A stretch of 64,000 bases of DNA from an uncultured Flavobacteriales bacterium (GTDB lineage: Bacteria; Bacteroidota; Bacteroidia; Flavobacteriales_D; Sanyastnellaceae). The stretch spans positions 1,850 to 65,849 of the forward strand of contig CALKGQ010000001.1 in NCBI GenBank assembly GCA_938085425.1, given 5' to 3'. Under the pieces are notes generated by a model that made no database searches, was not told where the DNA came from, and worked only from the letters and a program-made list of their open reading frames with translations. Made by a program: the position numbers and the translations under genes. Below, in pieces: positions 1-64,000 of this stretch. Each line of letters starts with the position of its first letter. Positions within the stretch are counted from its first letter, which is position 1.

Positions 1-1491
1 TATTCCCCATTTGAAATTGCTCGTATGGAGGTGACCAATGAGGAGTTTTCTGAATTTGTCAGAGACGGAGGGTACTTGAATGAAAACTGGTGGCTTGGTG
101 CGAACCAAGACCCAAACGAAACCGTCTCGCATGTGGAGATGATCGCTCAAATGAAAGATGCGACGGGGTCAACAGGTCCCGCCAACTGGGAGTACGGCCG
201 CCCACCGCGCGGGCAGGAGCAATTCCCTGTCACAGGAGTATCTTGGTACGAGGCCCGGGCCTACGCTTCTTACAAAGGAATGAGTTTGCCGACGGTGCAC
301 CAGTGGGCGAGCGCTGCAAGCTTGGGCAGTGCAAGCCGCTTTGTCCCCAAAAGCAACTTTTCGAAGAATCAAATGCAAAATGTTGGGGACTCTTTGACCA
401 TCAACCCTCAGGGGCTTTTTGACATCGCCGGGAATGTCCGAGAGTGGGCACACAACCAAGCTGGTGGGGGTGACCGAGCTGTATTGGGAGGTTGCTTCTT
501 GGACGATGACTACAGCTTCAATGATTATTACAGCCAACCAGCGATGAACCGAAGCATCGGAAATGGCATTCGATTGGTGCGCAACTTGGACAGCGGTCCG
601 AGGTACAAAGCCTCTATGGATCCGGTTTTTGTTGCGCAAAGGGACTTCAGGTCGTTGCCTGGCATCAGCGAAGACGTTTTTGAAATTTACAGAGCTCGGT
701 TTGGTGACTACAACAAGACCTTGGACGCCCAAACGAAGAGGGTCCCTGTTGCAAGCGCTGGACCAGTGGTGGTGGAGCGCGTTGAACTCGCGGACATAGA
801 TGGGGACAGCGGCGAAATTTTGCCGGCGTATGTTTTCTTCGACTCCACACAGAAAGCCCCCTACAAACCAGTCATCTTCTTTCCGGGATCGGGCGCCATC
901 CACATGACGAATACGGAGATCATGCTGAAGGACCGCGTGGAAGATTGGGACTATCTTTTGGCCAATGGGTACGCAGTGATCCACCCAGTTTACACAAGCA
1001 CCTATGAAAAGGAAGACCACCTCAAAAGCGACTATCCTGTAGCCACGAGGGACTACACAGAACACGTGTTGTCTTGGGGGCGAGAATACAAAAAGGTCGT
1101 CGACTACATTGTCACCAGGACAGACATGGATGCCGAAAAACTGAGCTACTACGGCGTCAGCTGGGGCGGGTACATGGCCAACATCCTTTTGGCCATTGAT
1201 GACAGGGTAAGGGCCGCAGTATTGAATGTAGCGGGGTTTTGTTTCCAACCCTCTGAGCCAAGCGTCGAGTCGTACATCTACACCCCAAGGATCTCATGTC
1301 CAGTCATCATGCTGAACGGAAAATACGACGTGTTCTTTCCGTTGGAAACGTCCCAAAACCCCATGTTTGAGTTGCTAGGCACGCCGGACAAAGACAAGAA
1401 GCACTACGTCTATCCGTCGGGGCACTACGTCCCCAGAGACCGCCTCATCGAGGAGCATTTGGGTTGGTTGCAAAAGCACCTTGAAAATTAA
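1..1491 (+). CDS. Two-domain protein, 5' end cut by the window edge: FGE-sulfatase (SUMF1/PvdO-like) domain fused to an alpha/beta-hydrolase (S9/dienelactone-hydrolase-like) domain
   Basis: Frame 1 is open from nt 1, so the ATG at 25 is probably internal. N-terminal half has FGE-sulfatase signatures (PVTGVSWYEARAYASY..., GLFDIAGNVREW, GGCF). C-terminal half has a GxSxG nucleophile elbow (GVSWGG) and late Asp/His (NGKYD, PSGHYVP). Confidence 0.7.
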   Translation, partial: YSPFEIARMEVTNEEFSEFVRDGGYLNENWWLGANQDPNETVSHVEMIAQMKDATGSTGPANWEYGRPPRGQEQFPVTGVSWYEARAYASYKGMSLPTVHQWASAASLGSASRFVPKSNFSKNQMQNVGDSLTINPQGLFDIAGNVREWAHNQAGGGDRAVLGGCFLDDDYSFNDYYSQPAMNRSIGNGIRLVRNLDSGPRYKASMDPVFVAQRDFRSLPGISEDVFEIYRARFGDYNKTLDAQTKRVPVASAGPVVVERVELADIDGDSGEILPAYVFFDSTQKAPYKPVIFFPGSGAIHMTNTEIMLKDRVEDWDYLLANGYAVIHPVYTSTYEKEDHLKSDYPVATRDYTEHVLSWGREYKKVVDYIVTRTDMDAEKLSYYGVSWGGYMANILLAIDDRVRAAVLNVAGFCFQPSEPSVESYIYTPRISCPVIMLNGKYDVFFPLETSQNPMFELLGTPDKDKKHYVYPSGHYVPRDRLIEEHLGWLQKHLEN

Positions 1492-1533
1492 CATTTGCCC
1501 TCTACCTAGGATTTTTGACGTTAATTGCTGCCC

Positions 1534-2196
1534 ATGAAACACTTCAAAGTGATGAAATCAATTGTGTTTGCAGCTTCTTTTGCCATAGCATCAGCGGGAT
1601 TCAGCCAAACAACAGGAAGCGAGTGGGGTTTCAACAACATTCCCGACAACTCGCAAGTCAATCAAATGTCAGGGCCACGATTTGGGGTTTCCTACATTTC
1701 TGAAGGGACGACGGCCCAAGTGTTGAATCGAGTTCACCAAATGGATTCCGCAACCTTCAGGACCTCGGATCTACCGGCAACGTTCACCACCCAATACGGT
1801 TGGCAGTGGGAGACACGCTTTGCGGACACGGGAGGCCCTGTGGTTGGCCTTGTGGAGTGGGTGGCATTTGTGGCAGGTATGGAGAAAGGGATGTTTTTGC
1901 CCTCTTTTTCTAGCTTGGTTGGGGTGAGAGGAGAAAGCGGATTTGAGTTTGCGACAGGCCCCAACCTCTCTCCCTCAGGGCTCGGCTTTGTGTTCGCCCT
2001 CGGATACAACTACACCAAGGGAGACCTCAACCTTCCAATCAACATTGCCTTGGTACCCGACAAAGTAGGTCCAACCAATTCACCACTCGATGACATCATC
2101 GACACAGACTCATCTTGGCCAGCCAACAAATTGAGCAACACTGGATATCGAATCACTGTGAGCGTCGGCTTCAACCTCAGGGCGGCCTCAAACTAA
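1534..2196 (+). CDS. Hypothetical secreted/outer-membrane protein
   Basis: ATG at 1534 (track start 1525 is TTG). Signal peptide MKHFKVMKSIVFAASFAIASAGFSQ. Alternating beta-strand-like, Gly/aromatic-rich sequence. No family recognised. Confidence 0.55.
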   Translation: MKHFKVMKSIVFAASFAIASAGFSQTTGSEWGFNNIPDNSQVNQMSGPRFGVSYISEGTTAQVLNRVHQMDSATFRTSDLPATFTTQYGWQWETRFADTGGPVVGLVEWVAFVAGMEKGMFLPSFSSLVGVRGESGFEFATGPNLSPSGLGFVFALGYNYTKGDLNLPINIALVPDKVGPTNSPLDDIIDTDSSWPANKLSNTGYRITVSVGFNLRAASN

Positions 2197-2251
2197 GCCC
2201 AGGTTTCGAACCGCAGAAACGAATGAACCGTGCATAGATGGCACGTAGAAA

Positions 2252-2282
2252 GGGCACCAGCGATCGCGCGGGTGCCTTTTTT
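2252..2282 (+). terminator. Rho-independent terminator downstream of the 1534..2196 gene
   Basis: GC-rich hairpin (GGCACC ... GGTGCC with an inner GCG/CGC stem) followed by TTTTTT. Confidence 0.7.
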
Positions 2283-2302
2283 GATGCGAGATGTTTGGGC
2301 AA

Positions 2303-2327
2303 CAAAAAGCCCCGCAGGATGCGAGGC
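2303..2327 (-). terminator. Rho-independent terminator downstream of tRNA-Asn
   Basis: On the minus strand: GCCTCGCA-TCC-TGCGGGGC hairpin (8 bp including one G-U) followed by TTTTTG. Confidence 0.6.
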
Positions 2328-2335
2328 TTTCGAAG

Positions 2336-2409
2336 CTCCTCCTCTTGGACTTGAACCAAGGACCCTCTGATTAACAGTCAGATGCTCTAACCAGCTGAGC
2401 TAAGGAGGA
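2336..2409 (-). tRNA. tRNA-Asn (anticodon GTT)
   Basis: Hand-folded cloverleaf. Acceptor TCCTCCT/AGGAGGA, anticodon stem TCTGA/TCAGA with loop CTGTTAA, T-arm CTTGG-TTCAAGT-CCAAG, discriminator G. 74 nt, no encoded CCA. Confidence 0.9.
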
Positions 2410-2452
2410 ATTAGAGGACGGCAAAAATACGTCAGATGGCACACTCAAGCAA

Positions 2453-2460
2453 TACCTTTG
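2453..2460 (+). promoter_or_regulatory. Candidate Bacteroidota -7 promoter box (TACCTTTG) for the PfkB kinase gene
   Basis: Exact TAnnTTTG match ending 28 nt upstream of ATG 2489. No clear -33 TTG seen. Confidence 0.35.
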
Positions 2461-2488
2461 CCTGAAAATCAACAGAAATCCCCACCTC

Positions 2489-3430
2489 ATGTCTGTCCTC
2501 ACGCTCGGAACCGTGGCCTTTGACACCATCCAAACACCCTATGGATCCTCGGGAAAGGTGGTGGGTGGCGCAGCCAGCTACATCGCACTGGCGGTGAGTC
2601 ACTTCACACAGCAACAGCATGTGGTGAGCGTCATCGGAGACGACTTTCCCCAACCGTTTTTGGCAGAGCTGGAGCGAAGGGGGGCATCCTTGGATGGGTT
2701 GACCCGAGTGCCAGGAGGAGAAAGCTTTCATTGGTCGGGGAGCTACCACGACGACATGGTGGGCCGGGACACCTTGGCCACGGACCTCAACGTGTTGATT
2801 GGTTGGGAGCCCAAGGTGGCGGAGTCAGGAAAGACTGCTGAGTTTGTGATGTTGGGCAACCTGGACCCCGCAGTGCAAGGGGCTGTTTTGGATCAAATCA
2901 CTTCCCCCAAACTCGTGGTGCTTGACACCATGAATTTTTGGATGGACGTGGCGCTTGAGCCTTTGAAAAAGGTGATTGGCCGTGTCGATGTCTTGACCGT
3001 CAATGACGAAGAGGCCCGACAGTTGACGGGGGAGCATTTCTTGCCCAAGGCAGCACGGGCCATCCAAGCCATGGGGCCCAAGACGGTGGTGATCAAGAAG
3101 GGTGAGCACGGCGCGTTGATGTTTCAAGGCGACCACACCTTTTTTGCCCCAGCCTACCCCTTGGAAAAGGTGACGGACCCCACAGGTGCGGGGGACACTT
3201 TCGCAGGGGGGGTTGTGGGCTACCTCGCAGCACAACACAAGGCACATGGCGAAGTGACATGGGACCACATGAAGCAGGCAGTGACGGTGGGCAGTGTGAT
3301 GGCGAGCTTCACCTGTGAAGCCTTTGGCACAGAGGGCATCGCCCAATTGACAGCCTCCGATGTGAAGGACCGGTGGTCTGCCTACCGGGCATTGACGGAT
3401 TGCGGCAACGTGGCTTGGCCTCAGGGTTGA
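2489..3430 (+). CDS. PfkB-family carbohydrate kinase (ribokinase-like)
   Basis: C-terminal PfkB signature DPTGAGDTFAGG, N-terminal GG-rich substrate lid motif (VVGGAASY), 313 aa. Confidence 0.8.
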   Translation: MSVLTLGTVAFDTIQTPYGSSGKVVGGAASYIALAVSHFTQQQHVVSVIGDDFPQPFLAELERRGASLDGLTRVPGGESFHWSGSYHDDMVGRDTLATDLNVLIGWEPKVAESGKTAEFVMLGNLDPAVQGAVLDQITSPKLVVLDTMNFWMDVALEPLKKVIGRVDVLTVNDEEARQLTGEHFLPKAARAIQAMGPKTVVIKKGEHGALMFQGDHTFFAPAYPLEKVTDPTGAGDTFAGGVVGYLAAQHKAHGEVTWDHMKQAVTVGSVMASFTCEAFGTEGIAQLTASDVKDRWSAYRALTDCGNVAWPQG

Positions 3431-4290
3431 GCTGCGAGCCACGGGCTCGGGTCGACGGCTTGGCCCTTGACCCACCATTCGAAGTGAAGATGAGGGCCTG
3501 TCGTAAGGGCTCCGGTGTTCCCAATCAACGCCACAGCCTCTCCTCCAACGACCAAATCGCCCTGTTGTTTGAGCAGGGAGGAACAGTGTTTGTAGACTGA
3601 AACCCGATCTCCTCGGTGTTGGATCAACATGGTGTATCCCGTTTCCACAGTGTAAGAGCTGAACAACACCGATCCGTCGTCGACAGCTTGAATGGCGGAT
3701 CCTCTTGGCGCCACCAGGTCAACCCCGAGATGCCCCCGCCCCCTGTCCAACGCATCAGACACTCCGCCCACAACCGGCGGAAAACGGAACCCAAGCGAAA
3801 GAGTTGTTCCACCACCGGAGCGACGCTGGAGCGCAAAACGGTCTTCATTGGCGACCTGTTCCCTGAGTGCCAACTCACCTGGTCCTGGCCCTTCGAACAC
3901 CTGCGCGGAATCCAGGATCAAGGGGTTGTTTTCGTCGGTTGTGAGGGACCCTTTTCCCGAGAGGAAGGCCAGCGCTGCGCTGTCTCCTGAAAGGCTATGG
4001 CGAAGGGCCATCACTGTTTGGGCGTTCTGCTGCAACACCTGTTCCATGCTGTCGGCGAGCGCTTGTGTGGCCTCCATGCTTTCCCTGGTGGACGTGGCCA
4101 CATATCCAGGCACCAACACTTCCCTTAGCGGGGTCAATGCGACCAACACAAATGTCAATCCCCCCACAGCGCAAAGGCCCGCGATGGCCATCCACAACCA
4201 ACCCCTTGGGGTTCCCTTGAACACGCGGATTTCAGAGAAGGAACTCTCGTCAAAAACGGTGACCTTCATGGGGTGTTTCCAAAGCGACAT
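3421..4290 (-). CDS. M23-family metallopeptidase (membrane-anchored)
   Basis: HLGVDL ... GNTGALTTGPHLHFEWW (M23 HxxxD / HxH motifs). N-terminal TM helix. Track start 4329 is TTG; ATG at 4290 (or 4269) preferred. Confidence 0.8.
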   Translation of the reverse strand: MSLWKHPMKVTVFDESSFSEIRVFKGTPRGWLWMAIAGLCAVGGLTFVLVALTPLREVLVPGYVATSTRESMEATQALADSMEQVLQQNAQTVMALRHSLSGDSAALAFLSGKGSLTTDENNPLILDSAQVFEGPGPGELALREQVANEDRFALQRRSGGGTTLSLGFRFPPVVGGVSDALDRGRGHLGVDLVAPRGSAIQAVDDGSVLFSSYTVETGYTMLIQHRGDRVSVYKHCSSLLKQQGDLVVGGEAVALIGNTGALTTGPHLHFEWWVKGQAVDPSPWLAAQP

Positions 4291-4346
4291 GTTGCGAATA
4301 TCGACACCCGTGCAAACTTTCTCGCCCAAGGAAGCGGTTCATCCAA

Positions 4347-4354
4347 TATTTTTG
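4347..4354 (+). promoter_or_regulatory. Candidate -7 promoter box (TATTTTTG) for the TPR lipoprotein / atp gene string
   Basis: Exact TAnnTTTG ending 23 nt upstream of ATG 4378. Confidence 0.35.
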
Positions 4355-4377
4355 GGCACGCTTACGTTCCCCAACCC

Positions 4378-7053
4378 ATGCATACTCGCACTACATTCAT
4401 TCTCCTGACCCTCCTTGTGGCCACGACATGGATGTCTTGCACGACCAAACGGGACGGACGCGCCTACAGGCTGTACCACAACACCACCGCCAAGTACAAC
4501 GGCTTTTATTACGCCAACGAAGCGTTGGACGAGGCAGACGGGAAGCTGGAGGAAATGCACGAGGAGCGATGGGATGAGGTTCTTCCCTTGTTTTTGGAAA
4601 GCGACGAAAGCACGGCACAGCAAATTTTCCCGTTGATGGAGCGTGCCATTGAAAAGTGCACCCGCGTGGTGGACCGGCACACCATGGCGCCGCCCAAACG
4701 GATGACCAAGTCGTTCAACCGTCCGGTCATGAACAAATGGATTGACGACAACTACACGGTCATTGGCAAATCTTATTACCTCAAAGGCGACTACCCCAAG
4801 GCCGAGGAAATTTTCACGTACCTCTCCCGAACCGTGGATGGAGACGACGCGGAGGCTTGGTCCTTTTCATGGCTGGGCCGAACCCACATGCGCACTGGCG
4901 ATGAGATCAAGGCCAAAAACGCGCTGGCAAAGGCCGAGAGCATCCGCGACGCCTCGGACGAAGCGATGGTCCACACCTTGATGGTTTTGGCCCAGTACAA
5001 AATCCTCAATGGCGATTACGAAGCTGCGGCAAGACACCTCGAAGACGCCCTCCCACGCATGGGCAAAAAGGACAAAGCAAGGACCCGCGCGACCTTTGTG
5101 TTGGCCCAATGTCTCCGAGAGGCGAAAGACAAAGAGGGCGCCATCGAGCAGTTTCAGGAGGTTGCCAGCATGCGTTGGGCAGATTACGAGTGGGTGTTCC
5201 AGGGCAACATTCAACAAGCCATGACTTACGAGCGCCGCAACGGCAACAGCGAAGCCATTGTGGAGCTTTTGGAAGCCATGCTCGAGGACCACAAAAACGA
5301 ACCCTACTTGGACCAAGTGTTTTTTGCGCTGGGAGAGGTGGCGTTGGAAGACCGAAGGAGGGACGAGTCGTTTGGACTGTTCAAGCAGAGCGTTGCGGCA
5401 CATACCGACGACGATCGTCAACTCGGCAAAGGCTACCTGAAGCTCGCAGACCTTTACATGGAGGATTTGGTGTACCCAACTGCCCAAGCCTATTACGACA
5501 GTGCCTTGGCTTACATTGAGGAAGACGACGAACGGATGGAGGAGGTGAGTGCCTTGGCCTCAGACCTGAACAGTTTGGTGGGAAACTTGGATATCATCCA
5601 AGAAGTAGATAGCATGTTGACGCTTTGCGACATGGACGAAGACCTTCGGTTGAGGGCAGTCGACCGTGTTTTGCGCAACATGGAATTGGAGTTGAAGAGA
5701 ATGCGCGAGGACCGTGAAGCGGCGCTCGAGGCCGCTGCCGCCGCCGCTGCTGCAGACAACACGGGTGTGGGCATGTTTTGGCCCTACAATGGCCAGCTTC
5801 GAGCATCCGGGCAGCAACAATTTTTGTCGTTTTGGGGGGACCGGGTGTTGGAGGACGATTGGCGCCGGTCCAACAAAATGGCCAACTTGTTTTCAGAGGA
5901 CGACGATGTGACAGAAGAGGGAGAGCAGGGGGGAGAGGATGAGGTGTTGGACCCCTTGGACCCAGCCAACCTCCCCACTTTTGAGGAACTTTTGGCATCC
6001 CTCCCCTGTGAGCCCGACACAAGGGTGCTGCAAGAAGAGCGCATGGCTGAAGCCTACTACAACGCCGGCCTGGACTACCGCGAAAAACTCAACGACAACG
6101 AGAAAGCCATTGAAACATGGGCAGAACTCATTGAAAAACTCGACAGTTCCTTTTTCCATCCGACGGCCCACTATCAGCTCTTCAGAACCTATTTGGAGAG
6201 AGAGGTTGAGGAGAACTACCAAAACCCTTTTTGCGACGACTGCAACAGCGCGTATTGGGCAGATGAAATCGTGCGACTTTATCCTGGAAGCGAATGGGCA
6301 AAGCTGATTTTGGATCCTGAATTCTTGGACGAAGAAGAGGTTCTCCGTGAGGCACAGCGAGAAGTGTACGAAGACCTTTTGGGACGCTACTACAGGAGGG
6401 ACTATCAAAATGTGTTGCTTGACATTGATGACGTCGTCGCCCAAGACTCCGTGAATTTCTTTGCGTGCAAGTACACCTTGCTCCGGGCGCAGTGCGTTGG
6501 GGGGTTGACGAGTTATACCGGTGACCGCACCCCTTACTTCGAGGCGTTGCAAGGCATCGTGGCGTCTTGTCCCGACACCGAAGAGTCCGCCTTTGCCTCC
6601 GAACTCATGCGGACCCTCGGTGTGGACCTGGGAGATGCATCGCCCAAAAAAGAACAAGAGGAGGCCCCAGAGGTCCAACCATTCGCCATTCAACCCAGCA
6701 ACCAGCATTACTTGGGCGTTTTTGTCCCTGTGGGCCGCGGGAATGGAAATGAAATCAAGGCCACCACAGCAGACTTCAACAACGCGTTCTACGGCTCCAA
6801 GCGTCTGAAGGTCACAAGCAACCTGATTGACCGTGCCACCCAAGTGGTTTTGGTGAAATCTTTCAACAATCAAGAAGAGGCCATGGGGTACTATGAAGTC
6901 TTCACCAGCAACAGGGAGGACCTCATTGACATCAACTCTTCAGGCTACGACATTGCGGTCATCAGCAACGAGAACTACGTGACATTGTTCAAAAACAAGG
7001 ACATCCGAGGGTACGTGGACTTCTTCTCTCAACATTACCTTTCGGGTCAATGA
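4378..7053 (+). CDS. TPR-repeat lipoprotein, SprE/PorW-like (T9SS-associated); family assignment tentative
   Basis: ATG 4378 gives a lipoprotein signal (LLVATTWMSC). N-terminal CTTKRDGRAYRLYHNTTAKYNGFYYA resembles the SprE/PorW N-terminus as I remember it. TPR-like helical repeats and an acidic coiled-coil middle. Sits directly upstream of bactofilin and the atp operon. Confidence 0.5.
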   Translation: MHTRTTFILLTLLVATTWMSCTTKRDGRAYRLYHNTTAKYNGFYYANEALDEADGKLEEMHEERWDEVLPLFLESDESTAQQIFPLMERAIEKCTRVVDRHTMAPPKRMTKSFNRPVMNKWIDDNYTVIGKSYYLKGDYPKAEEIFTYLSRTVDGDDAEAWSFSWLGRTHMRTGDEIKAKNALAKAESIRDASDEAMVHTLMVLAQYKILNGDYEAAARHLEDALPRMGKKDKARTRATFVLAQCLREAKDKEGAIEQFQEVASMRWADYEWVFQGNIQQAMTYERRNGNSEAIVELLEAMLEDHKNEPYLDQVFFALGEVALEDRRRDESFGLFKQSVAAHTDDDRQLGKGYLKLADLYMEDLVYPTAQAYYDSALAYIEEDDERMEEVSALASDLNSLVGNLDIIQEVDSMLTLCDMDEDLRLRAVDRVLRNMELELKRMREDREAALEAAAAAAAADNTGVGMFWPYNGQLRASGQQQFLSFWGDRVLEDDWRRSNKMANLFSEDDDVTEEGEQGGEDEVLDPLDPANLPTFEELLASLPCEPDTRVLQEERMAEAYYNAGLDYREKLNDNEKAIETWAELIEKLDSSFFHPTAHYQLFRTYLEREVEENYQNPFCDDCNSAYWADEIVRLYPGSEWAKLILDPEFLDEEEVLREAQREVYEDLLGRYYRRDYQNVLLDIDDVVAQDSVNFFACKYTLLRAQCVGGLTSYTGDRTPYFEALQGIVASCPDTEESAFASELMRTLGVDLGDASPKKEQEEAPEVQPFAIQPSNQHYLGVFVPVGRGNGNEIKATTADFNNAFYGSKRLKVTSNLIDRATQVVLVKSFNNQEEAMGYYEVFTSNREDLIDINSSGYDIAVISNENYVTLFKNKDIRGYVDFFSQHYLSGQ

Positions 7054-7547
7054 TTGGCAACAAGAAAACCCCCATGGGCATGGACGCCCCCAGCACGGAT
7101 GCGGTGAACCGCATTGTCGAAGGCACAACCTTTGAAGGCAACATCCGCAGCCTTAGCAACATGCGGATCGATGGAACGTTTGATGGAGACATCTCCACAA
7201 AGGGACGTCTTGTGGTGGGCCCCAAGGGAATCATCAAAGGCAACGTGTCTTGTGCCCATTGTGAAGTGGAGGGCGTGATGGAAGGCCAAATCGAAGTGAC
7301 CGAATTGATGGCCCTCAAGTCTTCCGCGAAAGTCTCTGGCACCATCTACTATGGTCAATTGAGCGTAGAGGCTGGTGCACAGCCTGTTGGCACATTCCAC
7401 ATGGGACGTGAGGACCGCAAGGAGGAGCCATTGATGGGCAAGCCTGGCGCCGTGAACACCCTGAAGGGCGCAGAAGTGGAGACGGGTCGTCTCAAGACGA
7501 CCAAGCCAGAGGTCGCCAAGGCCCCGCTGGTTCAGAACAAACTCTGA
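7050..7547 (+). CDS. Bactofilin (polymer-forming cytoskeletal protein, DUF583)
   Basis: Repetitive beta-helix sequence (FEGNIRSLSNMRIDGTFDGDISTKGRLVVGPKGIIKGNVSCAHCEVEGVMEGQI...). ATGA start/stop overlap with the upstream gene. Confidence 0.8.
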   Translation: MIGNKKTPMGMDAPSTDAVNRIVEGTTFEGNIRSLSNMRIDGTFDGDISTKGRLVVGPKGIIKGNVSCAHCEVEGVMEGQIEVTELMALKSSAKVSGTIYYGQLSVEAGAQPVGTFHMGREDRKEEPLMGKPGAVNTLKGAEVETGRLKTTKPEVAKAPLVQNKL

Positions 7548-7556
7548 CCCTCCTCC

Positions 7557-7781
7557 ATGGGAGACGAGTCCCCCTCCGAATCCAACGATCGAAACCGCCC
7601 GAAGTCCATCTTGCGTTTCGCAGGAATGGGTGTTCAACTTGCTGTTGCCATTGGTTTGGGCGTGATGGCTGGCCTCCAACTTGACGAATGGCTTGGTTGG
7701 GCGCAACCCATCGGAACAGCATGTTGCGCTTTGCTGGGTTTGTCGGCGGGAATGTACCAGGTGCTGAAGGCGTTGGCATGA
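7557..7781 (+). CDS. AtpZ/AtpI-family small membrane protein (F0F1 ATPase-associated)
   Basis: 74 aa, two TM helices (AGMGVQLAVAIGLGVMAGLQLDEWLG...), placed immediately upstream of the atp genes. Confidence 0.7.
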   Translation: MGDESPSESNDRNRPKSILRFAGMGVQLAVAIGLGVMAGLQLDEWLGWAQPIGTACCALLGLSAGMYQVLKALA

Positions 7782-8161
7782 ATTCGAAAACGTTTGTCTT
7801 GGTTTGTGTGGCCCTCTGCGTTTTGTTTGGCGCCGCCCCCCACTTTGTATCAACCATTCATGTGCTTTCTCATGGCTTTTGGTGGCCGTCAGGAGTGGTG
7901 TCAATGACTTTGGTGACCGTATTGGGTCACCGATGGGTCCGCAATGCTTCTTCGCAGTCGCCCATGGCGTTTGTCACTTCCGTCAATGGGGTTACGGCCA
8001 TGAAGCTCTTCACCATGCTGGGGTGGTTGACGGCCAGTCTTGTTGCAGATGTTGACGGAAAGCGGGTTTTTGTGTTGAGTTTGTTTGCGGTTTTTGTGGT
8101 CTTCACCATCGTTTTTGTGGCCTCGGCAGCAAGCCTTTCAAAGAAAACCGACAAGAAATGA
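7778..8161 (+). CDS. Hypothetical polytopic membrane protein in the atp operon
   Basis: ATG 7778 overlaps the upstream stop (ATGA). About 4 hydrophobic helices. No motif recognised. Confidence 0.5.
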   Translation: MNSKTFVLVCVALCVLFGAAPHFVSTIHVLSHGFWWPSGVVSMTLVTVLGHRWVRNASSQSPMAFVTSVNGVTAMKLFTMLGWLTASLVADVDGKRVFVLSLFAVFVVFTIVFVASAASLSKKTDKK

Positions 8162-8216
8162 GGAACGTTGTGAAGAACACACCTTTCGTCTGTACTTTTG
8201 CCGCGGATTTTCAGAC

Positions 8217-9347
8217 ATGAAACAGCGTTTGTCCCTCCTCATTTTGGTCGTTTTTGCGGCCGTTTGCACACCGGTTCTTTCGAGCGATTCGCACGACGAA
8301 CACGAGGGCCAACACGACGCGCACGGTGAATTCAACGCCAGCGATTTCATCATCCACCACATTGCCGACGCCCACGAGATCCACCTTTGGGGGGAGGGTG
8401 CATCGGCGGTGCACATTCCCTTGCCCGTAATCTTGTTCAGCAAGGAGCACGGATTCGATGCGTTCATGAGCAGCGCTTTTGAGGGACACGGGGAAGTGCG
8501 GTTGGCGAAGCGGAGTTCTGAAGTCACCTATGCTCTGAGCCACGGCCACATCAGTGTCCAAGGCGAGCACGCCGGCCACGACCACTCCGACCACGCAGGG
8601 CATGACCACAGCGACCACGCTCACATTGACCTCTACGATTTGAGCATCACCAAATCCATCTTCGGCATGTTGATGATGATGGTGTTGATGCTTGTGCTGT
8701 TTGGTTCAATGGCGAAGAGCTATGCGCGAAGCGCTGGACAAGCACCAAAAGGTTTGGCGAACGCATTGGAACCGATGGTTTTGTTTCTGCGCGACGAGGT
8801 GGCCATCCCCAACATAGGCGAAAAGAAGGCGGACAAGTTTCTGCCGTTTTTGATGACCGTTTTCTTTTTCATCTTCTTCGCCAATCTGCTCGGGTTGATC
8901 CCTTTCATCGGGGGTTTCAACATCACAGGTACGCTGAGCATCACCATGGTGATGGCGGCGATGGTGTTCTTGATCACAGCGTTCAATGGGAACAAGCATT
9001 ATTGGGGCCACCTGTTTTGGCCTCCCGGAGTGCCCTTGTTTGTCATGCCCATCATCATCCCCATTGAAATCGTGGGCATGTTCCTCAAGCCCATCGTGTT
9101 GATGATTCGTTTGACCGCGAACATCAGTGCAGGGCACATCATCATCTTGTCTTTTGTGAGCTTGATTCTCATCTTTGGACAAGGTGGCGACGCCATGGCT
9201 GCTGGATTCGGCATTGGCATCTTCTCCACAGCCTTTATGATTTTCATGTACTGCCTCGAACTGCTCGTGGCATTTCTTCAAGCATTTGTTTTCACCCTCT
9301 TGGCGGCCATTTACTTCGGTGAAGCCACCCACGAGGCCCATCATTGA
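8217..9347 (+). CDS. atpB: F0F1 ATP synthase subunit a, with signal-like N-terminal extension and a His-rich insert
   Basis: C-terminal subunit-a core (LRLTANISAGHIII, conserved Arg in LTAN context). ATG 8217 gives MKQRLSLLILVVFAAVC. Confidence 0.9.
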   Translation: MKQRLSLLILVVFAAVCTPVLSSDSHDEHEGQHDAHGEFNASDFIIHHIADAHEIHLWGEGASAVHIPLPVILFSKEHGFDAFMSSAFEGHGEVRLAKRSSEVTYALSHGHISVQGEHAGHDHSDHAGHDHSDHAHIDLYDLSITKSIFGMLMMMVLMLVLFGSMAKSYARSAGQAPKGLANALEPMVLFLRDEVAIPNIGEKKADKFLPFLMTVFFFIFFANLLGLIPFIGGFNITGTLSITMVMAAMVFLITAFNGNKHYWGHLFWPPGVPLFVMPIIIPIEIVGMFLKPIVLMIRLTANISAGHIIILSFVSLILIFGQGGDAMAAGFGIGIFSTAFMIFMYCLELLVAFLQAFVFTLLAAIYFGEATHEAHH

Positions 9348-9376
9348 TTCTTCTTTATACTTTCAAAATTTTCCAA

Positions 9377-9616
9377 ATGGAATTGTTGACCATCCTTCTT
9401 GAAATTGGACAAGGCCTCGCAGGCCTCGGTGCAGGTGCTGCAGCTATCGGTGCAGGTATTGGTGTAGGTCGTATTGGTGGCTCCGCATTGGAAGCCATGG
9501 CACGCCAACCAGAAATTGCCGGTGACATTCGTTCCAACATGATTGTTGCAGCCGCACTTGTGGAGGGCGTTGCCCTTTTTGGTGTGATTGTTTGCTTGCT
9601 CGTCGCCCTCGGATAA
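9377..9616 (+). CDS. atpE: F0F1 ATP synthase subunit c
   Basis: GLAGLGAGAAAIGAGIGVG ... ARQPE ... ALVEGVALF hairpin proteolipid. Starts at ATG 9377. Confidence 0.92.
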   Translation: MELLTILLEIGQGLAGLGAGAAAIGAGIGVGRIGGSALEAMARQPEIAGDIRSNMIVAAALVEGVALFGVIVCLLVALG

Positions 9617-9620
9617 CCCT

Positions 9621-10118
9621 ATGGAGGCGCTTCTGACACCCGCATTTGGGACTGTCGTTTGGTCCACCATCGCGTTTTTGGTGGTGCTTTTCTTGCTGCG
9701 CAAAATGGCTTGGGGGCCGATTCTCCAAGCATTGAAAGAGCGCGAAGAGAGCATCGCAAATGCGTTGAACGAGGCGGACAAGGCGCGGTCTGAAATGGCC
9801 GAGCTCCACGCAAGCAACGACAAGTTGCTGCAGGAGGCCCGAGCCGAACGAGACTCCATGCTTCGCGACGCAAGGGAAATCGCCGACAAAATGGTTGCGG
9901 ACGCAAAGTCCAAAGCCAAAGAGGAGGCGTCCCGTGAAGCGGACACAGCAAGGCAAGCCATTGCCGTTGAGCGCAAGGCCGCAGTGGCGGAGCTCAAGGC
10001 AGAGGTGGCCAAGTTGTCGGTGAGCATTGCAGAGCAGTTGATCCGTACGGAACTTGCTTCCCCCGACAAACAGGAGGCGCTCGTGGCCAAACTCATTGAC
10101 GAAAGCCCGCTGAACTGA
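9621..10118 (+). CDS. atpF: F0F1 ATP synthase subunit b
   Basis: One N-terminal TM helix followed by a long charged helix (KEREESIANALNEADKARSEM...). Operon position. Confidence 0.88.
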   Translation: MEALLTPAFGTVVWSTIAFLVVLFLLRKMAWGPILQALKEREESIANALNEADKARSEMAELHASNDKLLQEARAERDSMLRDAREIADKMVADAKSKAKEEASREADTARQAIAVERKAAVAELKAEVAKLSVSIAEQLIRTELASPDKQEALVAKLIDESPLN

Positions 10119-10122
10119 CGAC

Positions 10123-10680
10123 ATGGCAACAGCACGCGTAGCAGCACGGTATGCGAAAGCATTGCTTTCCTTGGCCCAAGAGCGAGGGGAGGTGGAGGCA
10201 GTGGGCCGCGATCTAGAGACGCTTCATGGCGTCGTGAGCGGGTCCCATGACCTGGTCTTGCTCTTGCAAAGTCCCATTGTCAAGGCTGACAAAAAGCAAG
10301 CCGTGCTCGATGCCGTGTTGGGCGATCACTTGAGTGAGCTGACGTCCAGCTTTTTGAAGATTCTTGTGACCAAGGGCCGTGAAGGCTTGGTGGTCGACAT
10401 GGTCGACGAGGGGCAACGTCAATTGAACATTTTGCGCAACATCCAAGAGGCGTCCGTCACGACCGCGGTGCCTTTGACGGATGAGCTTCGCCAGCAGATT
10501 TTGGGCCAAATGGCCAAAGTGCACGACGGCGAAGTTGATATGGTCGAGCATGTGGATCCTGACATCCTTGGAGGGTACATCCTCCAAATGGGCGATCAGA
10601 TGATTGACGCCTCTGTCAAGCGCCAATTGCGGTCGCTCGGCAGGGAATTAACTGAACACGATTACGAGCCTGAATTTTAA
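10123..10680 (+). CDS. atpH: F0F1 ATP synthase subunit delta (OSCP)
   Basis: [15 protein letters not shown] start typical of delta/OSCP. Sits between atpF and atpA. Confidence 0.88.
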
Positions 10681-10700
10681 CGGGCGCAAATCACACAACC

Positions 10701-12278
10701 ATGGCTGACATCAACCCAGCAGAAGTTTCTTCGATCCTCCGGGAGCAATTGGCGGGCGCTACCAGTGCCGCCCAGCTTGAGGAGGTGGGCACCGTGCTCC
10801 AAGTGGGGGACGGCATTGCCCGCATCTACGGCTTGACGAGCGTAGAGTCAGGAGAATTGATTGAATTTGAAAATGGCGTTCGCGCCATCGTCCTCAACCT
10901 TGAGGAAGACAACGTGGGGGCTGTATTGCTCGAGCCATCAGGAGACCTGAAGGAAGGCAGCAAAGCCAAACGCACAGGCACCATTGCCTCTGTCAATGTT
11001 GGGGAAGGCATGTTGGGCCGTGTGGTCAACATGCTCGGAGAGCCGATTGATGGAAAGGGCCCCATTGCCGGGGAAACCTTTGCGATGCCGGTGGAGCGGA
11101 AGGCCCCCGGGGTGATTTACAGACAGCCTGTGAACGAGCCTTTGCAGACCGGCATCAAGTCCATTGATGCCATGATCCCCATTGGCCGCGGACAGCGCGA
11201 GCTGATCATTGGCGACCGTCAGACGGGAAAGACGACGGTGGCGATTGACACCATCATCAACCAAAAAGAATTTTACGACGCTGGAGAGCCGGTGTTCTGC
11301 ATCTATGTTGCGGTGGGCCAGAAGGGCTCCACAGTGGCTGGAATTGTGAACACCCTCGAAGCGGCTGGCGCCATGGCGTACACTGTCATTGTGGCCGCCA
11401 CAGCGTCGGACCCCGCCCCTCTTCAGTTCTACGCACCATTCACAGGAGCAGCCATTGGGGAGTACTTCCGAGACACCGGCCGTCCAGCATTGGTGGTGTA
11501 CGATGACCTCTCGAAGCAGGCCGTGGCCTACCGTGAGGTGTCTTTGCTGTTGCGCCGCCCACCGGGACGTGAGGCGTACCCAGGAGACGTTTTTTACCTT
11601 CACTCGCGGCTTTTGGAGCGCGCGGCGAAGGTGATAGCAGACGACAGCATTGCTTCCCAAATGAACGACTTGCCGGAGAGTTTGAAGGGCAAGGTGAAGG
11701 GGGGGGGCTCATTGACGGCACTCCCCATCATTGAGACGCAGGCTGGAGACGTTTCAGCCTACATCCCGACCAACGTGATTTCCATCACAGACGGACAGAT
11801 TTTCTTGGAGTCCAACCTGTTCCTTTCAGGTGTGCGCCCCGCGATCAACGTGGGCATCTCCGTGAGCCGTGTGGGAGGTTCGGCACAGATCAAGTCCATG
11901 AAGAAAGTGGCGGGTACGCTGAAGCTTGACCAAGCCCAGTTTCGGGAACTAGAGGCGTTTGCCAAGTTTGGATCAGACCTCGACGATGCCACGAAGGCAG
12001 TTTTGGGCAAAGGCGAGCGCAACGTCGAGATTTTGAAGCAAGCTCAAAACTCCCCACTTCCTGTGGAGGAGCAAATTGCCATCATTTACTGTGGCACCAA
12101 AAACCTCCTCAAGGCGGTTCCTGTTGACAAGGTGCGCGGTTTTGAAGTGGAGTTTTTGGCCTACATGCGGAACAAGCATGCCGACACACTGGCATCGTTG
12201 AAAGCAGGCAAATACACGAACGCGGAAACGGACGTCATCGAAGCTGCAGCAGCAGAAATGACCGCACGTTACGCCTGA
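10701..12278 (+). CDS. atpA: F0F1 ATP synthase subunit alpha
   Basis: Walker [30 protein letters not shown], full-length 525 aa. Confidence 0.97.
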
Positions 12279-12288
12279 CAACTGAGCC

Positions 12289-13173
12289 ATGGCAGGAGGA
12301 CTCCAAGAAGTACGCGACCGCATCTCATCGGTGCAGAACACCATGCAGATCACCTCTGCCATGAAGATGGTGTCTGCAGCAAAGTTGAGGCGGGCACAAG
12401 ATGCCATCACCCAGATGCGTCCTTATGCTGTGAAGCTGCAAGGGATTCTGTCCAACGTCAGCGCGAGCTTGGAACAAGGAGAAGGAACGTATTCCGAAGA
12501 GCGTGAAGCGAAACGCATCCTTGTTGTGGCCATTACCTCCAACCGGGGGTTGTGTGGGGCCTTCAACAACAACATTGTCAAAGAGGCTACAAAGGCGGTC
12601 AAAGAGGCTGCGGAATCAGGTCAGATTGTGGAGGTCTTGCCACTGGGGAAAAAGGCGTTGGACGCTGCCAACCGATTGGGTTGGTCTGTGGCAGAGGGGT
12701 TTGGCGATGCGCCAACCTCCTTGTTTGACAACCTTGATTTTGCCCACGCGTCAGAGGTGGCGAACACGGTGATGGATGGATTTGCGTCCGGTCATTACGA
12801 CAAGGTGGTTTTGGCCTACAACCAGTTCAAGAATGCTGCGGTGCAGCTGCCCACAAACGAGGCCTTTTTGCCCATGCTGCCAGAGGTGTCGGAGGCGGAA
12901 GGGGATGCCGGAGGAGAGTACATTTTTGAACCCAACAAGCAAGAGATTGTCGAACGGCTTTTGCCCAACGCGCTTCGCGTACAATTGTACAAAGCGCTCC
13001 TTGACAGCCACGCGGCGGAGCACGGGGCGCGGATGACCGCGATGCACCAGGCGACCGACAACGGTGGTGAGATCCTTCGGGACCTGCGCATCACTTACAA
13101 CAAAGCGCGACAGGCTTCCATCACGACGGAGATACTCGAGATCGTGGCGGGTTCTGAGGCTTTGGACGGCTGA
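12289..13173 (+). CDS. atpG: F0F1 ATP synthase subunit gamma
   Basis: RISSVQNTMQITSAMKMVSAAKLRRAQ N-terminus and ITTEILEIVAGSEAL C-terminus. Confidence 0.95.
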   Translation: MAGGLQEVRDRISSVQNTMQITSAMKMVSAAKLRRAQDAITQMRPYAVKLQGILSNVSASLEQGEGTYSEEREAKRILVVAITSNRGLCGAFNNNIVKEATKAVKEAAESGQIVEVLPLGKKALDAANRLGWSVAEGFGDAPTSLFDNLDFAHASEVANTVMDGFASGHYDKVVLAYNQFKNAAVQLPTNEAFLPMLPEVSEAEGDAGGEYIFEPNKQEIVERLLPNALRVQLYKALLDSHAAEHGARMTAMHQATDNGGEILRDLRITYNKARQASITTEILEIVAGSEALDG

Positions 13174-13225
13174 CGGCCGCAAGGCCCCTTTCCTTTTTGG
13201 CATGCTTTGTGGTTAGCTTGGTCCC

Positions 13226-14683
13226 ATGGGCTTGAGGCTTCGAATTTTTTTGGGGATGATGACCGTGGTGGTCTGTGCGCTGTTGGCCACAGGCTTTGTG
13301 GCGTACCGATATGGTGCAGATGCGGAGAGGTCCTACAATGCCCAGAGGCTGTTGCGAAAGGAGGCGGCACTGCAGCGAAGCTTGAGCTACATGCTAGAGC
13401 GAATGGGTGGACAAGTGAGCCAGGACAGCTTGGCATTGGTGTTCACCGACCGAATCTGTGAGTTGTCCGATGTGCACAGCTTGACGTTTTCCTTGTACAA
13501 CAGCAGCGGCCGATTGGTGACGACATCTGGTTCACGGTTGGGGGAGCGCCACGAAGTCGGCTTGAGGCTCAAGGCCACTGTGCTGCAATCTGCAATGGGT
13601 GGGACGGGAAGAACAGCGACAAGCCATTCAGGCGGCGGCACCGACGTGGTGTGGCCACTCGTGTCGTCAGATGGCAGTGTGTTGGCCCTTGGACACGTCC
13701 ATTACGACCCGAGGGAGGCGGAAGAGGCAGATTGGAGGGCCTTTCTGAGGCGATTGGCGCCTGTTTATTTGATGTTGTTTGTGTTGGTGGGGGTGTTGGC
13801 CTTCTCCTTGTCCAACTCGATTGTTGGCCCCTTGAAACGCCTGAGCGCAGACATGGGGACCAACCCTTTGCGAAGAAGACAAACATCGCATGCTTCCGGG
13901 TTGTCGTACCGTTGGAAGGATGAAATCGGAAGCTTGGTGACGTCTTACAACACGTTGCTCTTTCAGTTGCAAGAGAGCATGGAGGCCCATGCGATGTTGG
14001 AACGCGAGGGGGCTTGGCGTGAAATGGCACAGCAAGTGGCGCATGAAATCAAGAACCCCCTCACACCACTGAAGCTAGGTGCACAGCACCTGCAAAAGGC
14101 TTGGTTGGACGAAGCGCCCGATTTTGAGAAGCGTCTTCAAGGATATGTGCGCACTACCGTGCAGCAAATTGAGGCGTTGAGCAACATTGCGGAAGGATTT
14201 GCCATGCTGGCTTCAGACGGCGTGTCCAACCCTGTGGTTTTGGGTTTGGATGAAGTGCTCAAAGACATGGTCCTTTTCTTCGCCCCACAAGGCGTGCAAC
14301 TCGAGGTCCAGGGAGAAGGACCTTTCACGGTGATGGGCGATCCCACGAGGATGACGAGGGCATTCAACAACTTGGTTCAAAACGCATTGGAGTCAGGGGC
14401 CTCCAAGCCGGAGGTGATGGTGCTCCTGCGCAATAGGGGCGCTCACGTGGAAGCGGGCATCAGCGACAACGGAGAAGGCATCGAGCCCGATCGTCTTTCG
14501 CGCATTTTCGAACCAAAATTCACCACCAAAACACATGGACTGGGGCTGGGGTTGGCCATGGTTCGGGCCATTGTGCAAGGTGCAGGCGGAGAGGTGACTG
14601 TGGAGTCAGCTCCTGGGGAGGGAAGCATTTTTTGGGTGTGCCTTCCTTTCTTTCAACCGGAACAGGACGGGTCGACTGCTTGA
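13226..14683 (+). CDS. Sensor histidine kinase (TM sensor, HAMP-like linker, HisKA, HATPase_c); no adjacent response regulator
   Basis: H-box VAHEIKNPLTP, N-box NLVQNALES, G1 DNGEGI, G2 GLGLGLAMV. Confidence 0.85.
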   Translation: MGLRLRIFLGMMTVVVCALLATGFVAYRYGADAERSYNAQRLLRKEAALQRSLSYMLERMGGQVSQDSLALVFTDRICELSDVHSLTFSLYNSSGRLVTTSGSRLGERHEVGLRLKATVLQSAMGGTGRTATSHSGGGTDVVWPLVSSDGSVLALGHVHYDPREAEEADWRAFLRRLAPVYLMLFVLVGVLAFSLSNSIVGPLKRLSADMGTNPLRRRQTSHASGLSYRWKDEIGSLVTSYNTLLFQLQESMEAHAMLEREGAWREMAQQVAHEIKNPLTPLKLGAQHLQKAWLDEAPDFEKRLQGYVRTTVQQIEALSNIAEGFAMLASDGVSNPVVLGLDEVLKDMVLFFAPQGVQLEVQGEGPFTVMGDPTRMTRAFNNLVQNALESGASKPEVMVLLRNRGAHVEAGISDNGEGIEPDRLSRIFEPKFTTKTHGLGLGLAMVRAIVQGAGGEVTVESAPGEGSIFWVCLPFFQPEQDGSTA

Positions 14684-15406
14684 GGCATCATTGTCGAAGG
14701 GAGCGACACCCAGGTGCAGGAGGTAGAGCCCATCGGTGGCATGTTCAGGGACAAAGATCATTTCTGTGATGGTGGCCCCATGACGGGGATCCGTGGGAAC
14801 ATTCCAAAATGTGCGATGGGCGGCGAGCGCACCTCCGTCCTCCTCGCGGTCCACAGACGGCAAGTCCACAAGCAGATGCTTCACCCCAAGGGAGAGGACC
14901 CCTTTCATGAAGTCCGTTGTGAAATACGGCGGGTTGGTGTTGGACCAGTCGCATCTGGCTTTGTCGGGATCGTTGGGCAGAGTCCTGACCACCAACGCAT
15001 CCACAGAGTGCTTGCCCACCAAGTCTTGGAGTTGGTCCACATCAATGACGCTGTCTCCATTGGGCGTTTGGTGAGGGTGCACCGACAACACTTGGCAAGG
15101 GAAAAATGCGGGTCCAGAACGGAAGATGTCATCGACGCTCTTGATGTCTTTGGTGATGTGGCCCAAACTTTCTGTGTGGGTCCCATGGCCGTGAGGGTTG
15201 AAGGAAATGGTTCTAAAGTTCACAGCACCTCCTTCTGCAACCGATCCTACAAAACCTGCTCCGCGAACGGGCTCCATGGAAGGAGGTTCGACGTACCACG
15301 CAGTGGGGTTTTCCTTGCCATTTCCGCGCAATGGGATGCTCAAGTCGACGCCATTGTTCAACTCGGCCACCCAGATAGAGCCACCCCAGGAAAATTCACA
15401 GATCAT
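14606..15406 (-). CDS. Cyclase-family protein (kynurenine-formamidase-like, PF04199-type)
   Basis: HGHGTHTESLGH matches the HxGTHx[DE]xxxH metal motif. 266 aa. The 3' end overlaps the kinase gene by 78 nt (convergent). Confidence 0.65.
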   Translation of the reverse strand: MICEFSWGGSIWVAELNNGVDLSIPLRGNGKENPTAWYVEPPSMEPVRGAGFVGSVAEGGAVNFRTISFNPHGHGTHTESLGHITKDIKSVDDIFRSGPAFFPCQVLSVHPHQTPNGDSVIDVDQLQDLVGKHSVDALVVRTLPNDPDKARCDWSNTNPPYFTTDFMKGVLSLGVKHLLVDLPSVDREEDGGALAAHRTFWNVPTDPRHGATITEMIFVPEHATDGLYLLHLGVAPFDNDASSSRPVLFRLKERKAHPKNASLPRS

Positions 15407-15407
15407 G

Positions 15408-15448
15408 ATGGCAAGAAACGAAGAAAGGCGCCCCGAAGGACGCCTTTC
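15408..15448 (-). terminator. Rho-independent terminator after the outer-membrane protein gene
   Basis: Minus strand: GAAAGGCG(t)CC-TTCG-GG(g)CGCCTTTC hairpin followed by TTCGTTTCTT. Confidence 0.65.
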
Positions 15449-15470
15449 TCAGTTCGTGATGAGGTTCGAA

Positions 15471-16448
15471 TCACTCGAACAAGAAACCGACACGGAGCAT
15501 TCCGGTCGAGTACGTTCCCAAGAAGTTGGTACCATTGAAGTAGGCGTCGCGAGGGAAATCGCTTGCGGTGTCGAAGTTTTCTGGAGACTGGTCGTTCCAG
15601 GTGTTCCAGAGGTTGTCCACGGCGCTGTAAACACCAGCGTTTTCGCTCGCATCCCATGGCTCACCATTGATCACGTAGTTGACTTCTTGGTTGGTGCTCC
15701 ACTGGTAACCACTTTCTGTGGCTGTGTTCTGCACAAACTGAGAGGTGTTCTCGTCTCCAAAACCACCGTCAAAGTACATGTTGAACGCATCGTTGTCAGA
15801 CGATGTGATGGTGGAAGAGATGCCTGAAGTCTGTGAGAAGCGAAGTCCAGCTTCGAAACCCACGTAAATCGCATCGTTGAAGTAGTAGTCCGCACCGAAG
15901 AGGAGGTCGACGTTGATGGTCGACGATTTGACCTGGTTTTGGTAATCCCAAACCCCCCACTGGGCTGGATCTGGCTCGTCTTCCCAGAACGCCTGATCGA
16001 CGGTGTTTCCGTCAATGTTCACCGCGCTGTAGTGGTCGCGCTTGAGGGTGAATGAGGAACTGCCATAGCTCGCCGCAAAGGCAATGTAGGGGGACAGGTT
16101 GTCTGTGCCACGGAAGTGCTTCTCGTAGCCCACGCCAATTTCAAAAGAAGAGTGGTCGTTGGTGAGGTACAAATCGGGATGGGTCTCATTGGCAGCGCCA
16201 ACTTGGCCCAATGAGTTCTCGGGAACTGCGAGGTATTTGTTGCTGCTGTTGTTGAGCCCAAGTGTGACGCGAATGGCGGCGTCATCGTCCAAGAAGTTTC
16301 TGTACTTCAAAGTGGACGCATTGATGGGGTTGCCACCAAATGGGTTGAAGGCTACTTCAAAATTGTGCTCGCCGCCAAGCTGCTTTTGTGCTTGAACGGT
16401 CGTGAAGGCCATGGCAACCATGGCGAAGGTGAACATCAGTTTTTTCAT
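15471..16448 (-). CDS. Outer-membrane beta-barrel protein (porin-like), hypothetical
   Basis: Signal peptide MKKLMFTFAMVAMAFTTVQAQ. Alternating aromatic/Gly-rich strands. C-terminal ...LRVGFLFE. Confidence 0.6.
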   Translation of the reverse strand: MKKLMFTFAMVAMAFTTVQAQKQLGGEHNFEVAFNPFGGNPINASTLKYRNFLDDDAAIRVTLGLNNSSNKYLAVPENSLGQVGAANETHPDLYLTNDHSSFEIGVGYEKHFRGTDNLSPYIAFAASYGSSSFTLKRDHYSAVNIDGNTVDQAFWEDEPDPAQWGVWDYQNQVKSSTINVDLLFGADYYFNDAIYVGFEAGLRFSQTSGISSTITSSDNDAFNMYFDGGFGDENTSQFVQNTATESGYQWSTNQEVNYVINGEPWDASENAGVYSAVDNLWNTWNDQSPENFDTASDFPRDAYFNGTNFLGTYSTGMLRVGFLFE

Positions 16449-16610
16449 GACTGAGAATTAGATTTCATAGTTTCAGAGGTGCAAGAAAGCAAAGAACCGA
16501 GAACCACCGACATTTTCACCTTATCAACATTCACAAATCAGATTGTTGATAACCCAAAAAAGCCGTGAAAATCAGGGTGAGAGGATGGGTTGAAGACGCT
16601 TGTTCCCATG

Positions 16611-18458
16611 TTATTCGACGGTCACGCTTTTGGCCAAATTCCGAGGCTGGTCCACGTTGCAGCCTCTCATCAAGGCGATGTGGTAGCTCAAAAGCTGCAT
16701 GGGCACAGAAGTCAACAGTGGCGAAAGTGCTTCGTGAACTTTGGGCACCTCCAGCACGTGATCTGCCAATGCCCTGACCTTTGTATCCCCATCGTTGATG
16801 ATGGCAAGGATTTGACCGCCCCGCGCCTTCACCTCTTGAATGTTGCTCACCACCTTTTCGTAGACGTCATCTTGTGTGGCAATGAAAATCACGGGCATGT
16901 TTTCATCGATCAACGCAATCGGTCCGTGTTTCATCTCTGCCGCGGGGTAGCCTTCCGCGTGGATGTAACTGATTTCTTTGAGCTTCAAAGCCCCTTCCAG
17001 GGCCACAGGAAATTGATATCCACGGCCCAAATAGAGGGCATTTTCTGCCTGTGCGAATTGGGCCGCAATGTGCTCCACTGCGGAGGCATTGTCCAGCACT
17101 TGTTGGACGAGATCAGGGATGTTGTCGAGGCCCGTCATCAACCTCATGAAAGCTTGGTCGTTGAGCTTGCCAAGTCGCTTGCCCAAATGCATGGCCATGG
17201 TGGTCAACACGGCCACCTGTGCGGTGAAGGCCTTTGTAGAAGCCACACCGATTTCAGGACCTGCATGGGTGTAGGCACCCGCATCGGATTCGCGCGCGAT
17301 GCTTGAACCCACCACGTTGCATACCCCGAAGATGTGCGCGCCATGCTCCTTGGCCAACCGAATGGCCGCGAGGGTGTCGGCGGTTTCACCACTTTGAGAA
17401 ATGGCCAGAACCACATCGGTGTCACGGATGACCGGTTTGCGGTAACGGAACTCGGAGGCATACTCCACTTCAACAGGAATGCGCGCGAAGCTTTCGAACA
17501 GGTATTCCGCCACCAATCCAGCGTGCCAACTTGTTCCGCATCCCAGAATGAGAATGCGTTCTGCTTGTTCCCACTTCGCCCAATGGTCGTCGATTCCCGA
17601 CATCATGACTTCGCCTGATTGAAGACGGATGCGTCCGCGGATGGAGTCACGGATGGATTTGGGTTGCTCGAAGATTTCTTTCAGCATGAAATGGTCAAAC
17701 CCGGCCTTTTCAAGGGAGGCAATTTCCATTTCGATTTCATGTACCTCAGGGGTGACCACGGCATCGGCAATGGTTCGGATGGTCAGAGAGCCATCTCGGC
17801 CCATGGTGGCCACTTCTTCGTCTTCGAGGTAAATGACATTCTTCGTGTAGCCCACGATGGGCGTGGCGTCTGAACCGACGTAAAAGGCATTGTTTTCGCC
17901 AATGCCCACCACCAAGGGGCTCGATTTTCTGGCGGCGATCAATCGATCTGGTTGCGATTCGTCCAACACGACAATGGCATAGGCACCCACCACCTCCTTG
18001 AGCGCCACGCGAACAGCGTCGGGCAGGTCCAAGCCTGTGGAGCGGTGCACCTCGTCGATGAAGTGGGCCAAGACCTCGGTGTCGGTGTCGCTGGTCAAAT
18101 CGTGGCCCCTGTGGGTGAGCAGCTCCTTCAGTGCCTCATAGTTTTCGATGATCCCGTTGTGGATCACGGCAATTTTGCCATTGCCCCCCAAATGCGGATG
18201 GGCATTGCGGTCGCTGGGCGGTCCGTGAGTGGCCCAACGCGTGTGGCCAATGCCAACTGTGCCTTGAGGGACACCGGCACCGATATGAGCTTCTAGATTG
18301 GCCACCTTGCCTTGGCGCTTGTGCACCGACATCTCACCACCAGGCTCCACTGTGGCCACACCTGAGCTGTCGTAGCCCCTGTATTCAAGGCGCTTCAACC
18401 CATCGATCAAGATGGGGTAAGCAGGTTCAGGCCCCAGATACCCAACAATTCCACACAT
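16611..18458 (-). CDS. glmS: Glutamine--fructose-6-phosphate aminotransferase
   Basis: MCGIVGY N-terminal nucleophile, two SIS domains, canonical C-terminus ...AKSVTVE. 615 aa. Confidence 0.97.
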   Translation of the reverse strand: MCGIVGYLGPEPAYPILIDGLKRLEYRGYDSSGVATVEPGGEMSVHKRQGKVANLEAHIGAGVPQGTVGIGHTRWATHGPPSDRNAHPHLGGNGKIAVIHNGIIENYEALKELLTHRGHDLTSDTDTEVLAHFIDEVHRSTGLDLPDAVRVALKEVVGAYAIVVLDESQPDRLIAARKSSPLVVGIGENNAFYVGSDATPIVGYTKNVIYLEDEEVATMGRDGSLTIRTIADAVVTPEVHEIEMEIASLEKAGFDHFMLKEIFEQPKSIRDSIRGRIRLQSGEVMMSGIDDHWAKWEQAERILILGCGTSWHAGLVAEYLFESFARIPVEVEYASEFRYRKPVIRDTDVVLAISQSGETADTLAAIRLAKEHGAHIFGVCNVVGSSIARESDAGAYTHAGPEIGVASTKAFTAQVAVLTTMAMHLGKRLGKLNDQAFMRLMTGLDNIPDLVQQVLDNASAVEHIAAQFAQAENALYLGRGYQFPVALEGALKLKEISYIHAEGYPAAEMKHGPIALIDENMPVIFIATQDDVYEKVVSNIQEVKARGGQILAIINDGDTKVRALADHVLEVPKVHEALSPLLTSVPMQLLSYHIALMRGCNVDQPRNLAKSVTVE

Positions 18459-18478
18459 GACTTTTGGCTTTTGTCCGT

Positions 18479-19786
18479 TTAAGGTGCGATGGTAAGACTC
18501 AACTGAGCAGGACGGTCCGATTGAGGTCCGTGAAGGACAACCCCTGCCACCGAAACCCCTGCCCTGTTGGAAACAAGGAACAAGTCTCGTCCGTTTCGCT
18601 CACCTTTCATGTACTCTTGGACGGTGCTCGTCAAGTTGAAGACGTACGCATCTCTTGAAGGATCATAACTGCCTCCGACAGGGATGGGCGTGGCTTGGTC
18701 GGTGGTGGCACCAAACCCGCCCTCGCCATTTTCTTGAAGCACAAAAAGTTGGTCCTGCAGAGAAAAAGGCTTGGTGCCCCATTCAGATTGGACAGGAACC
18801 ACCAACTCGGCTTTCAGCACCAAGGGCGCCCCACCGAGACTGTCTTGGAAGGCGTCCAAGTAAGGAAACCGCACACGGGTTTTGCATCCCGAGGCGGAGA
18901 TCACAAAGCTTTGCTGGTCGCCAGGCAGGGATGCCTCGGCGTCGATGCCCTGAAGCGCTGAGAGTCCACCACTGAAATGGTGGTCGAAGACATTGACCCT
19001 CGCACTGAGAGGGCTGATGAGGAAATCGTAAAACGTGGTGTCGCTGTCGTTGTGGTAGTGGATGCGCAGGACGCTCAAGCCGCTGTTGATGTCGAGCGCG
19101 GCCACACCCGACCCACCTTGAAGGGAGGAAACAGAGATGCCCGGGACGACGTCAAACCAAGAGGCGTTGTTGTCAAACACCGTGGAATCAAGGTCCAAAA
19201 AACCTTGTACAATTTCATTTTTGAGGGGAAGAATCAACTGTGGCGGAATGGTGTCTCCGCCCGTGTAGCTCGGGTTGTATGCATCCATCGTCCAAGGCCC
19301 AGAGCCGTCCTTCACCCACTCCTCTCCCGAAGTGCTGGGAACAAAATTGGAGTAGTACGAGCTGTCCAAAGACAGGGAGTCGGACAAGGGTTGGACGGAG
19401 AAAAATTGGGGCCTCTGGAGGCCATAGGACTCATCGGCATACCGCAATTGTAGGAAAGCACTGTCGGCGACAGGATTGTTGCCAAAGTCGACGTCCGTCG
19501 CAGAAAGCCTCAATTGGGTGACGAGGCCAGCCCTCAAGTAGGTCATCCCAGGGAGGTAAACTTGGCCCAAAAGACCCGTGCTCAATTCATCGGTTTCGAG
19601 GCTATCCTCGGCCACAGTCTCGAAGACTACTGTGACAGTGTCCGACCCGGAGGGAAGGACGTTGTTGGCGGGCTGAAGCCCAAGACCAATGTCGGTATCT
19701 GGTTTGGCACATCCCCAAGCCAGCAAAAGGGAGCATCCGAAAAGAAAGCAGACTGTCGGGTGGATGCGTGTAGGTTTCCTCTTCAT
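18479..19786 (-). CDS. DUF4270-like lipoprotein (conserved between the glycogen-synthase-like gene and glmS in Bacteroidota)
   Basis: ATG 19786 gives a lipoprotein signal (FLFGCSLLLAWGC). The position matches the known synteny. Family called from context and memory, not from a search. Confidence 0.5.
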   Translation of the reverse strand: MKRKPTRIHPTVCFLFGCSLLLAWGCAKPDTDIGLGLQPANNVLPSGSDTVTVVFETVAEDSLETDELSTGLLGQVYLPGMTYLRAGLVTQLRLSATDVDFGNNPVADSAFLQLRYADESYGLQRPQFFSVQPLSDSLSLDSSYYSNFVPSTSGEEWVKDGSGPWTMDAYNPSYTGGDTIPPQLILPLKNEIVQGFLDLDSTVFDNNASWFDVVPGISVSSLQGGSGVAALDINSGLSVLRIHYHNDSDTTFYDFLISPLSARVNVFDHHFSGGLSALQGIDAEASLPGDQQSFVISASGCKTRVRFPYLDAFQDSLGGAPLVLKAELVVPVQSEWGTKPFSLQDQLFVLQENGEGGFGATTDQATPIPVGGSYDPSRDAYVFNLTSTVQEYMKGERNGRDLFLVSNRAGVSVAGVVLHGPQSDRPAQLSLTIAP

Positions 19787-19814
19787 GAGGGCACGAAGTT
19801 CAGCAAGAACTCCT

Positions 19815-20645
19815 TTACTCCGCGACAGCCTCAGCTTTTCCCTCCAAGATGGTGTCGTAGAAATGATTGATGTCTGCGACAAAGCCGTCTTTTCCGTGGC
19901 AGGAGAGCATGGGCTTGTCCAAGGTGGCAAGCGCGGCTTGTGTTCCCTCTGTCAAGGTTTCAGAACCCACAATGACGGCGTCTGCGCCTTCCATTGCCAA
20001 GGCATTGAGGTTGTCGAAGGTTGGTTTGGCGATGCCTTGGAGGGCTTCAGCAGGAATGCCGTGTGCCGCGGCTTTTTCTGCCATCCGCGGATCAAGCTCA
20101 CCGTCAAAACCTTCGTCGTACACGTGGTAGACCACCTTGGAATTGGCGAAGTAGGGCTCGTCGGCAAATACGTGCTTCAGGTAAGTGGGCACAAGGCTGG
20201 ACATCCAACCACTGCAGTGGATGATGTCTGGAGCCCAACCCAATTTGCGCACGGTTTCCAAAACACCACGGACAAAAAACAAGCTTCGCTCGTCGTTGTC
20301 GGCGAAGAAATTGTCGTCCGCATCGTGCAGCACCGCTTTGCGCTTGAAGTAGGTGTCATTGTCGATGAAGTAGACTTGGATTCTTGCGGTGGGGATGGAA
20401 GCCACTTTGATGATCAAAGGGTGGTCCGTGTCGTCCACATTCAGGTTCATCCCTGAAAGACGAATGACCTCATGCAACTGGTGCCGGCGCTCATTGATTT
20501 TCCCAAAGCGAGGCATGAACACGCGGATCTCCTTTCCTTTCTCATGTGTTCCTTGTGGGAGCATACGAGAGACATGACTCATGGGTGTTTCAGGCAAGTA
20601 AGGAGTCAAATGTTGGGAGATGTAAAGGACGCGTGGCTTGCTCAT
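19815..20645 (-). CDS. Short glycogen/starch-synthase-like protein (GT5 N-terminal-domain type)
   Basis: PRVLYISQHLTPYLPET..., RVFMPRFGKINERRHQLHEVIRLSGMN..., YFIDNDTYFKRKA. About 276 aa, as in the Bacteroidota short form. Confidence 0.7.
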   Translation of the reverse strand: MSKPRVLYISQHLTPYLPETPMSHVSRMLPQGTHEKGKEIRVFMPRFGKINERRHQLHEVIRLSGMNLNVDDTDHPLIIKVASIPTARIQVYFIDNDTYFKRKAVLHDADDNFFADNDERSLFFVRGVLETVRKLGWAPDIIHCSGWMSSLVPTYLKHVFADEPYFANSKVVYHVYDEGFDGELDPRMAEKAAAHGIPAEALQGIAKPTFDNLNALAMEGADAVIVGSETLTEGTQAALATLDKPMLSCHGKDGFVADINHFYDTILEGKAEAVAE

Positions 20646-20686
20646 GGTCTTAGGGTGTCTCAGGTAAAACGGAACCCCAAGATAGG

Positions 20687-20694
20687 TAATTTTG
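20687..20694 (+). promoter_or_regulatory. Candidate -7 promoter box (TAATTTTG) for panC
   Basis: Exact TAnnTTTG ending 52 nt upstream of ATG 20747, in the divergent intergenic region. Confidence 0.3.
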
Positions 20695-20746
20695 CTCCAT
20701 AATCCAAGTAAAATGGTGGGTTTCAGAGCCCACAGAACCTGCCCAA

Positions 20747-21595
20747 ATGACCGTTTTGCATTCTTTGGAGGCTTTGGCCAATTGGCAAAAGAAAATGAAC
20801 TGGGAAGAGCGCAAATCTTCCTTCGTTCCTACAATGGGTTCTTTGCACGAGGGGCACGCAAGTTTGATTGCCCAAGCTGCCGCCACCTCTGACTTGGTCT
20901 TGGTGTCCATCTTGGTGAACCCGACCCAATTCACCGAAGCCTCTGATTACGAGAAATACCCAAGGAGCTTGGAGGCCGACGCGGAAAAGGCAGCTCAGGC
21001 TGGAGCGCACGCGGTGTTTGCGCCGAGTCCGGAGGAGCTTTACGGGGGAACTCCCTCATCTGAACCCGTGCAATGGGGTGCTTTGACCCATTCCTACGAG
21101 GGCGCCAAACGCAAGGGTCACTTCGACGGGGTGGTTGCCGTGGTGGACTTGCTCTTTCAGGCCACCAACCCCGATGTTGCAGTCTTTGGGGAAAAGGATC
21201 TCCAACAAGTTGGTGTGGTCCGAAGGTTGGCCCAAGAACGTCACCCAAGCATCGACATTCAGGTCGGGGGTTTGGTCCGAGATGAGAACGGCTTGGCCTT
21301 GAGCTCCAGAAATGCCAGATTGGATGAGCAAGGCCTCGAGGATGCTTTGGCCCTTTCCAGAGCACTGTTTGAGCTGCGTCAATCCCATGGCGAAGGAAAG
21401 CAGTGGACGGGAGTGCTGGTGAAGGCGAGAGCAGCATTGAGCGCCCACCCAGCAGTGGATTTGGAGTACTTGGACGTGGTGGACGCAGACACTTTCGAGC
21501 CTTGGCAAGGCATCCCCAACCAGCGCGCCTATGGGATTGTGGCCGCACAAGTTCAAGGGGTACGACTCATTGACAATGCGCGGTTGAAGGCTTGA
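20747..21595 (+). CDS. panC: Pantoate--beta-alanine ligase
   Basis: [16 protein letters not shown] (HIGH-like motif), FGEKDLQQ. 282 aa. Confidence 0.95.
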
Positions 21596-21653
21596 CCGAA
21601 TGCATGTTGGGAAGTGGGGAGTATTTCAGAACTTCGTCCAAAATCAAAACGCC

Positions 21654-21827
21654 ATGGGTTCTGTCGGTCCTGCTCAAATTCTTCTCATCGCCCTTGTGGT
21701 TTTGCTCCTGTTTGGAGGCCGCAAAATCCCTGAACTCATGCGAGGTCTCGGGCAAGGCATGAAGGAGTTCAAAGACGCCTCCAAAGGAGAAGAAGACAAA
21801 TCGGAAGGGTCGAAAAAGGACAGTTGA
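21654..21827 (+). CDS. tatA: Twin-arginine translocase subunit TatA/E
   Basis: [40 protein letters not shown] is the canonical TatA TM plus amphipathic helix. ATG 21654 preferred to track start 21600. Confidence 0.9.
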
Positions 21828-23095
21828 TGGGTGTGCCCGATCGTCTGGCACTGAACCTTTTCCTGGCCTCGTTTTCTGCACTTGCCAATGGCCAGGTGCA
21901 AACCGACTCTCTTGAATGGAAGGCATCTCCCGATTCCGCGGTCCAAGAGGAGATTGTGGTGGATTGGGAAAGAGAATGGACGGAATGGTGCGAGACTGCG
22001 CACTGTGTCAGCTCTGACACTTCGCTTTGGAACATTGAGGGCGAGGGATTGCACAGGGTTGGACATCAATTGGATTCAACGTTTGTGGCCACGAGGTTGG
22101 CCGCGCTTGACCGAGTGAGCGGTTTGGACTTGCGATGGAACCCTGTGGCGCATCGTCGGATTGTCACTTTTGGCACCCGTCGATCCCGTCATTTGGGCAC
22201 CATGTTGGGACGCTCCGCCATGTACTTTCCGTTGTTTGAAAAGGTGCTGGACAGAGAGGGTCTGCCCCAAGAATTGAAGTACTTGGCGGTGGTGGAAAGT
22301 GGACTGAATCCAGAAGCCCGGTCCCCAGCGGGCGCGAGGGGTTTGTGGCAGTTCATGTACTACACGGCCAAGGCAGAAGGCCTGAGAATCGATGGCTACA
22401 TCGACGAGCGAAAGGACCCATTGTTGGCCACTGAGGCCGCTTGTCGTCATTTGAGAAGGCTGCACAAGATGTACGGCGACTGGTACTTTGCTCTGGCGGC
22501 CTACAATGCAGGACCAGGCAATGTGAACAAGGCCATCCGTCGTTCAGGCGGCAAAACAAACTATTGGGAGGTCCGCCCTTTTTTGCCCAAGGAAACGCGG
22601 AACTACGTCCCCAATTTCATCGCCGTGACCTATTTGATGGAGCACCATGCCGAGCATGGGATTTTCCCTCGAAAACCATTGCCAGGTGCGATGTCCTTGG
22701 ACACTTTGATGGTGGAGGGTCCCCTGCGCTTTGACCAAATGGCGGCGGTCACAAGTTTGACGGAAGCCGAGGTGGCCGTGTTGAACCCGATGTATCGACT
22801 GAGGATTCTTCCCGGACCTGGAGAGCGTTTTCCGGTGCGATGGCCTGTGCGTGGAGTGGCCGAGTTTTTGGCCCAAGAAGAAGCCATGAGGCAACACCTT
22901 CCCGAACTGACCCCCGACATCAAGTACGAACCAGAGCCAGTGGTGTACAGGGTGAGGAGTGGAGATGTGTTGGGTTCCATTGCCCAAAAACATGGGGTGC
23001 GCGTGTCGCAGCTCAAGGCGTGGAATGACCTCAACACCTCCGTCATACGCGTGGGACAAAAACTCATCATTCATGCAGACCCCAACAAAATGTAA
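21827..23095 (+). CDS. Lytic transglycosylase (SLT domain) with C-terminal LysM (MltD-like)
   Basis: VVESGLNPEARSPAGARGLWQFM and AAYNAGPGNV (SLT). C-terminal YRVRSGDVLGSIAQKHGVRVSQLKAWN (LysM). ATG 21827 overlaps the tatA stop (TGATG). Confidence 0.85.
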   Translation: MGVPDRLALNLFLASFSALANGQVQTDSLEWKASPDSAVQEEIVVDWEREWTEWCETAHCVSSDTSLWNIEGEGLHRVGHQLDSTFVATRLAALDRVSGLDLRWNPVAHRRIVTFGTRRSRHLGTMLGRSAMYFPLFEKVLDREGLPQELKYLAVVESGLNPEARSPAGARGLWQFMYYTAKAEGLRIDGYIDERKDPLLATEAACRHLRRLHKMYGDWYFALAAYNAGPGNVNKAIRRSGGKTNYWEVRPFLPKETRNYVPNFIAVTYLMEHHAEHGIFPRKPLPGAMSLDTLMVEGPLRFDQMAAVTSLTEAEVAVLNPMYRLRILPGPGERFPVRWPVRGVAEFLAQEEAMRQHLPELTPDIKYEPEPVVYRVRSGDVLGSIAQKHGVRVSQLKAWNDLNTSVIRVGQKLIIHADPNKM

Positions 23096-24149
23096 GCCGT
23101 GGGCCCAGGTGCCCAAACAGGTGTTTTGCATGGTGTTGTTGGGGCTGGGCCTCTGGTCATGTGCTGGCGATGGCGCCCGTGTCGCCTTGCCGGGCAAGGT
23201 TGGGGCCACAGGGGAGTTGGTGGTGGTCGCGTCGGTGGACGTTTGGAATGGACCTGCGGGAGATACGGTGCGGTCTGCAGCCGACCAACCCTACCCTGTT
23301 TTGCCACAGTATGAGCCACTCATGGACGTATTGCATTTGGAGCCTGAGTTGTTCGACAGATTTTGGAAACCCCACCGCAACATCTTGATGTTGGAAGTCG
23401 CAGACAGGGTGGACACCCAGACGCCGAGCTTTACATTTTACAGGAACAAGTACAGCCGGGGCCAAATCTACATGGTGGCCAAGGCGCGCACTGCCGAGGC
23501 TTTGGCGGAGGTGCTGGCGTCGCGGTCTGGGGAAATGATGAGTCTTCTTCACGCGGAAGAAGCACAGCGCTTTGCGGACATCGTGGCCCTCTCGCCCAAC
23601 GAGGTTCTTTCCCGAGAAGTGGCTCAAAAATGGGCGATACAGGGTCTTTATCCCAAGGACGCGCGCAAGGCCAAAGAGATGCAAGAGTTTTGGTGGATGG
23701 ACCGGCAACTCACGCGCTTCAAAGGGGGGGACAACCACGACATCCAGCAAGGGTTTTTCATCCACAGCGAACCCTACACAAGCCCAGATCAACTGAGCCT
23801 TGAACACGTTTTGGACAGGAGAGATGCATTGACAAAGAGGTATGTTCCTGGCCCGACGCCCGGCAGTTACATGGCCACCGAAAGGAAGTACTTCCCTTCT
23901 TACGAAGAATCCGAATTCAAGGGAAATTTCGCGCTGGAAGTACGGGGTTTGTGGAAGATGGAAAACGACTTCATGGGGGGGCCCTTCTACAGCCTCACGG
24001 TGGTGGACGAGTCAAGGGGACGTTTGCTCACCATGGAAGGATATGCCTATGCTCCTTACTTCGACAAGCGACCCTACATCCGAGAATTGGAGGGGGTCAT
24101 CAAGCAATCCATGTTGTTGCCCGTCAATGACGCTGTCCCTGCACCATGA
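23073..24149 (+). CDS. DUF4837-like lipoprotein (hypothetical)
   Basis: Lipobox LGLGLWSC after ATG 23073 (alternative ATG 23130). Family from memory of DUF4837-like sequence features, not verified. Confidence 0.45.
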   Translation: MQTPTKCKPWAQVPKQVFCMVLLGLGLWSCAGDGARVALPGKVGATGELVVVASVDVWNGPAGDTVRSAADQPYPVLPQYEPLMDVLHLEPELFDRFWKPHRNILMLEVADRVDTQTPSFTFYRNKYSRGQIYMVAKARTAEALAEVLASRSGEMMSLLHAEEAQRFADIVALSPNEVLSREVAQKWAIQGLYPKDARKAKEMQEFWWMDRQLTRFKGGDNHDIQQGFFIHSEPYTSPDQLSLEHVLDRRDALTKRYVPGPTPGSYMATERKYFPSYEESEFKGNFALEVRGLWKMENDFMGGPFYSLTVVDESRGRLLTMEGYAYAPYFDKRPYIRELEGVIKQSMLLPVNDAVPAP

Positions 24150-26646
24150 GTTTTTGGGTCGTCCGCTTTCCAGCTGGGGTGACCACTTCCAACGCATAGG
24201 TTCCACGCGCCCATTGCGCAACATCCAATGATGGGGTCCATCCTTGTTGCGACCAGTGCAATTGACCGGAGGCATTCGTGACGGTCATGCGGCAATGTGC
24301 CAACTCCTCTTGGGACCAAAGGCCCGGGGCGCGGAGGCCCACAACGGAATGGCATGGGTTGGGGAAGGCCATGAGGCCTTTACCATCTTGGGACGACTCC
24401 ACAACCGCCACGCTCACGTCACCTTTTGCAAAGGCATACTGGCCTTTTCTCAACCTCGATACCTTGAACACTCCGGTTCCGTTGGCGAGCGATCCGGCTT
24501 GCCAATCGTAGTCGGGGTATTGCACCCAAGGGGCTCCTGCCCGCGGCCTCCAAGCGAGAAAGCCTCCTTCTTCAGTGTCTCCATAGAGGTGGAAATCCAG
24601 GTCCTCCTCGCCATTGCCCACATAGGTGAGGCGAGCGTCCAAAATCGGGGCGGAAGGGCTGTTGTCGTCCCAGGTGCCATCGACCACCCAAAAGTGGTTC
24701 CCGCTGAGTTGGTCCACGTAGCTCGCTGCGGGACCTTGGTCAGGGGCGGCCCAATGGTGTTCAATGCGCACCAACACACTGTCCGCATCGTCAATCTCGT
24801 CGCAACCTACACGCATGTCCACCCAAGTCAGGTTGGTCAGTCCCGTGGGTTCGTGGATGGCCAACGTTTGGTCCAGTCGTCCTTGGTTGAGCCTTCCGTC
24901 GGCATTGAGCCCCAAAAGTTCGATGGGCGTTTCATGCCAGAAGGTGATTTCATCAAATTCTCCTCCGACGCGCGCATGCACCAAAGTGGTGTCCCATTGT
25001 GCATCCCAAAGGGTGACGTCCAGAGGTTCATTTTCATGAAAACCACTGCAAGCGCGAAGCTTCTGATGCAAGTACAAGGTGGTGGCGAAGCACCCGTTTT
25101 CCGGCGACGTGCTCGTGCTGTCCACCACCCAAGTGCTGAACCCTGGCTGGAGCACCTGTGCGTCGAAAAAGGGCGTCATGTTCATGCCGCTGGCGTCGGC
25201 CAACAAGACCTCAAAGTCCTCGACATCCATGTGACTGTCGAAGCGTTCGGCAAGCACATTTTGCATGGCGTGTCGGAACAAGGAATCCCCCATATAGGCC
25301 CTCAAATTGTGCAAGACACTCGCTCCTTTGTAGTAGGTGTGGCGCCCATAGATTTCCGCATCGGGCATGGGAGAAAGGGGATGAAACCCCTCGTCTTGGA
25401 TGTGACATTCTTCAAGCACAAACTGCTGGTTGTCCTTGACCAAATCCACAAAAGCCTCATGGCCATCTTTCCACTCGACAAACAAATGGCTGCTGTATTC
25501 GGCAGGACCCTCTTTGAGCCACATGTGGTTGTGGATGGTGGGGGCCACCACATCGCCCCACCAATGGTGCCCCAATTCATGGGCAAACAGATCGCCGTTG
25601 GCGAAGAGCCCTTGTTCCACCATCGAACGTGGGTAGGCAATGTTGGTGGGGATCTCGAGGGCACCGTCGGTGGTCAGCACATACCCCACCCGTTCCCAGG
25701 CGTAGGGACCCCACCAAAATTCGCAAGCGTCAATGGCGAACTCCAGCTCGGCAAACTTGCTCTGCATCAGGTTGCTGTCCTCTGCTTTGCTCGTCAAACG
25801 AACAGGGATGTCCCCGTAGGCGCCCGAGTGGACGTAATCATGGTCGACATAGGGGCCAATGGCAATGGCGCTCAAATGCGTGGGAATGGGGTGGTCCAGC
25901 GCCCATGTCGACAACAAGGTGTCTCCCCCCAAGGACAATTCTTCCACGAGGTGGCCTTGGTTGTGGGCCCGCCTTCCGTCGGCTGTTTGGAGGTGGTAGG
26001 TGTAGGTTGCCCGTTCGACAAAGTTGTCAAAACAGGGGTACCAGACCCTTCCAAAATTTGGGGGAATGGACGTCAAACCAATGCCAAGGTTGTAAATCAA
26101 ATCAGCGGCGAAGTACATCCCACCCCAATAAGGATCGTCGCCCGGCTGTCCCCCATAGGCAATCTCCAAAGTGACGGCTTCTCCTTCTTCCATGGGCGAC
26201 AAGGCATCAACGTGAAGCTCGTCCCCCCACTGATGAAAAGGGGCGGAGGCCCCATTCCAAAGTACGCTGTCCACTTCGAGGCCGGACAAATCCCACCACA
26301 CGCGCGTCCCCCCTCCTTGAAGGACTTGGAAGTCGATGACCGCCAAAGCCTCCATGCTCTGCTGGCTGTAAGAGGTGAGGTCCAAGAACAATTCGTAGTG
26401 CTGGACGTCAAAGCTGTCGCTCCGGGCAATGCTGGGCCCCATGTCGTAGTTGTTGGCAGGCAAGAACGCTCGTTCCGATGCCTGCGCATGCTGGTCGGGG
26501 CATTCGGCATGGCATCCTTGCACCAAAAACGGCGTCCTTGGTGTCCGCGCGAGGTCTTGAAGCGTGGGAATGGATGGGGTTTGTGCCCAACCCATGAAGG
26601 CAAAGCCCATGGCGGCCAGGATGGAGGTCATGTGTTTGAGGTGCAT
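24124..26646 (-). CDS. M1-family zinc aminopeptidase with T9SS type A C-terminal sorting domain
   Basis: HELGHHWWGD (HEXXH) followed by WLKEGPAEY (the E ligand). Signal peptide. C-terminal Por_Secre_tail-like 84 aa. Confidence 0.85.
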   Translation of the reverse strand: MHLKHMTSILAAMGFAFMGWAQTPSIPTLQDLARTPRTPFLVQGCHAECPDQHAQASERAFLPANNYDMGPSIARSDSFDVQHYELFLDLTSYSQQSMEALAVIDFQVLQGGGTRVWWDLSGLEVDSVLWNGASAPFHQWGDELHVDALSPMEEGEAVTLEIAYGGQPGDDPYWGGMYFAADLIYNLGIGLTSIPPNFGRVWYPCFDNFVERATYTYHLQTADGRRAHNQGHLVEELSLGGDTLLSTWALDHPIPTHLSAIAIGPYVDHDYVHSGAYGDIPVRLTSKAEDSNLMQSKFAELEFAIDACEFWWGPYAWERVGYVLTTDGALEIPTNIAYPRSMVEQGLFANGDLFAHELGHHWWGDVVAPTIHNHMWLKEGPAEYSSHLFVEWKDGHEAFVDLVKDNQQFVLEECHIQDEGFHPLSPMPDAEIYGRHTYYKGASVLHNLRAYMGDSLFRHAMQNVLAERFDSHMDVEDFEVLLADASGMNMTPFFDAQVLQPGFSTWVVDSTSTSPENGCFATTLYLHQKLRACSGFHENEPLDVTLWDAQWDTTLVHARVGGEFDEITFWHETPIELLGLNADGRLNQGRLDQTLAIHEPTGLTNLTWVDMRVGCDEIDDADSVLVRIEHHWAAPDQGPAASYVDQLSGNHFWVVDGTWDDNSPSAPILDARLTYVGNGEEDLDFHLYGDTEEGGFLAWRPRAGAPWVQYPDYDWQAGSLANGTGVFKVSRLRKGQYAFAKGDVSVAVVESSQDGKGLMAFPNPCHSVVGLRAPGLWSQEELAHCRMTVTNASGQLHWSQQGWTPSLDVAQWARGTYALEVVTPAGKRTTQKLMVQGQRH
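24127..24378 (-). other. T9SS type A (Por_Secre_tail-like) C-terminal domain of the M1 peptidase
   Basis: ...MAFPNPC...VTNASGQL...WARGTYALEVVTPAGKRTTQKLMV pattern at the extreme C-terminus. Confidence 0.65.
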
Positions 26647-26662
26647 GCCTCGAAGTTAGGCG

Positions 26663-26670
26663 TACTTTTG
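26663..26670 (+). promoter_or_regulatory. Candidate -7 promoter box (TACTTTTG) 5 nt before the slyD-like ATG (leaderless-type)
   Basis: Exact TAnnTTTG. The ATG is at 26676. Confidence 0.4.
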
Positions 26671-26675
26671 CCCCC

Positions 26676-27128
26676 ATGAATGAAGTGCAACACGGAGCCC
26701 AGGTCGAGGTGGCCTACACATTGAGGGCCAACGGACCAGAAGGAGAAGAGCTGGAGACCTGCCAAGAGGAATCCCCCTTTGTGTTTCGCATGGGGGCAGA
26801 GGAAGCTCTGGAAGCCTTTGAGAAAGCCCTCGTGGGCAAGCGTGTAGGGGAGCCCTTTGAATTGACCATTGCATGCGACGATGCGTATGGCGAGGAGACG
26901 GATGAGGCGGTATTGTCCTTGCCCAAAGAGACGTTCATGGTCGACGGCAAGCTGGACGAGGAGGTGATGCAGGCTGGGGAGGTGGTGCCATTGAGCGACG
27001 ACGAAGGAAACGAAATTGTGGGCATGGTGGTGGAGGTGAAGGCAGATGCAGTGCTGGTGGATTTCAACCATCCGCTTGCGGGGTTGGACCTTCACTTTGA
27101 AGGTGTTGTGGTGGGCGTCTCCGCGTAA
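26676..27128 (+). CDS. slyD: FKBP-type peptidyl-prolyl isomerase, SlyD-like
   Basis: FVFRMGAEEALEAFEKALVGKRVGEPFEL..., insert-in-flap region, DFNHPLAGLDLHFEGVVV. Confidence 0.8.
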   Translation: MNEVQHGAQVEVAYTLRANGPEGEELETCQEESPFVFRMGAEEALEAFEKALVGKRVGEPFELTIACDDAYGEETDEAVLSLPKETFMVDGKLDEEVMQAGEVVPLSDDEGNEIVGMVVEVKADAVLVDFNHPLAGLDLHFEGVVVGVSA

Positions 27129-27160
27129 GGGAGGCACCGGCTTGGCGTACCTTCGCCCGC

Positions 27161-28213
27161 ATGGAACGCACGGAAATAGGTGAATTGGGGGAATTCGGCT
27201 TGATTGGCCGCTTGACCAAGGACTTGACCCATCAGCAACCCTCAACCCTTCGGGGTGTCGGCGACGATGCAGCAGTGTTGGACCCCATGGGCAAACGCAT
27301 GGTGGTCAGCACCGACCTTTTGTGCGAAGGCATCCACTTCGACCTGAGCTATGTGCCGCTCAAGCACCTCGGATACAAAGCCGTGGTGGTCAACCTCAGC
27401 GACATCTGTGCCATGAATGCGGTCCCTACGCAGGTGGTGGTGGGCTTGGGGTTGAGCAACCGTTTTTCCGTGGAGGCTGCCGAAGAGCTGTACGAGGGCA
27501 TTCGTTTGGCCTGCGAGGTCTACAAGGTGGACTTGGTGGGAGGAGACACCACCGCCACGACATCGGGCCTGACCTTGGGCATCACCGCCATGGGATGGGT
27601 GGAGCCGGATGTTGTTGTGGGCCGAGACGGCGCCGGCGATGGGGACCTTCTGGTGGTCAGTGGCGACCTTGGTGCGGCTTACATGGGGTTGCAGATTTTG
27701 GAGAGGGAGAAGGAGGTGTACCAAGCGGCACCCACCGCACAGCCTGAGCTCGACGATTTCGCATACTTGTTGGAGCGTCAATTGAAACCCGAAGCTCGGG
27801 TCGACGTCATCCGCGAGATCGCCGACTTGAAACTGAAACCCACCTCCATGATTGACATCAGCGATGGGTTGGCCAGCGAGGTCATGCATTTGGGAACCTC
27901 TTCAGGCGTGGGCATCAAGGTGTACGAGGACAAATTGCCCATTGACGGCAAGGTGTACGATACGGCGAGGGAATTCAATTTGGACCCTACCCTTTGCATG
28001 CTGAGTGGCGGGGAGGACTACGAGCTTCTGTTCACCATTCGCCAAGAAGACTTTGAAAAGGTGAGGAACCACCCCAAATTGACCGTGATTGGCCATGCTG
28101 TGGCCGCCCCCGACGCGTTCACCATGGTCACCAAAGGTGGCACAGAGGTGCCGCTTCAAGCCCAGGGATGGGACGGTTTACGGAATCCCCAAGAGGGCCC
28201 TCAAACCGACTGA
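27161..28213 (+). CDS. thiL: Thiamine-monophosphate kinase
   Basis: GVGDDAAVLD, AIR-synthase-related fold motifs (GGDTT, SGGEDYELLFT). Confidence 0.88.
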   Translation: MERTEIGELGEFGLIGRLTKDLTHQQPSTLRGVGDDAAVLDPMGKRMVVSTDLLCEGIHFDLSYVPLKHLGYKAVVVNLSDICAMNAVPTQVVVGLGLSNRFSVEAAEELYEGIRLACEVYKVDLVGGDTTATTSGLTLGITAMGWVEPDVVVGRDGAGDGDLLVVSGDLGAAYMGLQILEREKEVYQAAPTAQPELDDFAYLLERQLKPEARVDVIREIADLKLKPTSMIDISDGLASEVMHLGTSSGVGIKVYEDKLPIDGKVYDTAREFNLDPTLCMLSGGEDYELLFTIRQEDFEKVRNHPKLTVIGHAVAAPDAFTMVTKGGTEVPLQAQGWDGLRNPQEGPQTD

Positions 28214-28224
28214 ACCCAGAAAAG

Positions 28225-30120
28225 ATGTGTGGCATTGCTGGGGCACATGGGTTGGAGTCTTTTCAGGGACTGGAGGATGCGCAAGAGCGCATCCAAAAGA
28301 TGACGGGCAGCCTCTCTCATGGCGGCCCTGACGCTGAAGGCGTTTGGACCGACCGTGAAAAGGTGGTGCTGGGCCACCGCAGATTGAGCATTTTGGACAC
28401 GGGTTCTGGTGCGAATCAGCCCCTTGTTTTGGCCCAGGATGCCTTGGTGTTCAATGGAGAGGTCTACAATTATCTGGAGCTTCGTCAAGAGCTGGAGGCA
28501 TCGTGTGGCCATGCTTTTGTCACCCAAGGGGACACAGAGGTGGTGTTGGTGGCGTTGCGGCACTGGGGGCTGGACAGGACACTCGCCCAACTCAACGGCA
28601 TGTTCGCCTTTGGTTGGTGGTCGGCAGACAGCGAGTCGCTTTTTTTGGTGCGGGACCGGATGGGCATCAAACCCCTTTACTGGCACCAAACCCCCAAAGG
28701 AACGGTGTTGTTTGCCTCCGAAGTGCGGACACTGCTTGCGTCAGAGCTCGTGCCGAGAAATGTGGACAGAGAGGCATTGTCAGAACAGTTGATGTATGGC
28801 ACGGTGCATGCCCCACGGACGGTGATCGACGGGGTGCAACTGATGCCTCCAGGAAGCTTGCTCAAGATCCAAGGCGCGGAGCTGCACGAGGCGACGTGGT
28901 GGGACCCGGCCCAAGCGGCCCAAGCAGTTCCCGGAATGTCCCATGGCGAGCGGCTCACGTATGTCCGCGACACCCTTTCAGACTCGGTGGGGTTGCGGAT
29001 GCGGTCCGATGTATCCTACGGGGCCTTCTTGTCCGGAGGAATCGACTCGAGCGCCGTGGTGGGGCTCATGTCCCAGCGGTCTGCACAACCCGTAAGCACA
29101 TTCAGTGTGGTCTTTGACGACGCAGCTTTGGACGAAGGACCGTGGTCCAGGGCCATGGCCCAAAAGTTTGGCACCCACCACCATGAAATTCGGCTGACGC
29201 CCTCTGATTTCCTCGACCAAGTCCCTGATGGATTGGCCGCGATGGACCACCCAAGCCCCGACGGACTCAACACCTATGTGGTGAGCGGTGCCACCCGAAG
29301 TGCAGGGGTCAAGGTCGCGTTGAGCGGTCTGGGGGGAGATGAGTTGTTTGCCGGGTATCCTGTGTTTGAGCGAAGCGCCCGTTTGGCCCGATTGAACTGG
29401 CTAGGGGCTTGGCCTCCGGGCTTGCGCAAAATGGTGGGCAAGGCCTACTGCGCATGGAAACCGGGAATGACGTCCCGCAAAATGGCAGAAGTGTTGGGGG
29501 GACATTACTTCGATGTGGCCCACACGTACCCCCTTTCACGTCAAATGTTCCTCCATGCCGATTTGCAGCGCATGTTGAAGCCCAATGTGCCATTGAACAA
29601 CGCTTTGTTTCAGTGGCTGGTGAAGGCTTTGGCGCCAGGCACGGCGGCCTTGGGTCTCCCGTTCTTGAGCCAGGTGTCCATCGCAGAGCTACGCACCTAC
29701 ATGGGGCACACGTTGCTCCGAGATGCCGACCAATTCAGCATGGCCCACGCCCTGGAGGTGCGCGTGCCGTTCTTGGACCACAGGCTTGTGGCGGCAGCTT
29801 TGGCCGCACCTGACGTGGACAAATACCCCACGACCCCCAAACGCCTTTTGGTCGACGCCTTGGACGGGCTGCTTCCCGAAGACCTTGTGAATCGACCCAA
29901 AATGGGCTTCGTGATGCCTTGGGAAGCTTGGATGCGCGGAGAGCTTCAGCAGACTTGTTCGCAAGGTTGGGCTGCACTCAAGGACCAGGCTTGGGTGAAT
30001 GGAGATGAAATTGGGCGCATGGAGACTGCGTTTGTTTCGGGCCGCCCGGAGTGGTCTTGGAGCCGAATGTGGTCGCTTGCCGTGCTTGGGGATTACCTTG
30101 AACGCCATGGCCTCCATTGA
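28225..30120 (+). CDS. asnB: Asparagine synthase (glutamine-hydrolysing)
   Basis: MCGIAG N-terminal Cys nucleophile at ATG 28225, SGGIDSS PP-loop. About 631 aa. Confidence 0.88.
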   Translation: MCGIAGAHGLESFQGLEDAQERIQKMTGSLSHGGPDAEGVWTDREKVVLGHRRLSILDTGSGANQPLVLAQDALVFNGEVYNYLELRQELEASCGHAFVTQGDTEVVLVALRHWGLDRTLAQLNGMFAFGWWSADSESLFLVRDRMGIKPLYWHQTPKGTVLFASEVRTLLASELVPRNVDREALSEQLMYGTVHAPRTVIDGVQLMPPGSLLKIQGAELHEATWWDPAQAAQAVPGMSHGERLTYVRDTLSDSVGLRMRSDVSYGAFLSGGIDSSAVVGLMSQRSAQPVSTFSVVFDDAALDEGPWSRAMAQKFGTHHHEIRLTPSDFLDQVPDGLAAMDHPSPDGLNTYVVSGATRSAGVKVALSGLGGDELFAGYPVFERSARLARLNWLGAWPPGLRKMVGKAYCAWKPGMTSRKMAEVLGGHYFDVAHTYPLSRQMFLHADLQRMLKPNVPLNNALFQWLVKALAPGTAALGLPFLSQVSIAELRTYMGHTLLRDADQFSMAHALEVRVPFLDHRLVAAALAAPDVDKYPTTPKRLLVDALDGLLPEDLVNRPKMGFVMPWEAWMRGELQQTCSQGWAALKDQAWVNGDEIGRMETAFVSGRPEWSWSRMWSLAVLGDYLERHGLH

Positions 30121-31282
30121 CGATCCTTCTCGCCCCGAGGGGCAGCGCATCATGGCGTTGGTGGAATGGTATCCTCCGGCGTTTGAAGCGGGTGGCCCCA
30201 TCCGCAGCGTCCACAATTTGATGCAACTGCTCAAGGCCCAAACCAACCATTCTTTGGAGGTGGTCTGTGGCGCGACCGACTTGGGCGGAGACGAAGTTTT
30301 GCCAGGCATCACGCCCAACCAAAGGGTGGACCAAGGGGGGGTCGCCGTCACCTACACCACCCCTGAGCATCGTTCCTTGCGCGCTTGGCGCAAACGACTT
30401 CAAGGGTCGAGCGATCAACCTCGTCCCGACACGCTTTACTTGAACAGCGTGTTTGGCACAGACTTCGCCCTGCGTCCCCTGTGGGTGGCACGCAGCCTCG
30501 GCATCCGTGTGGTGTTGGCACCAAGGGGGATGATGGGAAGGGGAGCGTTGCAGTTGAAGCCTGCCAAAAAACGTCTTTTCTTGGCCCTCGCGAGGGCATT
30601 GGGGTGGTTTCAGAATGTGGAGTGGCATGCGAGCACGGAACAGGAAAAGGAAGAGGTGCTGGCCCAATTTCCTCAAGCCACAGTGCATGTGGCCCTCAAC
30701 GTTCCTTTGATGTCGGCCCCGCATGTTCCCATGCCAATGACCTCGCCATTGAAATTGGTGATGCTCGGCCGAATCCATCCCAAAAAGAACCTTCACTTTG
30801 CCCTCGAGGCGTTGTCCAAGTTGGATGTGCAAGGTTCCACTGTAGAGGTGGAGTTGGTGGGGCCCGCAGAGGATGGCGTTTACTTGAACCGCTTGTTGGA
30901 CTTTTCTTCTGGGGGCCTTTCTGTGCGTCATCTGGGCGCCCTTCCGCCAGAAGCCTTGGGCGAGGTTTGGGCCAAGAACCACGCATTGCTCATGCCCACG
31001 ACCCATGAAAATTTTGGGCACGCCGTGGTGGAGGCTTGGGCCCATGGCCGCCCCGTTCTTTTGAGCGACCGGACGCCATGGAAAGGGCTGCGTGAGGAAA
31101 GCACGGGATGGGACGAGCCTTTGAACCCCGAATCTTGGGAGCGCGCCCTGAAAGACATGCTGACTTGGGACGATGACCGCTGGGCGGCCATGTCGAAGGC
31201 CAGCTTGGACAAGCACCGCGACTTGATGAATGACTCTGCCTTGGTGGCCGACAACGTCCGACTCTTCGAGGTTTCAGGATGA
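30107..31282 (+). CDS. Glycosyltransferase family 4 (GT-B, GT1-like)
   Basis: C-terminal ...PTTHENFGHAVVEAWAHGRPVLLSD (EX7E-type motif). Overlaps the asnB end by 14 nt. Confidence 0.75.
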   Translation: MASIDDPSRPEGQRIMALVEWYPPAFEAGGPIRSVHNLMQLLKAQTNHSLEVVCGATDLGGDEVLPGITPNQRVDQGGVAVTYTTPEHRSLRAWRKRLQGSSDQPRPDTLYLNSVFGTDFALRPLWVARSLGIRVVLAPRGMMGRGALQLKPAKKRLFLALARALGWFQNVEWHASTEQEKEEVLAQFPQATVHVALNVPLMSAPHVPMPMTSPLKLVMLGRIHPKKNLHFALEALSKLDVQGSTVEVELVGPAEDGVYLNRLLDFSSGGLSVRHLGALPPEALGEVWAKNHALLMPTTHENFGHAVVEAWAHGRPVLLSDRTPWKGLREESTGWDEPLNPESWERALKDMLTWDDDRWAAMSKASLDKHRDLMNDSALVADNVRLFEVSG

Positions 31283-31310
31283 TCGTTTTTTCACGCCTTA
31301 TTCTTGTGTC

Positions 31311-32300
31311 ATGGATTTGATCACCCAAGCTGTTTTTGGGGCCACCACTTTTGCGGTTGTGAGAGGAAGGGGGGTGGCCACCAAGGAAGTGTTTTGGGGG
31401 GCGGCGATGGGGGCGTTGCCGGACATGGACGTTTTGACCATGCCGTTTTTGGGCCCCGTGGAAGCCTTGCTGGGCCACCGCACGTGGTCCCATTCTGTTT
31501 TTGCCGCCGCCGCATTGGCCGCAATTTTGACCTTCTGGAGGGCGAGGCGCACTCCCAATCAACCCAACCTTCTTCGATGGGGTGCAGCCACCTTTGCCGC
31601 CCTGCACACCCACGCATGGCTTGACATGTTGACCACGTTTGGCACCCAGACGTTGTACCCTGTATGGGAGGAGAGGATTGCCTGGGATGTGGTGCATGTG
31701 TTTCATCCTGCCGCCACTCTTTCCTTGCTGTTCCCTTGGTTGGTGGAGTGGAGACGAGGCAGCCAGAGGTGGTTCCGTGCGGGCCAGTGGTCGACTTTGG
31801 CAGGAGTTGTGGTGCTCATGTGGGCCATGGGTGCCAAATCCCTCGCGACCCAACGGTTGGCCTCCAACCTGACGCTGAGAAAAGGGCCAGACGTCGTCCT
31901 TCGGGTGGTGCCCACACCGTTCAACAGCTGGCTTTGGCACGGGGTGGTTTCGACTCCGGACTCCATGGGCTTTGCCACCACCCACGTTGGCAAACAAGAA
32001 GAGGTCACTTGGCATTGGGTGACGCAAAACAAGGAAGGGGTAGCACGCACCCAAGGGTTGTCACAGGTCCAAAGGTTCAAGCTGTATACAGGCAAAGAAT
32101 GTCTCGTGCGCCGGGACTTGCCTTCCGGCACCACGCAGTTGTACGCGGTGAAATACGGCCCCACCAACTACCAAGGCCCTCCAAGGTTTGTCTTCCCGCT
32201 TGTGGTCCAAGACGGTGAGCAGGAAGGGTCCTTTGCGGATGACGAGAACTTCACAGGGCCATGGTCGAACGCTCCTGAACTTTGGGAGCGCTTGTGGTGA
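31311..32300 (+). CDS. Membrane-bound metal-dependent hydrolase (YdjM/DUF457-like)
   Basis: MDLITQAVFGATT... start typical of the family. Several TM helices with conserved His residues. Confidence 0.6.
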   Translation: MDLITQAVFGATTFAVVRGRGVATKEVFWGAAMGALPDMDVLTMPFLGPVEALLGHRTWSHSVFAAAALAAILTFWRARRTPNQPNLLRWGAATFAALHTHAWLDMLTTFGTQTLYPVWEERIAWDVVHVFHPAATLSLLFPWLVEWRRGSQRWFRAGQWSTLAGVVVLMWAMGAKSLATQRLASNLTLRKGPDVVLRVVPTPFNSWLWHGVVSTPDSMGFATTHVGKQEEVTWHWVTQNKEGVARTQGLSQVQRFKLYTGKECLVRRDLPSGTTQLYAVKYGPTNYQGPPRFVFPLVVQDGEQEGSFADDENFTGPWSNAPELWERLW

Positions 32301-32368
32301 GTTGTCATCTGGTCAATGCTTTTCATAGGATTTTTGTCTGAAGCCCCCAAGTCCACGAACTTGCCCGC

Positions 32369-33331
32369 ATGAAGAAGACAAACCGAGTGTGCCAAGTTTT
32401 GGGGACGACATTCCCCATTGTGCAGGCCGGGATGGTGTGGTGCAGTGGTTGGGAGTTGGCAAGCGCCGTGAGCAACGCTGGCGGACTTGGGGTGTTGGGG
32501 GCGGGGAGCATGTACCCAGAAGCATTGAGAACCCACATTGAAAAGGTGAAAGAAACGGCCCCAGGATTGCCATTCGCAGTGAATGTGCCGTTGTTGTACC
32601 CTGCCGTGGAGGAGCACATGAAGAGCATTGTGGATCTCAACGTGCCGGTGGTCATCACCAGCGCAGGAAACCCGAAGGCTTGGACGGCACACCTCAAGGA
32701 ACATGGCATTCGGGTGATGCATGTGGTGAGCAGTGTGAAATTTGGTTTGAAGGCGGAGCAGGCGGGGGTCGACGCGGTGATTGCCGAAGGGTTTGAGGCG
32801 GGTGGACACAACGGCCGGGAAGAAACGACAACCATGTGTTTGGTCCCTGCTGTGGCAGACGCTTGCAAGGTGCCTGTCATTGCCGCAGGAGGGCTGCACG
32901 ATGGCCGCTCGGTGGTGGCTGCCATGGTCCTAGGCGCGGAAGGCGTTCAGTTGGGCTCGCGTTTTGTGGCGACGCCGGAAAGCTCTGCCCACCAGGCCTT
33001 CAAGGAGGCAGTGCTTTCGGCAGAGGAAGGCTCGACCAGCTTGGAATTGAAAGAGGTCACTCCTGTGAGGCTTCTGGACAACCCCTTCGCGCAACGTGTG
33101 GTGGCCGCCCAACAGGCGGGCGCTTCGCAAGACGAACTTCGCGCCCTTTTGGGAAGAGGAAGGGCGAAGCGTGGCATGTTTGAAGGGGACATGACTGAAG
33201 GGGAGTTGGAGATTGGGCAAGTGTCTTCGATGCTTCGCGACCTGGAGCCTGCGGGGGACATCGTGGAACGACTTGTGAAGGAGTGCATGGCGCTGGCGGG
33301 CCCCGATTGGGCCACCCGTTGGGGCCTTTGA
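32369..33331 (+). CDS. NAD(P)H-dependent flavin oxidoreductase (nitronate monooxygenase / FabK-like)
   Basis: PIVQAGMVWCSGWELASAVSNAGGLGVLGAG, AEGFEAGGH, VIAAGG. Confidence 0.8.
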   Translation: MKKTNRVCQVLGTTFPIVQAGMVWCSGWELASAVSNAGGLGVLGAGSMYPEALRTHIEKVKETAPGLPFAVNVPLLYPAVEEHMKSIVDLNVPVVITSAGNPKAWTAHLKEHGIRVMHVVSSVKFGLKAEQAGVDAVIAEGFEAGGHNGREETTTMCLVPAVADACKVPVIAAGGLHDGRSVVAAMVLGAEGVQLGSRFVATPESSAHQAFKEAVLSAEEGSTSLELKEVTPVRLLDNPFAQRVVAAQQAGASQDELRALLGRGRAKRGMFEGDMTEGELEIGQVSSMLRDLEPAGDIVERLVKECMALAGPDWATRWGL

Positions 33332-33401
33332 TGCCCGCATTGAACACAGGGAACGCAAAGGAGTTGTATCTTCCTAGACTCTGAACCTCAACCCTTTCCT
33401 C

Positions 33402-36251
33402 ATGCCTTCTATCATACGCCTGTCTTTGGTTTCCTTGTTGTTCACCACGTTGCCTCAGTGGAGCTGGGGACAGTCCTTTGTGAATGGCAATGGCGCTTTG
33501 CCCCAAACGTTCAACAGTGGGGGGTGTGTTGGCTTCGCGGATTTGGACGGCGACGGCCTGGACGATTTGATCGTTTTGGACCAAAGCCGGGACCTGCACA
33601 CTTTGTACCAAACGCCTGCAGGGACGTTCGAAGACTACCCATTGGGCCAGGTTTCGGGCTCCAGCCAGTGGGGCATGTGTGTGGGGGACTTTGACAACGA
33701 CGGCCACAAGGACGTTTTCAGCGGAGGGTCCTACGACGGCGTGCACATGATGCACATCACCGCCCCTGGGCAAGCGAACCTTCAAAGCTTGGGCAACGGG
33801 AGCATGTTCATGCAAGCTTGCAACATGGCGGACATTGACATGGACGGTGTCTTGGATGTTTTTGCGTGCCACGACGATGCCGTCAGCCGCCTTTGGAAAG
33901 GAGAAGAATCAGGTTCGCTTTCCAGCGAATCTGGCTTGATGCCCTTGACCAGCTACGACACGGGAGGTTATCCCAACACGGACCACAGTGGCAACTACGG
34001 CTCCGTTTGGACGGATTTCGACAGGGACGGGGATTTGGACCTCTACATTGCCAAGTGCCGCCAATTCGTCAATGACCCCCAGGACCCGCGCAGGGTCAAT
34101 CAACTGTGGGTCAACGACGGGCAAGGCAATTACACGGAGGAAGCTGCAGCTCGGGGTTTGGTCTTTTTTGAGCAGAGCTGGACGGCAGACTTTGCAGACG
34201 TGGACAACGATGGAGACTTCGATTGTTTGGTCACCAACCACAGCACGACCCTGTTTTTGCTTGAGAACAACGGCGCAGGCCAATTCACAAACATCACCGA
34301 GGGCAGCGGCCTGGAAGTCACAGGCTTCTTTCTCCAAGCCAAAATGGAGGACTTTGACAACGACGGCTACGTGGACCTCGTTTACAGCGGAGGGGTTCAT
34401 GCCTATTTCCACAACAACGGAGACCAAACCTTCACCCAAGTGCCCAACATGTTCCCCTACGGCGACACGATGCACAGCTTTGCCACAGGCGATGTCAACC
34501 GCGACGGTCAGGTGGATTTGTACGCGAGCTACGGAAACGGCTACGTCACCGCAGACAATGGCAACGACGATGTCTTGTGGCTGAACGAAGGCAACGCCGA
34601 CCAGCATTGGATCACCTTTGAGCTCGAAGGATTCCAATCGAACAGAGACGCTGTGGGCGCCACGGTCGAAATCACCGGCTCTTTTGGCACGCAAGTGCGC
34701 AGCGTGCGCGCTGGAGAGAGCTACGGCATCACCTCGACGTTTTCATGCCACTTTGGGCTGGGTGCGGCCGATGTTGTGGAAACGGCCACGGTGTTTTGGC
34801 CTAGTGGTTTGACCACGGAACTGACGGCTCCTTCAGTCGATCAATACCACACTGTCCTCGAAGTGCCTTGCACAGTGCCCCTTGCCATCGAGGCCTCGGC
34901 CACAAGCATCTGCCCCGGGGAGAGCGCCATCTTGATGGCACCTGTTGGGTTTGATTCTTACCAATGGAGCAACGGCACCACGGCCGGCAACATGCTGGAA
35001 GTGACAGAAGCGGGACTCTATGCACTGACCGCCTTCAATGCGGAGGGATGTGCAGGCTTGTCCAACACTGTGCAGGTGGAGGTCTTGGACGGTTCTGTGG
35101 CACCGACGGTGGCTGTGGAAGGAGATGAAAACCTCTGCGCAGGAAGCACATGGACATTGAGCGCAAGTGATGGCTCAGCCTATCTGTGGAGCAATGGCGC
35201 CACCACTTCGAGCATCGAGGTGGGGGTTTCAGGATCCTATTCGGTGTCCGTCGAGGACCAGTGTGGCAATGCCATCTCGTCTTCAGAGGTGGACGTTGTG
35301 GTGTTTGATGGCCCAACGGAGGCCCCAATCATCTCCCCCGACACCACTTTGTCTTCCCCCGGATCGATTCTGTTGACGGCGGAGGCAACAGGAGGGGCGC
35401 TGATCCAGTGGTTTGACGCTGAAGTTGGAGGCAACTTGGTGGCAGAAGGATCGGATGTCAACCTGCCTTTGGTCACGGAGTCCACCACATTGTGGGCAGA
35501 GGCGAGCCAGGTCACCACAGGTCCTTCTGGGACGGGCGGTGAACTTGCGGTGCAGCCCGGAGGACAGTACCACCCCAACAGCGCGCGCTGGTTGGAATTT
35601 GACGTCACCGAGCCCATGCGACTTGTCGATGTGACCTTGCAAGCCAACGGCACCTTTGACCGGTCATTTGAGATCATCGATGCCTTTGGGCAGGTCTTGT
35701 GGTCTGCCACCGAAGAAGTCCAGGATGGGGAGCACCTGCTGTCCATCGGTGTGGAATTGGAACCGGGCTCAGGATACGGTTTGCGCTGCACCACGGACGA
35801 CCCTCAGCTTTGGCGAGAGGGAACGTCGTCGGCCTTGAGTTACCCTTACGATTTGGCGGGACTGGGTTCCATCACCAACAGCACGGCAGGTCCGAGTTTG
35901 GAGTATTACTACTTCTTCTATGTCTGGAACGTGGAAAGCACGTTGGACGTCACGTGCGCCGGACCACGCTCGTCTGTGACCATTGACGTGTCCCAATGCA
36001 CGGACCCTGGCGCATGCAACTTCAACGCGAGCGCCACGGTGGACGACGGGTCATGTGAGTACGCGTCTTGCGCGGAGACCTGCTATGGCGACTTGAATGG
36101 CGATGGAAGCATCACGGTGGGCGACTTGTTGACCGTGCTCTCGGACTTTGGTTGCGCGTCGTCCTGCAATGCGGACATTGATGGGGACGACCAAGTGTCC
36201 GTGCAGGATTTGCTCGCGTTGCTCTCCGTCTTTGGAGAAGTCTGCAACTGA
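33402..36251 (+). CDS. Secreted FG-GAP/VCBS 7-repeat propeller with ASPIC/UnbV domain (CRTAC1-like), Ig-like repeats and a C-terminal dockerin-like pair
   Basis: Signal peptide. Seven DxDxDG-type repeats (FADLDGDGLDD, VGDFDNDGHKD, ...). UnbV/ASPIC stretch (AVGATVEITGSFGTQVRSVRAGESYGI). YxWSNG Ig-like modules. C-terminal DLNGDGSITVGDLLTVLSDFG... Confidence 0.8.
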   Translation: MPSIIRLSLVSLLFTTLPQWSWGQSFVNGNGALPQTFNSGGCVGFADLDGDGLDDLIVLDQSRDLHTLYQTPAGTFEDYPLGQVSGSSQWGMCVGDFDNDGHKDVFSGGSYDGVHMMHITAPGQANLQSLGNGSMFMQACNMADIDMDGVLDVFACHDDAVSRLWKGEESGSLSSESGLMPLTSYDTGGYPNTDHSGNYGSVWTDFDRDGDLDLYIAKCRQFVNDPQDPRRVNQLWVNDGQGNYTEEAAARGLVFFEQSWTADFADVDNDGDFDCLVTNHSTTLFLLENNGAGQFTNITEGSGLEVTGFFLQAKMEDFDNDGYVDLVYSGGVHAYFHNNGDQTFTQVPNMFPYGDTMHSFATGDVNRDGQVDLYASYGNGYVTADNGNDDVLWLNEGNADQHWITFELEGFQSNRDAVGATVEITGSFGTQVRSVRAGESYGITSTFSCHFGLGAADVVETATVFWPSGLTTELTAPSVDQYHTVLEVPCTVPLAIEASATSICPGESAILMAPVGFDSYQWSNGTTAGNMLEVTEAGLYALTAFNAEGCAGLSNTVQVEVLDGSVAPTVAVEGDENLCAGSTWTLSASDGSAYLWSNGATTSSIEVGVSGSYSVSVEDQCGNAISSSEVDVVVFDGPTEAPIISPDTTLSSPGSILLTAEATGGALIQWFDAEVGGNLVAEGSDVNLPLVTESTTLWAEASQVTTGPSGTGGELAVQPGGQYHPNSARWLEFDVTEPMRLVDVTLQANGTFDRSFEIIDAFGQVLWSATEEVQDGEHLLSIGVELEPGSGYGLRCTTDDPQLWREGTSSALSYPYDLAGLGSITNSTAGPSLEYYYFFYVWNVESTLDVTCAGPRSSVTIDVSQCTDPGACNFNASATVDDGSCEYASCAETCYGDLNGDGSITVGDLLTVLSDFGCASSCNADIDGDDQVSVQDLLALLSVFGEVCN
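35997..36248 (+). other. C-terminal module A: CxDPxACNF...DDGSCEY motif plus two dockerin-like EF-hand repeats ending FGEVCN-stop
   Basis: CTDPGACNFNASATVDDGSCEYASCAETCYGDLNGDGSITVGDLLTVLSDFGCASSCNADIDGDDQVSVQDLLALLSVFGEVCN. Confidence 0.7.
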
Positions 36252-36263
36252 CGGGGAGACCCC

Positions 36264-38069
36264 TTATTTCTTGGCCTCGTGAAAGTGGGCGCGAATGGCT
36301 TTGGCCACGCGCAAACTGACCACGCCCAACAGCTGGGTCTCCGTCGCTGCGCGGACCCCTTCGATGTCGCCAAAATGGCCCATCAGTGCCTCCCGTGTTT
36401 TGGCCCCCACGCCAGCAATGTCGTCCAAGGCGGAATGAAGGAACGCTTTGCTCCTGCGCTTTCTGTGGTGGGCAAGGGAGAAACGGTGGGCCTCGTCGCG
36501 CATGTGTTGCACCACCCTCAATGTGGGTGAGCGTTTGTCCAGGTAAATGGGCACGCTGTCGCCCGGAAAGTACAATTCTTCCAATCGCTTGGCGATCCCC
36601 ACAAAGGCAATCTCTCCCCTCAAGCCAAGTTCGTCGATGGCTTCCATGGCATGAGAGAGCTGTCCTTTTCCGCCATCGATGACGACCATCTGTGGCAGGG
36701 ACTCTCCCTCTTCCTTCAAGCGTTTGTACCTGCGGTACACAGCCTCCTTCATGCTGGCAAAGTCATCCGGACCTTCCACCGTTCGGATGTTGAATTTCCT
36801 GTAATCTCGTTTGGCGGGTTTGCCATTCCTGAACACGACACATGCGGAGGCTGGGGAGGTGCCTTGGATGTTGCTGTTGTCGAAGCACTCCATGTGAACG
36901 GGGTGTTCTTTGAGACGCAAGTCGTGCATCATGGTCTCCATGAGCCGTTCTTTTGCGGCGTCTGGGTCCACCTGCTCCAACTGTGCATGTCGGTCCCTCA
37001 TGGCAAACTGGGCATTGCGCAGGCTCATGTCCAGCAGTTTCTTTTTGTCCCCTCGCTGAGGCACCAAACACTCGGCCCCCAGCAACTCCAAGGACACGTC
37101 CACTTGGGCGAGGACGGTGCGGCTGGCCACGTTGAAGCGGTCCCGTATTTGAGGGATGGCCGCCTCAAGCACTTGGGCATCGGTTTCATCCAAGCGACGC
37201 TTGAATTCGAGGGTTTGCCCTTGCACCACGGCACCGTTGTGGATGCGCATGAAGTTCACAAAAGACGACTTGGCATCGCTCACGAGCCCATACACTTCCA
37301 CGTCGGAGATGGTCGGGTGGACCACGGTGCTTTTGGCTTGGAACTTGGCCACGGCTTCCAGCTTGAGCTTGAGCCGTTCTGCCTCTTCAAACCGAAGATC
37401 TTCGGCGGCGGCCGACATGGCTGCTTTCAGGGCAGCCTTCACCTGTCCCAGGTTGCCGCGAAGCACGTGTCGGATGGCGGCGATGCTTTCGTTGTAGGCC
37501 TCTTCCGTTTGCTTGCCCACACAAGGCCCCAGGCAGTTCCCAACATGGTACTCAAGGCATACCCGAAACTTGCCCGAGTTGATGTTTTCTTCCGTCAGGG
37601 CCAAGCTGCACGTGCGCACCGGATAGAGCTTCTTGCACAAGTCCAGCACGGCGTGCATCCCTTTGACATGCGAATAGGGGCCAAAGTATTCACTGCCATC
37701 CTTGCGCACTTGACGGGTGGGGAAGACCCTTGGGAAACGCTCCTTTTTCAACACGAGGAAGGGGTAGGTTTTGTCGTCCTTGAGCTGGATGTTGTAGATG
37801 GGCTTGTGCTCCTTGATCATGCTGTTTTCCAACAACAAGGCATCGGACTCAGAGGCAGTGACAATCCACTGGATGTCGTGGATTTTTCGAACCAAAAGCC
37901 TGGTCTTTCCGTTGGCTTGGTTCTTTGTGAAATAGCTGGAAGCTCTTTTCTTTAGGTTCTTGGCCTTCCCGATGTAGAGCAATTTCCCTTGGGCATCAAA
38001 GTGCTGATACACCCCTGGTTCTTGCGGCATGCGCTCCAAGATTGGCTGGATGTGTTTGGGGGCGGCCAT
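36264..38069 (-). CDS. uvrC: Excinuclease ABC subunit C
   Basis: GIY-YIG N-terminus (PGVYQHFDAQGKLLYIGKAKNLKKR), UvrBC domain, C-terminal HhH. ATG 38069 preferred to track start 38252. Confidence 0.93.
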   Translation of the reverse strand: MAAPKHIQPILERMPQEPGVYQHFDAQGKLLYIGKAKNLKKRASSYFTKNQANGKTRLLVRKIHDIQWIVTASESDALLLENSMIKEHKPIYNIQLKDDKTYPFLVLKKERFPRVFPTRQVRKDGSEYFGPYSHVKGMHAVLDLCKKLYPVRTCSLALTEENINSGKFRVCLEYHVGNCLGPCVGKQTEEAYNESIAAIRHVLRGNLGQVKAALKAAMSAAAEDLRFEEAERLKLKLEAVAKFQAKSTVVHPTISDVEVYGLVSDAKSSFVNFMRIHNGAVVQGQTLEFKRRLDETDAQVLEAAIPQIRDRFNVASRTVLAQVDVSLELLGAECLVPQRGDKKKLLDMSLRNAQFAMRDRHAQLEQVDPDAAKERLMETMMHDLRLKEHPVHMECFDNSNIQGTSPASACVVFRNGKPAKRDYRKFNIRTVEGPDDFASMKEAVYRRYKRLKEEGESLPQMVVIDGGKGQLSHAMEAIDELGLRGEIAFVGIAKRLEELYFPGDSVPIYLDKRSPTLRVVQHMRDEAHRFSLAHHRKRRSKAFLHSALDDIAGVGAKTREALMGHFGDIEGVRAATETQLLGVVSLRVAKAIRAHFHEAKK

Positions 38070-38106
38070 CGTTGAACGAAGGTAGGTCGCGCAGTACTTT
38101 CGAGAC

Positions 38107-39156
38107 ATGAATTTGGTGACGGGTGCGACGGGGATTGTGGGCATGCCTTTGGTGGTCAAGCTTCTCCAAAGTGGGGAGGCTGTCCGGGCATTGCGTCGGG
38201 CCACGAGCGACACGTCCCTTGTGGAGGCTGCCGTGCAGCGTCGGGTGCCCAAGGGCCGTTCCCGTTTGGAATGGGTGGAGGGTGATTTGACAGATCAAGC
38301 AAGCCTCGAGGCTGCTCTCGAAGGGGTACAGCGCGTCTTTCATTGTGCTGCATTGGTGTCCTTTCATCCCAAAGACCATGGCCAAATGGACCGCATCAAT
38401 GCGCAAGGCACCGCCCACTTGGTGGACGCCATGCTTCACTGCGGCACCCCGAGGCTGCTGCACGTGAGCAGTGTGGCAGCGCTGGGGCGCAAGGAAGGCC
38501 AGCCCACCAATGAAGACACCCTTTTTGAAGAACAGCCGGGCACCACGGGGTATGCCAGAAGCAAGCACAGGGCAGAGATGGAGGCATGGCGTGGGTCCGT
38601 GGAAGGATTGCCAGGAGGTTTGGTGGCCGTTCATCCTACAGTGGTATTGGGTCCAGGCGATTTTTCGAGAAGCTCTGGCGCCTTGTTTGACCGCATCTCA
38701 CGTGGTTTGGCATGGTACCCCAAGGGGAGCAATGGGTTCGTCGGATCAGAAGATGTTGCTGAGGCTTGTGTCCGCTTGGGGTTGAGTGAGGTCCGCGATG
38801 AACGGTTTGTGCTGTGCGCAGAACAATGGACGTACGAAGCGATGATGAAGGCCATTGCGTTGGCCCTTCATGTTCGCCCCCCTCATCGACCGGTCCACCG
38901 GTGGATGGTCGGATGGATTTGGCGTGCGTTGGCCTTGGTGGAGGCGCTCACAGGCCGCCGGTCGGTGGCCACAAGAGAGAGCTTGGCGAACACGGGAGCG
39001 CATCACACTTACGAGGGTACACGGATTGTGAAGGCGATGGAAGGCTTGGGCAAGCCTTGGTCCTACACCCCCATTGGCGAGGTGATTGAGCAGACGGCCA
39101 AGGTTTACTTGCTCGGACGCTCTGCAGGAAGGGAAGGAACGCGGTCTCCTGATTGA
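38107..39156 (+). CDS. NAD-dependent epimerase/dehydratase (extended SDR, dihydroflavonol-reductase-like)
   Basis: MNLVTGATGIVG Rossmann motif, YxxxK region (YARSKHRAE). Confidence 0.75.
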   Translation: MNLVTGATGIVGMPLVVKLLQSGEAVRALRRATSDTSLVEAAVQRRVPKGRSRLEWVEGDLTDQASLEAALEGVQRVFHCAALVSFHPKDHGQMDRINAQGTAHLVDAMLHCGTPRLLHVSSVAALGRKEGQPTNEDTLFEEQPGTTGYARSKHRAEMEAWRGSVEGLPGGLVAVHPTVVLGPGDFSRSSGALFDRISRGLAWYPKGSNGFVGSEDVAEACVRLGLSEVRDERFVLCAEQWTYEAMMKAIALALHVRPPHRPVHRWMVGWIWRALALVEALTGRRSVATRESLANTGAHHTYEGTRIVKAMEGLGKPWSYTPIGEVIEQTAKVYLLGRSAGREGTRSPD

Positions 39157-39542
39157 GGCGCCCGAAATTTGGAGTCTGCATTCGTGGATGCAGTGTCCGC
39201 ATGGTTGAGACGGGCTTCCATGGTTTTCAGAAGGTCGACGGCATCGCGCAACACGTCTTTCATGGCGGAGGGATGTGACCACCACCAGGCGTGGCTGGTT
39301 TCAAATTGGGATGCGCTTACGCCCGTGCGGTGCCAAACGTCGTTGTAGGCCTCTGTCATGCGCATGCGTTCGTTGTCGTTTCTGTGAATGCGCAACTGCA
39401 AGGAGGCTTCCACAAGTTGAATCTCTGCCATGACCATGACAAAGCTGTCCTTGGAGAGGACATGGTTGGGTGGCGAAGGAACAGCGGGTCCACCGACAGG
39501 ATCCGAGGCACAGCTCCAAAGGATCAGGCACGCCAGGAACAT
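39105..39542 (-). CDS. DUF4296-like lipoprotein
   Basis: ATG 39542 gives MFLACLILWSC lipobox. Helical body (MAEIQLVEASLQL...). Typical position downstream of the dihydroorotase-like gene. Confidence 0.5.
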   Translation of the reverse strand: MFLACLILWSCASDPVGGPAVPSPPNHVLSKDSFVMVMAEIQLVEASLQLRIHRNDNERMRMTEAYNDVWHRTGVSASQFETSHAWWWSHPSAMKDVLRDAVDLLKTMEARLNHADTASTNADSKFRAPQSGDRVPSLPAERPSK

Positions 39543-39564
39543 TCCTGCGGATTTGCCTAGTGAA

Positions 39565-40944
39565 TCAGCGCGCAAAGGAGAGCCGTTGGCCAACATGGGC
39601 GCCATGTTGGGTGGTGATGCGCAAGCCGTCCCACACGCAGGTTCCGTTCACCCACGTTTCCTGGACACGGCTTGTGAAAGTGTGACCCTGAAAAGGCGAC
39701 CACCCGCACTTGGACATGATGTTGTCTTCGCGAACGGTCCACGGGTCATGGGGCTGCACGAGCACAAGGTCTGCTTTCATGCCTGGTCGGATGAATCCAC
39801 GGTCCGCCATTTGAAAACAACGCGCCACGCGGTGCGCCATCAAGTCTGCCACCTTGTCAACCGACAGCAAGCCTTCATGAACAAGGTCCAACATGGCCAC
39901 AAGAGCGTGCTGCACCAACGGTCCGCCTGAAGGGGCTTCAAAGTAGCTTCTGTCCTTTTCCTCCTTTGTGTGAGGTGCATGGTCCGTGGCCACCACATCG
40001 ATTCGGCCGTCGAGCAAGGCCGCCCGGATCTGTTCTCTGTCCTGTGCTGTCTTGACCGCAGGGTTCCACTTGATGTGGGTGCCCTTGTCCGCGTAGTCCG
40101 CGTCCGTGAACCACAAGTGGTGGATGCAGGCCTCCGCCGTGATGCGCTTGTCTTCGAGTTCCTGTGTGTTGTTGAACAGCTCAAGTTCTTTCGCCGTGCT
40201 GATGTGCAAAATGTGCAGCCGGGTCCCGAGTTTGTCGGCCAATTCAGCGGCCTTAGAAGAGCTTCGGTAGCACGCCTCTGCGCTCCGAATCAATGGGTGC
40301 TGGCCAATGGGGACATGCGCCCCAAAGCGCGCCTTTGCGGCAGCGGCGTTCGCCCGAACGGTGGCTTCGTCTTCACAGTGTGTGGCGACCAATGTGGGGG
40401 CTTCTTTGAAAATGCCTTCGAGCACCGCCGACTCGTCCACCAGCATGTCGCCAGTGGAGGAACCCATGAACACCTTGATGCCGCAAACCCTTGACGGATC
40501 GGTCTTCAAGACTTCGTCGAGGTTGTGGTTGCTGGCGCCCATGAAGAAGCTGTAATTGACAGGGCTGACCTCGGCGGCGCGGTCGTACTTGTCTTGAAGC
40601 AGTTCCTGTGTCAGTGCCTGCGGCACGGTGTTGGGCATTTCCATGAAGGAGGTGATTCCTCCCGCTGCGGCCGCTGCGGACTCTGTGGCGATTTCCGCCT
40701 TGTGGGTCAGTCCTGGCTCACGGAAATGGACTTGGTCATCGATGCAACCGGGCATCAGCCACAATCCACGGCAATCTTTGACCGTGGCCTTTTCTGCTTT
40801 TGCCTTGACAGCAGGTTCCCCGTCGTTTTGCGCCAAATCGACGCCCACCGCCAAAATCAGATCGTTCTCCACAAGGACATCCTGCACTTTGACAGAGCCT
40901 TCGTTGACCACATGGGCCTGGCGAAACAAGGTGGGAGAGGACAT
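39565..40944 (-). CDS. Dihydroorotase-like amidohydrolase
   Basis: GCIDDQVHFREPG, HILHIST, ATDHAPH metal-ligand motifs. 459 aa. Confidence 0.8.
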   Translation of the reverse strand: MSSPTLFRQAHVVNEGSVKVQDVLVENDLILAVGVDLAQNDGEPAVKAKAEKATVKDCRGLWLMPGCIDDQVHFREPGLTHKAEIATESAAAAAGGITSFMEMPNTVPQALTQELLQDKYDRAAEVSPVNYSFFMGASNHNLDEVLKTDPSRVCGIKVFMGSSTGDMLVDESAVLEGIFKEAPTLVATHCEDEATVRANAAAAKARFGAHVPIGQHPLIRSAEACYRSSSKAAELADKLGTRLHILHISTAKELELFNNTQELEDKRITAEACIHHLWFTDADYADKGTHIKWNPAVKTAQDREQIRAALLDGRIDVVATDHAPHTKEEKDRSYFEAPSGGPLVQHALVAMLDLVHEGLLSVDKVADLMAHRVARCFQMADRGFIRPGMKADLVLVQPHDPWTVREDNIMSKCGWSPFQGHTFTSRVQETWVNGTCVWDGLRITTQHGAHVGQRLSFAR

Positions 40945-40947
40945 GGA

Positions 40948-41685
40948 TCAAGGGTTGTTGGCGGGGGGGGAAAAGATGCGTTTGTAGCGCATTTGGAGGA
41001 CGCCAAGCAAGGCTTCGCGGAAGATGTTCATGCTCATCTTGGAGGTCCCCAATTCGCGGTCCACGAAAGTAATGGGCACTTCTTGGAGCCTGAACCCATT
41101 GCGCTTGGCACGAAGTTTCATTTCAATTTGAAAGGCGTAGCCCACAAATTGCACGGCATCGAGTTGGATGGTTTCAAGGACCTCGCGGCGGTAGCACACG
41201 AATCCTGCGGTGCTGTCTTTGACACCAAGGCCCAGCATGAAGTTGACATAGAAGGATGCCCCGTAGCTCAAGATGAGGCGATTGAGTGGCCAGTTGTCCA
41301 CGCCGCCACCCCTTACATACCGGGACCCCACGGACATACCTGCCCCGCCTTCGGCACAAGCGTCTCTGAGCCGAACCAGGTCTTCGGGATTGTGCGAAAA
41401 GTCGCAGTCCATTTCGAAGATGAAGTTGTACCCGCGCTCCAACCCCCAGCGGAACCCAGCGATGTAGGCAGTCCCCAGCCCCAGCTTTCCTTTCCGCTCC
41501 AGCAAGTGGATGCGTTGGGGATGAAGTGCTTGGGTTTCCTTGACAAGTGCGGCAGTGCCGTCGGGCGATCCATCGTCCACCACCAGCACGTCAAACGGAA
41601 AGGCCAAGGCCATGACCGTCTCGAGCATGCGCACCACATTCTCGCGCTCGTTGTAGGTGGGGATGATGACCAGGCTGCCGTTCAT
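40948..41685 (-). CDS. GT2 polyprenol-monophosphomannose synthase-like glycosyltransferase
   Basis: LVIIPTYNERENV, VVDDGSPDGT, Dpm1-like length of 245 aa. Confidence 0.85.
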   Translation of the reverse strand: MNGSLVIIPTYNERENVVRMLETVMALAFPFDVLVVDDGSPDGTAALVKETQALHPQRIHLLERKGKLGLGTAYIAGFRWGLERGYNFIFEMDCDFSHNPEDLVRLRDACAEGGAGMSVGSRYVRGGGVDNWPLNRLILSYGASFYVNFMLGLGVKDSTAGFVCYRREVLETIQLDAVQFVGYAFQIEMKLRAKRNGFRLQEVPITFVDRELGTSKMSMNIFREALLGVLQMRYKRIFSPPANNP

Positions 41686-41704
41686 GGAAGGAAGATACGT
41701 TCAA

Positions 41705-42655
41705 TCAAGTGGTCATGCGGAGCATGTTCAACTCTTGGTCGGACAGGTGGCGCCAATGGCCGCGCGGCAGGTCCTTTTTGGTCAGTGGCCCATACACGAC
41801 GCGGTCCACCTTGACCACCTTGTGTCCCAAATGTTCCCACATGCGTCGCACGACGCGGCTTCTGTTGCTGTGGATTTCCATCCCAACCTCATGTGGGTCG
41901 TTTTTGACAAACGCAGCCTCTTTGGCCTTGACGAAGCCCTGGTCAAGCACAAACCCTTCGACCATTTTTTCGAGGTCCTCGGGGCTTGCTTTCTTGGCCA
42001 ATGTGACGTGGTAGAGTTCGCGGAGCGCCACCTTGGGGTGGTTGAGCCGCTTGGTCAATTCGCCGTCATTGGTGAACAGAATCAGGCCGGTGCTTTCTTT
42101 TTCCACGCGGTCCACAGGGAACACGCGCTCTCGACAAGCTTGCTTGATGAGGTCCCCAATGGTGCGTCGGCCACTGGGGTCGTGGTCCACGGCCAGGAAG
42201 TTCTTGGGTTTGTTGATCAAGACATAGCGCATGGGTTCCGGACGGATGGTGTCTCCCTCCACGCGGACGGTGTCCTTGGTGGGGTCGACTTTGTGTCCGA
42301 GCTCAGTGATCACTTTGCCGTTGACGTTCACCACCCCCGCTGTGATCATGACATCGGCTTCCCGACGCGAACACACGCCCGATTGGGCAATGTAGCGGTT
42401 GAGCCTCATGGTCGCTGTGGAATCGGGGACCGGTGCAAACTTCAATTGGGGGCGGGGCCGACCGTGCCTCCCTCTTGCAGGTTTGGGACCTGATTTGGGA
42501 CCTGATTTGGGACCAGGCTTTGCACCTGGTTTGTCGGACGATTTGCCCCCCTTGAAGGAGCCTGGCTTGGAAGGTTTCGCGCCTGAGCCTGGTCGGCCCT
42601 TGGCACTTCCCTTGCGGGCGCCTCCGCGGCGGCCTTTGTCAGGGTTGTGTTTCAT
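41705..42655 (-). CDS. rluB: rRNA pseudouridine synthase (RluB/RsuA family) with Lys/Gly/Pro-rich N-terminal tail
   Basis: S4 domain (MRLNRYIAQSGVCSRREADVMI). Catalytic-core similarity (ESTGLILFTNDGEL). ATG 42655 (track start is TTG). Confidence 0.8.
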   Translation of the reverse strand: MKHNPDKGRRGGARKGSAKGRPGSGAKPSKPGSFKGGKSSDKPGAKPGPKSGPKSGPKPARGRHGRPRPQLKFAPVPDSTATMRLNRYIAQSGVCSRREADVMITAGVVNVNGKVITELGHKVDPTKDTVRVEGDTIRPEPMRYVLINKPKNFLAVDHDPSGRRTIGDLIKQACRERVFPVDRVEKESTGLILFTNDGELTKRLNHPKVALRELYHVTLAKKASPEDLEKMVEGFVLDQGFVKAKEAAFVKNDPHEVGMEIHSNRSRVVRRMWEHLGHKVVKVDRVVYGPLTKKDLPRGHWRHLSDQELNMLRMTT

Positions 42656-42684
42656 GAAGGGCAAAGGTACGTCTTGAGAAAGGG

Positions 42685-43137
42685 TCACCGCAACGAACGC
42701 CAACGCAGCCTTGGATGGCCGCCCCGAGGGCGCAAGGCCGTGCTGTCAAACGCGTCTTGGAAATGAACGACTTCCCAAGGCTTTGCGTGGCGTGGCCGCA
42801 CCAAGACCACATCGAAGCGGAGTCTGGGTGTGGGGCATTCGTCTGACTGTTGGAAGGCATGGGCCGCTTGGATCAACCGCCTCTGTTGCCCATCGGAGGG
42901 CATCCATTGCCGTGGATCGGTGGTGTCGCCGCACCTGGAACGGCACTTCACTTCGACGAACACCGTGGTGTCGCCGTGGCGCGAAACAATGTCGAGCTCC
43001 GATCGCCTCCATCGCCAGTTTCTGGCGAGGATGCGGTGCCCCAGACGTTCCAAATGTGCCACAGCCCACTGCTCGCCTTGTTGGCCTTTCCAGATGCGAC
43101 TTTCCAAAACCATGGCACAAGGGTCGTGCAATCGCAT
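42685..43137 (-). CDS. YraN-family (UPF0102) endonuclease-like protein
   Basis: GEQWAVAHLERLGHRILARNWRWRRSELDIVSRHGDTTVFVEVKCR. Alternative start ATG 43113. Confidence 0.75.
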   Translation of the reverse strand: MRLHDPCAMVLESRIWKGQQGEQWAVAHLERLGHRILARNWRWRRSELDIVSRHGDTTVFVEVKCRSRCGDTTDPRQWMPSDGQQRRLIQAAHAFQQSDECPTPRLRFDVVLVRPRHAKPWEVVHFQDAFDSTALRPRGGHPRLRWRSLR

Positions 43138-43179
43138 GAAGGTCGCAGCTCGAATGCACAGGCGGGTGCCGGGAATGGA

Positions 43180-44052
43180 TCAGCGCAGGATCAGGTCGGT
43201 GGTGCCGACCACCGTGGTTCCTTCGAGGATGTCCACCACGTAGGTTCCTGCCGACAACGTCAAGCCCCCAGAAGCTTCTTCGGGGGAGTAGAAGATGCAT
43301 GCATCGAGCCTTTCCCGTGCGTAATCAATGGTCCTCGAGGCGCTGCGCTCGGTCCCACCCTGTTCGTCGGCAAGCACCTCCCCCTGGTCGTTGGTGATCC
43401 GGAGATGAAGGGTTTTCTCCCCGACAGGAGCGATCCGGTTCTCCAAAATGGAAAAGCACACGCGCAGCATGTCGCAACGGTCGGCGCGGTCGGTGTCCCG
43501 CTGGCGGCCAGAGGAGAGCACCCTGACCCCGGTGGCGAGGAACTCAGCAACCTGCAGGGTTTGGCCTGCTTCCAGCATGTCCTCCATGTTTTCTTGTCGC
43601 TCCACCAAATCAGCGTTCTCCTCCGACACCGCCTCGATTTGCTCTTTCATGGCCAAATTCTCATCCAAAAGCGCCAGGTTGAGTTGGTTCACCGAGTCGA
43701 TGGTGGCGATGTAGCCTTTCATGATGCTCCTCAGGGTTTCGGACTCTTTTTTGGCCCGGGCCACCTCCCAATAGCCGTTGTTCACCTTGGTGATGAGGCC
43801 ATCGATGCGCTCTTGTTGCGCGGCGAGCTCGGCCAGCATCATCGAGTTTTCGGTTTCCAGGGTGTCGTAAGAGAACCGCATCTTTTCCAAGTCGAGGAGC
43901 AGTTGGTCCTTGGCCAAAGAAAGTTCCGAGTTGTCTCCGCGGAGGGAGCCAATGGTTTGGTTGGAATCCATGACTTGGTAGCCGAGGAAGACACAGGCCA
44001 AAAGCAAGGTGGCGACCACCACCCACCATGTTTTTTGAGACATTTCAGGCAT
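43180..44052 (-). CDS. Hypothetical membrane-anchored coiled-coil protein
   Basis: N-terminal TM helix (WWVVVATLLLACVFLG), about 170 aa of heptad-like acidic helix, C-terminal beta-rich domain. Heads a same-strand string running 44052 -> 39105. Confidence 0.5.
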   Translation of the reverse strand: MPEMSQKTWWVVVATLLLACVFLGYQVMDSNQTIGSLRGDNSELSLAKDQLLLDLEKMRFSYDTLETENSMMLAELAAQQERIDGLITKVNNGYWEVARAKKESETLRSIMKGYIATIDSVNQLNLALLDENLAMKEQIEAVSEENADLVERQENMEDMLEAGQTLQVAEFLATGVRVLSSGRQRDTDRADRCDMLRVCFSILENRIAPVGEKTLHLRITNDQGEVLADEQGGTERSASRTIDYARERLDACIFYSPEEASGGLTLSAGTYVVDILEGTTVVGTTDLILR

Positions 44053-44206
44053 TCGAACGGGGGAGTTGAACCCCAAAGATGCGCTTTCAGGGCGATGATG
44101 GCACTGTCGTGGGCGGACTTTAACCACCCTTGAATTGTGGGAAACCCTTGGAAAAGAGGGTGTTCACAATGGATTGCCGTATCTTGAGAAATCCAAACCG
44201 TTGACC

Positions 44207-45604
44207 ATGTTGATTCGCCTGTCCTTTTCTGCCCTTTGCGCAGCCCTTCTTTTTTTGACGTCCAACCCCGTTTCAGGACAAGAAACGTTCCAGGTCGGGG
44301 CGACCACGCTCACGGCGTCGAACGTCGCTTCTGGCATCCAAATCCCATGGGAACTGCTTTGGGGACCAGACGATCATCTTTGGGTGACGAGCCGCGCAGG
44401 TTCGGTGCACCGCATTGACCCAGAGACCGGGACCACGTCTACGGTGTTGACCAAATCCGTCACCAACAACGGCAACGGCGAGCCCGGCATGCTGGGCATG
44501 GCCATGCACCCTGATTGGGAGAACACCCCCAAGGTGTTTGTGGTCTACACAAGTGGATCTTCTTGGAATGGCACAGAGTACTTGTCGGTGTTCGATTGGA
44601 ATGGATCTGGACTCGTGAACGAAGAAGTGCTTTTGTCCCTCCCGGCAGCAGGCATCCACAATGGAAGCCGCCTGTTGGTGCTCCCCGACAACACGCTCTT
44701 GATGTCCACAGGGGACAAAGGGGATGGAGGGGCGAGCAGCCAAAACTTCAACAGCCTCAACGGCAAGATCCTTCGCTTGAACCTCGACGGCAGCATCCCA
44801 GCAGACAATCCCACTCCGGGAAGCTATGTGTACAGCATGGGGCACAGGAACCCACAGGGTTTGGCCATGGGCCCCAATGGCCTCATCTACAGCTCTGAGC
44901 ATGGCCAAAGCAACAACGACGAGGTGAACATCATCCAACCGGGACGCAACTACGGCTGGCCCAATGTGGAGGGGGTGTGCAACACTTCAAGCGAGAACAG
45001 CTTTTGTGTGGCCAACAACGTGGTCGAACCCATCGATACGTTTTCGCCCTGTGCCGCGGTCAATGGCATGACCTGGTACAACCACCCGGCCATCCCGGAG
45101 TGGCAAAACAGCATTTTGCTCTCTGTCATGGGTGGTTTTGCCCTCGACGACAAGCGCCTGAGTGTGTTGTCCCTTTCGGAAGACGGCACGACCGTCACAA
45201 ATGAAACGCAGCATTTTGCCAGTTACGGACAGCGCCTGCGCGATGTGGCTGTCAACCCCACCACAGGCGCGGTGTATGTGGCCTTCAACGGCTCTTCCTA
45301 CCCCGGCTCTGGTCCCAACGTGATCAAAGAATTCCGCAACCTCGACTACGTGCCCTCCACCGCTGTTGCGGGATGCAAGTACCCAGGCGCACTGAACTAC
45401 AACGCCGGCGCCACAGAGGATGACGGCACTTGCCAATTCGCGGGGTGCACCGACATGGAAGCTCTGAACTACGTGCCTTGGGCCAACGTGGACACCGATT
45501 GCATTTACCAAGCGCCTTGCGCAGTGGACGTCGATGCCGATGGCGCGACCACAGTCGCCGACTTGCTCCTCGTGCTTGGTGCCTTTGGCGACCTCTGCGA
45601 TTGA
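44207..45604 (+). CDS. Secreted PQQ-dependent sugar dehydrogenase (soluble glucose/sorbosone dehydrogenase family) with C-terminal dockerin-like repeat
   Basis: GMLGMAMHPDW, GHRNPQGLA, EHGQSNNDEVNIIQPGRNYGWP. Signal peptide at ATG 44207. Confidence 0.85.
   Translation: MLIRLSFSALCAALLFLTSNPVSGQETFQVGATTLTASNVASGIQIPWELLWGPDDHLWVTSRAGSVHRIDPETGTTSTVLTKSVTNNGNGEPGMLGMAMHPDWENTPKVFVVYTSGSSWNGTEYLSVFDWNGSGLVNEEVLLSLPAAGIHNGSRLLVLPDNTLLMSTGDKGDGGASSQNFNSLNGKILRLNLDGSIPADNPTPGSYVYSMGHRNPQGLAMGPNGLIYSSEHGQSNNDEVNIIQPGRNYGWPNVEGVCNTSSENSFCVANNVVEPIDTFSPCAAVNGMTWYNHPAIPEWQNSILLSVMGGFALDDKRLSVLSLSEDGTTVTNETQHFASYGQRLRDVAVNPTTGAVYVAFNGSSYPGSGPNVIKEFRNLDYVPSTAVAGCKYPGALNYNAGATEDDGTCQFAGCTDMEALNYVPWANVDTDCIYQAPCAVDVDADGATTVADLLLVLGAFGDLCD
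45371..45601 (+). other. C-terminal module B: two CxxxxA(L/C)NY motifs plus one dockerin-like repeat ending FGDLCD-stop
   Basis: GCKYPGALNYNAGATEDDGTCQFAGCTDMEALNYVPWANVDTDCIYQAPCAVDVDADGATTVADLLLVLGAFGDLCD. Confidence 0.65.
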
Positions 45605-45661
45605 CCATCCCAACAAAACCACCCTACGACTTCGACCCACAACCCTACGAATCCCACTCTC

Positions 45662-48007
45662 ATGAACCCTATTTCTACTTTGTCCGCCACGCTTTGCGCC
45701 CTCGCGCTCTTCTGCGGAATCCCCCAAGTGCTTCACGCCCAATGCACCGACAACCAGTCTGAAGTGGTTGTTGAAATCCTCACCGACAACTACCCCGGCG
45801 AAATCACTTGGACGTTGACCGGCACGGAAGGATTGTTGCTTTCTGGAGGTCCTTACGGCTCCACAGGCACGTCCTATTCGGACACAGTGTGCATCGACAA
45901 TGCAGATGCGTACCCGTGCTTGCAATTCGTCATCAACGACAGTTACGGCGATGGCATCTGCTGTGGATACGGTCAAGGGTCGTACACGATTTACCTCGAC
46001 GGAGAGTCGGTGGCCACAGGAGGAGACTACGACCAACAAGACCTCGTGCAATTCGACTGCGCCCCAGGGGCCACCTGCAACGACGCGGTGGCATTGACGG
46101 ATGCAGACTTTGGCACGGTGTCGCAAGCAGGGGACAATTTTTGGTACACCTACACCCCGCCCGCCAACGGCATGTACCAGTTCAGTTCCTGTGGGGCCAA
46201 CTGCAACACGACGCTGTACATCTACGACTATTGCAACATGGGCAACTTCGACGACACGAACGAAGGGTCCATCTACTACGACGACGACCAGGGCGGTTGT
46301 GGCGAAGAAGCCACGATGACCATGTTGTTGGAGGGAGGACAGCAATACTGGGTTCGCTTTGCGTCGTTGGACAGCAGTTGTGGTGGGTTCGATTGGACGT
46401 TTGACTACGCGGGCCAACCCACGGGATGCACCGACCCCACTGCCTGCAATTACAGCCCGGCTGCAGAGGTGGACAATGGGTCTTGCATTTACGAAGGCGA
46501 CCCGATGTGCACTGGCCCGGATCTCGTGGTTTTGGCGGACGTGGTGTCCAGCAGCCTTTACTCGACCACGATGAATGTGAGCGAGACCGATTGCTACATC
46601 GAAGAAGGTTGCTTGAATGGCTTTGGCGAAAGAGAGCTCATCCGATTCACGACCCACATCAAGAACATTGGCGAATTGGACTACTACATCGGGACGACTG
46701 CGCAGGCAGAGCAGACCGGACAATTTGAATTTGGAGATTGCCACAACCACTGGCACTACCAAGGGTACGCGAAGTATGACCTTTTCACCATGGACGGAGC
46801 GTTGATCCCCATTGGGTTCAAGAACGGCTTCTGTGTGATGGATTTGGAGTGCAGCGACGGCGGGACGTTCACCTATGGATGTTCCAACATGGGCATCGCA
46901 TCGGGATGTGGCGACATTTATTCGAGTGGCTTGAGCTGCCAATGGATCGACGTTACGGACGTGGAGGACGGCCAATACCGCCTCGTGGTGCGTGTCAACT
47001 GGGACTACGATCCCGACGCCTTGGGTCGCTATGAGACCAACACCGAGAACAACTGGGGTGTGGTTTGCATTGAGTTGGACAGGTCCGGAGGGGATTTGCA
47101 GACCATCATTTTGACAGACTGCCCTACGTTCACGGATTGCTCAGGCGAACCTTACGGAACGGCCTTGTTGGATTGCAACGGCGAGTGCGGTGGTGTGGCC
47201 ATGGTGGGCGACTTGAACGACGACCTCCAGCAAGACATGGCCGACGCCCAGATGTACGTGGAGGGTGTTCTTGGGAGCGACTTGACGGTGGCGGATTGTT
47301 CCGACATCAACGCCGACGGCACCATGTCGGTGGCGGACGCGATGTTCATGGCAGATTGCCACTTTTGGAACCAAGCGCACACCGACCCGGACAGTTCCGG
47401 CGTCCACAGCCATTGCGAGTTCCCCGTGAACGACCTCACGAACCCCTTCGATACAACGCACTTCACCATCGCAGATGTGAATTGGGAGGAGCAGTACTTC
47501 GACGTGCATGTCAAGAATCCCGACGCTCGGATTTACGGCTACCAGTTGGAGTTTGATGGGGTCCAAATCAGCCAAACAGAGAGCCTCCTCGACCCTGCCA
47601 CGGGCTACACAGGAATCCCTGCCCACGCCCCGGGAGGTCAGCAGGTGCTGACGGTCAGCTACGATGGCACGTCAGCGCCCAAAAACACGGTGTACGTGCC
47701 GCTTGTGCGCGTCCATTGGATTGGAAGCGTCAACGGCATGGTGTGTTTGGAAGGCGTGCATGAAGTGATGAACGACTACTTGCAGAAGACCTTGATTGAT
47801 TTGGACAACCCTTGCCAGGAGCAAGCCGACAGTTCTTGCCCTGGAGACACCGACGGAGATTTGGTCGTGTCTGTCTCTGACGTGTTGGACGTCCTCAGCG
47901 AGTTTGGGTGCATCACCAACTGCACCATGGACATCAACGGGGACGGTGTCACCAACGTGACCGACGTGCTTGCGGTGTTGTCTGCATTTGGGACCGATTG
48001 CAATTGA
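45662..48007 (+). CDS. Secreted multidomain lysyl-oxidase (LOX, PF01186-like) homologue with Cys-rich N-terminal modules, an internal cohesin-like domain and a C-terminal dockerin-like pair
   Basis: Block-by-block similarity to the animal LOX catalytic domain as I remember it: ERELIRFTTHIKNIG, FEFGDCHNHWHYQGYAKYDL, GFKNGFCVMDLEC, GCGDIYSSGLSCQWIDVTDVEDGQYRL, TENNWGVVCIEL. Signal peptide ...IPQVLHA. Confidence 0.8.
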   Translation: MNPISTLSATLCALALFCGIPQVLHAQCTDNQSEVVVEILTDNYPGEITWTLTGTEGLLLSGGPYGSTGTSYSDTVCIDNADAYPCLQFVINDSYGDGICCGYGQGSYTIYLDGESVATGGDYDQQDLVQFDCAPGATCNDAVALTDADFGTVSQAGDNFWYTYTPPANGMYQFSSCGANCNTTLYIYDYCNMGNFDDTNEGSIYYDDDQGGCGEEATMTMLLEGGQQYWVRFASLDSSCGGFDWTFDYAGQPTGCTDPTACNYSPAAEVDNGSCIYEGDPMCTGPDLVVLADVVSSSLYSTTMNVSETDCYIEEGCLNGFGERELIRFTTHIKNIGELDYYIGTTAQAEQTGQFEFGDCHNHWHYQGYAKYDLFTMDGALIPIGFKNGFCVMDLECSDGGTFTYGCSNMGIASGCGDIYSSGLSCQWIDVTDVEDGQYRLVVRVNWDYDPDALGRYETNTENNWGVVCIELDRSGGDLQTIILTDCPTFTDCSGEPYGTALLDCNGECGGVAMVGDLNDDLQQDMADAQMYVEGVLGSDLTVADCSDINADGTMSVADAMFMADCHFWNQAHTDPDSSGVHSHCEFPVNDLTNPFDTTHFTIADVNWEEQYFDVHVKNPDARIYGYQLEFDGVQISQTESLLDPATGYTGIPAHAPGGQQVLTVSYDGTSAPKNTVYVPLVRVHWIGSVNGMVCLEGVHEVMNDYLQKTLIDLDNPCQEQADSSCPGDTDGDLVVSVSDVLDVLSEFGCITNCTMDINGDGVTNVTDVLAVLSAFGTDCN
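47836..48004 (+). other. C-terminal module C: two dockerin-like EF-hand repeats ending FGTDCN-stop
   Basis: CPGDTDGDLVVSVSDVLDVLSEFGCITNCTMDINGDGVTNVTDVLAVLSAFGTDCN. Near-colinear with module A. Confidence 0.7.
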
Positions 48008-48042
48008 TCATCTGAACCCAGTCCTTTTTCAGAGGACCGCAC

Positions 48043-48080
48043 AACCCCTGTCTCCTTGATTGGAAGGCAGGGGTTTTGTG
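48043..48080 (+). terminator. Rho-independent terminator after the LOX-like gene
   Basis: 11-bp stem AACCCCTGTCT / AGGCAGGGGTT running into TTTTGTG. Confidence 0.6.
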
Positions 48081-48109
48081 TGCGCTTCAAGTCGAACAGG
48101 GCGCTTGCT

Positions 48110-48520
48110 TCAACGGCCAGCGGGGCGCTTCCACAGGGGTTGGTAGTGCGTCCAATTGGCGAACATCAACGCGGCATTGAGCAGAAAAATGCCCCCCATG
48201 ATGGCCAAATGGCTTGGGACCATGAACACCCCCCAAAGAAGCATTCCTGTGGCGTAGGGAAAGGCGACCAAGACGCCAAGCGGTTCCCGACCAGGAAGGA
48301 GCAAGAGGGCCCCTCCCGCCACCTTGGTCAGGCAAATGAAAGGCAACAAAAACCCGGTCTCCAAGACGGCCGAGACGAAGGCCTGCGCCCCCAGTTCTTC
48401 ATATCCCGTGGCCATGACGGACGGGTCACCCCAGACCACAGTGACGAGGTGCTTGGTGCCCGAGGCGAGGAGGAAGGCCGCATAGACGAATTTGAGGCCT
48501 TTGTGGAGGAGAGGGTGCAT
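48110..48520 (-). CDS. DoxX-family membrane protein
   Basis: 136 aa, four TM helices, LLASGTKHL / KVAGGALLLLPG pattern typical of DoxX. Confidence 0.6.
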   Translation of the reverse strand: MHPLLHKGLKFVYAAFLLASGTKHLVTVVWGDPSVMATGYEELGAQAFVSAVLETGFLLPFICLTKVAGGALLLLPGREPLGVLVAFPYATGMLLWGVFMVPSHLAIMGGIFLLNAALMFANWTHYQPLWKRPAGR

Positions 48521-48534
48521 GGGGTTTGTCGGAT

Positions 48535-49692
48535 TCAGGAGCCGCCGCCTTCGTATTGCAGAAGCACGCGCTTTTTGTTGGGGGACATCTGCAGATGAAA
48601 GGATGGGCCCGTCTCGGTGAGCATCACATGCAAATGCTCTGGGCCATTGGAGATGGAGTCCGCTTCCTTTAAGAAGCGAAGCAAGTTGTTGGACAGCACG
48701 TGGAACTCATCGATGGTGTTCAAGGGCATATCGACCGTCACGCTCTCTTGGGATTTCCCGTCGAAAGCGTATTCAAGAACGACCCCATCGCGGTGCATGG
48801 TGAACTCTTTGAAGGCCATGCCCTCTCCTCGTTGGCCCAAGTCCAAGCGCTCTTTCCAGAGGACTTCTGAGCCTTTGTGTTGAAGCTTTTGACAGGATTG
48901 GTCCATGTGGTTCTCAAAGAAAGAAGCGAGGTCAAAGGGCCTGCTGGCCGACAAGAACCCTTCGAAGACATGGCCGGTGCCTTCGTCCAGTTCGATTTCG
49001 ATGAAGGGGGCGTGAAGCATGTGTATGGGGTGGCCCCACTCGGTGCGCCCCGCAGAAGAAAAGCTCGAGTTGAAGTTCAGGGAGACATCCAGAGATTCGG
49101 TGGAGGCGCCAACCCGCCTCACTCCCTGTCGCCACTCAAGTTGGGCGACCACGTCGCTCTGAAGGCTGGGGGCACTTCGCACATTCAGGGGCAGCCATGA
49201 ATTGGCATACACCGAGTCGGAGGGAGTCCGTGGTGAGGAATTTGGAAATGCGGGATCGGGGAGCCAACGTTGGGTGGACAGGAGTTCGTAGTCCTTCGAC
49301 TTTTCGTGCACCAAGACCTCTCCGTCGAGGTAAAAGGTGTGCTCGTTGAATTCACCGTCCCCAAAATCTCCACGTGCACCTCGCTCTAGGATGAGCCTGT
49401 CGGCGTCGTTTTGAACGATGGCGTTGAAACTGCACATGCAACACTCCAGGAGGCGCGCCATGTTCAGCGCCTGTTCGTCGGCCATGGTTTCGTAAGTGAT
49501 CCCTTGGAACAAAAACGATTCGTCGCTTTGCGCTCCTAGGGAGGGGTTGCTCTTGACCGTGCCCTCGAGGAAGCTCAGCTGCTCGCCTTCGAGCACCCAG
49601 TGGCTGTACCGGTGCTTTTCTAGGAAGCTCGGTGCCTGGGCTGCGAGCCACAAAGGCCATGCCATCAGTATGATGAGGAGGGTCTTGGTCAT
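48535..49692 (-). CDS. Hypothetical secreted protein with an SH3b-like segment
   Basis: Signal peptide MTKTLLIILMAWPLWLAAQA at ATG 49692. The central LNVRSAPSLQSDVVAQLEWRQGV resembles bacterial SH3. Ends 14 nt before the DoxX gene on the same strand. Confidence 0.5.
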   Translation of the reverse strand: MTKTLLIILMAWPLWLAAQAPSFLEKHRYSHWVLEGEQLSFLEGTVKSNPSLGAQSDESFLFQGITYETMADEQALNMARLLECCMCSFNAIVQNDADRLILERGARGDFGDGEFNEHTFYLDGEVLVHEKSKDYELLSTQRWLPDPAFPNSSPRTPSDSVYANSWLPLNVRSAPSLQSDVVAQLEWRQGVRRVGASTESLDVSLNFNSSFSSAGRTEWGHPIHMLHAPFIEIELDEGTGHVFEGFLSASRPFDLASFFENHMDQSCQKLQHKGSEVLWKERLDLGQRGEGMAFKEFTMHRDGVVLEYAFDGKSQESVTVDMPLNTIDEFHVLSNNLLRFLKEADSISNGPEHLHVMLTETGPSFHLQMSPNKKRVLLQYEGGGS

Positions 49693-49823
49693 GGCCCCAA
49701 GGTAGGAGGAGTTCGAGCTCACTCGGCCCTCTGAGGAGTTTCTTTGGAGTGGCGGAAGGGAGAGATTGCCGCCCTGCGGGCGACGATGCCAGGACAGGGG
49801 CTGCTCTCAACCCCAGAAAGCGC

Positions 49824-49854
49824 AAGCGCGCCGCGAGGCGCGCTTACTGTTTTT
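49824..49854 (+). terminator. Orphan terminator-like hairpin on the plus strand (no annotated plus-strand gene upstream)
   Basis: AAGCGCGCC-GCGA-GGCGCGCTT (9 bp, GNRA loop) followed by ACTGTTTTT. Confidence 0.35.
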
Positions 49855-49903
49855 GCGCCCTTCGCCTCCGACCCAAGCGAGCTTGGTAGGATTCTTTGGC
49901 CAC

Positions 49904-49930
49904 AAAAAAACCCCAAGCGTTTGCTTGGGG
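49904..49930 (-). terminator. Rho-independent terminator after tRNA-Cys
   Basis: Minus strand: CCCCAAGC-AAAC-GCTTGGGG followed by TTTTTTT. Confidence 0.8.
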
Positions 49931-49941
49931 CTTTCTGGGGT

Positions 49942-50015
49942 TGGAGGTCCGAAGCGGATTCGAACCGCTGTAGCAGCTTTTGCAGAGCTGAGCCTAGCCA
50001 CTCGGCCATCGGACC
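49942..50015 (-). tRNA. tRNA-Cys (anticodon GCA), CCA encoded
   Basis: Hand fold. Acceptor GGTCCGA/TCGGACC, anticodon stem CAGCT/AGCTG with loop CTGCAAA, T-arm GCGG-TTCGAAT-CCGC, discriminator U followed by CCA. Confidence 0.85.
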
Positions 50016-50144
50016 CTTTCCAAAGTGGCGAACCACAGTGGGCTTGCGAAGATACGCAAGCGGGTTCAATAAGGTTTCGTTTTTGGGGGATAAATTCAGG
50101 AAAGACGCGTACAACGCTGGGGAGGCAGGCCTGAGGGGATGGGT

Positions 50145-50152
50145 TAGATTTG
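50145..50152 (+). promoter_or_regulatory. Candidate -7 promoter box (TAGATTTG) 4 nt before the pssA ATG (leaderless-type)
   Basis: Exact TAnnTTTG. The ATG is at 50157. Confidence 0.4.
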
Positions 50153-50156
50153 CAAC

Positions 50157-50930
50157 ATGAACACGTGGAAATGGGTGCCCAATGCATTGACCCTTGGCAA
50201 TTTGCTGGGAGGGGTCGTGGTGTGCTGGGCGTCGGCGTCGGGATCGTTTTTGGGAGAGGCCTTGATTCAGGAGGGCAACGCGTGGTCAGGGACCCTGGCT
50301 GTGGCAACGGTGTGGTCGTTGGCCATGTTCTGCGACGTGCTGGATGGATGGGCGGCGCGGAAGCTCGGGGTCGCAGGGCCCATGGGTGTGCAATTGGACA
50401 GCTTGGCAGATGTGGTCACGGGAGGCGTGGCGCCAGCGATGGTGGCGATGCGCCTGTTCCAGGACGATGGTGGGGCGGCGATGACTTGGGAGGTGCTGGC
50501 GTGCTTGGGTGTGGCGGCAGCCGCGGCCTACCGTTTGGCACGGTTCAATGTGGCGGCAGGAGAAGGGGAAGGAGGGCCGTTTTTTGAAGGGTTGCCGGCA
50601 CCTGCGGCAGGAATCTTTTGGATGGGGGTGATGCTGGCTTGGGGAGAGTTGCAGGGGGGTCCGGAGGTGCTTTGGGCCACTTCGTTGGCTTGGGTGGGCC
50701 TTGTGGTGGTGCCCTTGGCCATGGTGAGCCGCAGGAGGATGTGGGGGTTGAAAGGGTGGGGCGAGAGCACGCGTGTGGACCAAATGCGAGGGATCATGGT
50801 CCCTGTGATTTTGGGCGTGGGCATTGGGTCCTGGTTTGCTTGCCAAAGCGCGTTCATTGCTGTGCCGCTGTGTTTACTTTTGTACCTCGCATTGGCCATG
50901 GCCACCACGCCACAGCCCACCACCGATTGA
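50157..50930 (+). CDS. pssA: CDP-diacylglycerol--serine O-phosphatidyltransferase (CDP-alcohol phosphatidyltransferase family)
   Basis: DVLDGWAARKLGVAGPMGVQLDSLAD matches DGx2ARx8Gx3Dx3D. Polytopic membrane protein. Confidence 0.8.
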   Translation: MNTWKWVPNALTLGNLLGGVVVCWASASGSFLGEALIQEGNAWSGTLAVATVWSLAMFCDVLDGWAARKLGVAGPMGVQLDSLADVVTGGVAPAMVAMRLFQDDGGAAMTWEVLACLGVAAAAAYRLARFNVAAGEGEGGPFFEGLPAPAAGIFWMGVMLAWGELQGGPEVLWATSLAWVGLVVVPLAMVSRRRMWGLKGWGESTRVDQMRGIMVPVILGVGIGSWFACQSAFIAVPLCLLLYLALAMATTPQPTTD

Positions 50931-50957
50931 CATTCATCCACCCACGCACCTCTGCAC

Positions 50958-51209
50958 ATGAAATTCCGCGCCGCCATCGAGATCATGCCTCTTCCCGCAT
51001 TGTTGGACCCTCAGGGAAAGGCCGTCAGCAACAACTTGCCCAACATCGGGTTGCCGACTGTGGGCAATGTGCGCATCGGAAAGCACGTGACCTTGGAGGT
51101 GGAGGCGGACAGCCGCGAGGCGGCAGAAGGCTTGGTGAATGATGCATGCACCAAACTGCTCGTGAACGAGATCATGGAGGGGTACACCTTCCGTCTCGAA
51201 GAGGCTTGA
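50958..51209 (+). CDS. purS: Phosphoribosylformylglycinamidine synthase subunit PurS
   Basis: 83 aa, ...LLDPQGKAV...VRIGKHVTLEVEA...LLVNEIMEGY. Confidence 0.85.
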   Translation: MKFRAAIEIMPLPALLDPQGKAVSNNLPNIGLPTVGNVRIGKHVTLEVEADSREAAEGLVNDACTKLLVNEIMEGYTFRLEEA

Positions 51210-51241
51210 GTTGATTCTTTAGGAAGCCCAGTTTAGGTGCT

Positions 51242-53377
51242 TCAGTCGCACGCCGTCCCGAAGTAGAGCAGGAATTCCAGCACGTCGTTGACCCCGACAA
51301 ACCCGTCGTCGTCCAAGTCTTCCACGCCCAAAACGGGGATGGCGTCGTAGCTGGCCAGCAAAATCAACATGTCGTCGATGCCGCGGGTGCCGTCGCCGTT
51401 CAAATCGGCAGCACAAACCGCATGGGCTTCGATCAAGTCGAAGGCCAGGTTCAAAGCGTGTTCGGCCACCTCCAGTCCAATGCGGCGTCCGGGAAGGTCG
51501 TCGCACGGCGGGTGGATGCCGCCCCAAATGCGGGACAAACTGCACTGGTCTGAGGCATCTCGGTAGGTTGCCCACTGCAACACAATGTCTTGTGAGGGTC
51601 CTTCTTCAAACACGAGGAAATCGTCCGCGGGTGCCACAAACTCGCCAAGGCCACCAGGGAAAAATGCATCCCCGGTGATGGCGGTCATCACCTCTGCTGC
51701 GGCCCGCGAGAAGGTGGAGTGTCCGCTGACGTACCCGGCAAAGGGTGGGGTCACAAAGGAAGGCCGTTGGTAGGGCCACCACTGTTCTGCAAGGATCCAA
51801 TCCACACCAGCTTCGTCGGTGGCTGGGTTGTTGATGTACTCGGGTCCCCTCCAGGCGCGGACCTTGAGTTTGTCCACATCAGCGGGGCTCGGAAAGTCGA
51901 GGTCGCCCGGCGTGACCATCTCACAAAACCCAGGGACCAGGGGAAGGCCCGTGGCATCAAAATTGGGCAAATTGGGGTCGGTGCACTGTCCTCGGCCTTG
52001 CATCCACCTCAAAGCGGACACGGGTCGGATGTAGTCGTACCAGCCTTTGTGGCTCCATGCGGCGATGGCGGCATCGTGCAACGCCCCGCCAAGTGTGAAG
52101 TAGGCACACACCGCCCAATCAAAGGGGTACATGTCGGGACCTTCGCCACGCCATTTGGCCTCAAAATCGGGGTGGTCCATCACCCCATTGGCGATGCTGA
52201 ACCAGTGTCCCGGAGGCGTTTCTGAATCGGGGCCATCGGCCCAAAACTCCGCCAACACACGGGTGTAGTCTCCGCGCGGCACCAGTTGTTCCTCATAGGC
52301 CGCTCCTGTGGCCGGGTTGAGGGCATGGCCTTGGCTGGGGTCTCCCCCATGCTCCCAGTCGTAAAACTGGTCGTACTCCGAGTAACCGAGGTTCAAAAGT
52401 GAGGGGTCGACATTGCCCACAGAAGACGGGCTGATGTCCAGCATGACGCCGTCGGTGGGGTCCAAATGCTCCGACCAGCGCAACACCATGGCATGTCCCC
52501 ATGTGTAGGCGTCTTCGATGCCTTGGGCATAGTTCAAGGACAGGAGCGGTGGTTCACCTTGGTCCAGCCAAACAGGGTAGGGATGGCCGTCGTCGCTCAT
52601 GTACACGGTGCGCACACTGTCCGGCAACCCAAACGGCGTCACCTGTCCCCATTCGGGGCTGAGGAACGGAGGGGTTTCCGATTCTGGAACCCCACTTTGG
52701 CCAATGAATGTGCTGAGGTTGATGCTCTGCCATCGGTTGGGCTGCGCCAAGAAGGGATTGCCTGGCACGGTCTCGATGAACATGTCCGGGTTGGAGGGCG
52801 TGTAGTGTTGGTTGGCGTAACCGTTGATTTCGTTGCTCCCGTCGGCGTAACCATAGGCCAAGACTTGTTGCGCGATGTAGTTGCCAAGGGCTGCAGGTCC
52901 ATCCACGAGGTAGTCGGTGCTCTGCATGCTGTTCACGCCTCCCTCCAACGCGAATTGTTGGAAGATGGACATCAAGGTCGCATTGCCTCCGGGACTTCCT
53001 GAGAAGCGGTTCCACAAAAGCCGGTAGGAGGCGTAGTTGATGGCTTCTTCTTGGGCCAAACGCCTCGCCACGGGATCTTCAATCGCCGGCAGGTTGACGT
53101 TCACAAGAAAGGGAGCGGCCGTGCTGTCGTAGGCTGCCCATGCATCGTAGCAGGCCAACGACCAATGGTGCAAGTTCCTTGCATGGACGGTAGGACGTGC
53201 CAGATCTGCACGAATGGACTCCAACAACACCTCGTTCCAATCGCGGACCATGTTTTGGGCTTGAACCCCCGTCCCATGGGACAGTGCCACGCCCCAAAAG
53301 GCGCACAACGAAGCCACCCGCAGGAGGGCTCGGCGGTGCCGCTGACGTGGAGTGTCCTTGTGAAAATGCATGGTCAT
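51242..53377 (-). CDS. Secreted PAP2-superfamily / vanadium-haloperoxidase-like enzyme with possible Tat leader and C-terminal dockerin-like pair
   Basis: All three PAP2 motifs are intact: KGWYDYIRP (Kx6RP), VSGHSTF (SGH), SRIWGGIHPPCD (SRx5Hx3D). N-terminus has RQRHRRALLRVASLCAFWGVALS. ATG 53377 (track start 53392 is TTG). Confidence 0.75.
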   Translation of the reverse strand: MTMHFHKDTPRQRHRRALLRVASLCAFWGVALSHGTGVQAQNMVRDWNEVLLESIRADLARPTVHARNLHHWSLACYDAWAAYDSTAAPFLVNVNLPAIEDPVARRLAQEEAINYASYRLLWNRFSGSPGGNATLMSIFQQFALEGGVNSMQSTDYLVDGPAALGNYIAQQVLAYGYADGSNEINGYANQHYTPSNPDMFIETVPGNPFLAQPNRWQSINLSTFIGQSGVPESETPPFLSPEWGQVTPFGLPDSVRTVYMSDDGHPYPVWLDQGEPPLLSLNYAQGIEDAYTWGHAMVLRWSEHLDPTDGVMLDISPSSVGNVDPSLLNLGYSEYDQFYDWEHGGDPSQGHALNPATGAAYEEQLVPRGDYTRVLAEFWADGPDSETPPGHWFSIANGVMDHPDFEAKWRGEGPDMYPFDWAVCAYFTLGGALHDAAIAAWSHKGWYDYIRPVSALRWMQGRGQCTDPNLPNFDATGLPLVPGFCEMVTPGDLDFPSPADVDKLKVRAWRGPEYINNPATDEAGVDWILAEQWWPYQRPSFVTPPFAGYVSGHSTFSRAAAEVMTAITGDAFFPGGLGEFVAPADDFLVFEEGPSQDIVLQWATYRDASDQCSLSRIWGGIHPPCDDLPGRRIGLEVAEHALNLAFDLIEAHAVCAADLNGDGTRGIDDMLILLASYDAIPVLGVEDLDDDGFVGVNDVLEFLLYFGTACD
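51245..51420 (-). other. C-terminal module D: two diverged dockerin-like repeats ending FGTACD-stop
   Basis: AVCAADLNGDGTRGIDDMLILLASYDAIPVLGVEDLDDDGFVGVNDVLEFLLYFGTACD. Confidence 0.6.
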
Positions 53378-53401
53378 ATGCCGTGAAGGCAACTAAAAAT
53401 A

Positions 53402-53409
53402 CAAAATTA
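53402..53409 (-). promoter_or_regulatory. Candidate -7 promoter box (TAATTTTG) for the haloperoxidase-like gene
   Basis: Exact TAnnTTTG on the minus strand, 24 nt upstream of ATG 53377. Confidence 0.35.
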
Positions 53410-53490
53410 TGTCCAATAAAGCTCAAAAAACGTGGAGAGATGGGCGATGTTGGCTCAGGAGAGAAACCCATCAAACATCAAAAAGTTTTG

Positions 53491-54036
53491 TCAGAGCAGC
53501 CCTGCAGCAGCGAGCAATCCAAAGATTTGGGCCGGGCTTGCGAGGCCTTCCATCACCGCCACCCGGTCGGTCCATGACCGGCTGGCCTCTTTGTAGATGC
53601 CCCAAACGGGGGCACCTGATGGGGAAGGGAAGGCTGGCACTTCTTCACGGAGCGTGTAGGCGACATCCAATGGAAACGTGGAGTCGCCAATGAAGATGGA
53701 GCCGTCGTGGTAGGTGTACAGGATGCCGTCTGAAAAACGGGAATCCCCTAGGCAAAGCTTGCCTTCACGCACGGTGTAGGCAATGTCCAAGGCGCTGGTG
53801 CTGTAGCCCAAGTGAAGGTGGGTCTCCTCCCACATGTTGTCGGCGTGCAAGGTGTAGGCGACTTCACCTGACCAGGAGGGCCCCAAGCGCACCACGTTGT
53901 GTTCGACATGGGCCAGCATGTCGCGAAAGACCAACTGGTCGTCGGGAAACAAATGCACCCTGTCTTGGGCATGCACCGAACCCCACATACCAAGGCATGC
54001 CAGGGTCCATCGGATGATCCATTGAATGGTCTTCAC
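53491..54036 (-). CDS. Hypothetical secreted protein built from four short h-x-h-G-x-S-x4-D-[IV]-A-Y-T-[LV] repeats
   Basis: GTG 54036 overlaps the upstream TGA (GTGA). Signal peptide IIRWTLACLGMWGSVHAQ. Four internal repeats are seen by eye. Hydrophobic C-terminus. Confidence 0.5.
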   Translation of the reverse strand: MKTIQWIIRWTLACLGMWGSVHAQDRVHLFPDDQLVFRDMLAHVEHNVVRLGPSWSGEVAYTLHADNMWEETHLHLGYSTSALDIAYTVREGKLCLGDSRFSDGILYTYHDGSIFIGDSTFPLDVAYTLREEVPAFPSPSGAPVWGIYKEASRSWTDRVAVMEGLASPAQIFGLLAAAGLL

Positions 54037-55289
54037 ACGGGCAAGTTCGCCACTTCGCAGGCGACTTTCCAAGCGTGCGCGACGTCCTCTTTCAAATCTT
54101 CGGGATGCTCCAAGCCTACGGAAAGCCTGACAAACCCTTCGGTGATGCCCATTCTGACCTTGGCCTCTGCAGGCACGCCTGCGTGCGTCATGCTGGCGGG
54201 ATGTTCCGCCAAGCTCTCTGTCGACCCCAAGCTCACGGCCAACTTGAACACGGTCAAGGCATCGAGGAAGGCAAAGGCGCCTTCACGGCCTCCCGGGACG
54301 GTCAACCCAATCATGGACCCCCCACCACGCTGTTGCTGTTCTGCAATGGAAATGTCTTCCCCCATGGTGGTCAAATCCTCCTTCCACGCCGACCTGATGG
54401 CTTCAGGACCGCAGAGCTCACGCAAGTGGGCGAGCAGGTGGCCTGCATTCTCTTGTTGACGCTCGACGCGGACGTGAAGGGTTTCCATGGAGCGCGCCAG
54501 CATCCAGGCCGAATGTGGATCGAGCATGCCGCCCAAAAACGTACGAAACTCCTTCACCTTCCCCATGGCTTCTGCACTGCCTGACGCCCCTCCTGCAATG
54601 AGGTCGCTGTGACCGCCGAGGTACTTGGTGGCCGAGTACAACACGACGTCCGCTCCCTCTTCCAGGGGACGCTGAAGCACAGGCCCGAGGTAGGTGTTGT
54701 CGACCATCACGAGGATGCGGTGGTCGGATGTGCTGTGTGTGGCAGCCCACTCCGCTGCAGTGCGGATGCGCTGCAGTTGCATGGTGGGGTTGGCAGGTGT
54801 CTCCAGGTAGATGATGCCGGGCAACTTGCCTTCTGTGGCATGCAAGGCATGGTCGAGGCCCTCGAGGCTTTCGATTTCCGTCACCGTGCGGCCCATGTCT
54901 GGCAACACGTCTTCGAGAAAGTGATGGGATCCCCCATAAAGCGGGCCCACAAACCACACCGGTCGGTCTGCGCCTGACCAGGCCAGGAGGGTGGTGCTGA
55001 TGGCCGCCATGCCACTGGCAAAAAGCGCCGCGTCTTCGCTGTCGTCCCATGCGGCAAGTCGCGCTTCAGCCATGCGCAGCGTCGGGTTGCCCAACCTGCT
55101 GTAGATGAAGCCGTCCGGTGGGGTTTCTGCGCCTTCGACGCCATAAGCAGTTTCCATGTGGGCAGCCCCTGTTCTCGCATCCGGGAACACAAAGGTGGAG
55201 GCGGGGTGCATCGGTGGCTTCACCGCCATGTCGGCGTCTTGAGGCCGGTATCCTGCGAACATTGCGCGGGTTTCCAAGCGTTTCTTCAT
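54033..55289 (-). CDS. PLP-dependent Cys/Met-metabolism enzyme (methionine gamma-lyase / O-acetylhomoserine sulfhydrylase family)
   Basis: YSATKYLGGHSDLIAGG (PLP Lys), ...ETRAMFAGY near the N-terminus. ATG 55289 preferred to GTG 55316. Confidence 0.85.
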   Translation of the reverse strand: MKKRLETRAMFAGYRPQDADMAVKPPMHPASTFVFPDARTGAAHMETAYGVEGAETPPDGFIYSRLGNPTLRMAEARLAAWDDSEDAALFASGMAAISTTLLAWSGADRPVWFVGPLYGGSHHFLEDVLPDMGRTVTEIESLEGLDHALHATEGKLPGIIYLETPANPTMQLQRIRTAAEWAATHSTSDHRILVMVDNTYLGPVLQRPLEEGADVVLYSATKYLGGHSDLIAGGASGSAEAMGKVKEFRTFLGGMLDPHSAWMLARSMETLHVRVERQQENAGHLLAHLRELCGPEAIRSAWKEDLTTMGEDISIAEQQQRGGGSMIGLTVPGGREGAFAFLDALTVFKLAVSLGSTESLAEHPASMTHAGVPAEAKVRMGITEGFVRLSVGLEHPEDLKEDVAHAWKVACEVANLPV

Positions 55290-55304
55290 GGACCAAAAAT
55301 CAAT

Positions 55305-55374
55305 GATTTGTTCCACCGAACGACATCAAACAGAACAAATGAAGAAAAACAAATGAAAAAGAATACATTTGTTC
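55305..55374. promoter_or_regulatory. Cluster of AACAAATG repeats (candidate Lrp/AsnC operator) in the divergent intergenic region
   Basis: AACAAATG at 55334-55341 and 55348-55355. Inverted copy CATTTGTT at 55366-55373. A 7/8 copy GATTTGTT at 55305-55312. A TACATTTG -7 box at 55364-55371 overlaps the inverted copy. Confidence 0.4.
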
Positions 55375-55417
55375 GATAATAGGTGTGAACTTCGAAACGA
55401 ATCAACACAAGTGAACA

Positions 55418-55855
55418 ATGGATGCAGTGGACCGCGCGATTTTGGAGCATTTGAAGTTTGATGGACGCTCCAGCATGCAAGACTTGAGCGAGCTGACAGG
55501 GCTCAGCCGCAGCGCGGTCTTCACACGTGTCAAACGGTTGGAGGACCAGGGCGTGATTGAGGGCTATACTGTGCGGCTCAACCGCAAGAAGCTAGGCATG
55601 GAGATTCGCGCTTATTGCAACGTCTCATTGAAGCTCCATGAACGGGAGCTGTTGGAGGAGTTTGAGAGCGAAATCGGACGCCACAGGGAGGTGCGGTCGT
55701 GCCATCATTTGGCCGGAACCTTTGACTACTTGGTGGAGGTGGAGGTGGCGAACATGGATGCCTACCATCGGTTCATCACCCAGCGTTTGGCCGCGATGCC
55801 CAACATTGCACAGGTGCAGAGCATGTTTGTCATGAAGGACATTCTGACGGCCTGA
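55418..55855 (+). CDS. Lrp/AsnC-family transcriptional regulator
   Basis: MDAVDRAILEHLKFDGRSSMQDLSELTGLSRSAVFTRVKRLEDQGVIEGY (HTH) plus a C-terminal RAM/ASNC domain. Confidence 0.9.
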   Translation: MDAVDRAILEHLKFDGRSSMQDLSELTGLSRSAVFTRVKRLEDQGVIEGYTVRLNRKKLGMEIRAYCNVSLKLHERELLEEFESEIGRHREVRSCHHLAGTFDYLVEVEVANMDAYHRFITQRLAAMPNIAQVQSMFVMKDILTA

Positions 55856-55887
55856 AGACGTCTTGAAGCCGGTCTGTTGGCTTGCTG

Positions 55888-57075
55888 TCAGTCCTGGATG
55901 GCGGCAATGCCTGGCAGGACCTTGCCTTCCAAAACTTCGAGCATGGCGCCCCCTCCGGTGCTGACGTAGCTGACCGCGCTGGCCAGGCCAGCTTTGTGGA
56001 TGGCAGCGACGGAGTCCCCTCCGCCGATCAACGTGAAGGCGTCGTGCTCTGCGGTGACTTTGGCCAAAGCCTCGGCCACGTCGTTGGTGCCACCCGCGAA
56101 GACATCCATCTCAAAGACCCCCATGGGTCCATTCCAGAGGATGGTGCGGCTTTCCAACACGGTTTGGACGAAGGCTTTCCGTGTTTTGGGCCCAATGTCC
56201 AAGCCCATCCAGTCGTCAGGGATGGCGTGGGTGGGGTGAATGGCGGTGTTGGCTTCTGCAGAAAAGTCGTCCGCGCACAACGTGTCTTGCGGCAACAAGA
56301 GTTCGGTGCCGGCTGCCTGTGCTTTTTCGAGGATCCGCTTGGCCTTGTCCAGCATGTCGTCTTCGACCAAGCTCGTGCCGATGGCACCTCCTTGGGCCTT
56401 GACAAAGGTGTAGGCCATGCCGCCGCCCACGATCAAGCGGTCCACCCGGTCCACGAGGTTCTCGAGGATGGTCAGCTTGCTGCTCACTTTGGCGCCGCCG
56501 ATGATGGCCAGCAGAGGTTTGGCTGGGGTCGCGAGCACCTTGTTGAGTGCTTCGATTTCGTTGTGCATGAGGAGGCCAAACGCCTTGTCCTCTGGGAAGA
56601 ACTTGGCGATGACGGCCGTGGAGGCATGCGCGCGGTGGGCGGTCCCGAAGGCGTCGTTGACATAGACGTCGCCGTTCTCGGCCAGCTGCCCGGCAAAAAA
56701 CTCATCTCCCGCCTTTTCTTCGGGGTGAAAGCGCAGGTTTTCCAACAACGCCACTTCCCCAGGTTTCAGTTGTTGCGTCACGTCGAGGGCGGCATCGCCC
56801 ACACAGTCCGAGGCGAAGGCTACGTCGGTGCCCAACAGTTCGGAGATGCGTCCGACGAGGTGCTTCAAAGACAGCCCGGCATCGGGGCCTTTGGGCCTTC
56901 CAAGGTGGCTCATGAGCACCACGGAAGCGCCTCCATCCAGCAGGGCTTGGATGGTGGGAATGGCCCGTCGGATGCGGGTGTCGTCCGTGATGTGGTGTGC
57001 ACTGTCGAGGGGGACGTTGAAGTCCACGCGGACCAAGGCGCGCTGGCCTTGAATCTGGAGGTCGGATAGGGTCAT
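55888..57075 (-). CDS. pgk: Phosphoglycerate kinase
   Basis: RALVRVDFNVPL, GGGDS..., GGGAMLE. ATG 57075 (track start is TTG). Confidence 0.96.
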   Translation of the reverse strand: MTLSDLQIQGQRALVRVDFNVPLDSAHHITDDTRIRRAIPTIQALLDGGASVVLMSHLGRPKGPDAGLSLKHLVGRISELLGTDVAFASDCVGDAALDVTQQLKPGEVALLENLRFHPEEKAGDEFFAGQLAENGDVYVNDAFGTAHRAHASTAVIAKFFPEDKAFGLLMHNEIEALNKVLATPAKPLLAIIGGAKVSSKLTILENLVDRVDRLIVGGGMAYTFVKAQGGAIGTSLVEDDMLDKAKRILEKAQAAGTELLLPQDTLCADDFSAEANTAIHPTHAIPDDWMGLDIGPKTRKAFVQTVLESRTILWNGPMGVFEMDVFAGGTNDVAEALAKVTAEHDAFTLIGGGDSVAAIHKAGLASAVSYVSTGGGAMLEVLEGKVLPGIAAIQD

Positions 57076-57102
57076 GGGGGAGGTCAAATGAGGTCGTTCA
57101 AC

Positions 57103-58635
57103 TCAAGCTTGGAACAGGGAGGCCATGCTCACCAACCCATCGACGTGGGCGTTGAGGTCGGCAATGGCAATGCGTTCTTGCTGCATGGTGTCGCGGTTGC
57201 GCACCGTCACGGCGTGGTCCTCGAGGGTGTCGTGGTCCACGGTGATGCAAAGTGGCGTGCCAATGGCATCTTGTCGACGGTAGCGACGTCCAATGGCGTC
57301 TTTCTCGTCGTACTGGACATTGTGGTGCAGCTGAAGCTTGGCGAGCACTTCCCGGGCCTTTTCTGGGAGCCCATCTTTTTTGATCAAAGGCAAGACAGCA
57401 GCCTTCACAGGGGCCAGCCCAAATGGAATGCGCATCACGATGCGCGTGCTGTCGTCTTCGAGCGTTTCCTCCCGGTAGGCGCTGCTCATCACGGCCAAGA
57501 ACATGCGGTCCAATCCAATGGACGTTTCCAACACGTAAGGCACATAGCTTTCTGAGGTCTCGTGGTCAAAGTACCGCAGTTTCTTGCCGCTGAACTCTTC
57601 GTGCTGCTTCAGGTCAAAGTCGGTCCGTGAGTGGATGCCTTCGAGTTCTTTGAACCCCATGGGGAAGTTGAATTCGATGTCGCATGCCGCATCGGCGTAA
57701 TGCGCAAGCTTGACGTGGTCGTGGAACCGGTACTGTCCCTCGCCCAGATTCAACGCCTGGTGCCATTGAATGCGCGCTTCTTTCCAGTGGTTGTACCAAT
57801 GCTCCTGTGTCCCTGGCTTGATGAAGAATTGCATTTCCATCTGTTCAAATTCCCGCATGCGGAAAATGAATTGACGGGCGATGATTTCATTGCGGAAGGC
57901 CTTGCCGATTTGGGCAATGCCAAAGGGCAATTTCATCCGGCCGCTCTTCTGAACGTTAAGGTAGTTCACGAAGATGCCTTGGGCGGTTTCAGGGCGGAGG
58001 TACACCACGCCTGAGTCGCCACTGACGGCCCCGAGCTCTGTTTTGAACATCAAATTGAATTGACGCACGTCCGTCCAGTTTTTGGTTCCGCTGACAGGAC
58101 AAGTGATGCCAAGGTCCTCGATGAGGGTTTTCACGGCGGCCAAATCCTCAGCCTCCATTGCGGACTTGAAGCGTCCGTGGATGTCGTCCATCTGCGCCTG
58201 GCGACGCAGTACGTTGGGGTTGGTCTCGCGGAACTGAGCCTCGTCAAAGTCGTCCCCAAACCGCTTGAGCGCCTTGGCGATGTCCTTGTTGATTTTGCCC
58301 TCAATCTTGGCGATGTGGTCCTCGATCAGCACATCGGCGCGGTAGCGCTTTTTGCTGTCCTTGTTGTCGATCAATGGATCGTTGAATGCATCCACGTGAC
58401 CCGAGGCCTTCCATGTGGTCGGGTGCATGAAGATGGAGGCGTCAATGCCCACGATGTTCTCATTCATGCGCACCATGGCGGTCCACCAATACTGCTTGAT
58501 GTTGTTCTTCAGCTCACTGCCGAGTTGGCCGTAGTCGTACGCGGCGCTAAGCCCATCGTAGATCTCGCTGCTGGGAAAGACAAAGCCATACTCCTTTGCG
58601 TGGCTGATGATTTTCTTCAATCCGTCTTCGCTCAT
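57103..58635 (-). CDS. glyQS: Glycine--tRNA ligase (homodimeric class II)
   Basis: EYGFVFPSSEIYDGLSAAYDYGQLG, FRNEI..R..FIRMREFEQMEMQFF (motif 2). ATG 58635 (track start is TTG). Confidence 0.95.
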   Translation of the reverse strand: MSEDGLKKIISHAKEYGFVFPSSEIYDGLSAAYDYGQLGSELKNNIKQYWWTAMVRMNENIVGIDASIFMHPTTWKASGHVDAFNDPLIDNKDSKKRYRADVLIEDHIAKIEGKINKDIAKALKRFGDDFDEAQFRETNPNVLRRQAQMDDIHGRFKSAMEAEDLAAVKTLIEDLGITCPVSGTKNWTDVRQFNLMFKTELGAVSGDSGVVYLRPETAQGIFVNYLNVQKSGRMKLPFGIAQIGKAFRNEIIARQFIFRMREFEQMEMQFFIKPGTQEHWYNHWKEARIQWHQALNLGEGQYRFHDHVKLAHYADAACDIEFNFPMGFKELEGIHSRTDFDLKQHEEFSGKKLRYFDHETSESYVPYVLETSIGLDRMFLAVMSSAYREETLEDDSTRIVMRIPFGLAPVKAAVLPLIKKDGLPEKAREVLAKLQLHHNVQYDEKDAIGRRYRRQDAIGTPLCITVDHDTLEDHAVTVRNRDTMQQERIAIADLNAHVDGLVSMASLFQA

Positions 58636-58728
58636 GGTTCGTGGTTTCGAGTGCGTCAAAGTCGTCGCGCGCGAAGGTACGCTTCACCTCGACGCCTCCC
58701 AAGCATTCTCCTTCCGCAGGGAACCGAC

Positions 58729-58736
58729 TACCTTTG
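58729..58736 (+). promoter_or_regulatory. Candidate -7 promoter box (TACCTTTG) 4 nt before the gpsA ATG (leaderless-type)
   Basis: Exact TAnnTTTG. The ATG is at 58741. Confidence 0.4.
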
Positions 58737-58740
58737 GGCC

Positions 58741-59727
58741 ATGAAAGTCGGGATCCTCGGCAGTGGGAGTTGGGCAACCGCCATCGCCAAGATGCTGTGC
58801 CAAAACGTGGACACCCTCCATTGGTGGGTTCGAAGCGAGGACACGGCAGAGGAGTTGATGAAGTACGGGCACAACCCGCGCTACATTCAAAGCGTCAGCT
58901 TTCCTCAGCACAAGCTTGACGTGACCACGGACATGCAGAAGGTGGTGGACGCCTGCGATGTTTTGGTGGTGGCCATCCCAAGCCTTTACCTGCACGAGGT
59001 TTTTCAGAACAGCGCTGTCACAGGACTGGACAGCAAAGTGGTGTTTTCTGCCGTCAAGGGCATGGTGGCGGAATACGACAGCATTCCTGCACGCTACTTG
59101 CACAAGGCCTTTGACATCCCCTATGAGAACATTGGCATGATTTGCGGCCCCTGCCACGCAGAAGAAGTGGCCCGCGAAAAACTCAGCTACTTGACGGTGG
59201 CTTGCCCCAATGAGGCACATGCCGAGGAGTTCGCTGAGCTTTTGGAGACCCGCTACATCCGGGTCCAAACGTCCGACGACGTCTTTGGGGCTGAACTCGC
59301 TGCCGTCTTGAAAAACGTGTACGCCATTGCGGCGGGGATTGCCCATGGCTTGGGGTACGGAGACAACTTCATCAGTGTCTTGGTCAGCAATGCGAGCCAG
59401 GAAATGAAACGCTTTTTGGCTGCGGTCCATGAAATCGACAGGGACGTGAAGGGAAGCCCTTACTTGGGGGACTTGCTGGTGACGGCATACAGTCCGCACA
59501 GCCGCAACCGCACGCTCGGGACCATGGTGGGCAAGGGGTACACTGTGAAGTCGGCCTTGTTGGAGATGGACATGGTGGCCGAGGGGTACACAGGTTCCCA
59601 GGGCATCCATGGGATGAACCAAAAATTCAAGGTGGACATCCCCATTGCCGAGGCTGCCTACCGCATTCTGCATGAAAAAATGGCCCCTTCCATCGAGATG
59701 CGCTTGCTGAGCGACGAGCTGTCCTAA
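58741..59727 (+). CDS. gpsA: NAD(P)H-dependent glycerol-3-phosphate dehydrogenase
   Basis: MKVGILGSGSWATAIA Rossmann start. The track ORF 58060..59727 is an antisense read-through extension of this gene. Confidence 0.92.
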   Translation: MKVGILGSGSWATAIAKMLCQNVDTLHWWVRSEDTAEELMKYGHNPRYIQSVSFPQHKLDVTTDMQKVVDACDVLVVAIPSLYLHEVFQNSAVTGLDSKVVFSAVKGMVAEYDSIPARYLHKAFDIPYENIGMICGPCHAEEVAREKLSYLTVACPNEAHAEEFAELLETRYIRVQTSDDVFGAELAAVLKNVYAIAAGIAHGLGYGDNFISVLVSNASQEMKRFLAAVHEIDRDVKGSPYLGDLLVTAYSPHSRNRTLGTMVGKGYTVKSALLEMDMVAEGYTGSQGIHGMNQKFKVDIPIAEAAYRILHEKMAPSIEMRLLSDELS

Positions 59728-59780
59728 GTCCGCCCCAAGGTCCATCGAGGCAACTTCTGGCCCACGAAGGTGGTTTTTCC

Positions 59781-62700
59781 ATGTGGGCCCTGTCCCCCTT
59801 CATTACATTCGCCTCGATGCCACGCAATTCTTTTCAATGTCCCCCATGGAATGCCCTCCAAGCTTGCATGGTTTTCATGGTGGCCCTGGCAGGGGGAACC
59901 ACCTTGGGCTTTGGACAAGGGCATCCAGGGGAATTGCAGTGGCTTCCCAACCAAGGCCAATGGGAGGTGCCCGCCCTTGCGCGTGCGGACTGGGCCGGGG
60001 GAGTGACGTGGTTGGAAGAGGACGGCATGAACATCTGGGTGGCCGGTGAAGGGTACGACGAATTGTGGGCCCACCAAGACGATCGCTTGACGGCCTTCGA
60101 CCCGGAGGCTCTTTTGACAAGCCACGGGTGGCAGGTGCATTGGGAGGGAAGTGGGCCTGATCCAGTGCACGAGGTGCTTTCCGAAGCAGGCCACCGCGTC
60201 AATGTTTATTTGGGCCAGGACCCGTCGCGCTGGGCCGAGGGTTTGGTGCCTGAGACCCGCTTCAAACTCCACAATGTTTGGCCGGGGATCGACTTGCGGG
60301 TGGGTCCGCGCACCCGCGGGGACCAAGCCGAGCTTCCAGGGCCCGGCTGGAAGGAAGACTGGATCGTGCATCCCGGTGCGGATGCTGCGAAGGTGGCCAT
60401 ACGGCACGAAGGGGCGTCGCTCTCGTTGTTGCCCGATGGGAGTTTGAGATGCCAACTTGGCGAGACGGCCGAAGCGCGGTGGGGGGTTCCTTTTGCTTAC
60501 CAAATGGAAGAAGATCGCCTGCAAGAAGTCGAAGTGCGCTACCTCTTGAACGGCTCCACGGTGACGTTTGAGGTAGGTGAACACAACCCAGCATTGGACT
60601 TGGTGATTGATCCCGACATTGTGTTTGCCACTTACATCGGCGCGACCCAGCCCAATTGGGGATTCACTGCAGCCTACGACGACGAAGGACGGGCCTTGGG
60701 AGGAACGGCACTTTGGAACGGTGATTTGGGAACCTACCCCACCACCGCCGGGGCGGTGTCGACGGCCATGACGGCGGCTTCCGGACCCTTTGACTGTGGT
60801 TTCAGTGTTTTTTCGGCGGACGGAACCGGTTTGGAATACAGCACCGTCATTGGCGGATCTCAACTCGACGTGCCATCGAGCATTGTGTCGGACAGCAACG
60901 GGGCGATGTACATCTTGGGAACCACAGGCTCTGCCGATTTTCCTGTCACCACGGGGGCGTTTGAAGGGTCCTTTTGTGCGAATCCGTCGGTCAACTTGGA
61001 TGCATGTTGCAACTATCCGGGTGGGGGCGGGTTGCCCAACGGATCGAGCCTGTTTGTCATGAAATTCACGGAAGTTGATGCGGGGTGCGTGTTGGAATCC
61101 TCCACGTACATCGGGGGTTGCAATGGCCCTTCAGGGGTGAACCGTGGGGACTTGCTCAACTACAACTACGGGGATGTGTTTCGCGGAGAAATCAACGTCG
61201 ATGCCTCCGATCGTCCCTGGGTTGCCAGCGTGACGGGGGCGAGTGATTTCCCCATGGTCAATGCACCTGCCCCAGCTTTTGGGGGGGGGTCCACGGACGC
61301 GGTGGTGTTCCGCATGTCGTCGGATTTGAGCACCTTGGAGTGGTCGACTTTCCTAGGGGGATCCTCTGAAGACGCCGCCTACGGTGTACAGTTCACCCCG
61401 GGCGGGGAAGCCGTGGTTTGCGGCGGCACCACCTCCAACAACTTTCCCACCCTGTCCAACGCCGACGATGGGAGCTTTGGGGGGCTTGCAGACGGCTTTG
61501 TGGTGCGTTACCCTGTGGGAGGCGGCGCTGCAACGGGGGCCACATTGTTTGGCACCAACAACTACGACCAGGCCTACTTCGTGCAAGTGGACCCCATCAG
61601 CCGCGTGTACCTCTATGGCCAAAGTCTCGGGGGCAAACCCATCACGGCAGGAACGTACGATGAGAGCCCCCAAGCGGGCCAGTTTGTGGCCTGCCTGTCC
61701 CCTGGGTTGGACGACCTGGTGTGGCACACCCGCATTGGAGACCCCGGCAACGTTGGGAGCATTGACATCAGCCCTACTGCGTTTTTGGTCAGCGAATGTG
61801 GTGAAATCTACCTCAGTGGATGGGGAGGCACCACCAACAACTCCAGTCCATTCATTTTCACTTCCAGCACCTTGGGCATGCCCACCACGGAGGGCGGTTA
61901 CCAACTTGGCACGGACGGTTCAGATTTTTGGCTTGGGGTGATGGACCCGGGGGGTGTTGATCTGAACTACGCGACCTTCTTTGGGGGAGGCGAATCGGCT
62001 GAACACGTGGACGGCGGGACGTCTAGGTTTGACAAGGATGGAACGGTGTATCAGGCCATGTGTGCGGGCTGTGGAGGCAACAGCGACTTGCCCACCACCC
62101 CGGGCGCTTGGAGTTCCACCAACGACAGCTTCAACTGCAACTTGGGGCTCTTCAAGTTTGAATTGGGGGAGTTGAATGTGGGCATTGATGTGGGCACTCC
62201 CGGGGTCCTGTGCAATGGCCAAACCGTGGACTTCGTGAACACCTCCACTGAAGGCTATGAGTACCTGTGGACGTTTGACGACAACGAGACGAGCACAGAA
62301 TACGAGCCCACCCACACCTTTCCGGGTCCGGGGATTTACGATGTGATCTTGACGGTGACCGACCCCACAGGGTGTTTGGCTCCCGTGAACACCGACATTG
62401 AAGTGAACATTCAGACCTTGCCCAACCCCAACATCATGCCCGTGGGGCCGGTGTGTGTCGGAGAGTCCGTGCAATTGATCGCCAACGGTTCGCCAGATTT
62501 GGTGTGGTCTCCCAATCCCTTGTTGACGGATCTGGCCCTCGCCGTGCAGGACGTGACGCCACCCGCGGGGACGACCACCTTCAATGTGACCGATGTCAAT
62601 GCATGCGGGGAGGGTTCAGCCTCCTTGGACGTGGTGGTTCAAGTGGTGAATGCAGAAGTGGTGCCTGAGGCGATTTCCATTTGTTTGGGCGACGACGTGG

Positions 62701-63839
62701 ACCTCGTGGCGGCGGGTGCCCCCAATGCGGTGTGGTTCCCTCCAGCGGGTTTGGACAACCCCAACAGCACCACGGTCACGGCCTCCCCGACGGCCGACAT
62801 CACCTACAACGTGGTGCTGACGGACGACCTGGGATGTTCAGACCAAACCAGTGTCGATGTGTCCGTCGTTCCAGGTCCCCCGGGGGGGATGACCTACCCA
62901 ACGGAAGAGGTGTGTGTGGGATTTGGGGTGCAGCTGCCCGGTTCAGACGGGGACCAATGGCAATGGGGTCCAGCCGAATTTGTGAACGACCCCAATGTGC
63001 AATTTCCGTTTGCTTTTCCCGATGCGACAACGACCTTTTCAGTGGACATCGCCAACATTTGTGGTGTGGGAACGGACGAGGTCACCGTGGTGGTGAGGGT
63101 GCCCGAGGCCTTTGCCTCTGAGGACGGTGGGATGTGCCGTGGGAACGTTTTTGAAGTGTCAGCAGAAGGCAATGACCCCAATTCGACCTTTCAGTGGTCT
63201 CCGGCAGAATTGGTCCTGTCGCCCGCAGGTTCCACCACGGGGGTCTTCCCCAACTTCACCCAAACCTTCACCGTATTTGTCACGGACAGCGAAGGGTGCA
63301 CCGACAGCGATGAAGTGACGGTGTACGTCACCCAACCCCCGGAGATTGATGCCGGTCCGGACCGCTCTGTGGCGTGGCTTGACCAGGTGCGCCTGTTGGG
63401 AAGCACGTCGGGCCAATCGCCGTTTTGGACCCCCTCTGACCCCCTCAGTTGCGACACCTGTCTGACCCCGACGCTTGAGGTGCTGGAGTCGGGCTGGTAT
63501 GTGTTGCACGCCTCAGACTCAACGGGCTGTGGAGGCAAGGACTCGACCTACGTGGAAGTCTATTACCCCGTGTATGTCCCCAACTCCTTCACCCCCAACA
63601 ACGACGGCATCAACGATGTGTTCCAGGCGGTGGGGGAGGATTTGAAGGGATTTTGGATGAAGGTCTTCAACCGCTGGGGAGAGCAAATTTTCCTCAGCGA
63701 GGATCCTTCGGTGCCCTGGAGAGGGGAGGTGGGCGACGGTGTTCATTATGCCCCGGATGGGATGTACCGATGGCAAATTCGCATCGAAGAAAAGGACGGT
63801 CCCCTTTTGCTCGAAGGCCAGGTTTTCCTGCTGCGTTGA
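59781..63839 (+). CDS. Large surface protein: SBBP-type beta-propeller repeats, PKD domain, Ig-like repeats, T9SS type B (gliding-motility CTD) sorting domain
   Basis: Repeated ...[FY]LGG...D.A..[IV]..D..G...V.G.T.S.DFP... units. PKD (VDFVNTSTEGYEYLWTFDDNETS...GIYDVILTVTD). C-terminal YVPNSFTPNNDGINDVF. Start uncertain (ATG 59781, 59817 or 59868). Confidence 0.85.
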   Translation: MWALSPFITFASMPRNSFQCPPWNALQACMVFMVALAGGTTLGFGQGHPGELQWLPNQGQWEVPALARADWAGGVTWLEEDGMNIWVAGEGYDELWAHQDDRLTAFDPEALLTSHGWQVHWEGSGPDPVHEVLSEAGHRVNVYLGQDPSRWAEGLVPETRFKLHNVWPGIDLRVGPRTRGDQAELPGPGWKEDWIVHPGADAAKVAIRHEGASLSLLPDGSLRCQLGETAEARWGVPFAYQMEEDRLQEVEVRYLLNGSTVTFEVGEHNPALDLVIDPDIVFATYIGATQPNWGFTAAYDDEGRALGGTALWNGDLGTYPTTAGAVSTAMTAASGPFDCGFSVFSADGTGLEYSTVIGGSQLDVPSSIVSDSNGAMYILGTTGSADFPVTTGAFEGSFCANPSVNLDACCNYPGGGGLPNGSSLFVMKFTEVDAGCVLESSTYIGGCNGPSGVNRGDLLNYNYGDVFRGEINVDASDRPWVASVTGASDFPMVNAPAPAFGGGSTDAVVFRMSSDLSTLEWSTFLGGSSEDAAYGVQFTPGGEAVVCGGTTSNNFPTLSNADDGSFGGLADGFVVRYPVGGGAATGATLFGTNNYDQAYFVQVDPISRVYLYGQSLGGKPITAGTYDESPQAGQFVACLSPGLDDLVWHTRIGDPGNVGSIDISPTAFLVSECGEIYLSGWGGTTNNSSPFIFTSSTLGMPTTEGGYQLGTDGSDFWLGVMDPGGVDLNYATFFGGGESAEHVDGGTSRFDKDGTVYQAMCAGCGGNSDLPTTPGAWSSTNDSFNCNLGLFKFELGELNVGIDVGTPGVLCNGQTVDFVNTSTEGYEYLWTFDDNETSTEYEPTHTFPGPGIYDVILTVTDPTGCLAPVNTDIEVNIQTLPNPNIMPVGPVCVGESVQLIANGSPDLVWSPNPLLTDLALAVQDVTPPAGTTTFNVTDVNACGEGSASLDVVVQVVNAEVVPEAISICLGDDVDLVAAGAPNAVWFPPAGLDNPNSTTVTASPTADITYNVVLTDDLGCSDQTSVDVSVVPGPPGGMTYPTEEVCVGFGVQLPGSDGDQWQWGPAEFVNDPNVQFPFAFPDATTTFSVDIANICGVGTDEVTVVVRVPEAFASEDGGMCRGNVFEVSAEGNDPNSTFQWSPAELVLSPAGSTTGVFPNFTQTFTVFVTDSEGCTDSDEVTVYVTQPPEIDAGPDRSVAWLDQVRLLGSTSGQSPFWTPSDPLSCDTCLTPTLEVLESGWYVLHASDSTGCGGKDSTYVEVYYPVYVPNSFTPNNDGINDVFQAVGEDLKGFWMKVFNRWGEQIFLSEDPSVPWRGEVGDGVHYAPDGMYRWQIRIEEKDGPLLLEGQVFLLR
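63570..63836 (+). other. T9SS type B C-terminal sorting domain
   Basis: VYVPNSFTPNNDGINDVFQAVGEDLKGFWMKVFNRWGEQIF...GMYRWQI... Confidence 0.8.
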
Positions 63840-63922
63840 GCCTCCGCCGTCCACATGGGTTTGTGGGCAGATGACAGGGGCCACCCGGTTGCTTTTTTCA
63901 TTGGAGGCTTTACCTTACGCCC

Positions 63923-64000
63923 ATGGATTCACTGCGCCATGTCACGCCGTTGACCTTCGAGGAGGTCGTGAGGGTTTTGCCCGGCATGTTTTGGGACAAC
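63923..64000 (+). CDS. Start of an unidentified ORF running off the window
   Basis: ATG 63923 opens MDSLRHVTPLTFEEVVRVLPGMFWDN with no stop before the window end. No family recognisable from 26 aa. Confidence 0.2.
   Translation, partial: MDSLRHVTPLTFEEVVRVLPGMFWDN

Follow-up and report, generated by a model that had tools for sequence, protein, structure and literature searches.

A probable dockerin-related, cysteine-bracketed module at the C terminus of exported enzymes of marine Flavobacteriales

Four otherwise unrelated exported enzymes encoded in a 64,000-nucleotide stretch of DNA from an uncultured marine flavobacterium (the window) end in the same kind of cysteine-bracketed module. Judging from their sequences, we take it as probable that these tails belong to the dockerin superfamily as divergent members, nearest to the "GC-type dockerin" class of NCBIfam, and that they are dockerin-related, Ca-binding, disulfide-clasped docking modules. 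The module type itself is already catalogued; what is new is the breadth of its carriers, its single-repeat form, and its repeated exchange with the T9SS CTD. Marine Flavobacteriales play a major part in degrading algal polymers, and who gains from the breakdown products depends on where an enzyme sits (in the periplasm, at the cell surface, or free in the water); the widespread terminal module described here is carried by many peptidases, glucanases, amylases, nucleases, and redox enzymes of these lineages.

The four carriers (P1 to P4) (Table 1) all have, as read from their sequences, a leader of the signal peptidase I type with Gln at position +1. The leaders of P1, P2, P3, and P4 end in SWG/Q, VSG/Q, LHA/Q, and VQA/Q, and the proteins themselves end in FGEVCN, FGDLCD, FGTDCN, and FGTACD, respectively. 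The proposal of the initial annotation that four signal-peptide proteins share one dockerin-type C-terminal module was thereby confirmed in the four open reading frames. Look-ups of the exact products of P4 and of the M1 peptidase encoded in the window returned no record, probably because their start codons differ. The genes for P1 to P4 form neither an operon nor a dedicated island, with uvrC, dihydroorotase, a pseudouridine synthase, and similar genes lying among them. The window does encode, as had also been noted, T9SS cargo of both type A (the M1 peptidase) and type B (the CHU_C protein). The corresponding models, Por_Secre_tail (PF18962) and CHU_C (PF13585), detected these other proteins of the window and gave no C-terminal match in P1 to P4.

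Table 1 Features discussed in the text, with positions in the 64,000-nucleotide window
Feature	Position	Strand	Description
M1 peptidase	24124..26646	-	T9SS type A CTD at ~24139-24384 (model match)
P1	33402..36251	+	FG-GAP/ASPIC (CRTAC1-like) protein with Ig_7 domain, 949 aa
Small Cys-bracketed module, upstream of tail A	35997..36056	+	CTDPGACNFNASATVDDGSC (sequence)
Copies related to the 35997-36056 module	45374-45433, 45446-45502, 46427-46486		
Tail A (P1)	36081..36248	+	Two-repeat Cys-to-Cys dockerin-type module, CYGDLNGDG...FGC-ASS-C...FGEVC-N
P2	44207..45604	+	PQQ glucose/sorbosone dehydrogenase (GSDH), 465 aa
Tail B (P2)	45518..45601	+	Single-repeat module, C-AV-DVDADGATTVADLLLVLGAFGDL-C-D
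P3	45662..48007	+	Lysyl-oxidase (LOX) homologue, 781 aa
Beta-rich domain of P3, residues 585-725	~47414..47836	+	Candidate cohesin-like fold (predicted structure)
Tail C (P3)	47837..48004	+	Two-repeat module, ...FGC-ITN-C...FGTDC-N
P4	51242..53377	-	Vanadium-chloroperoxidase-like (VCPO_2nd, DUF6851), start codon uncertain
Tail D (P4)	51245..51415	-	Two-repeat module without inner Cys pair, C-AA-DLNGDG...YD...DLDDDG...FGTAC-D
PKD/Ig_7 protein	59781..63839	+	CHU_C (T9SS type B) CTD (model match)

Each module starts with a Cys three residues ahead of the first loop Asp and closes with a Cys, the last residue but one of the protein. In the repeat, a 12-residue loop, D-x-[DN]-x-D-G-x-[VIT]-x-V-x-D, leads into an amphipathic helix with F-G at its end. 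Tails A, C, and D hold two such F-hand repeats in tandem, with Ca ligands at positions 1, 3, 5, and 12, and the loop residues D1, D/N3, D5, and D12 are kept in all seven repeats of the window tails. The earlier description was correct as to the content of the tails, but its spans for tails C and D were 1 to 2 nucleotides out of frame; of the one or two loops that it gave per module, the single loop applies to tail B only, and the F-G that it placed after each loop holds generally but not in repeat 1 of tail D, which ends in YD. Tails A and C are indeed near-colinear (52% identity, with FGCxxxC common to both). The codon pattern V-x-D-x-L-x-x-L-x-x-F-G-x-x-C-[DN]-stop matched the window four times, versus 0.00 in 100 shuffles, and a chance origin of the four tails is excluded; a six-frame regular-expression search across the window revealed no further genuine tail. 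With a local tail HMM, tails A, C, and D scored 82, 87, and 66.5 bits, respectively, and tail B aligned to positions 27-55 with 31 bits. In an AF2 model, the tail C region of P3 has a pLDDT of 74-87 and forms two helices. The window tails have no hydrophobic span, basic cluster, or NCBIfam match of the sortase-type signals (PEP-CTERM, LPXTG, GlyGly-CTERM, and similar). A putative internal dockerin in P3 (47207-47344) turned out to be unsupported (2.7 bits with the local HMM, Pfam E 0.99), and the small Cys-bracketed modules had no match in Pfam or NCBIfam.

That the loops are dockerin-like, as claimed at the outset, was borne out by a Dockerin_1 match to tail A when scanned alone, a full-length alignment to the NCBIfam model NF041540, and a solved relative. 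Tails A, C, and D scored 25.6, 21.4, and 21.0 bits against NF041540, short of its curated cut-off of 29, with positions 1-67 of 67 aligned to residues 1-55 of the 56-residue tail, i.e., from the first to the last Cys. A full-length alignment to this model was also obtained for all 15 relatives tested (best E 9e-10); one flavobacterial relative scored 29.0 bits and one planctomycete 29.4 bits. Planctomycete tails of the form FGxGC[DN], considered as the seed type of NF041540, are not clearly so (15.9-29.4 bits). Pfam Dockerin_1 (PF00404) gave 23.1 bits for tail A alone (gathering score 22.9) and 16.8 bits within the whole protein, 13.7 bits for tail C, no match for tails B and D, and 28.9 bits for a bivalent relative; tail B had no match in the whole of Pfam or NCBIfam. 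The best solved relative was the type I dockerin 2Y3N_B (E 1.1e-9, 52 of 56 profile positions). The tail is not the new kind of label that it had been taken for, since NCBIfam already has a "GC-type dockerin domain-anchored protein" spanning Cys to Cys, nor are dockerins foreign to Bacteroidota, in which they have been reported before (PMC6487960). Our literature search on the NF041540 family found no paper.

Like the members of NF041540, the two-repeat window tails contain two F-hand repeats between a Cys before loop 1 and a terminal Cys and are placed at the C terminus of diverse exported proteins, but their inter-repeat linker is ~11 residues shorter, and the single-repeat form is left unmatched by the model. 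With the type I dockerin of Pseudobacteroides cellulosolvens Cel48 (2Y3N chain B), they share the duplicated loop-helix, the D-x-N-x-D-G...D ligands, and the F-G after each helix, and their termini would likewise be joined, as in the "intramolecular clasp" described for solved dockerins (PMC3821032). The clasp of the window tails, however, would be a disulfide and not a stacking or ionic contact, their linker has shrunk to C-x-x-x-C, and the host is a diderm marine flavobacterium with cargo that is not cellulosomal and no cohesin identified. The "Planctosome" hypothesis for freshwater Planctomycetes (PMC6461901) likewise concerns non-cellulosomal dockerins on M12B reprolysin-like peptidases of aquatic diderms, but it rests on recognisable cohesin modules, none of which has been established for the flavobacterial tails.

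A genome scan with an extended DNA pattern fixing V10, D12, L14, L17, FG, C, and D/N found at least 119 carriers in at least 65 assemblies, mostly of marine Flavobacteriales; these counts are lower bounds, and conservation at the listed positions is uninformative because the pattern fixes them. Among the matches listed, the Ca ligands free of the search pattern were well kept (D1 in 105/105, D/N3 in 96/105, and D5 in 99/105). Residues V10, L13/14, L17, and F20 make up one hydrophobic stripe, and the surface-exposed helix positions are variable, with no recognition face conserved across genomes. Single-repeat tails, that of P2 included, account for 64 of the 113 non-redundant tails among the matches listed; they keep both Cys residues and match no NCBIfam model. 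The cargo comprises M12B, S8, and M43 peptidases, GH16, GH81, GH13 with CBM48/CBM20, and endonuclease I, with M12B the commonest family among the carriers listed. A leader was detected in 65 of the 76 complete carriers, 52 of them with Gln at +1. The module was also present in Planctomycetota and Phycisphaerae MAGs. An association with PorP/SprF, prompted by a frameshifted chimera (P0198), was rejected, such a gene lying nearby at 1 of 123 loci and at none in the window.

The cysteines of the tails co-occur. Among the matches listed, the first Cys was present in all 40 non-redundant two-repeat tails, which had two inter-repeat Cys residues in 32 cases, none in 8, and never one, and an upstream Cys was found in 68 of 70 tails that lack a second repeat nearby. 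Solved dockerin structures show positions -3 to -1 ahead of loop 1 touching residues ~60-64 at the C terminus (PMC3821032), and these contacting positions are the sites of the two Cys residues of the tails. By analogy with this published geometry, we interpret the first and last Cys as forming a disulfide counterpart of the dockerin "clasp," and the final Cys probably does not serve as a terminal tag. The initial annotation had seen in the invariant C-[DN] end the mark of a sorting or anchoring tag. That end holds in the four window tails but not family-wide, where the final Cys is followed by nothing or by L, F, Y, D, N, P, E, S, or PE and the only constant is a Cys within 0-2 residues of the protein end. 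Furthermore, a module ending in FGxTC was found internally, ahead of a Fib_succ_major domain, four to five tandem copies lie ahead of a type A T9SS CTD in two proteins (P0043 and P0049), and proteins of ~380 aa have the module at both ends; of 27 pattern-independent cases in flavobacterial loci, 24 were terminal. Position at the protein end fails as an argument for a sorting tag because the same Cys-terminated module is internal or N-terminal elsewhere and the residue after the Cys varies.

We then compared the tails with the T9SS type A CTD (PF18962 / TIGR04183). Of 120 orthologues of P1, 33 have a dockerin-like tail at the end and the other 87 a T9SS type A CTD; on a neighbour-joining tree, the two have switched at least five times, and a relative of the C-terminal region of P3 has PF18962 in the tail's place. 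The earlier notion of a third C-terminal label therefore stands insofar as the tail is distinct from the T9SS CTDs that hold its position in these proteins, but the label is not new. On orthologous cargo, tail and CTD alternate in one terminal position, and each is found on exo-enzymes of the same genomes; they differ in that fold and sequence are unrelated, CTD models do not match the tails, and the dockerin-like module also occurs upstream of true CTDs and in phyla which, to our knowledge, have no T9SS. Weak T9SS CTD matches inside four tail carriers proved to be internal Ig-like segments and not CTDs.

We propose that the tails work as docking modules in the following way. As their sequence features suggest, the enzymes would be exported by Sec and cleaved by signal peptidase I. 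In the oxidising, Ca-rich envelope or seawater, the loops, with their conserved ligands, would bind Ca2+, and a disulfide between the co-occurring first and last Cys would tie the ends of the module together as a covalent "intramolecular clasp," with the optional inner FGC-xxx-C pair forming a second, local bridge. Homology and tail swapping point to the folded module as a detachable docking or anchoring handle, which would hold otherwise soluble exo-enzymes to a cell-envelope partner or to each other, a task that in sister lineages falls to covalent attachment to the surface via the T9SS type A CTD. The protein would end just past the Cys because the fold ends there, and not because its end is recognised as a tag. 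As the cargo has no T9SS CTD for crossing the outer membrane of a diderm, the module may act in the periplasm.

A candidate partner was sought in the beta-rich domain of P3. With one low-confidence AF2 model covering this domain (pLDDT 58), the top seven Foldseek matches were cohesins (best 2CCL_A, E 5e-6, TM 0.50), but a second model, restricted to the domain (pLDDT 57), gave no cohesin among the matches. A profile of residues 585-725 gave nothing below E 0.39 against PDB sequences, the same residues had no match in Pfam, and among the 123 loci the domain was confined to LOX orthologues. No partner or cohesin for the tails was found by sequence, and the fold hint was not reproduced; we claim no cohesin here because the first model is weak, the second gave none, and the sequence searches were empty.

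Replacement of the type A CTD by the tail at least five times among orthologues would also be expected if the tail were a secretion or sorting signal, defining a third class of T9SS cargo or serving another outer-membrane route, and perhaps removed during export. The normally extracellular cargo families, the terminal position in 24 of the 27 pattern-independent flavobacterial cases, and the T9SS cargo encoded in carrier genomes agree with such a role. We nevertheless regard it as rather unlikely: the module is predicted to be helical and Ca-binding, as opposed to the beta-sandwich CTDs, its tails match no T9SS CTD model, and it precedes a true T9SS CTD within one protein (P0043, P0049) and lies internally ahead of Fib_succ_major, places where a terminal signal is unexpected. 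It is present, moreover, in MAGs of Planctomycetota and Phycisphaerae, and Planctomycetota have, as far as we know, no T9SS. The failure to detect a cohesin or another receptor, together with the poor conservation of exposed positions, could instead mean that the module has no partner and is a Ca2+/disulfide-dependent stabilising or solubility cap, or a Ca2+-bridged binder of anionic envelope polysaccharide; we know of many non-cellulosomal dockerin-like modules for which no cohesin is known. We consider this very unlikely, as a mere stabiliser would be expected neither to alternate specifically, at one and the same site, with a domain for anchoring or secretion nor to occur in tandem arrays and bivalent proteins.

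The abundance of single-repeat tails with both Cys residues kept (64 of 113 non-redundant tails among the matches listed) speaks for a further reading, in which these tails would be half-dockerins pairing antiparallel into a two-F-hand fold through two intermolecular disulfides, each from the start of one to the end of the other. Each could pair with the same enzyme, with a different one, or with a T9SS-anchored poly-module protein, giving covalent dimers or arrays with no need of a cohesin. In a two-repeat dockerin, the stripe of V10, L13/14, L17, and F20 packs on the other helix, and the four to five modules joined to a type A CTD in P0043 and P0049, as well as the proteins with a module at each end, would suit such pairing. 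There is also a parallel in the single-loop group-2 dockerins of Ruminococcus flavefaciens, which bind cohesin two at a time and touch each other (PMC12270676); like tail B, they end an exported protein with a single Ca loop, but no sequence kinship exists beyond the F-hand, and the marine form is Cys-bracketed. An intrachain disulfide could, however, close the 28-residue unit, the upstream Cys-rich modules might shield the stripe, and the poly-module proteins come from unrelated short contigs. We hold half-dockerins to be unlikely, and quite improbable the specific version in which the Cys-bracketed single F-hand self-pairs, with intermolecular disulfides, across enzymes, bivalent adaptors, and T9SS-anchored poly-module proteins. 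If self-pairing were true, it would amount to a cohesin-free, covalently cross-linked enzyme display in marine Flavobacteriales, substituting for direct anchoring by the T9SS CTD, and CTD-less enzymes might leave the cell attached to CTD-bearing partners.

The short form also deserves attention. The group-2 dockerins have been called the only known functional natural truncated dockerins (PMC12270676), a very short list that the single-repeat, disulfide-bracketed form would lengthen, and with its size of 28 residues it could serve as a Ca-dependent or redox-dependent tag. Curated libraries miss the tails, which fall below the NCBIfam cut-off and are mostly left unmatched by Pfam; the enzymes bearing them would therefore be misclassified in current surveys of secreted or T9SS-dependent proteins. 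Among the carriers is a cultured species, Sanyastnella coralliicola.

Translation of the open reading frames confirmed that four window proteins, an FG-GAP/ASPIC protein (P1), a GSDH (P2), a LOX homologue (P3) and a vanadium-haloperoxidase-like protein (P4), share a C-terminal module (tails A to D, respectively), with the spans initially assigned to C and D being off-frame by one or two bases. Two repeats, each a calcium loop plus helix, are present in A, C, and D and one in B. The codon-level pattern V-x-D-x-L-x-x-L-x-x-F-G-x-x-C-[DN]-stop matched exactly these four tails in the window and was absent from 100 shuffles, and a six-frame regular expression search of the window revealed no further genuine tail. 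As had been stated, all four proteins carry a leader, which reads as a signal-peptidase-I type ending in SWG, VSG, LHA, or VQA (P1 to P4) and followed by Gln. The P4 leader may be of the Tat rather than the Sec type; its start codon is uncertain, since the exact product with that start is absent from the record.

Window coordinates of the tailed proteins, their modules, and other features
Feature	Position	Strand	Domains or content	C-terminal end
P1	33402-36251	+	FG-GAP_3, UnbV_ASPIC, Ig_7	FGEVCN
P2	44207-45604	+	GSDH	FGDLCD
P3	45662-48007	+	Lysyl_oxidase	FGTDCN
P4	51242-53377	-	VCPO_2nd, DUF6851	FGTACD
Tail A	36081-36248
Tail B	45518-45601
Tail C	47837-48004
Tail D	51245-51415
P4 N-terminus	53290-53377	-	MTMHFHKDTPRQRHRRALLRVASL...
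GSDH-LOX tailed pair	44207-48007		same orientation, 57 bp apart
P3 residues 27-135	45740-46060		LOX homologue N-terminal region, CTDNQSEVVVEILTDNYPGEITWTL...
P3 motif pair	47207-47344		degenerate Ca-loop-like, GDLNDD..., DINADG...
P3 residues 585-725	47414-47836		region initially called cohesin-like
~20-aa module	35997-36056
~20-aa module	45374-45433
~20-aa module	45446-45502
~20-aa module	46427-46486
M1 peptidase	24124-26646	-	T9SS type A CTD
PKD/Ig_7 protein	59781-63839		CHU_C domain (T9SS type B)

The genes lying between the carriers are housekeeping ones (uvrC, epimerase, dihydroorotase, glycosyltransferase, pseudouridine synthase, and UPF0102), so the four form no operon or island, and the dedicated system proposed from their clustering in 18 kb was not borne out. 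The adjacent tailed GSDH and LOX genes are kept together in at least two other MAGs (L060 and L068) and may encode a functional redox pair. Within P3, residues 27-135 had no family match in Pfam or NCBIfam scans, the region that follows matched choice_anch_R weakly (E 0.029), and the motif pair upstream of the beta domain reached only 2.7 bits against the tail HMM and an E-value of 0.99 against Pfam Dockerin_1.

We then determined the family to which the module belongs. Scanned alone, tail A passed Pfam Dockerin_1 (23.1 bits against a threshold of 22.9) and also matched EF-hand models. Tails A, C, and D aligned over the entire NCBIfam model NF041540 ("GC-type dockerin domain-anchored protein"), its positions 1-67 running from the first to the last Cys, with scores of 25.6, 21.4, and 21.0 bits, respectively, all below the cut-off of 29. 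Aligned with metagenomic relatives, 15 of 15 tails matched this model (best E 9e-10), and one flavobacterial and one planctomycete relative reached 29.0 and 29.4 bits, respectively. Single-repeat tails, including B, had no match in the Pfam and NCBIfam scans. The best solved relative of the tail profile was 2Y3N_B, the type I dockerin of P. cellulosolvens Cel48 (E 1.1e-9), in an alignment that takes in the F-G after each helix; other dockerins and calmodulin lobes came next among PDB relatives. The dockerin resemblance noticed earlier is thus upheld. At E <= 1e-3, an exhaustive HMMER search returned 38,320 representative proteins, of which 2,718 remained at E <= 1e-10; HFGPCP, WGPCP, or FGTxC(x) endings are frequent among them. 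Given the NF041540 matches and this set of relatives, the module is a branch of a large class; it is real and widespread, and the class is known and catalogued, hence not novel, and uncharacterised, a literature search for "GC-type dockerin" having found no paper.

A strict pattern scan of one genome per GTDB species gave at least 118 stretches, and the translated matches comprised at least 119 genuine carriers in at least 65 assemblies. Among the matches listed, assemblies were labelled Flavobacteriales (45), Bacteroidota (6), Crocinitomicaceae (5), Comamonadaceae (4), Planctomycetota/Phycisphaerae (3), and Chryseobacterium (2, a MAG label). The Comamonadaceae label is probably wrong, because the loci concerned (L030, L059, L068, L080-L082, L110, and L120) are nearly identical to Flavobacteriales loci, the L068 GSDH-LOX pair being one example. 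The window's own genome appeared as assembly CAWVVM01, an uncultured Flavobacteriales MAG, and the tails at loci L021, L049, and L085 are identical to those of the window. Non-redundant tails among the matches listed were 41 two-repeat, 7 spaced two-repeat, and 64 single-repeat; the dominance of the Cys-bracketed single-repeat form goes beyond what is catalogued. That every carrier has a signal peptide held for 65 of 76 complete ORFs among these matches by a crude detector, with Gln at +1 in 52, and several detector-negative ORFs have a leader visible after a non-ATG start.

Positions left free by the search pattern were conserved in the 105 tails among the matches listed: D1 in all 105, D5 in 99, D/N3 in 96, and Cys at -3 in 87. 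In the 40 two-repeat tails listed, the first Cys was always present, and the inter-repeat region held two Cys in 32, none in 8, and never one; the upstream Cys was retained by 68 of the 70 listed tails without a nearby second repeat. These counts indicate that the outer pair behaves as one unit and the inner FGC-xxx-C pair as a second, optional one. Slutzki et al. (PMC3821032) showed that the residues just ahead of the first loop (-3 to -1) touch C-terminal residues near 60-64 in all intact dockerins solved, a contact named the "intramolecular clasp" that stabilises the calcium-bound fold. Since the outer Cys of the tails fall exactly at these positions, we infer that they likely form a disulfide clasp, a feature beyond the catalogue.

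The chain end had been read as a positional tag, a reading against which several features of the relatives speak. The last Cys is followed by nothing or by L, F, Y, D, N, P, E, S, or PE; P0128, P0166, and P0180 have the Cys-terminated module ahead of a Fib_succ_major domain; P0043 and P0049 have four or five tandem modules and then a T9SS type A CTD; and proteins of about 380 aa (L038, L076, L083, and L102) bear a module at both ends. Within flavobacterial loci, however, 24 of 27 pattern-independent matches were terminal.

Type A and type B T9SS cargo were both found in the window, as had been reported. Among the best 120 relatives of P1 (48-96% identical; 112 of them 919-978 aa, P1 being 949 aa), 33 end in a single or double module and 87 in a T9SS type A CTD, 52 by PF18962 in precomputed annotation and 35 by a match (E <= 8e-10) to an HMM derived from the 52 annotated ones. 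A neighbour-joining tree built on the region they share required at least five switches, and in P0196, which is related to the C-terminal part of P3, the beta domain is followed by PF18962. Tail and CTD are therefore evolutionarily interchangeable on the same cargo, and this repeated swap in marine Flavobacteriales is beyond catalogued knowledge. The exchange supports a putative role in anchoring or addressing. That the tail is itself a secretion signal does not follow, because the module is helical, occurs in Planctomycetota, and can precede a true CTD; action in the periplasm is possible. Of the "third address label" proposed initially, what stands is that the tail is distinct from T9SS tails and swaps with them, and what falls is its novelty and its status as a terminal tag.

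As to partners, the AF2 model of P3 residues 491-781 (mean pLDDT 58; 60-82 within residues 585-725) had cohesins as its best seven PDB matches (2CCL_A, E 5e-6, TM 0.50; 2JH2_A, TM 0.56). A second model, restricted to residues 585-725 (pLDDT 57), had no match with an E-value under 0.4, and the profile of this region had none among PDB sequences and Pfam. Among the scan loci, the domain is seen only in LOX orthologues. It is a tentative lead, a candidate cohesin-like fold. An attractive but tentative alternative is that the tail would pair with another F-hand: the conserved V10, L13/14, L17, and F20 form the stripe that, when a dockerin has two repeats, packs on its second helix, and this stripe is left unsatisfied in the 64 single-repeat tails. 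Single-loop group-2 dockerins of R. flavefaciens are bound two at a time, in mutual contact (PMC12270676).

Besides a leader, their modules, and the CTD, P0043 and P0049 (L123:255-1337) contain nothing else; known from short contigs as their own sequence without gene context, such proteins could be surface scaffolds. In the two-ended proteins (L038:8-1135(-), L076, L083, L102, and P0147), a two-repeat module directly follows the leader, and this layout, which passes Dockerin_1 at 28.9 bits, is bivalent and adaptor-like. Two database proteins, P0198 and P0199, open with the LOX tail and then run, out of frame, into unrelated sequence, PorP_SprF-like in P0198; they are frameshift or assembly chimeras.

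Cargo of the 49 complete carriers among the matches listed included peptidases (reprolysin-like M12B, M43, and S8), carbohydrate-active enzymes (GH16, GH81, and GH13 with CBM48/CBM20/X25), endonuclease I, arylsulfotransferase, fasciclin, cupredoxin, LOX, and GSDH. In the spaced form, the repeats lie 67 residues apart around a Cys-rich insert, and all seven listed are M12B peptidases; the ORFs of about 790 aa at L007, L053, L062, L107, and L118 are of this reprolysin-like kind, with a CCGxGTxWD insert. A further module of about 20 aa between two Cys, C-x(4-6)-[AC]-x-N-[YF]-x3-A-x(3-5)-D-[DN]-G-[ST]-C, had no match in Pfam or NCBIfam; among the matches listed, 45 of 118 carriers have it immediately upstream of their tail, and a single protein can contain up to 8 copies.

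Follow-up and report, generated by a model that had tools for sequence, protein, structure and literature searches.

A dockerin-type and a cohesin-fold domain joined in one cassette of Bacteroidota lysyl oxidase-like proteins

Results

Organization of the locus and the lysyl oxidase domain

The analysed DNA, hereafter the window, is a stretch of 64 kb from an uncultured marine Flavobacteriales bacterium. It encodes, among others, PorW/SprE and a T9SS type B protein. The gene under study codes for P0001, a secreted multi-module protein that belongs to the lysyl oxidase (LOX) family, and is laid out as follows:

45662..48007, + strand: whole gene of P0001, 781 amino acids (open reading frame list and translation)
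46517..47011, + strand: lysyl oxidase catalytic domain, residues 286–450 (Pfam PF01186; PDB 5ze3_A)
47135..47194, + strand: cysteine motif DCxGxxYGxAxxDCxGxCGG, residues 492–511 (invariant columns in 130 sequences)
47207..47359, + strand: internal dockerin-type EF-hand pair, residues 516–566 (Dockerin_1 in relatives, PDB profile matches and AF2)
47360..47437, + strand: conserved linker (family alignment consensus, spacing statistics and AF2)
47438..47821, + strand: predicted cohesin-fold beta-sandwich, residues 593–720, including the strand IYGYQLEFDGVQI (AF2 and Foldseek)
47837..48004, + strand: C-terminal dockerin-like tail, residues 726–781 (PDB 2y3n_B; NCBIfam NF041540)

In the translation, a hydrophobic leader at the amino-terminus is followed by two cysteine-rich modules upstream of the LOX domain. 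The LOX domain matches Pfam PF01186 with an E-value of 1.4e-30 (106.9 bits) and human LOXL2 (PDB 5ze3_A) with an E-value of 2e-23. In the alignment with LOXL2, the copper-binding histidine motif CHNHWH (CHxHxH) is in register, and the LTQ lysine (in GFKNGFC) and tyrosine (in GDIYSS) are kept. P0001 carries both the copper histidine triad and the LTQ lysine and tyrosine that define the catalytic domain of lysyl oxidases. Nineteen full-length homologues were found, with 58–98% identity across residues 495–781. An archaeal (MGII) origin, to which one database label pointed, was rejected in view of PorW/SprE and the T9SS type B protein in the window and of the relatives, which nearly all come from Flavobacteriales MAGs.

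The C-terminal tail

The tail contains two EF loops and four cysteines and terminates in FGTDCN, directly before the stop codon. It matches the PDB dockerin 2y3n_B with an E-value of 0.044 and aligns over the full length of the 67-position NCBIfam model NF041540 ('GC-type dockerin') with an E-value of 2.6e-4, scoring 21.3 bits against a curated cut-off of 29 bits. The C-terminal tails elsewhere in the genome also match along the whole model, and five of them pass the cut-off. A C-terminal end of the P0001 type is shared by at least 31 proteins that the genome encodes. The tail is retained at all 30 orthologous loci that can be read to the stop codon, three further loci being cut by contig ends. 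It occupies the place of the T9SS C-terminal domain found in most relatives: the Por_Secre_tail model (PF18962), which describes a C-terminal beta-sandwich of about 75 amino acids, has no match in P0001, whose chain ends in a helical pair of EF-hands.

The cysteine motif and the internal dockerin

Residues 492–720, between the LOX domain and the tail, form a single cassette of about 230 amino acids, in which a cysteine motif, a dockerin and a cohesin-fold domain follow each other. The first-pass annotation had placed two peptides in this region, and both are present in frame within the open reading frame 45662–48007 (+). The start of the second, at 47459 (residue 600), is correct, and the modelled beta domain extends from about residue 593 to 720. 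The first peptide needs a slight shift: DCSGEPYG...QQDM begins at 47135 (residue 492), not at 47171, which is the first base of DCNGECGG, and DINADG...FM ends at 47350. The distance of about 115 amino acids given between the two is right only if the first segment itself is included; from the end of the EF-hands (563) to HFTIAD (600) it is 36 amino acids.

The cassette contains eight cysteines (residues 493, 505, 509, 546, 566, 585, 695 and 718), which are invariant in all 130 homologues aligned and lie at constant or nearly constant intervals (12, 4, about 37, 20 and about 23 residues); this conservation speaks against a chance occurrence of the features. The first three, spaced by 12 and 4 residues, belong to the motif DCxGxxYGxAxxDCxGxCGG, where columns D3, C4, G6, G10, D15, C16, G18, C20 and G22 do not vary in the 130-sequence alignment. 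In the AF2 model, confidence climbs along this stretch from pLDDT 70 to 86, and short beta bridges are formed.

The internal dockerin is built from two 12-residue calcium loops, DLNDDLQQDMAD and DINADGTMSVAD, with a helix after each; the two helices are modelled with pLDDT values of 92–97. Across the 130 sequences, aspartate is invariant at positions 1 and 12 of both loops, while Asp, Asn or Ser occupies positions 3 and 5 with few exceptions. The invariant Cys546 and Cys566 fall inside this stretch. The segment thus has the layout of a type I dockerin (PF00404), two segments of about 22 residues with a calcium loop and a helix each, the loop being defined as 12 residues with Asp or Asn at positions 1, 3, 5 (9) and 12. 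On its own, the P0001 segment scores 13.4 bits against Pfam Dockerin_1 (E-value 0.089), the gathering cut-off being 22.9 bits. Relatives exceed this cut-off at the same position (P0026 with 46.6, P0051 with 33.0 and P0029 with 25.9 bits), and 28 of the 41 family members match Dockerin_1 at E < 1, the best with 1.1e-6. Searched against the PDB, the family profile retrieves almost exclusively dockerins, with a best E-value of 1.5e-4; the NCBIfam model NF041540 does not match the internal dockerin. The profile matches, the loop conservation and the scores of the relatives support the initial proposal that this is a genuine dockerin-type EF-hand pair with a CxGxCGG cysteine motif upstream.

The linker and the cohesin-fold beta domain

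The linker has the family consensus HxxxGSxxHDHCxFP, is rich in histidine in many members and ends at the invariant Cys585. Between Cys566 and Cys585 there are 11–20 residues, depending on the relative; in the AF2 model the linker is ordered, with pLDDT values of 74–81. The beta domain that follows holds the invariant Cys695 and Cys718 and is modelled with about 11 strands at pLDDT values above 90 (95–98). A model calculated from a shallow alignment of 20 close orthologues had a mean pLDDT of 44 and was uninformative for this domain.

When the AF2 model was compared with the PDB using Foldseek, 12 of the 13 best matches were cohesins (ranks 1–11 and 13), with a probability of 1.00 and E-values of 1e-5 to 5e-4. 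These include 4dh2_C (1e-5), 2vn5_A, 1g1k_A, 2jh2_A, 5m2s_A and 5n5p_A, and represent type I and type III cohesins as well as cohesin-like modules of C. perfringens, from several species. Target-normalised TM-scores to single-module cohesin chains are 0.47–0.56. As modelled, the domain has a cohesin-like fold, cohesins being flattened jelly-roll beta-sandwiches of about nine strands, in agreement with what had first been suggested from its sequence pattern.

Sequence searches do not reveal this relationship. The P0001 beta domain matches no Pfam family at E ≤ 10, the Pfam cohesin family PF00963 matches none of the 41 family members and, at E ≤ 1, no protein genome-wide, and the family profile retrieves zero cohesins among the PDB sequences; the link to cohesins is therefore one of predicted structure. 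The domain is matched by 152 cluster representatives at E ≤ 1e-3.

The cassette as a single unit

The dockerin and the beta domain had at first been regarded as separate items. Instead, they form an obligate pair: the beta domain comes immediately after the CGG-dockerin in all 239 testable instances (236 by an automatic test and three by inspection). AF2 renders the region as a single confident body, with pLDDT values above 90 across model residues 20–230; the pTM is 0.76 for the 292-residue chain, of which the last 60 residues are poorly placed. The pTM speaks to this only indirectly, and confidence in an AF2 arrangement does not in itself prove that a stable complex forms in cis. In P0026, six copies of the cassette are repeated in tandem with a period of about 220 residues, followed by a T9SS C-terminal domain, a pattern typical of stalk modules.

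The jelly-rolls of cohesins and carbohydrate-binding modules (CBMs) are near to each other in structure. The beta-sandwich might thus bind a ligand or substrate in the manner of a CBM and target the oxidase to a polymer, for instance on an algal or particle surface, with the EF-hands giving structural calcium support. The cassette is bound to one enzyme family and sits right after the catalytic domain, a common place for targeting modules, and a CBM (3ndy_E) and Ig-like domains do appear in the Foldseek list. However, they appear below the cohesins, the first CBM being found at rank 14, its E-value roughly 200-fold poorer than that of the best cohesin, and neither the beta domain nor any of the 41 family members has a sequence match to the CBM families in Pfam. 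Six tandem copies are also easier to reconcile with a stalk than with a binding site, and we consider a CBM-like role unlikely.

A second possibility is assembly in trans, in which LOX molecules would join by binding of the internal dockerin in one to the cohesin-like domain in the next, giving daisy-chained oligomers of the oxidase at the cell surface. The one-to-one presence of dockerin and cohesin-like module in each unit would suit such a self-complementary, head-to-tail polymer, and the six tandem units of P0026 would raise its valency. The short, conserved linker, anchored by cysteines and only 11–20 residues long, is better suited to a closed intramolecular form, as is the single confident body in the AF2 model; moreover, cohesins and dockerins of classical systems shuffle independently, whereas the parts of the cassette never part. 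Assembly in trans therefore seems quite unlikely.

Distribution of the cassette and of the tails

The cassette is a hallmark of secreted lysyl oxidase-like enzymes that make up a large family in Bacteroidota, with more than 2,200 cassette-bearing LOX-family proteins (>2,239 found). Wherever there is room upstream, cassette representatives contain a LOX domain (89 of 89); two full-length members without it retain the amino-terminal modules and the cassette. The T9SS sorting domain PF18962 is annotated in all but about 18 among the 120 matches listed. The genome of P0001 itself contains a second copy of the cassette, in a paralogue on contig C48 that has a T9SS-type C-terminal domain (Por_Secre_tail, PF18962, E-value 1.2e-5, 25.9 bits).

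In 151 genomes sampled from the order, the distribution of the cassette is independent of that of the C-terminal dockerin tails. About 20 of these genomes contain the beta domain but lack tails, and at least four near-complete, tail-rich genomes (G084, G128 with two contigs, G136 and G140) gave no match to the beta domain, in a search with one query sequence that may miss divergent copies.

According to the first-pass annotation, the cohesin-like domain could act as a receptor, open to the C-terminal tail of P0001 itself or to the tails of the three other tagged enzymes, allowing self-assembly or a small multi-enzyme complex at the cell surface. The fold of the beta domain and the presence of at least 31 dockerin-tailed proteins in the genome would fit this idea. 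The two LOX copies also contain the only cohesin-like modules detected in a genome lacking any Pfam-recognisable cohesin, although the absence of others carries little weight, because the beta domain itself escapes the Pfam model. The distribution argues against such a receptor: most of the cassette-bearing LOX proteins end in a T9SS C-terminal domain and not in a tail, as does the paralogue in the same genome, and each of the two features occurs in genomes without the other. In addition, the beta domain is in every case accompanied by a dockerin of its own, and in an AF2 model including the tail, the tail is placed with low confidence (pLDDT 41–65) and is not confidently docked. We therefore regard a receptor for the tails as very improbable.

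Discussion

A proposed self-contained spacer module

The explanation we favour, at a probability of roughly one half, is that the cassette is a self-contained module, stabilised by calcium and disulfides, which acts as a spacer between the oxidase and the C-terminal anchor rather than as an open receptor. The analysis shows which folds the two parts have, that they are obligatorily coupled, how they are distributed over the family and that they are phyletically independent of the tails; packing in cis, the pairing of the disulfides and the role as a spacer are inferred. The dockerin would pack in cis against the cohesin-like domain of its own chain, and four putative conserved disulfides, with a small disulfide knot at the CxGxCGG motif, together with two calcium ions, would stiffen the cassette into a rigid bead. 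By analogy with adhesin stalks, this bead may serve as a spacer or stalk keeping the oxidase off the cell surface. In the P0001 lineage, the T9SS type A C-terminal domain would have been swapped for a 'GC-type' dockerin tail, common in this bacterial family; the cassette would be older than this exchange and independent of it.

That the beta domain is a working receptor and the cassette can open, with LOX forming a head-to-tail polymer through the internal dockerin–cohesin pairs or, in this Flavobacteriales family, the beta domain being co-opted to capture enzymes with GC-dockerin tails, is distinctly improbable. In the latter case, the captured enzymes would include the PQQ dehydrogenase encoded next to P0001, the FG-GAP protein and the PAP2-like enzyme, and a Gram-negative surface would bear an oxidative enzyme complex resembling a cellulosome.

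Comparison with known systems

Among the plug-and-socket parts of bacterial surface machines, dockerins and cohesins are the most familiar, and they usually reside on separate proteins. In the cassette, plug and socket are fused for good, probably stapled by disulfides, and are inherited as a unit in thousands of Bacteroidota LOX-like enzymes. The nearest systems are non-cellulosomal cohesin and dockerin modules, for example the cohesin-like module of the C. perfringens GH84 enzyme (2jh2, 2w1n), and the cellulosomal type I cohesin–dockerin pairs (4dh2, 2vn5, 1g1k). The two-loop calcium-binding dockerin, the cohesin-like beta-sandwich (here predicted) and the setting in extracellular enzymes are the same. 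The differences are that the cohesin-like part of the cassette has no sequence match to PF00963; that the two parts are fused in a fixed order through a short, cysteine-anchored linker and are never separate; that a CxGxCGG motif upstream of the dockerin and eight invariant cysteines are added; and that the hosts are Gram-negative Bacteroidota with a T9SS. A scaffoldin with several free cohesins was not found. The cassette cautions against treating every cohesin-shaped domain as a scaffold, and it provides a defined construct for structural work, its cohesin-like half being one for which no Pfam family model exists. Likeness to the 'GC-type dockerin domain-anchored' proteins of NF041540 is confined to the C-terminal tails, the internal dockerin being different.

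A survey of prokaryotic lysyl oxidases describes most members as consisting of the LOX domain only (PMC4448552) and so contains no description of the cassette; our literature searches found no description of it elsewhere. Recognition of the cassette corrects the published view of prokaryotic LOX proteins as mostly single-domain. Bacteroidota proteins annotated as 'lysyl oxidase family protein' or 'T9SS type A sorting domain-containing protein', among them the automatically annotated P0226, P0232 and P0067, are 40–53% identical to P0001 and share its layout up to residue 720, with amino-terminal cysteine-rich modules, LOX domain and cassette. They end in a Por_Secre_tail (PF18962), whereas P0001 and its orthologues end in the dockerin-like tail; the paralogues within the P0001 genome, one with a T9SS C-terminal domain and one with a GC-dockerin tail, offer a natural comparison for the role of the tail.

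The fibrillar adhesin stalk domain CLIPPER (PDB 9ifr) was found at rank 12 of the Foldseek list. Adhesin stalks, too, consist of beta-sandwich modules that are stabilised by covalent bonds and can occur as tandem repeats; they use isopeptide bonds, whereas the cassette would use disulfides and calcium, with a dockerin in each repeat. The likeness is one of functional analogy only.

The lysyl oxidase-like gene and its host

The 781-residue lysyl oxidase-like (LOX) protein, P0001, holds in frame both peptides singled out by the first-pass annotation. Its gene shares the window with two genes related to the type IX secretion system (T9SS):

45662-48007, + strand: open reading frame of P0001, 781 amino acids
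4273-7053, + strand: PorW/SprE, a T9SS component (475 bits)
59781-63839, + strand: 1,352-residue protein with a weak match to the T9SS type B sorting domain (32.9 bits against a cut-off of 35)

The second peptide begins where it had been placed, at 47459 (residue 600); the first runs from 47135 (residue 492), not 47171, to 47350. The sole Pfam match in P0001 is a lysyl oxidase domain (residues 286-450, E 1.4e-30), which aligns with human LOXL2 (5ze3, E 2e-23) and, in that alignment, keeps the copper histidine motif and the LTQ lysine and tyrosine.

The host, with a genome of 2.07 Mb in 56 contigs (97.8% complete), is a Bacteroidota bacterium with a T9SS. The occurrence of PorW/SprE and of the weakly matching type B protein in the same window suggests that a classical T9SS route coexists here with a class of proteins ending in dockerin-like tails. 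Almost all orthologous loci are from MAGs of uncultured marine Flavobacteriales, some labelled Crocinitomicaceae. At five loci (L003, L010, L027, L039 and L056), a gene of Flavobacteriales type (40-80% identity) is found in public MAG records whose labels read Comamonadaceae, Methanobacteriota archaeon or Gammaproteobacteria; these records are probably mis-binned or mislabelled, and the 'Euryarchaeota' label on the protein P0019 is a problem of the same kind.

Internal dockerin and cohesin-like domain

The EF-hand segment following the LOX domain had been described as dockerin-like, which is borne out at the level of the family by Pfam, PDB-profile and loop-conservation evidence. Alone, the P0001 segment reaches only E 0.089 against Pfam Dockerin_1, while the homologous stretch of its relatives P0026, P0051 and P0029 scores above the gathering cut-off (46.6, 33.0 and 25.9 bits, respectively); the Pfam scan matches Dockerin_1 in 28 of 41 family members and finds no competing family. 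A profile of the unit run against all PDB sequences gives 29 matches at E<=10, of which 28 are dockerin-carrying proteins aligned over the EF-hand segment, the best being 2y3n_B (1.5e-4), 1daq (2.5e-4) and 2vn6_B (6.4e-4). The remaining match, WNK1, was dismissed as due to chance. In both 12-residue loops, the aspartates at positions 1 and 12 are invariant among 130 sequences, and positions 3 and 5 are nearly always occupied by Asp, Asn or Ser. The motif DCxGxxYGxAxxDCxGxCGG, in which D, C, G, G, D, C, G, C and G are invariant, precedes the loops. By sequence, the family thus clearly identifies the internal segment of P0001 as a dockerin; it has no match to the NCBIfam model NF041540.

Residues 585-735 have no Pfam family match; in a search of 1.8 billion representative proteins, 152 cluster representatives contain this region (E<=1e-3). 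An AF2 prediction from 20 close orthologues had a mean pLDDT of just 44; the usable model was calculated from an alignment of 130 sequences collected with the full-length family profile, and has a mean pLDDT of 84.9 and a pTM of 0.76, with pLDDT values of 92-98 from the dockerin through the beta-sandwich. When this model was compared with the PDB using Foldseek, ranks 1-11 and 13 were cohesins (4dh2_C, 2vn5_A, 2vn5_C, 1g1k_A, 2jh2_A/B/C, 4fl4_K, 5m2s_A, 5n5p_A, 5n5p_C and 2w1n), with E-values of 1e-5 to 5e-4, a probability of 1.00 throughout and target-normalised TM-scores of 0.47-0.56 for single-module cohesin chains. An adhesin stalk domain (9ifr) takes rank 12, and a carbohydrate-binding module first appears at rank 14 (E 2e-3). 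The domain after the dockerin is thus predicted to have a cohesin fold, and the proposal of a cohesin-like beta-sandwich was right at the level of the fold. By sequence, no membership of Pfam Cohesin was found for the window domain, the 41 family members or the whole genome, nor with the family profile against PDB sequences.

A single cassette

The internal dockerin and the beta domain form one cassette. Among all proteins collected, the CGG-dockerin module directly precedes the beta domain in 236 of 239 testable cases; two exceptions are overlaps of one or two residues in match coordinates, and in the third, P0103, inspection reveals the module. Eight cysteines (P0001 residues 493, 505, 509, 546, 566, 585, 695 and 718) are invariant in 130/130 sequences, spaced by 12, 4, about 37, 20, 11-20, about 108 and about 23 residues. 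In the 1,936-residue homologue P0026, the whole unit occurs six times in tandem, repeating about every 220 residues, between the LOX domain and the T9SS C-terminal domain.

The most economical reading is that dockerin and cohesin-like sandwich pack in cis into a self-contained bead, which four disulfides and two Ca2+ ions would stabilise and which may, as a rigid spacer, separate the oxidase from its C-terminal anchor. The invariable one-to-one adjacency, the cysteine-anchored linker, the single confident AF2 body and the amplification of whole units in tandem all favour this arrangement. Less probable alternatives are head-to-tail oligomerisation in trans through the same two domains, and a substrate-targeting role of the beta-sandwich.

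The linker between the two domains (47360-47437, residues 567-592) is conserved and often histidine-rich, with the consensus HxxxGSxxHDHCxFP, and could serve a copper enzyme as a metal site; the tandem units of P0026 have a shorter linker devoid of histidines.

The cassette goes with the LOX family and not with the tail system. A LOX domain is present in 89/89 cassette representatives with room upstream. The full-length homologues P0074 (560 residues) and P0119 (576 residues) have no LOX domain, yet their signal peptide and T9SS C-terminal domain flank the two Cys-rich N-terminal modules and the cassette, so that here the accessory modules persist without the enzyme. At E<=1e-10 the family profile matches over 2,239 proteins; of the 120 members listed, about 18 deviate from the LOX plus Por_Secre_tail annotation that the others have in common.

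C-terminal tails and a natural domain swap

At least 31 proteins of the window's genome end in D-x-N-x-D-G...FG-x-x-C, with the tail finishing 0-4 residues from the stop codon (…FGxxC[DN]); the genome has 45 Por_Secre_tail matches besides. These tails match NF041540, 'GC-type dockerin', five of them above the cut-off, and that of P0001 scores 21.3 bits. Four are C-terminal ends in the window:

35997-36248, + strand: GC-type dockerin tail
45371-45601, + strand: GC-type dockerin tail
47837-48004, + strand: GC-type dockerin tail of P0001
51245-51420, - strand: GC-type dockerin tail

A cysteine motif of about 22 residues, GCTDPxACNYxPxAxxDDGSC, is found again and again, both between LOX protein modules (46424-46492, residues 255-277) and directly ahead of many of the genome's dockerin tails.

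The second cassette in the genome belongs to a LOX paralogue (contig C48, 1-2247, + strand), which has the N-terminal modules, LOX domain and cassette in common with P0001 and differs only at the C-terminus, where a T9SS-type domain (E 1.2e-5, 25.9 bits, slightly below the cut-off) replaces the dockerin tail. Among 61 related loci, 30 are readable to the stop codon and have a dockerin-like tail (60-100% identity), and three more of this group are interrupted by contig ends; 27 others, with one more interrupted, are 33-50% identical over the cassette only and have T9SS-like tails. Several MAGs contain both forms. From these data we infer that in one paralogue a dockerin tail took the place of the T9SS C-terminal domain, the direction of the exchange being putative. 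Two paralogues in one genome constitute a natural domain swap, through which the role of the tail could be studied.

The cohesin-like domain had also been proposed as a potential receptor for such tails, allowing self-assembly or recruitment of the three other tagged enzymes. We searched 151 genomes of the order with the tail profile and with the beta domain. In the window's own family, tails are found in 23/23 genomes (at least 52 matches in each of 13) and the beta domain in 19/23; in other families tails are rare, and the beta domain is scattered over nine. Four near-complete, tail-rich genomes, G084, G128 (two contigs), G136 and G140, give no beta-domain match, and about 20 genomes have the beta domain without any tail, so neither element depends on the other. 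This phyletic independence disfavours recruitment, to which we assign a low probability. In the AF2 model including the tail, the tail has a pLDDT of 41-65; with so few alignment rows covering it, this counts as weak evidence.

Comparison with known systems

In the literature searched, we found no account of Bacteroidota LOX proteins being characterised by a fixed CGG-dockerin-cohesin cassette. The parts of P0001 are of known kinds: an internal dockerin that is type I-like, a domain with a predicted cohesin fold and, at the C-terminus, a GC-type dockerin tail. The family proteins are already annotated automatically under source names such as 'lysyl oxidase family protein' or 'T9SS type A sorting domain-containing protein'. 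A 2015 survey of LOX evolution described most prokaryotic LOX as single-domain proteins (PMC4448552).
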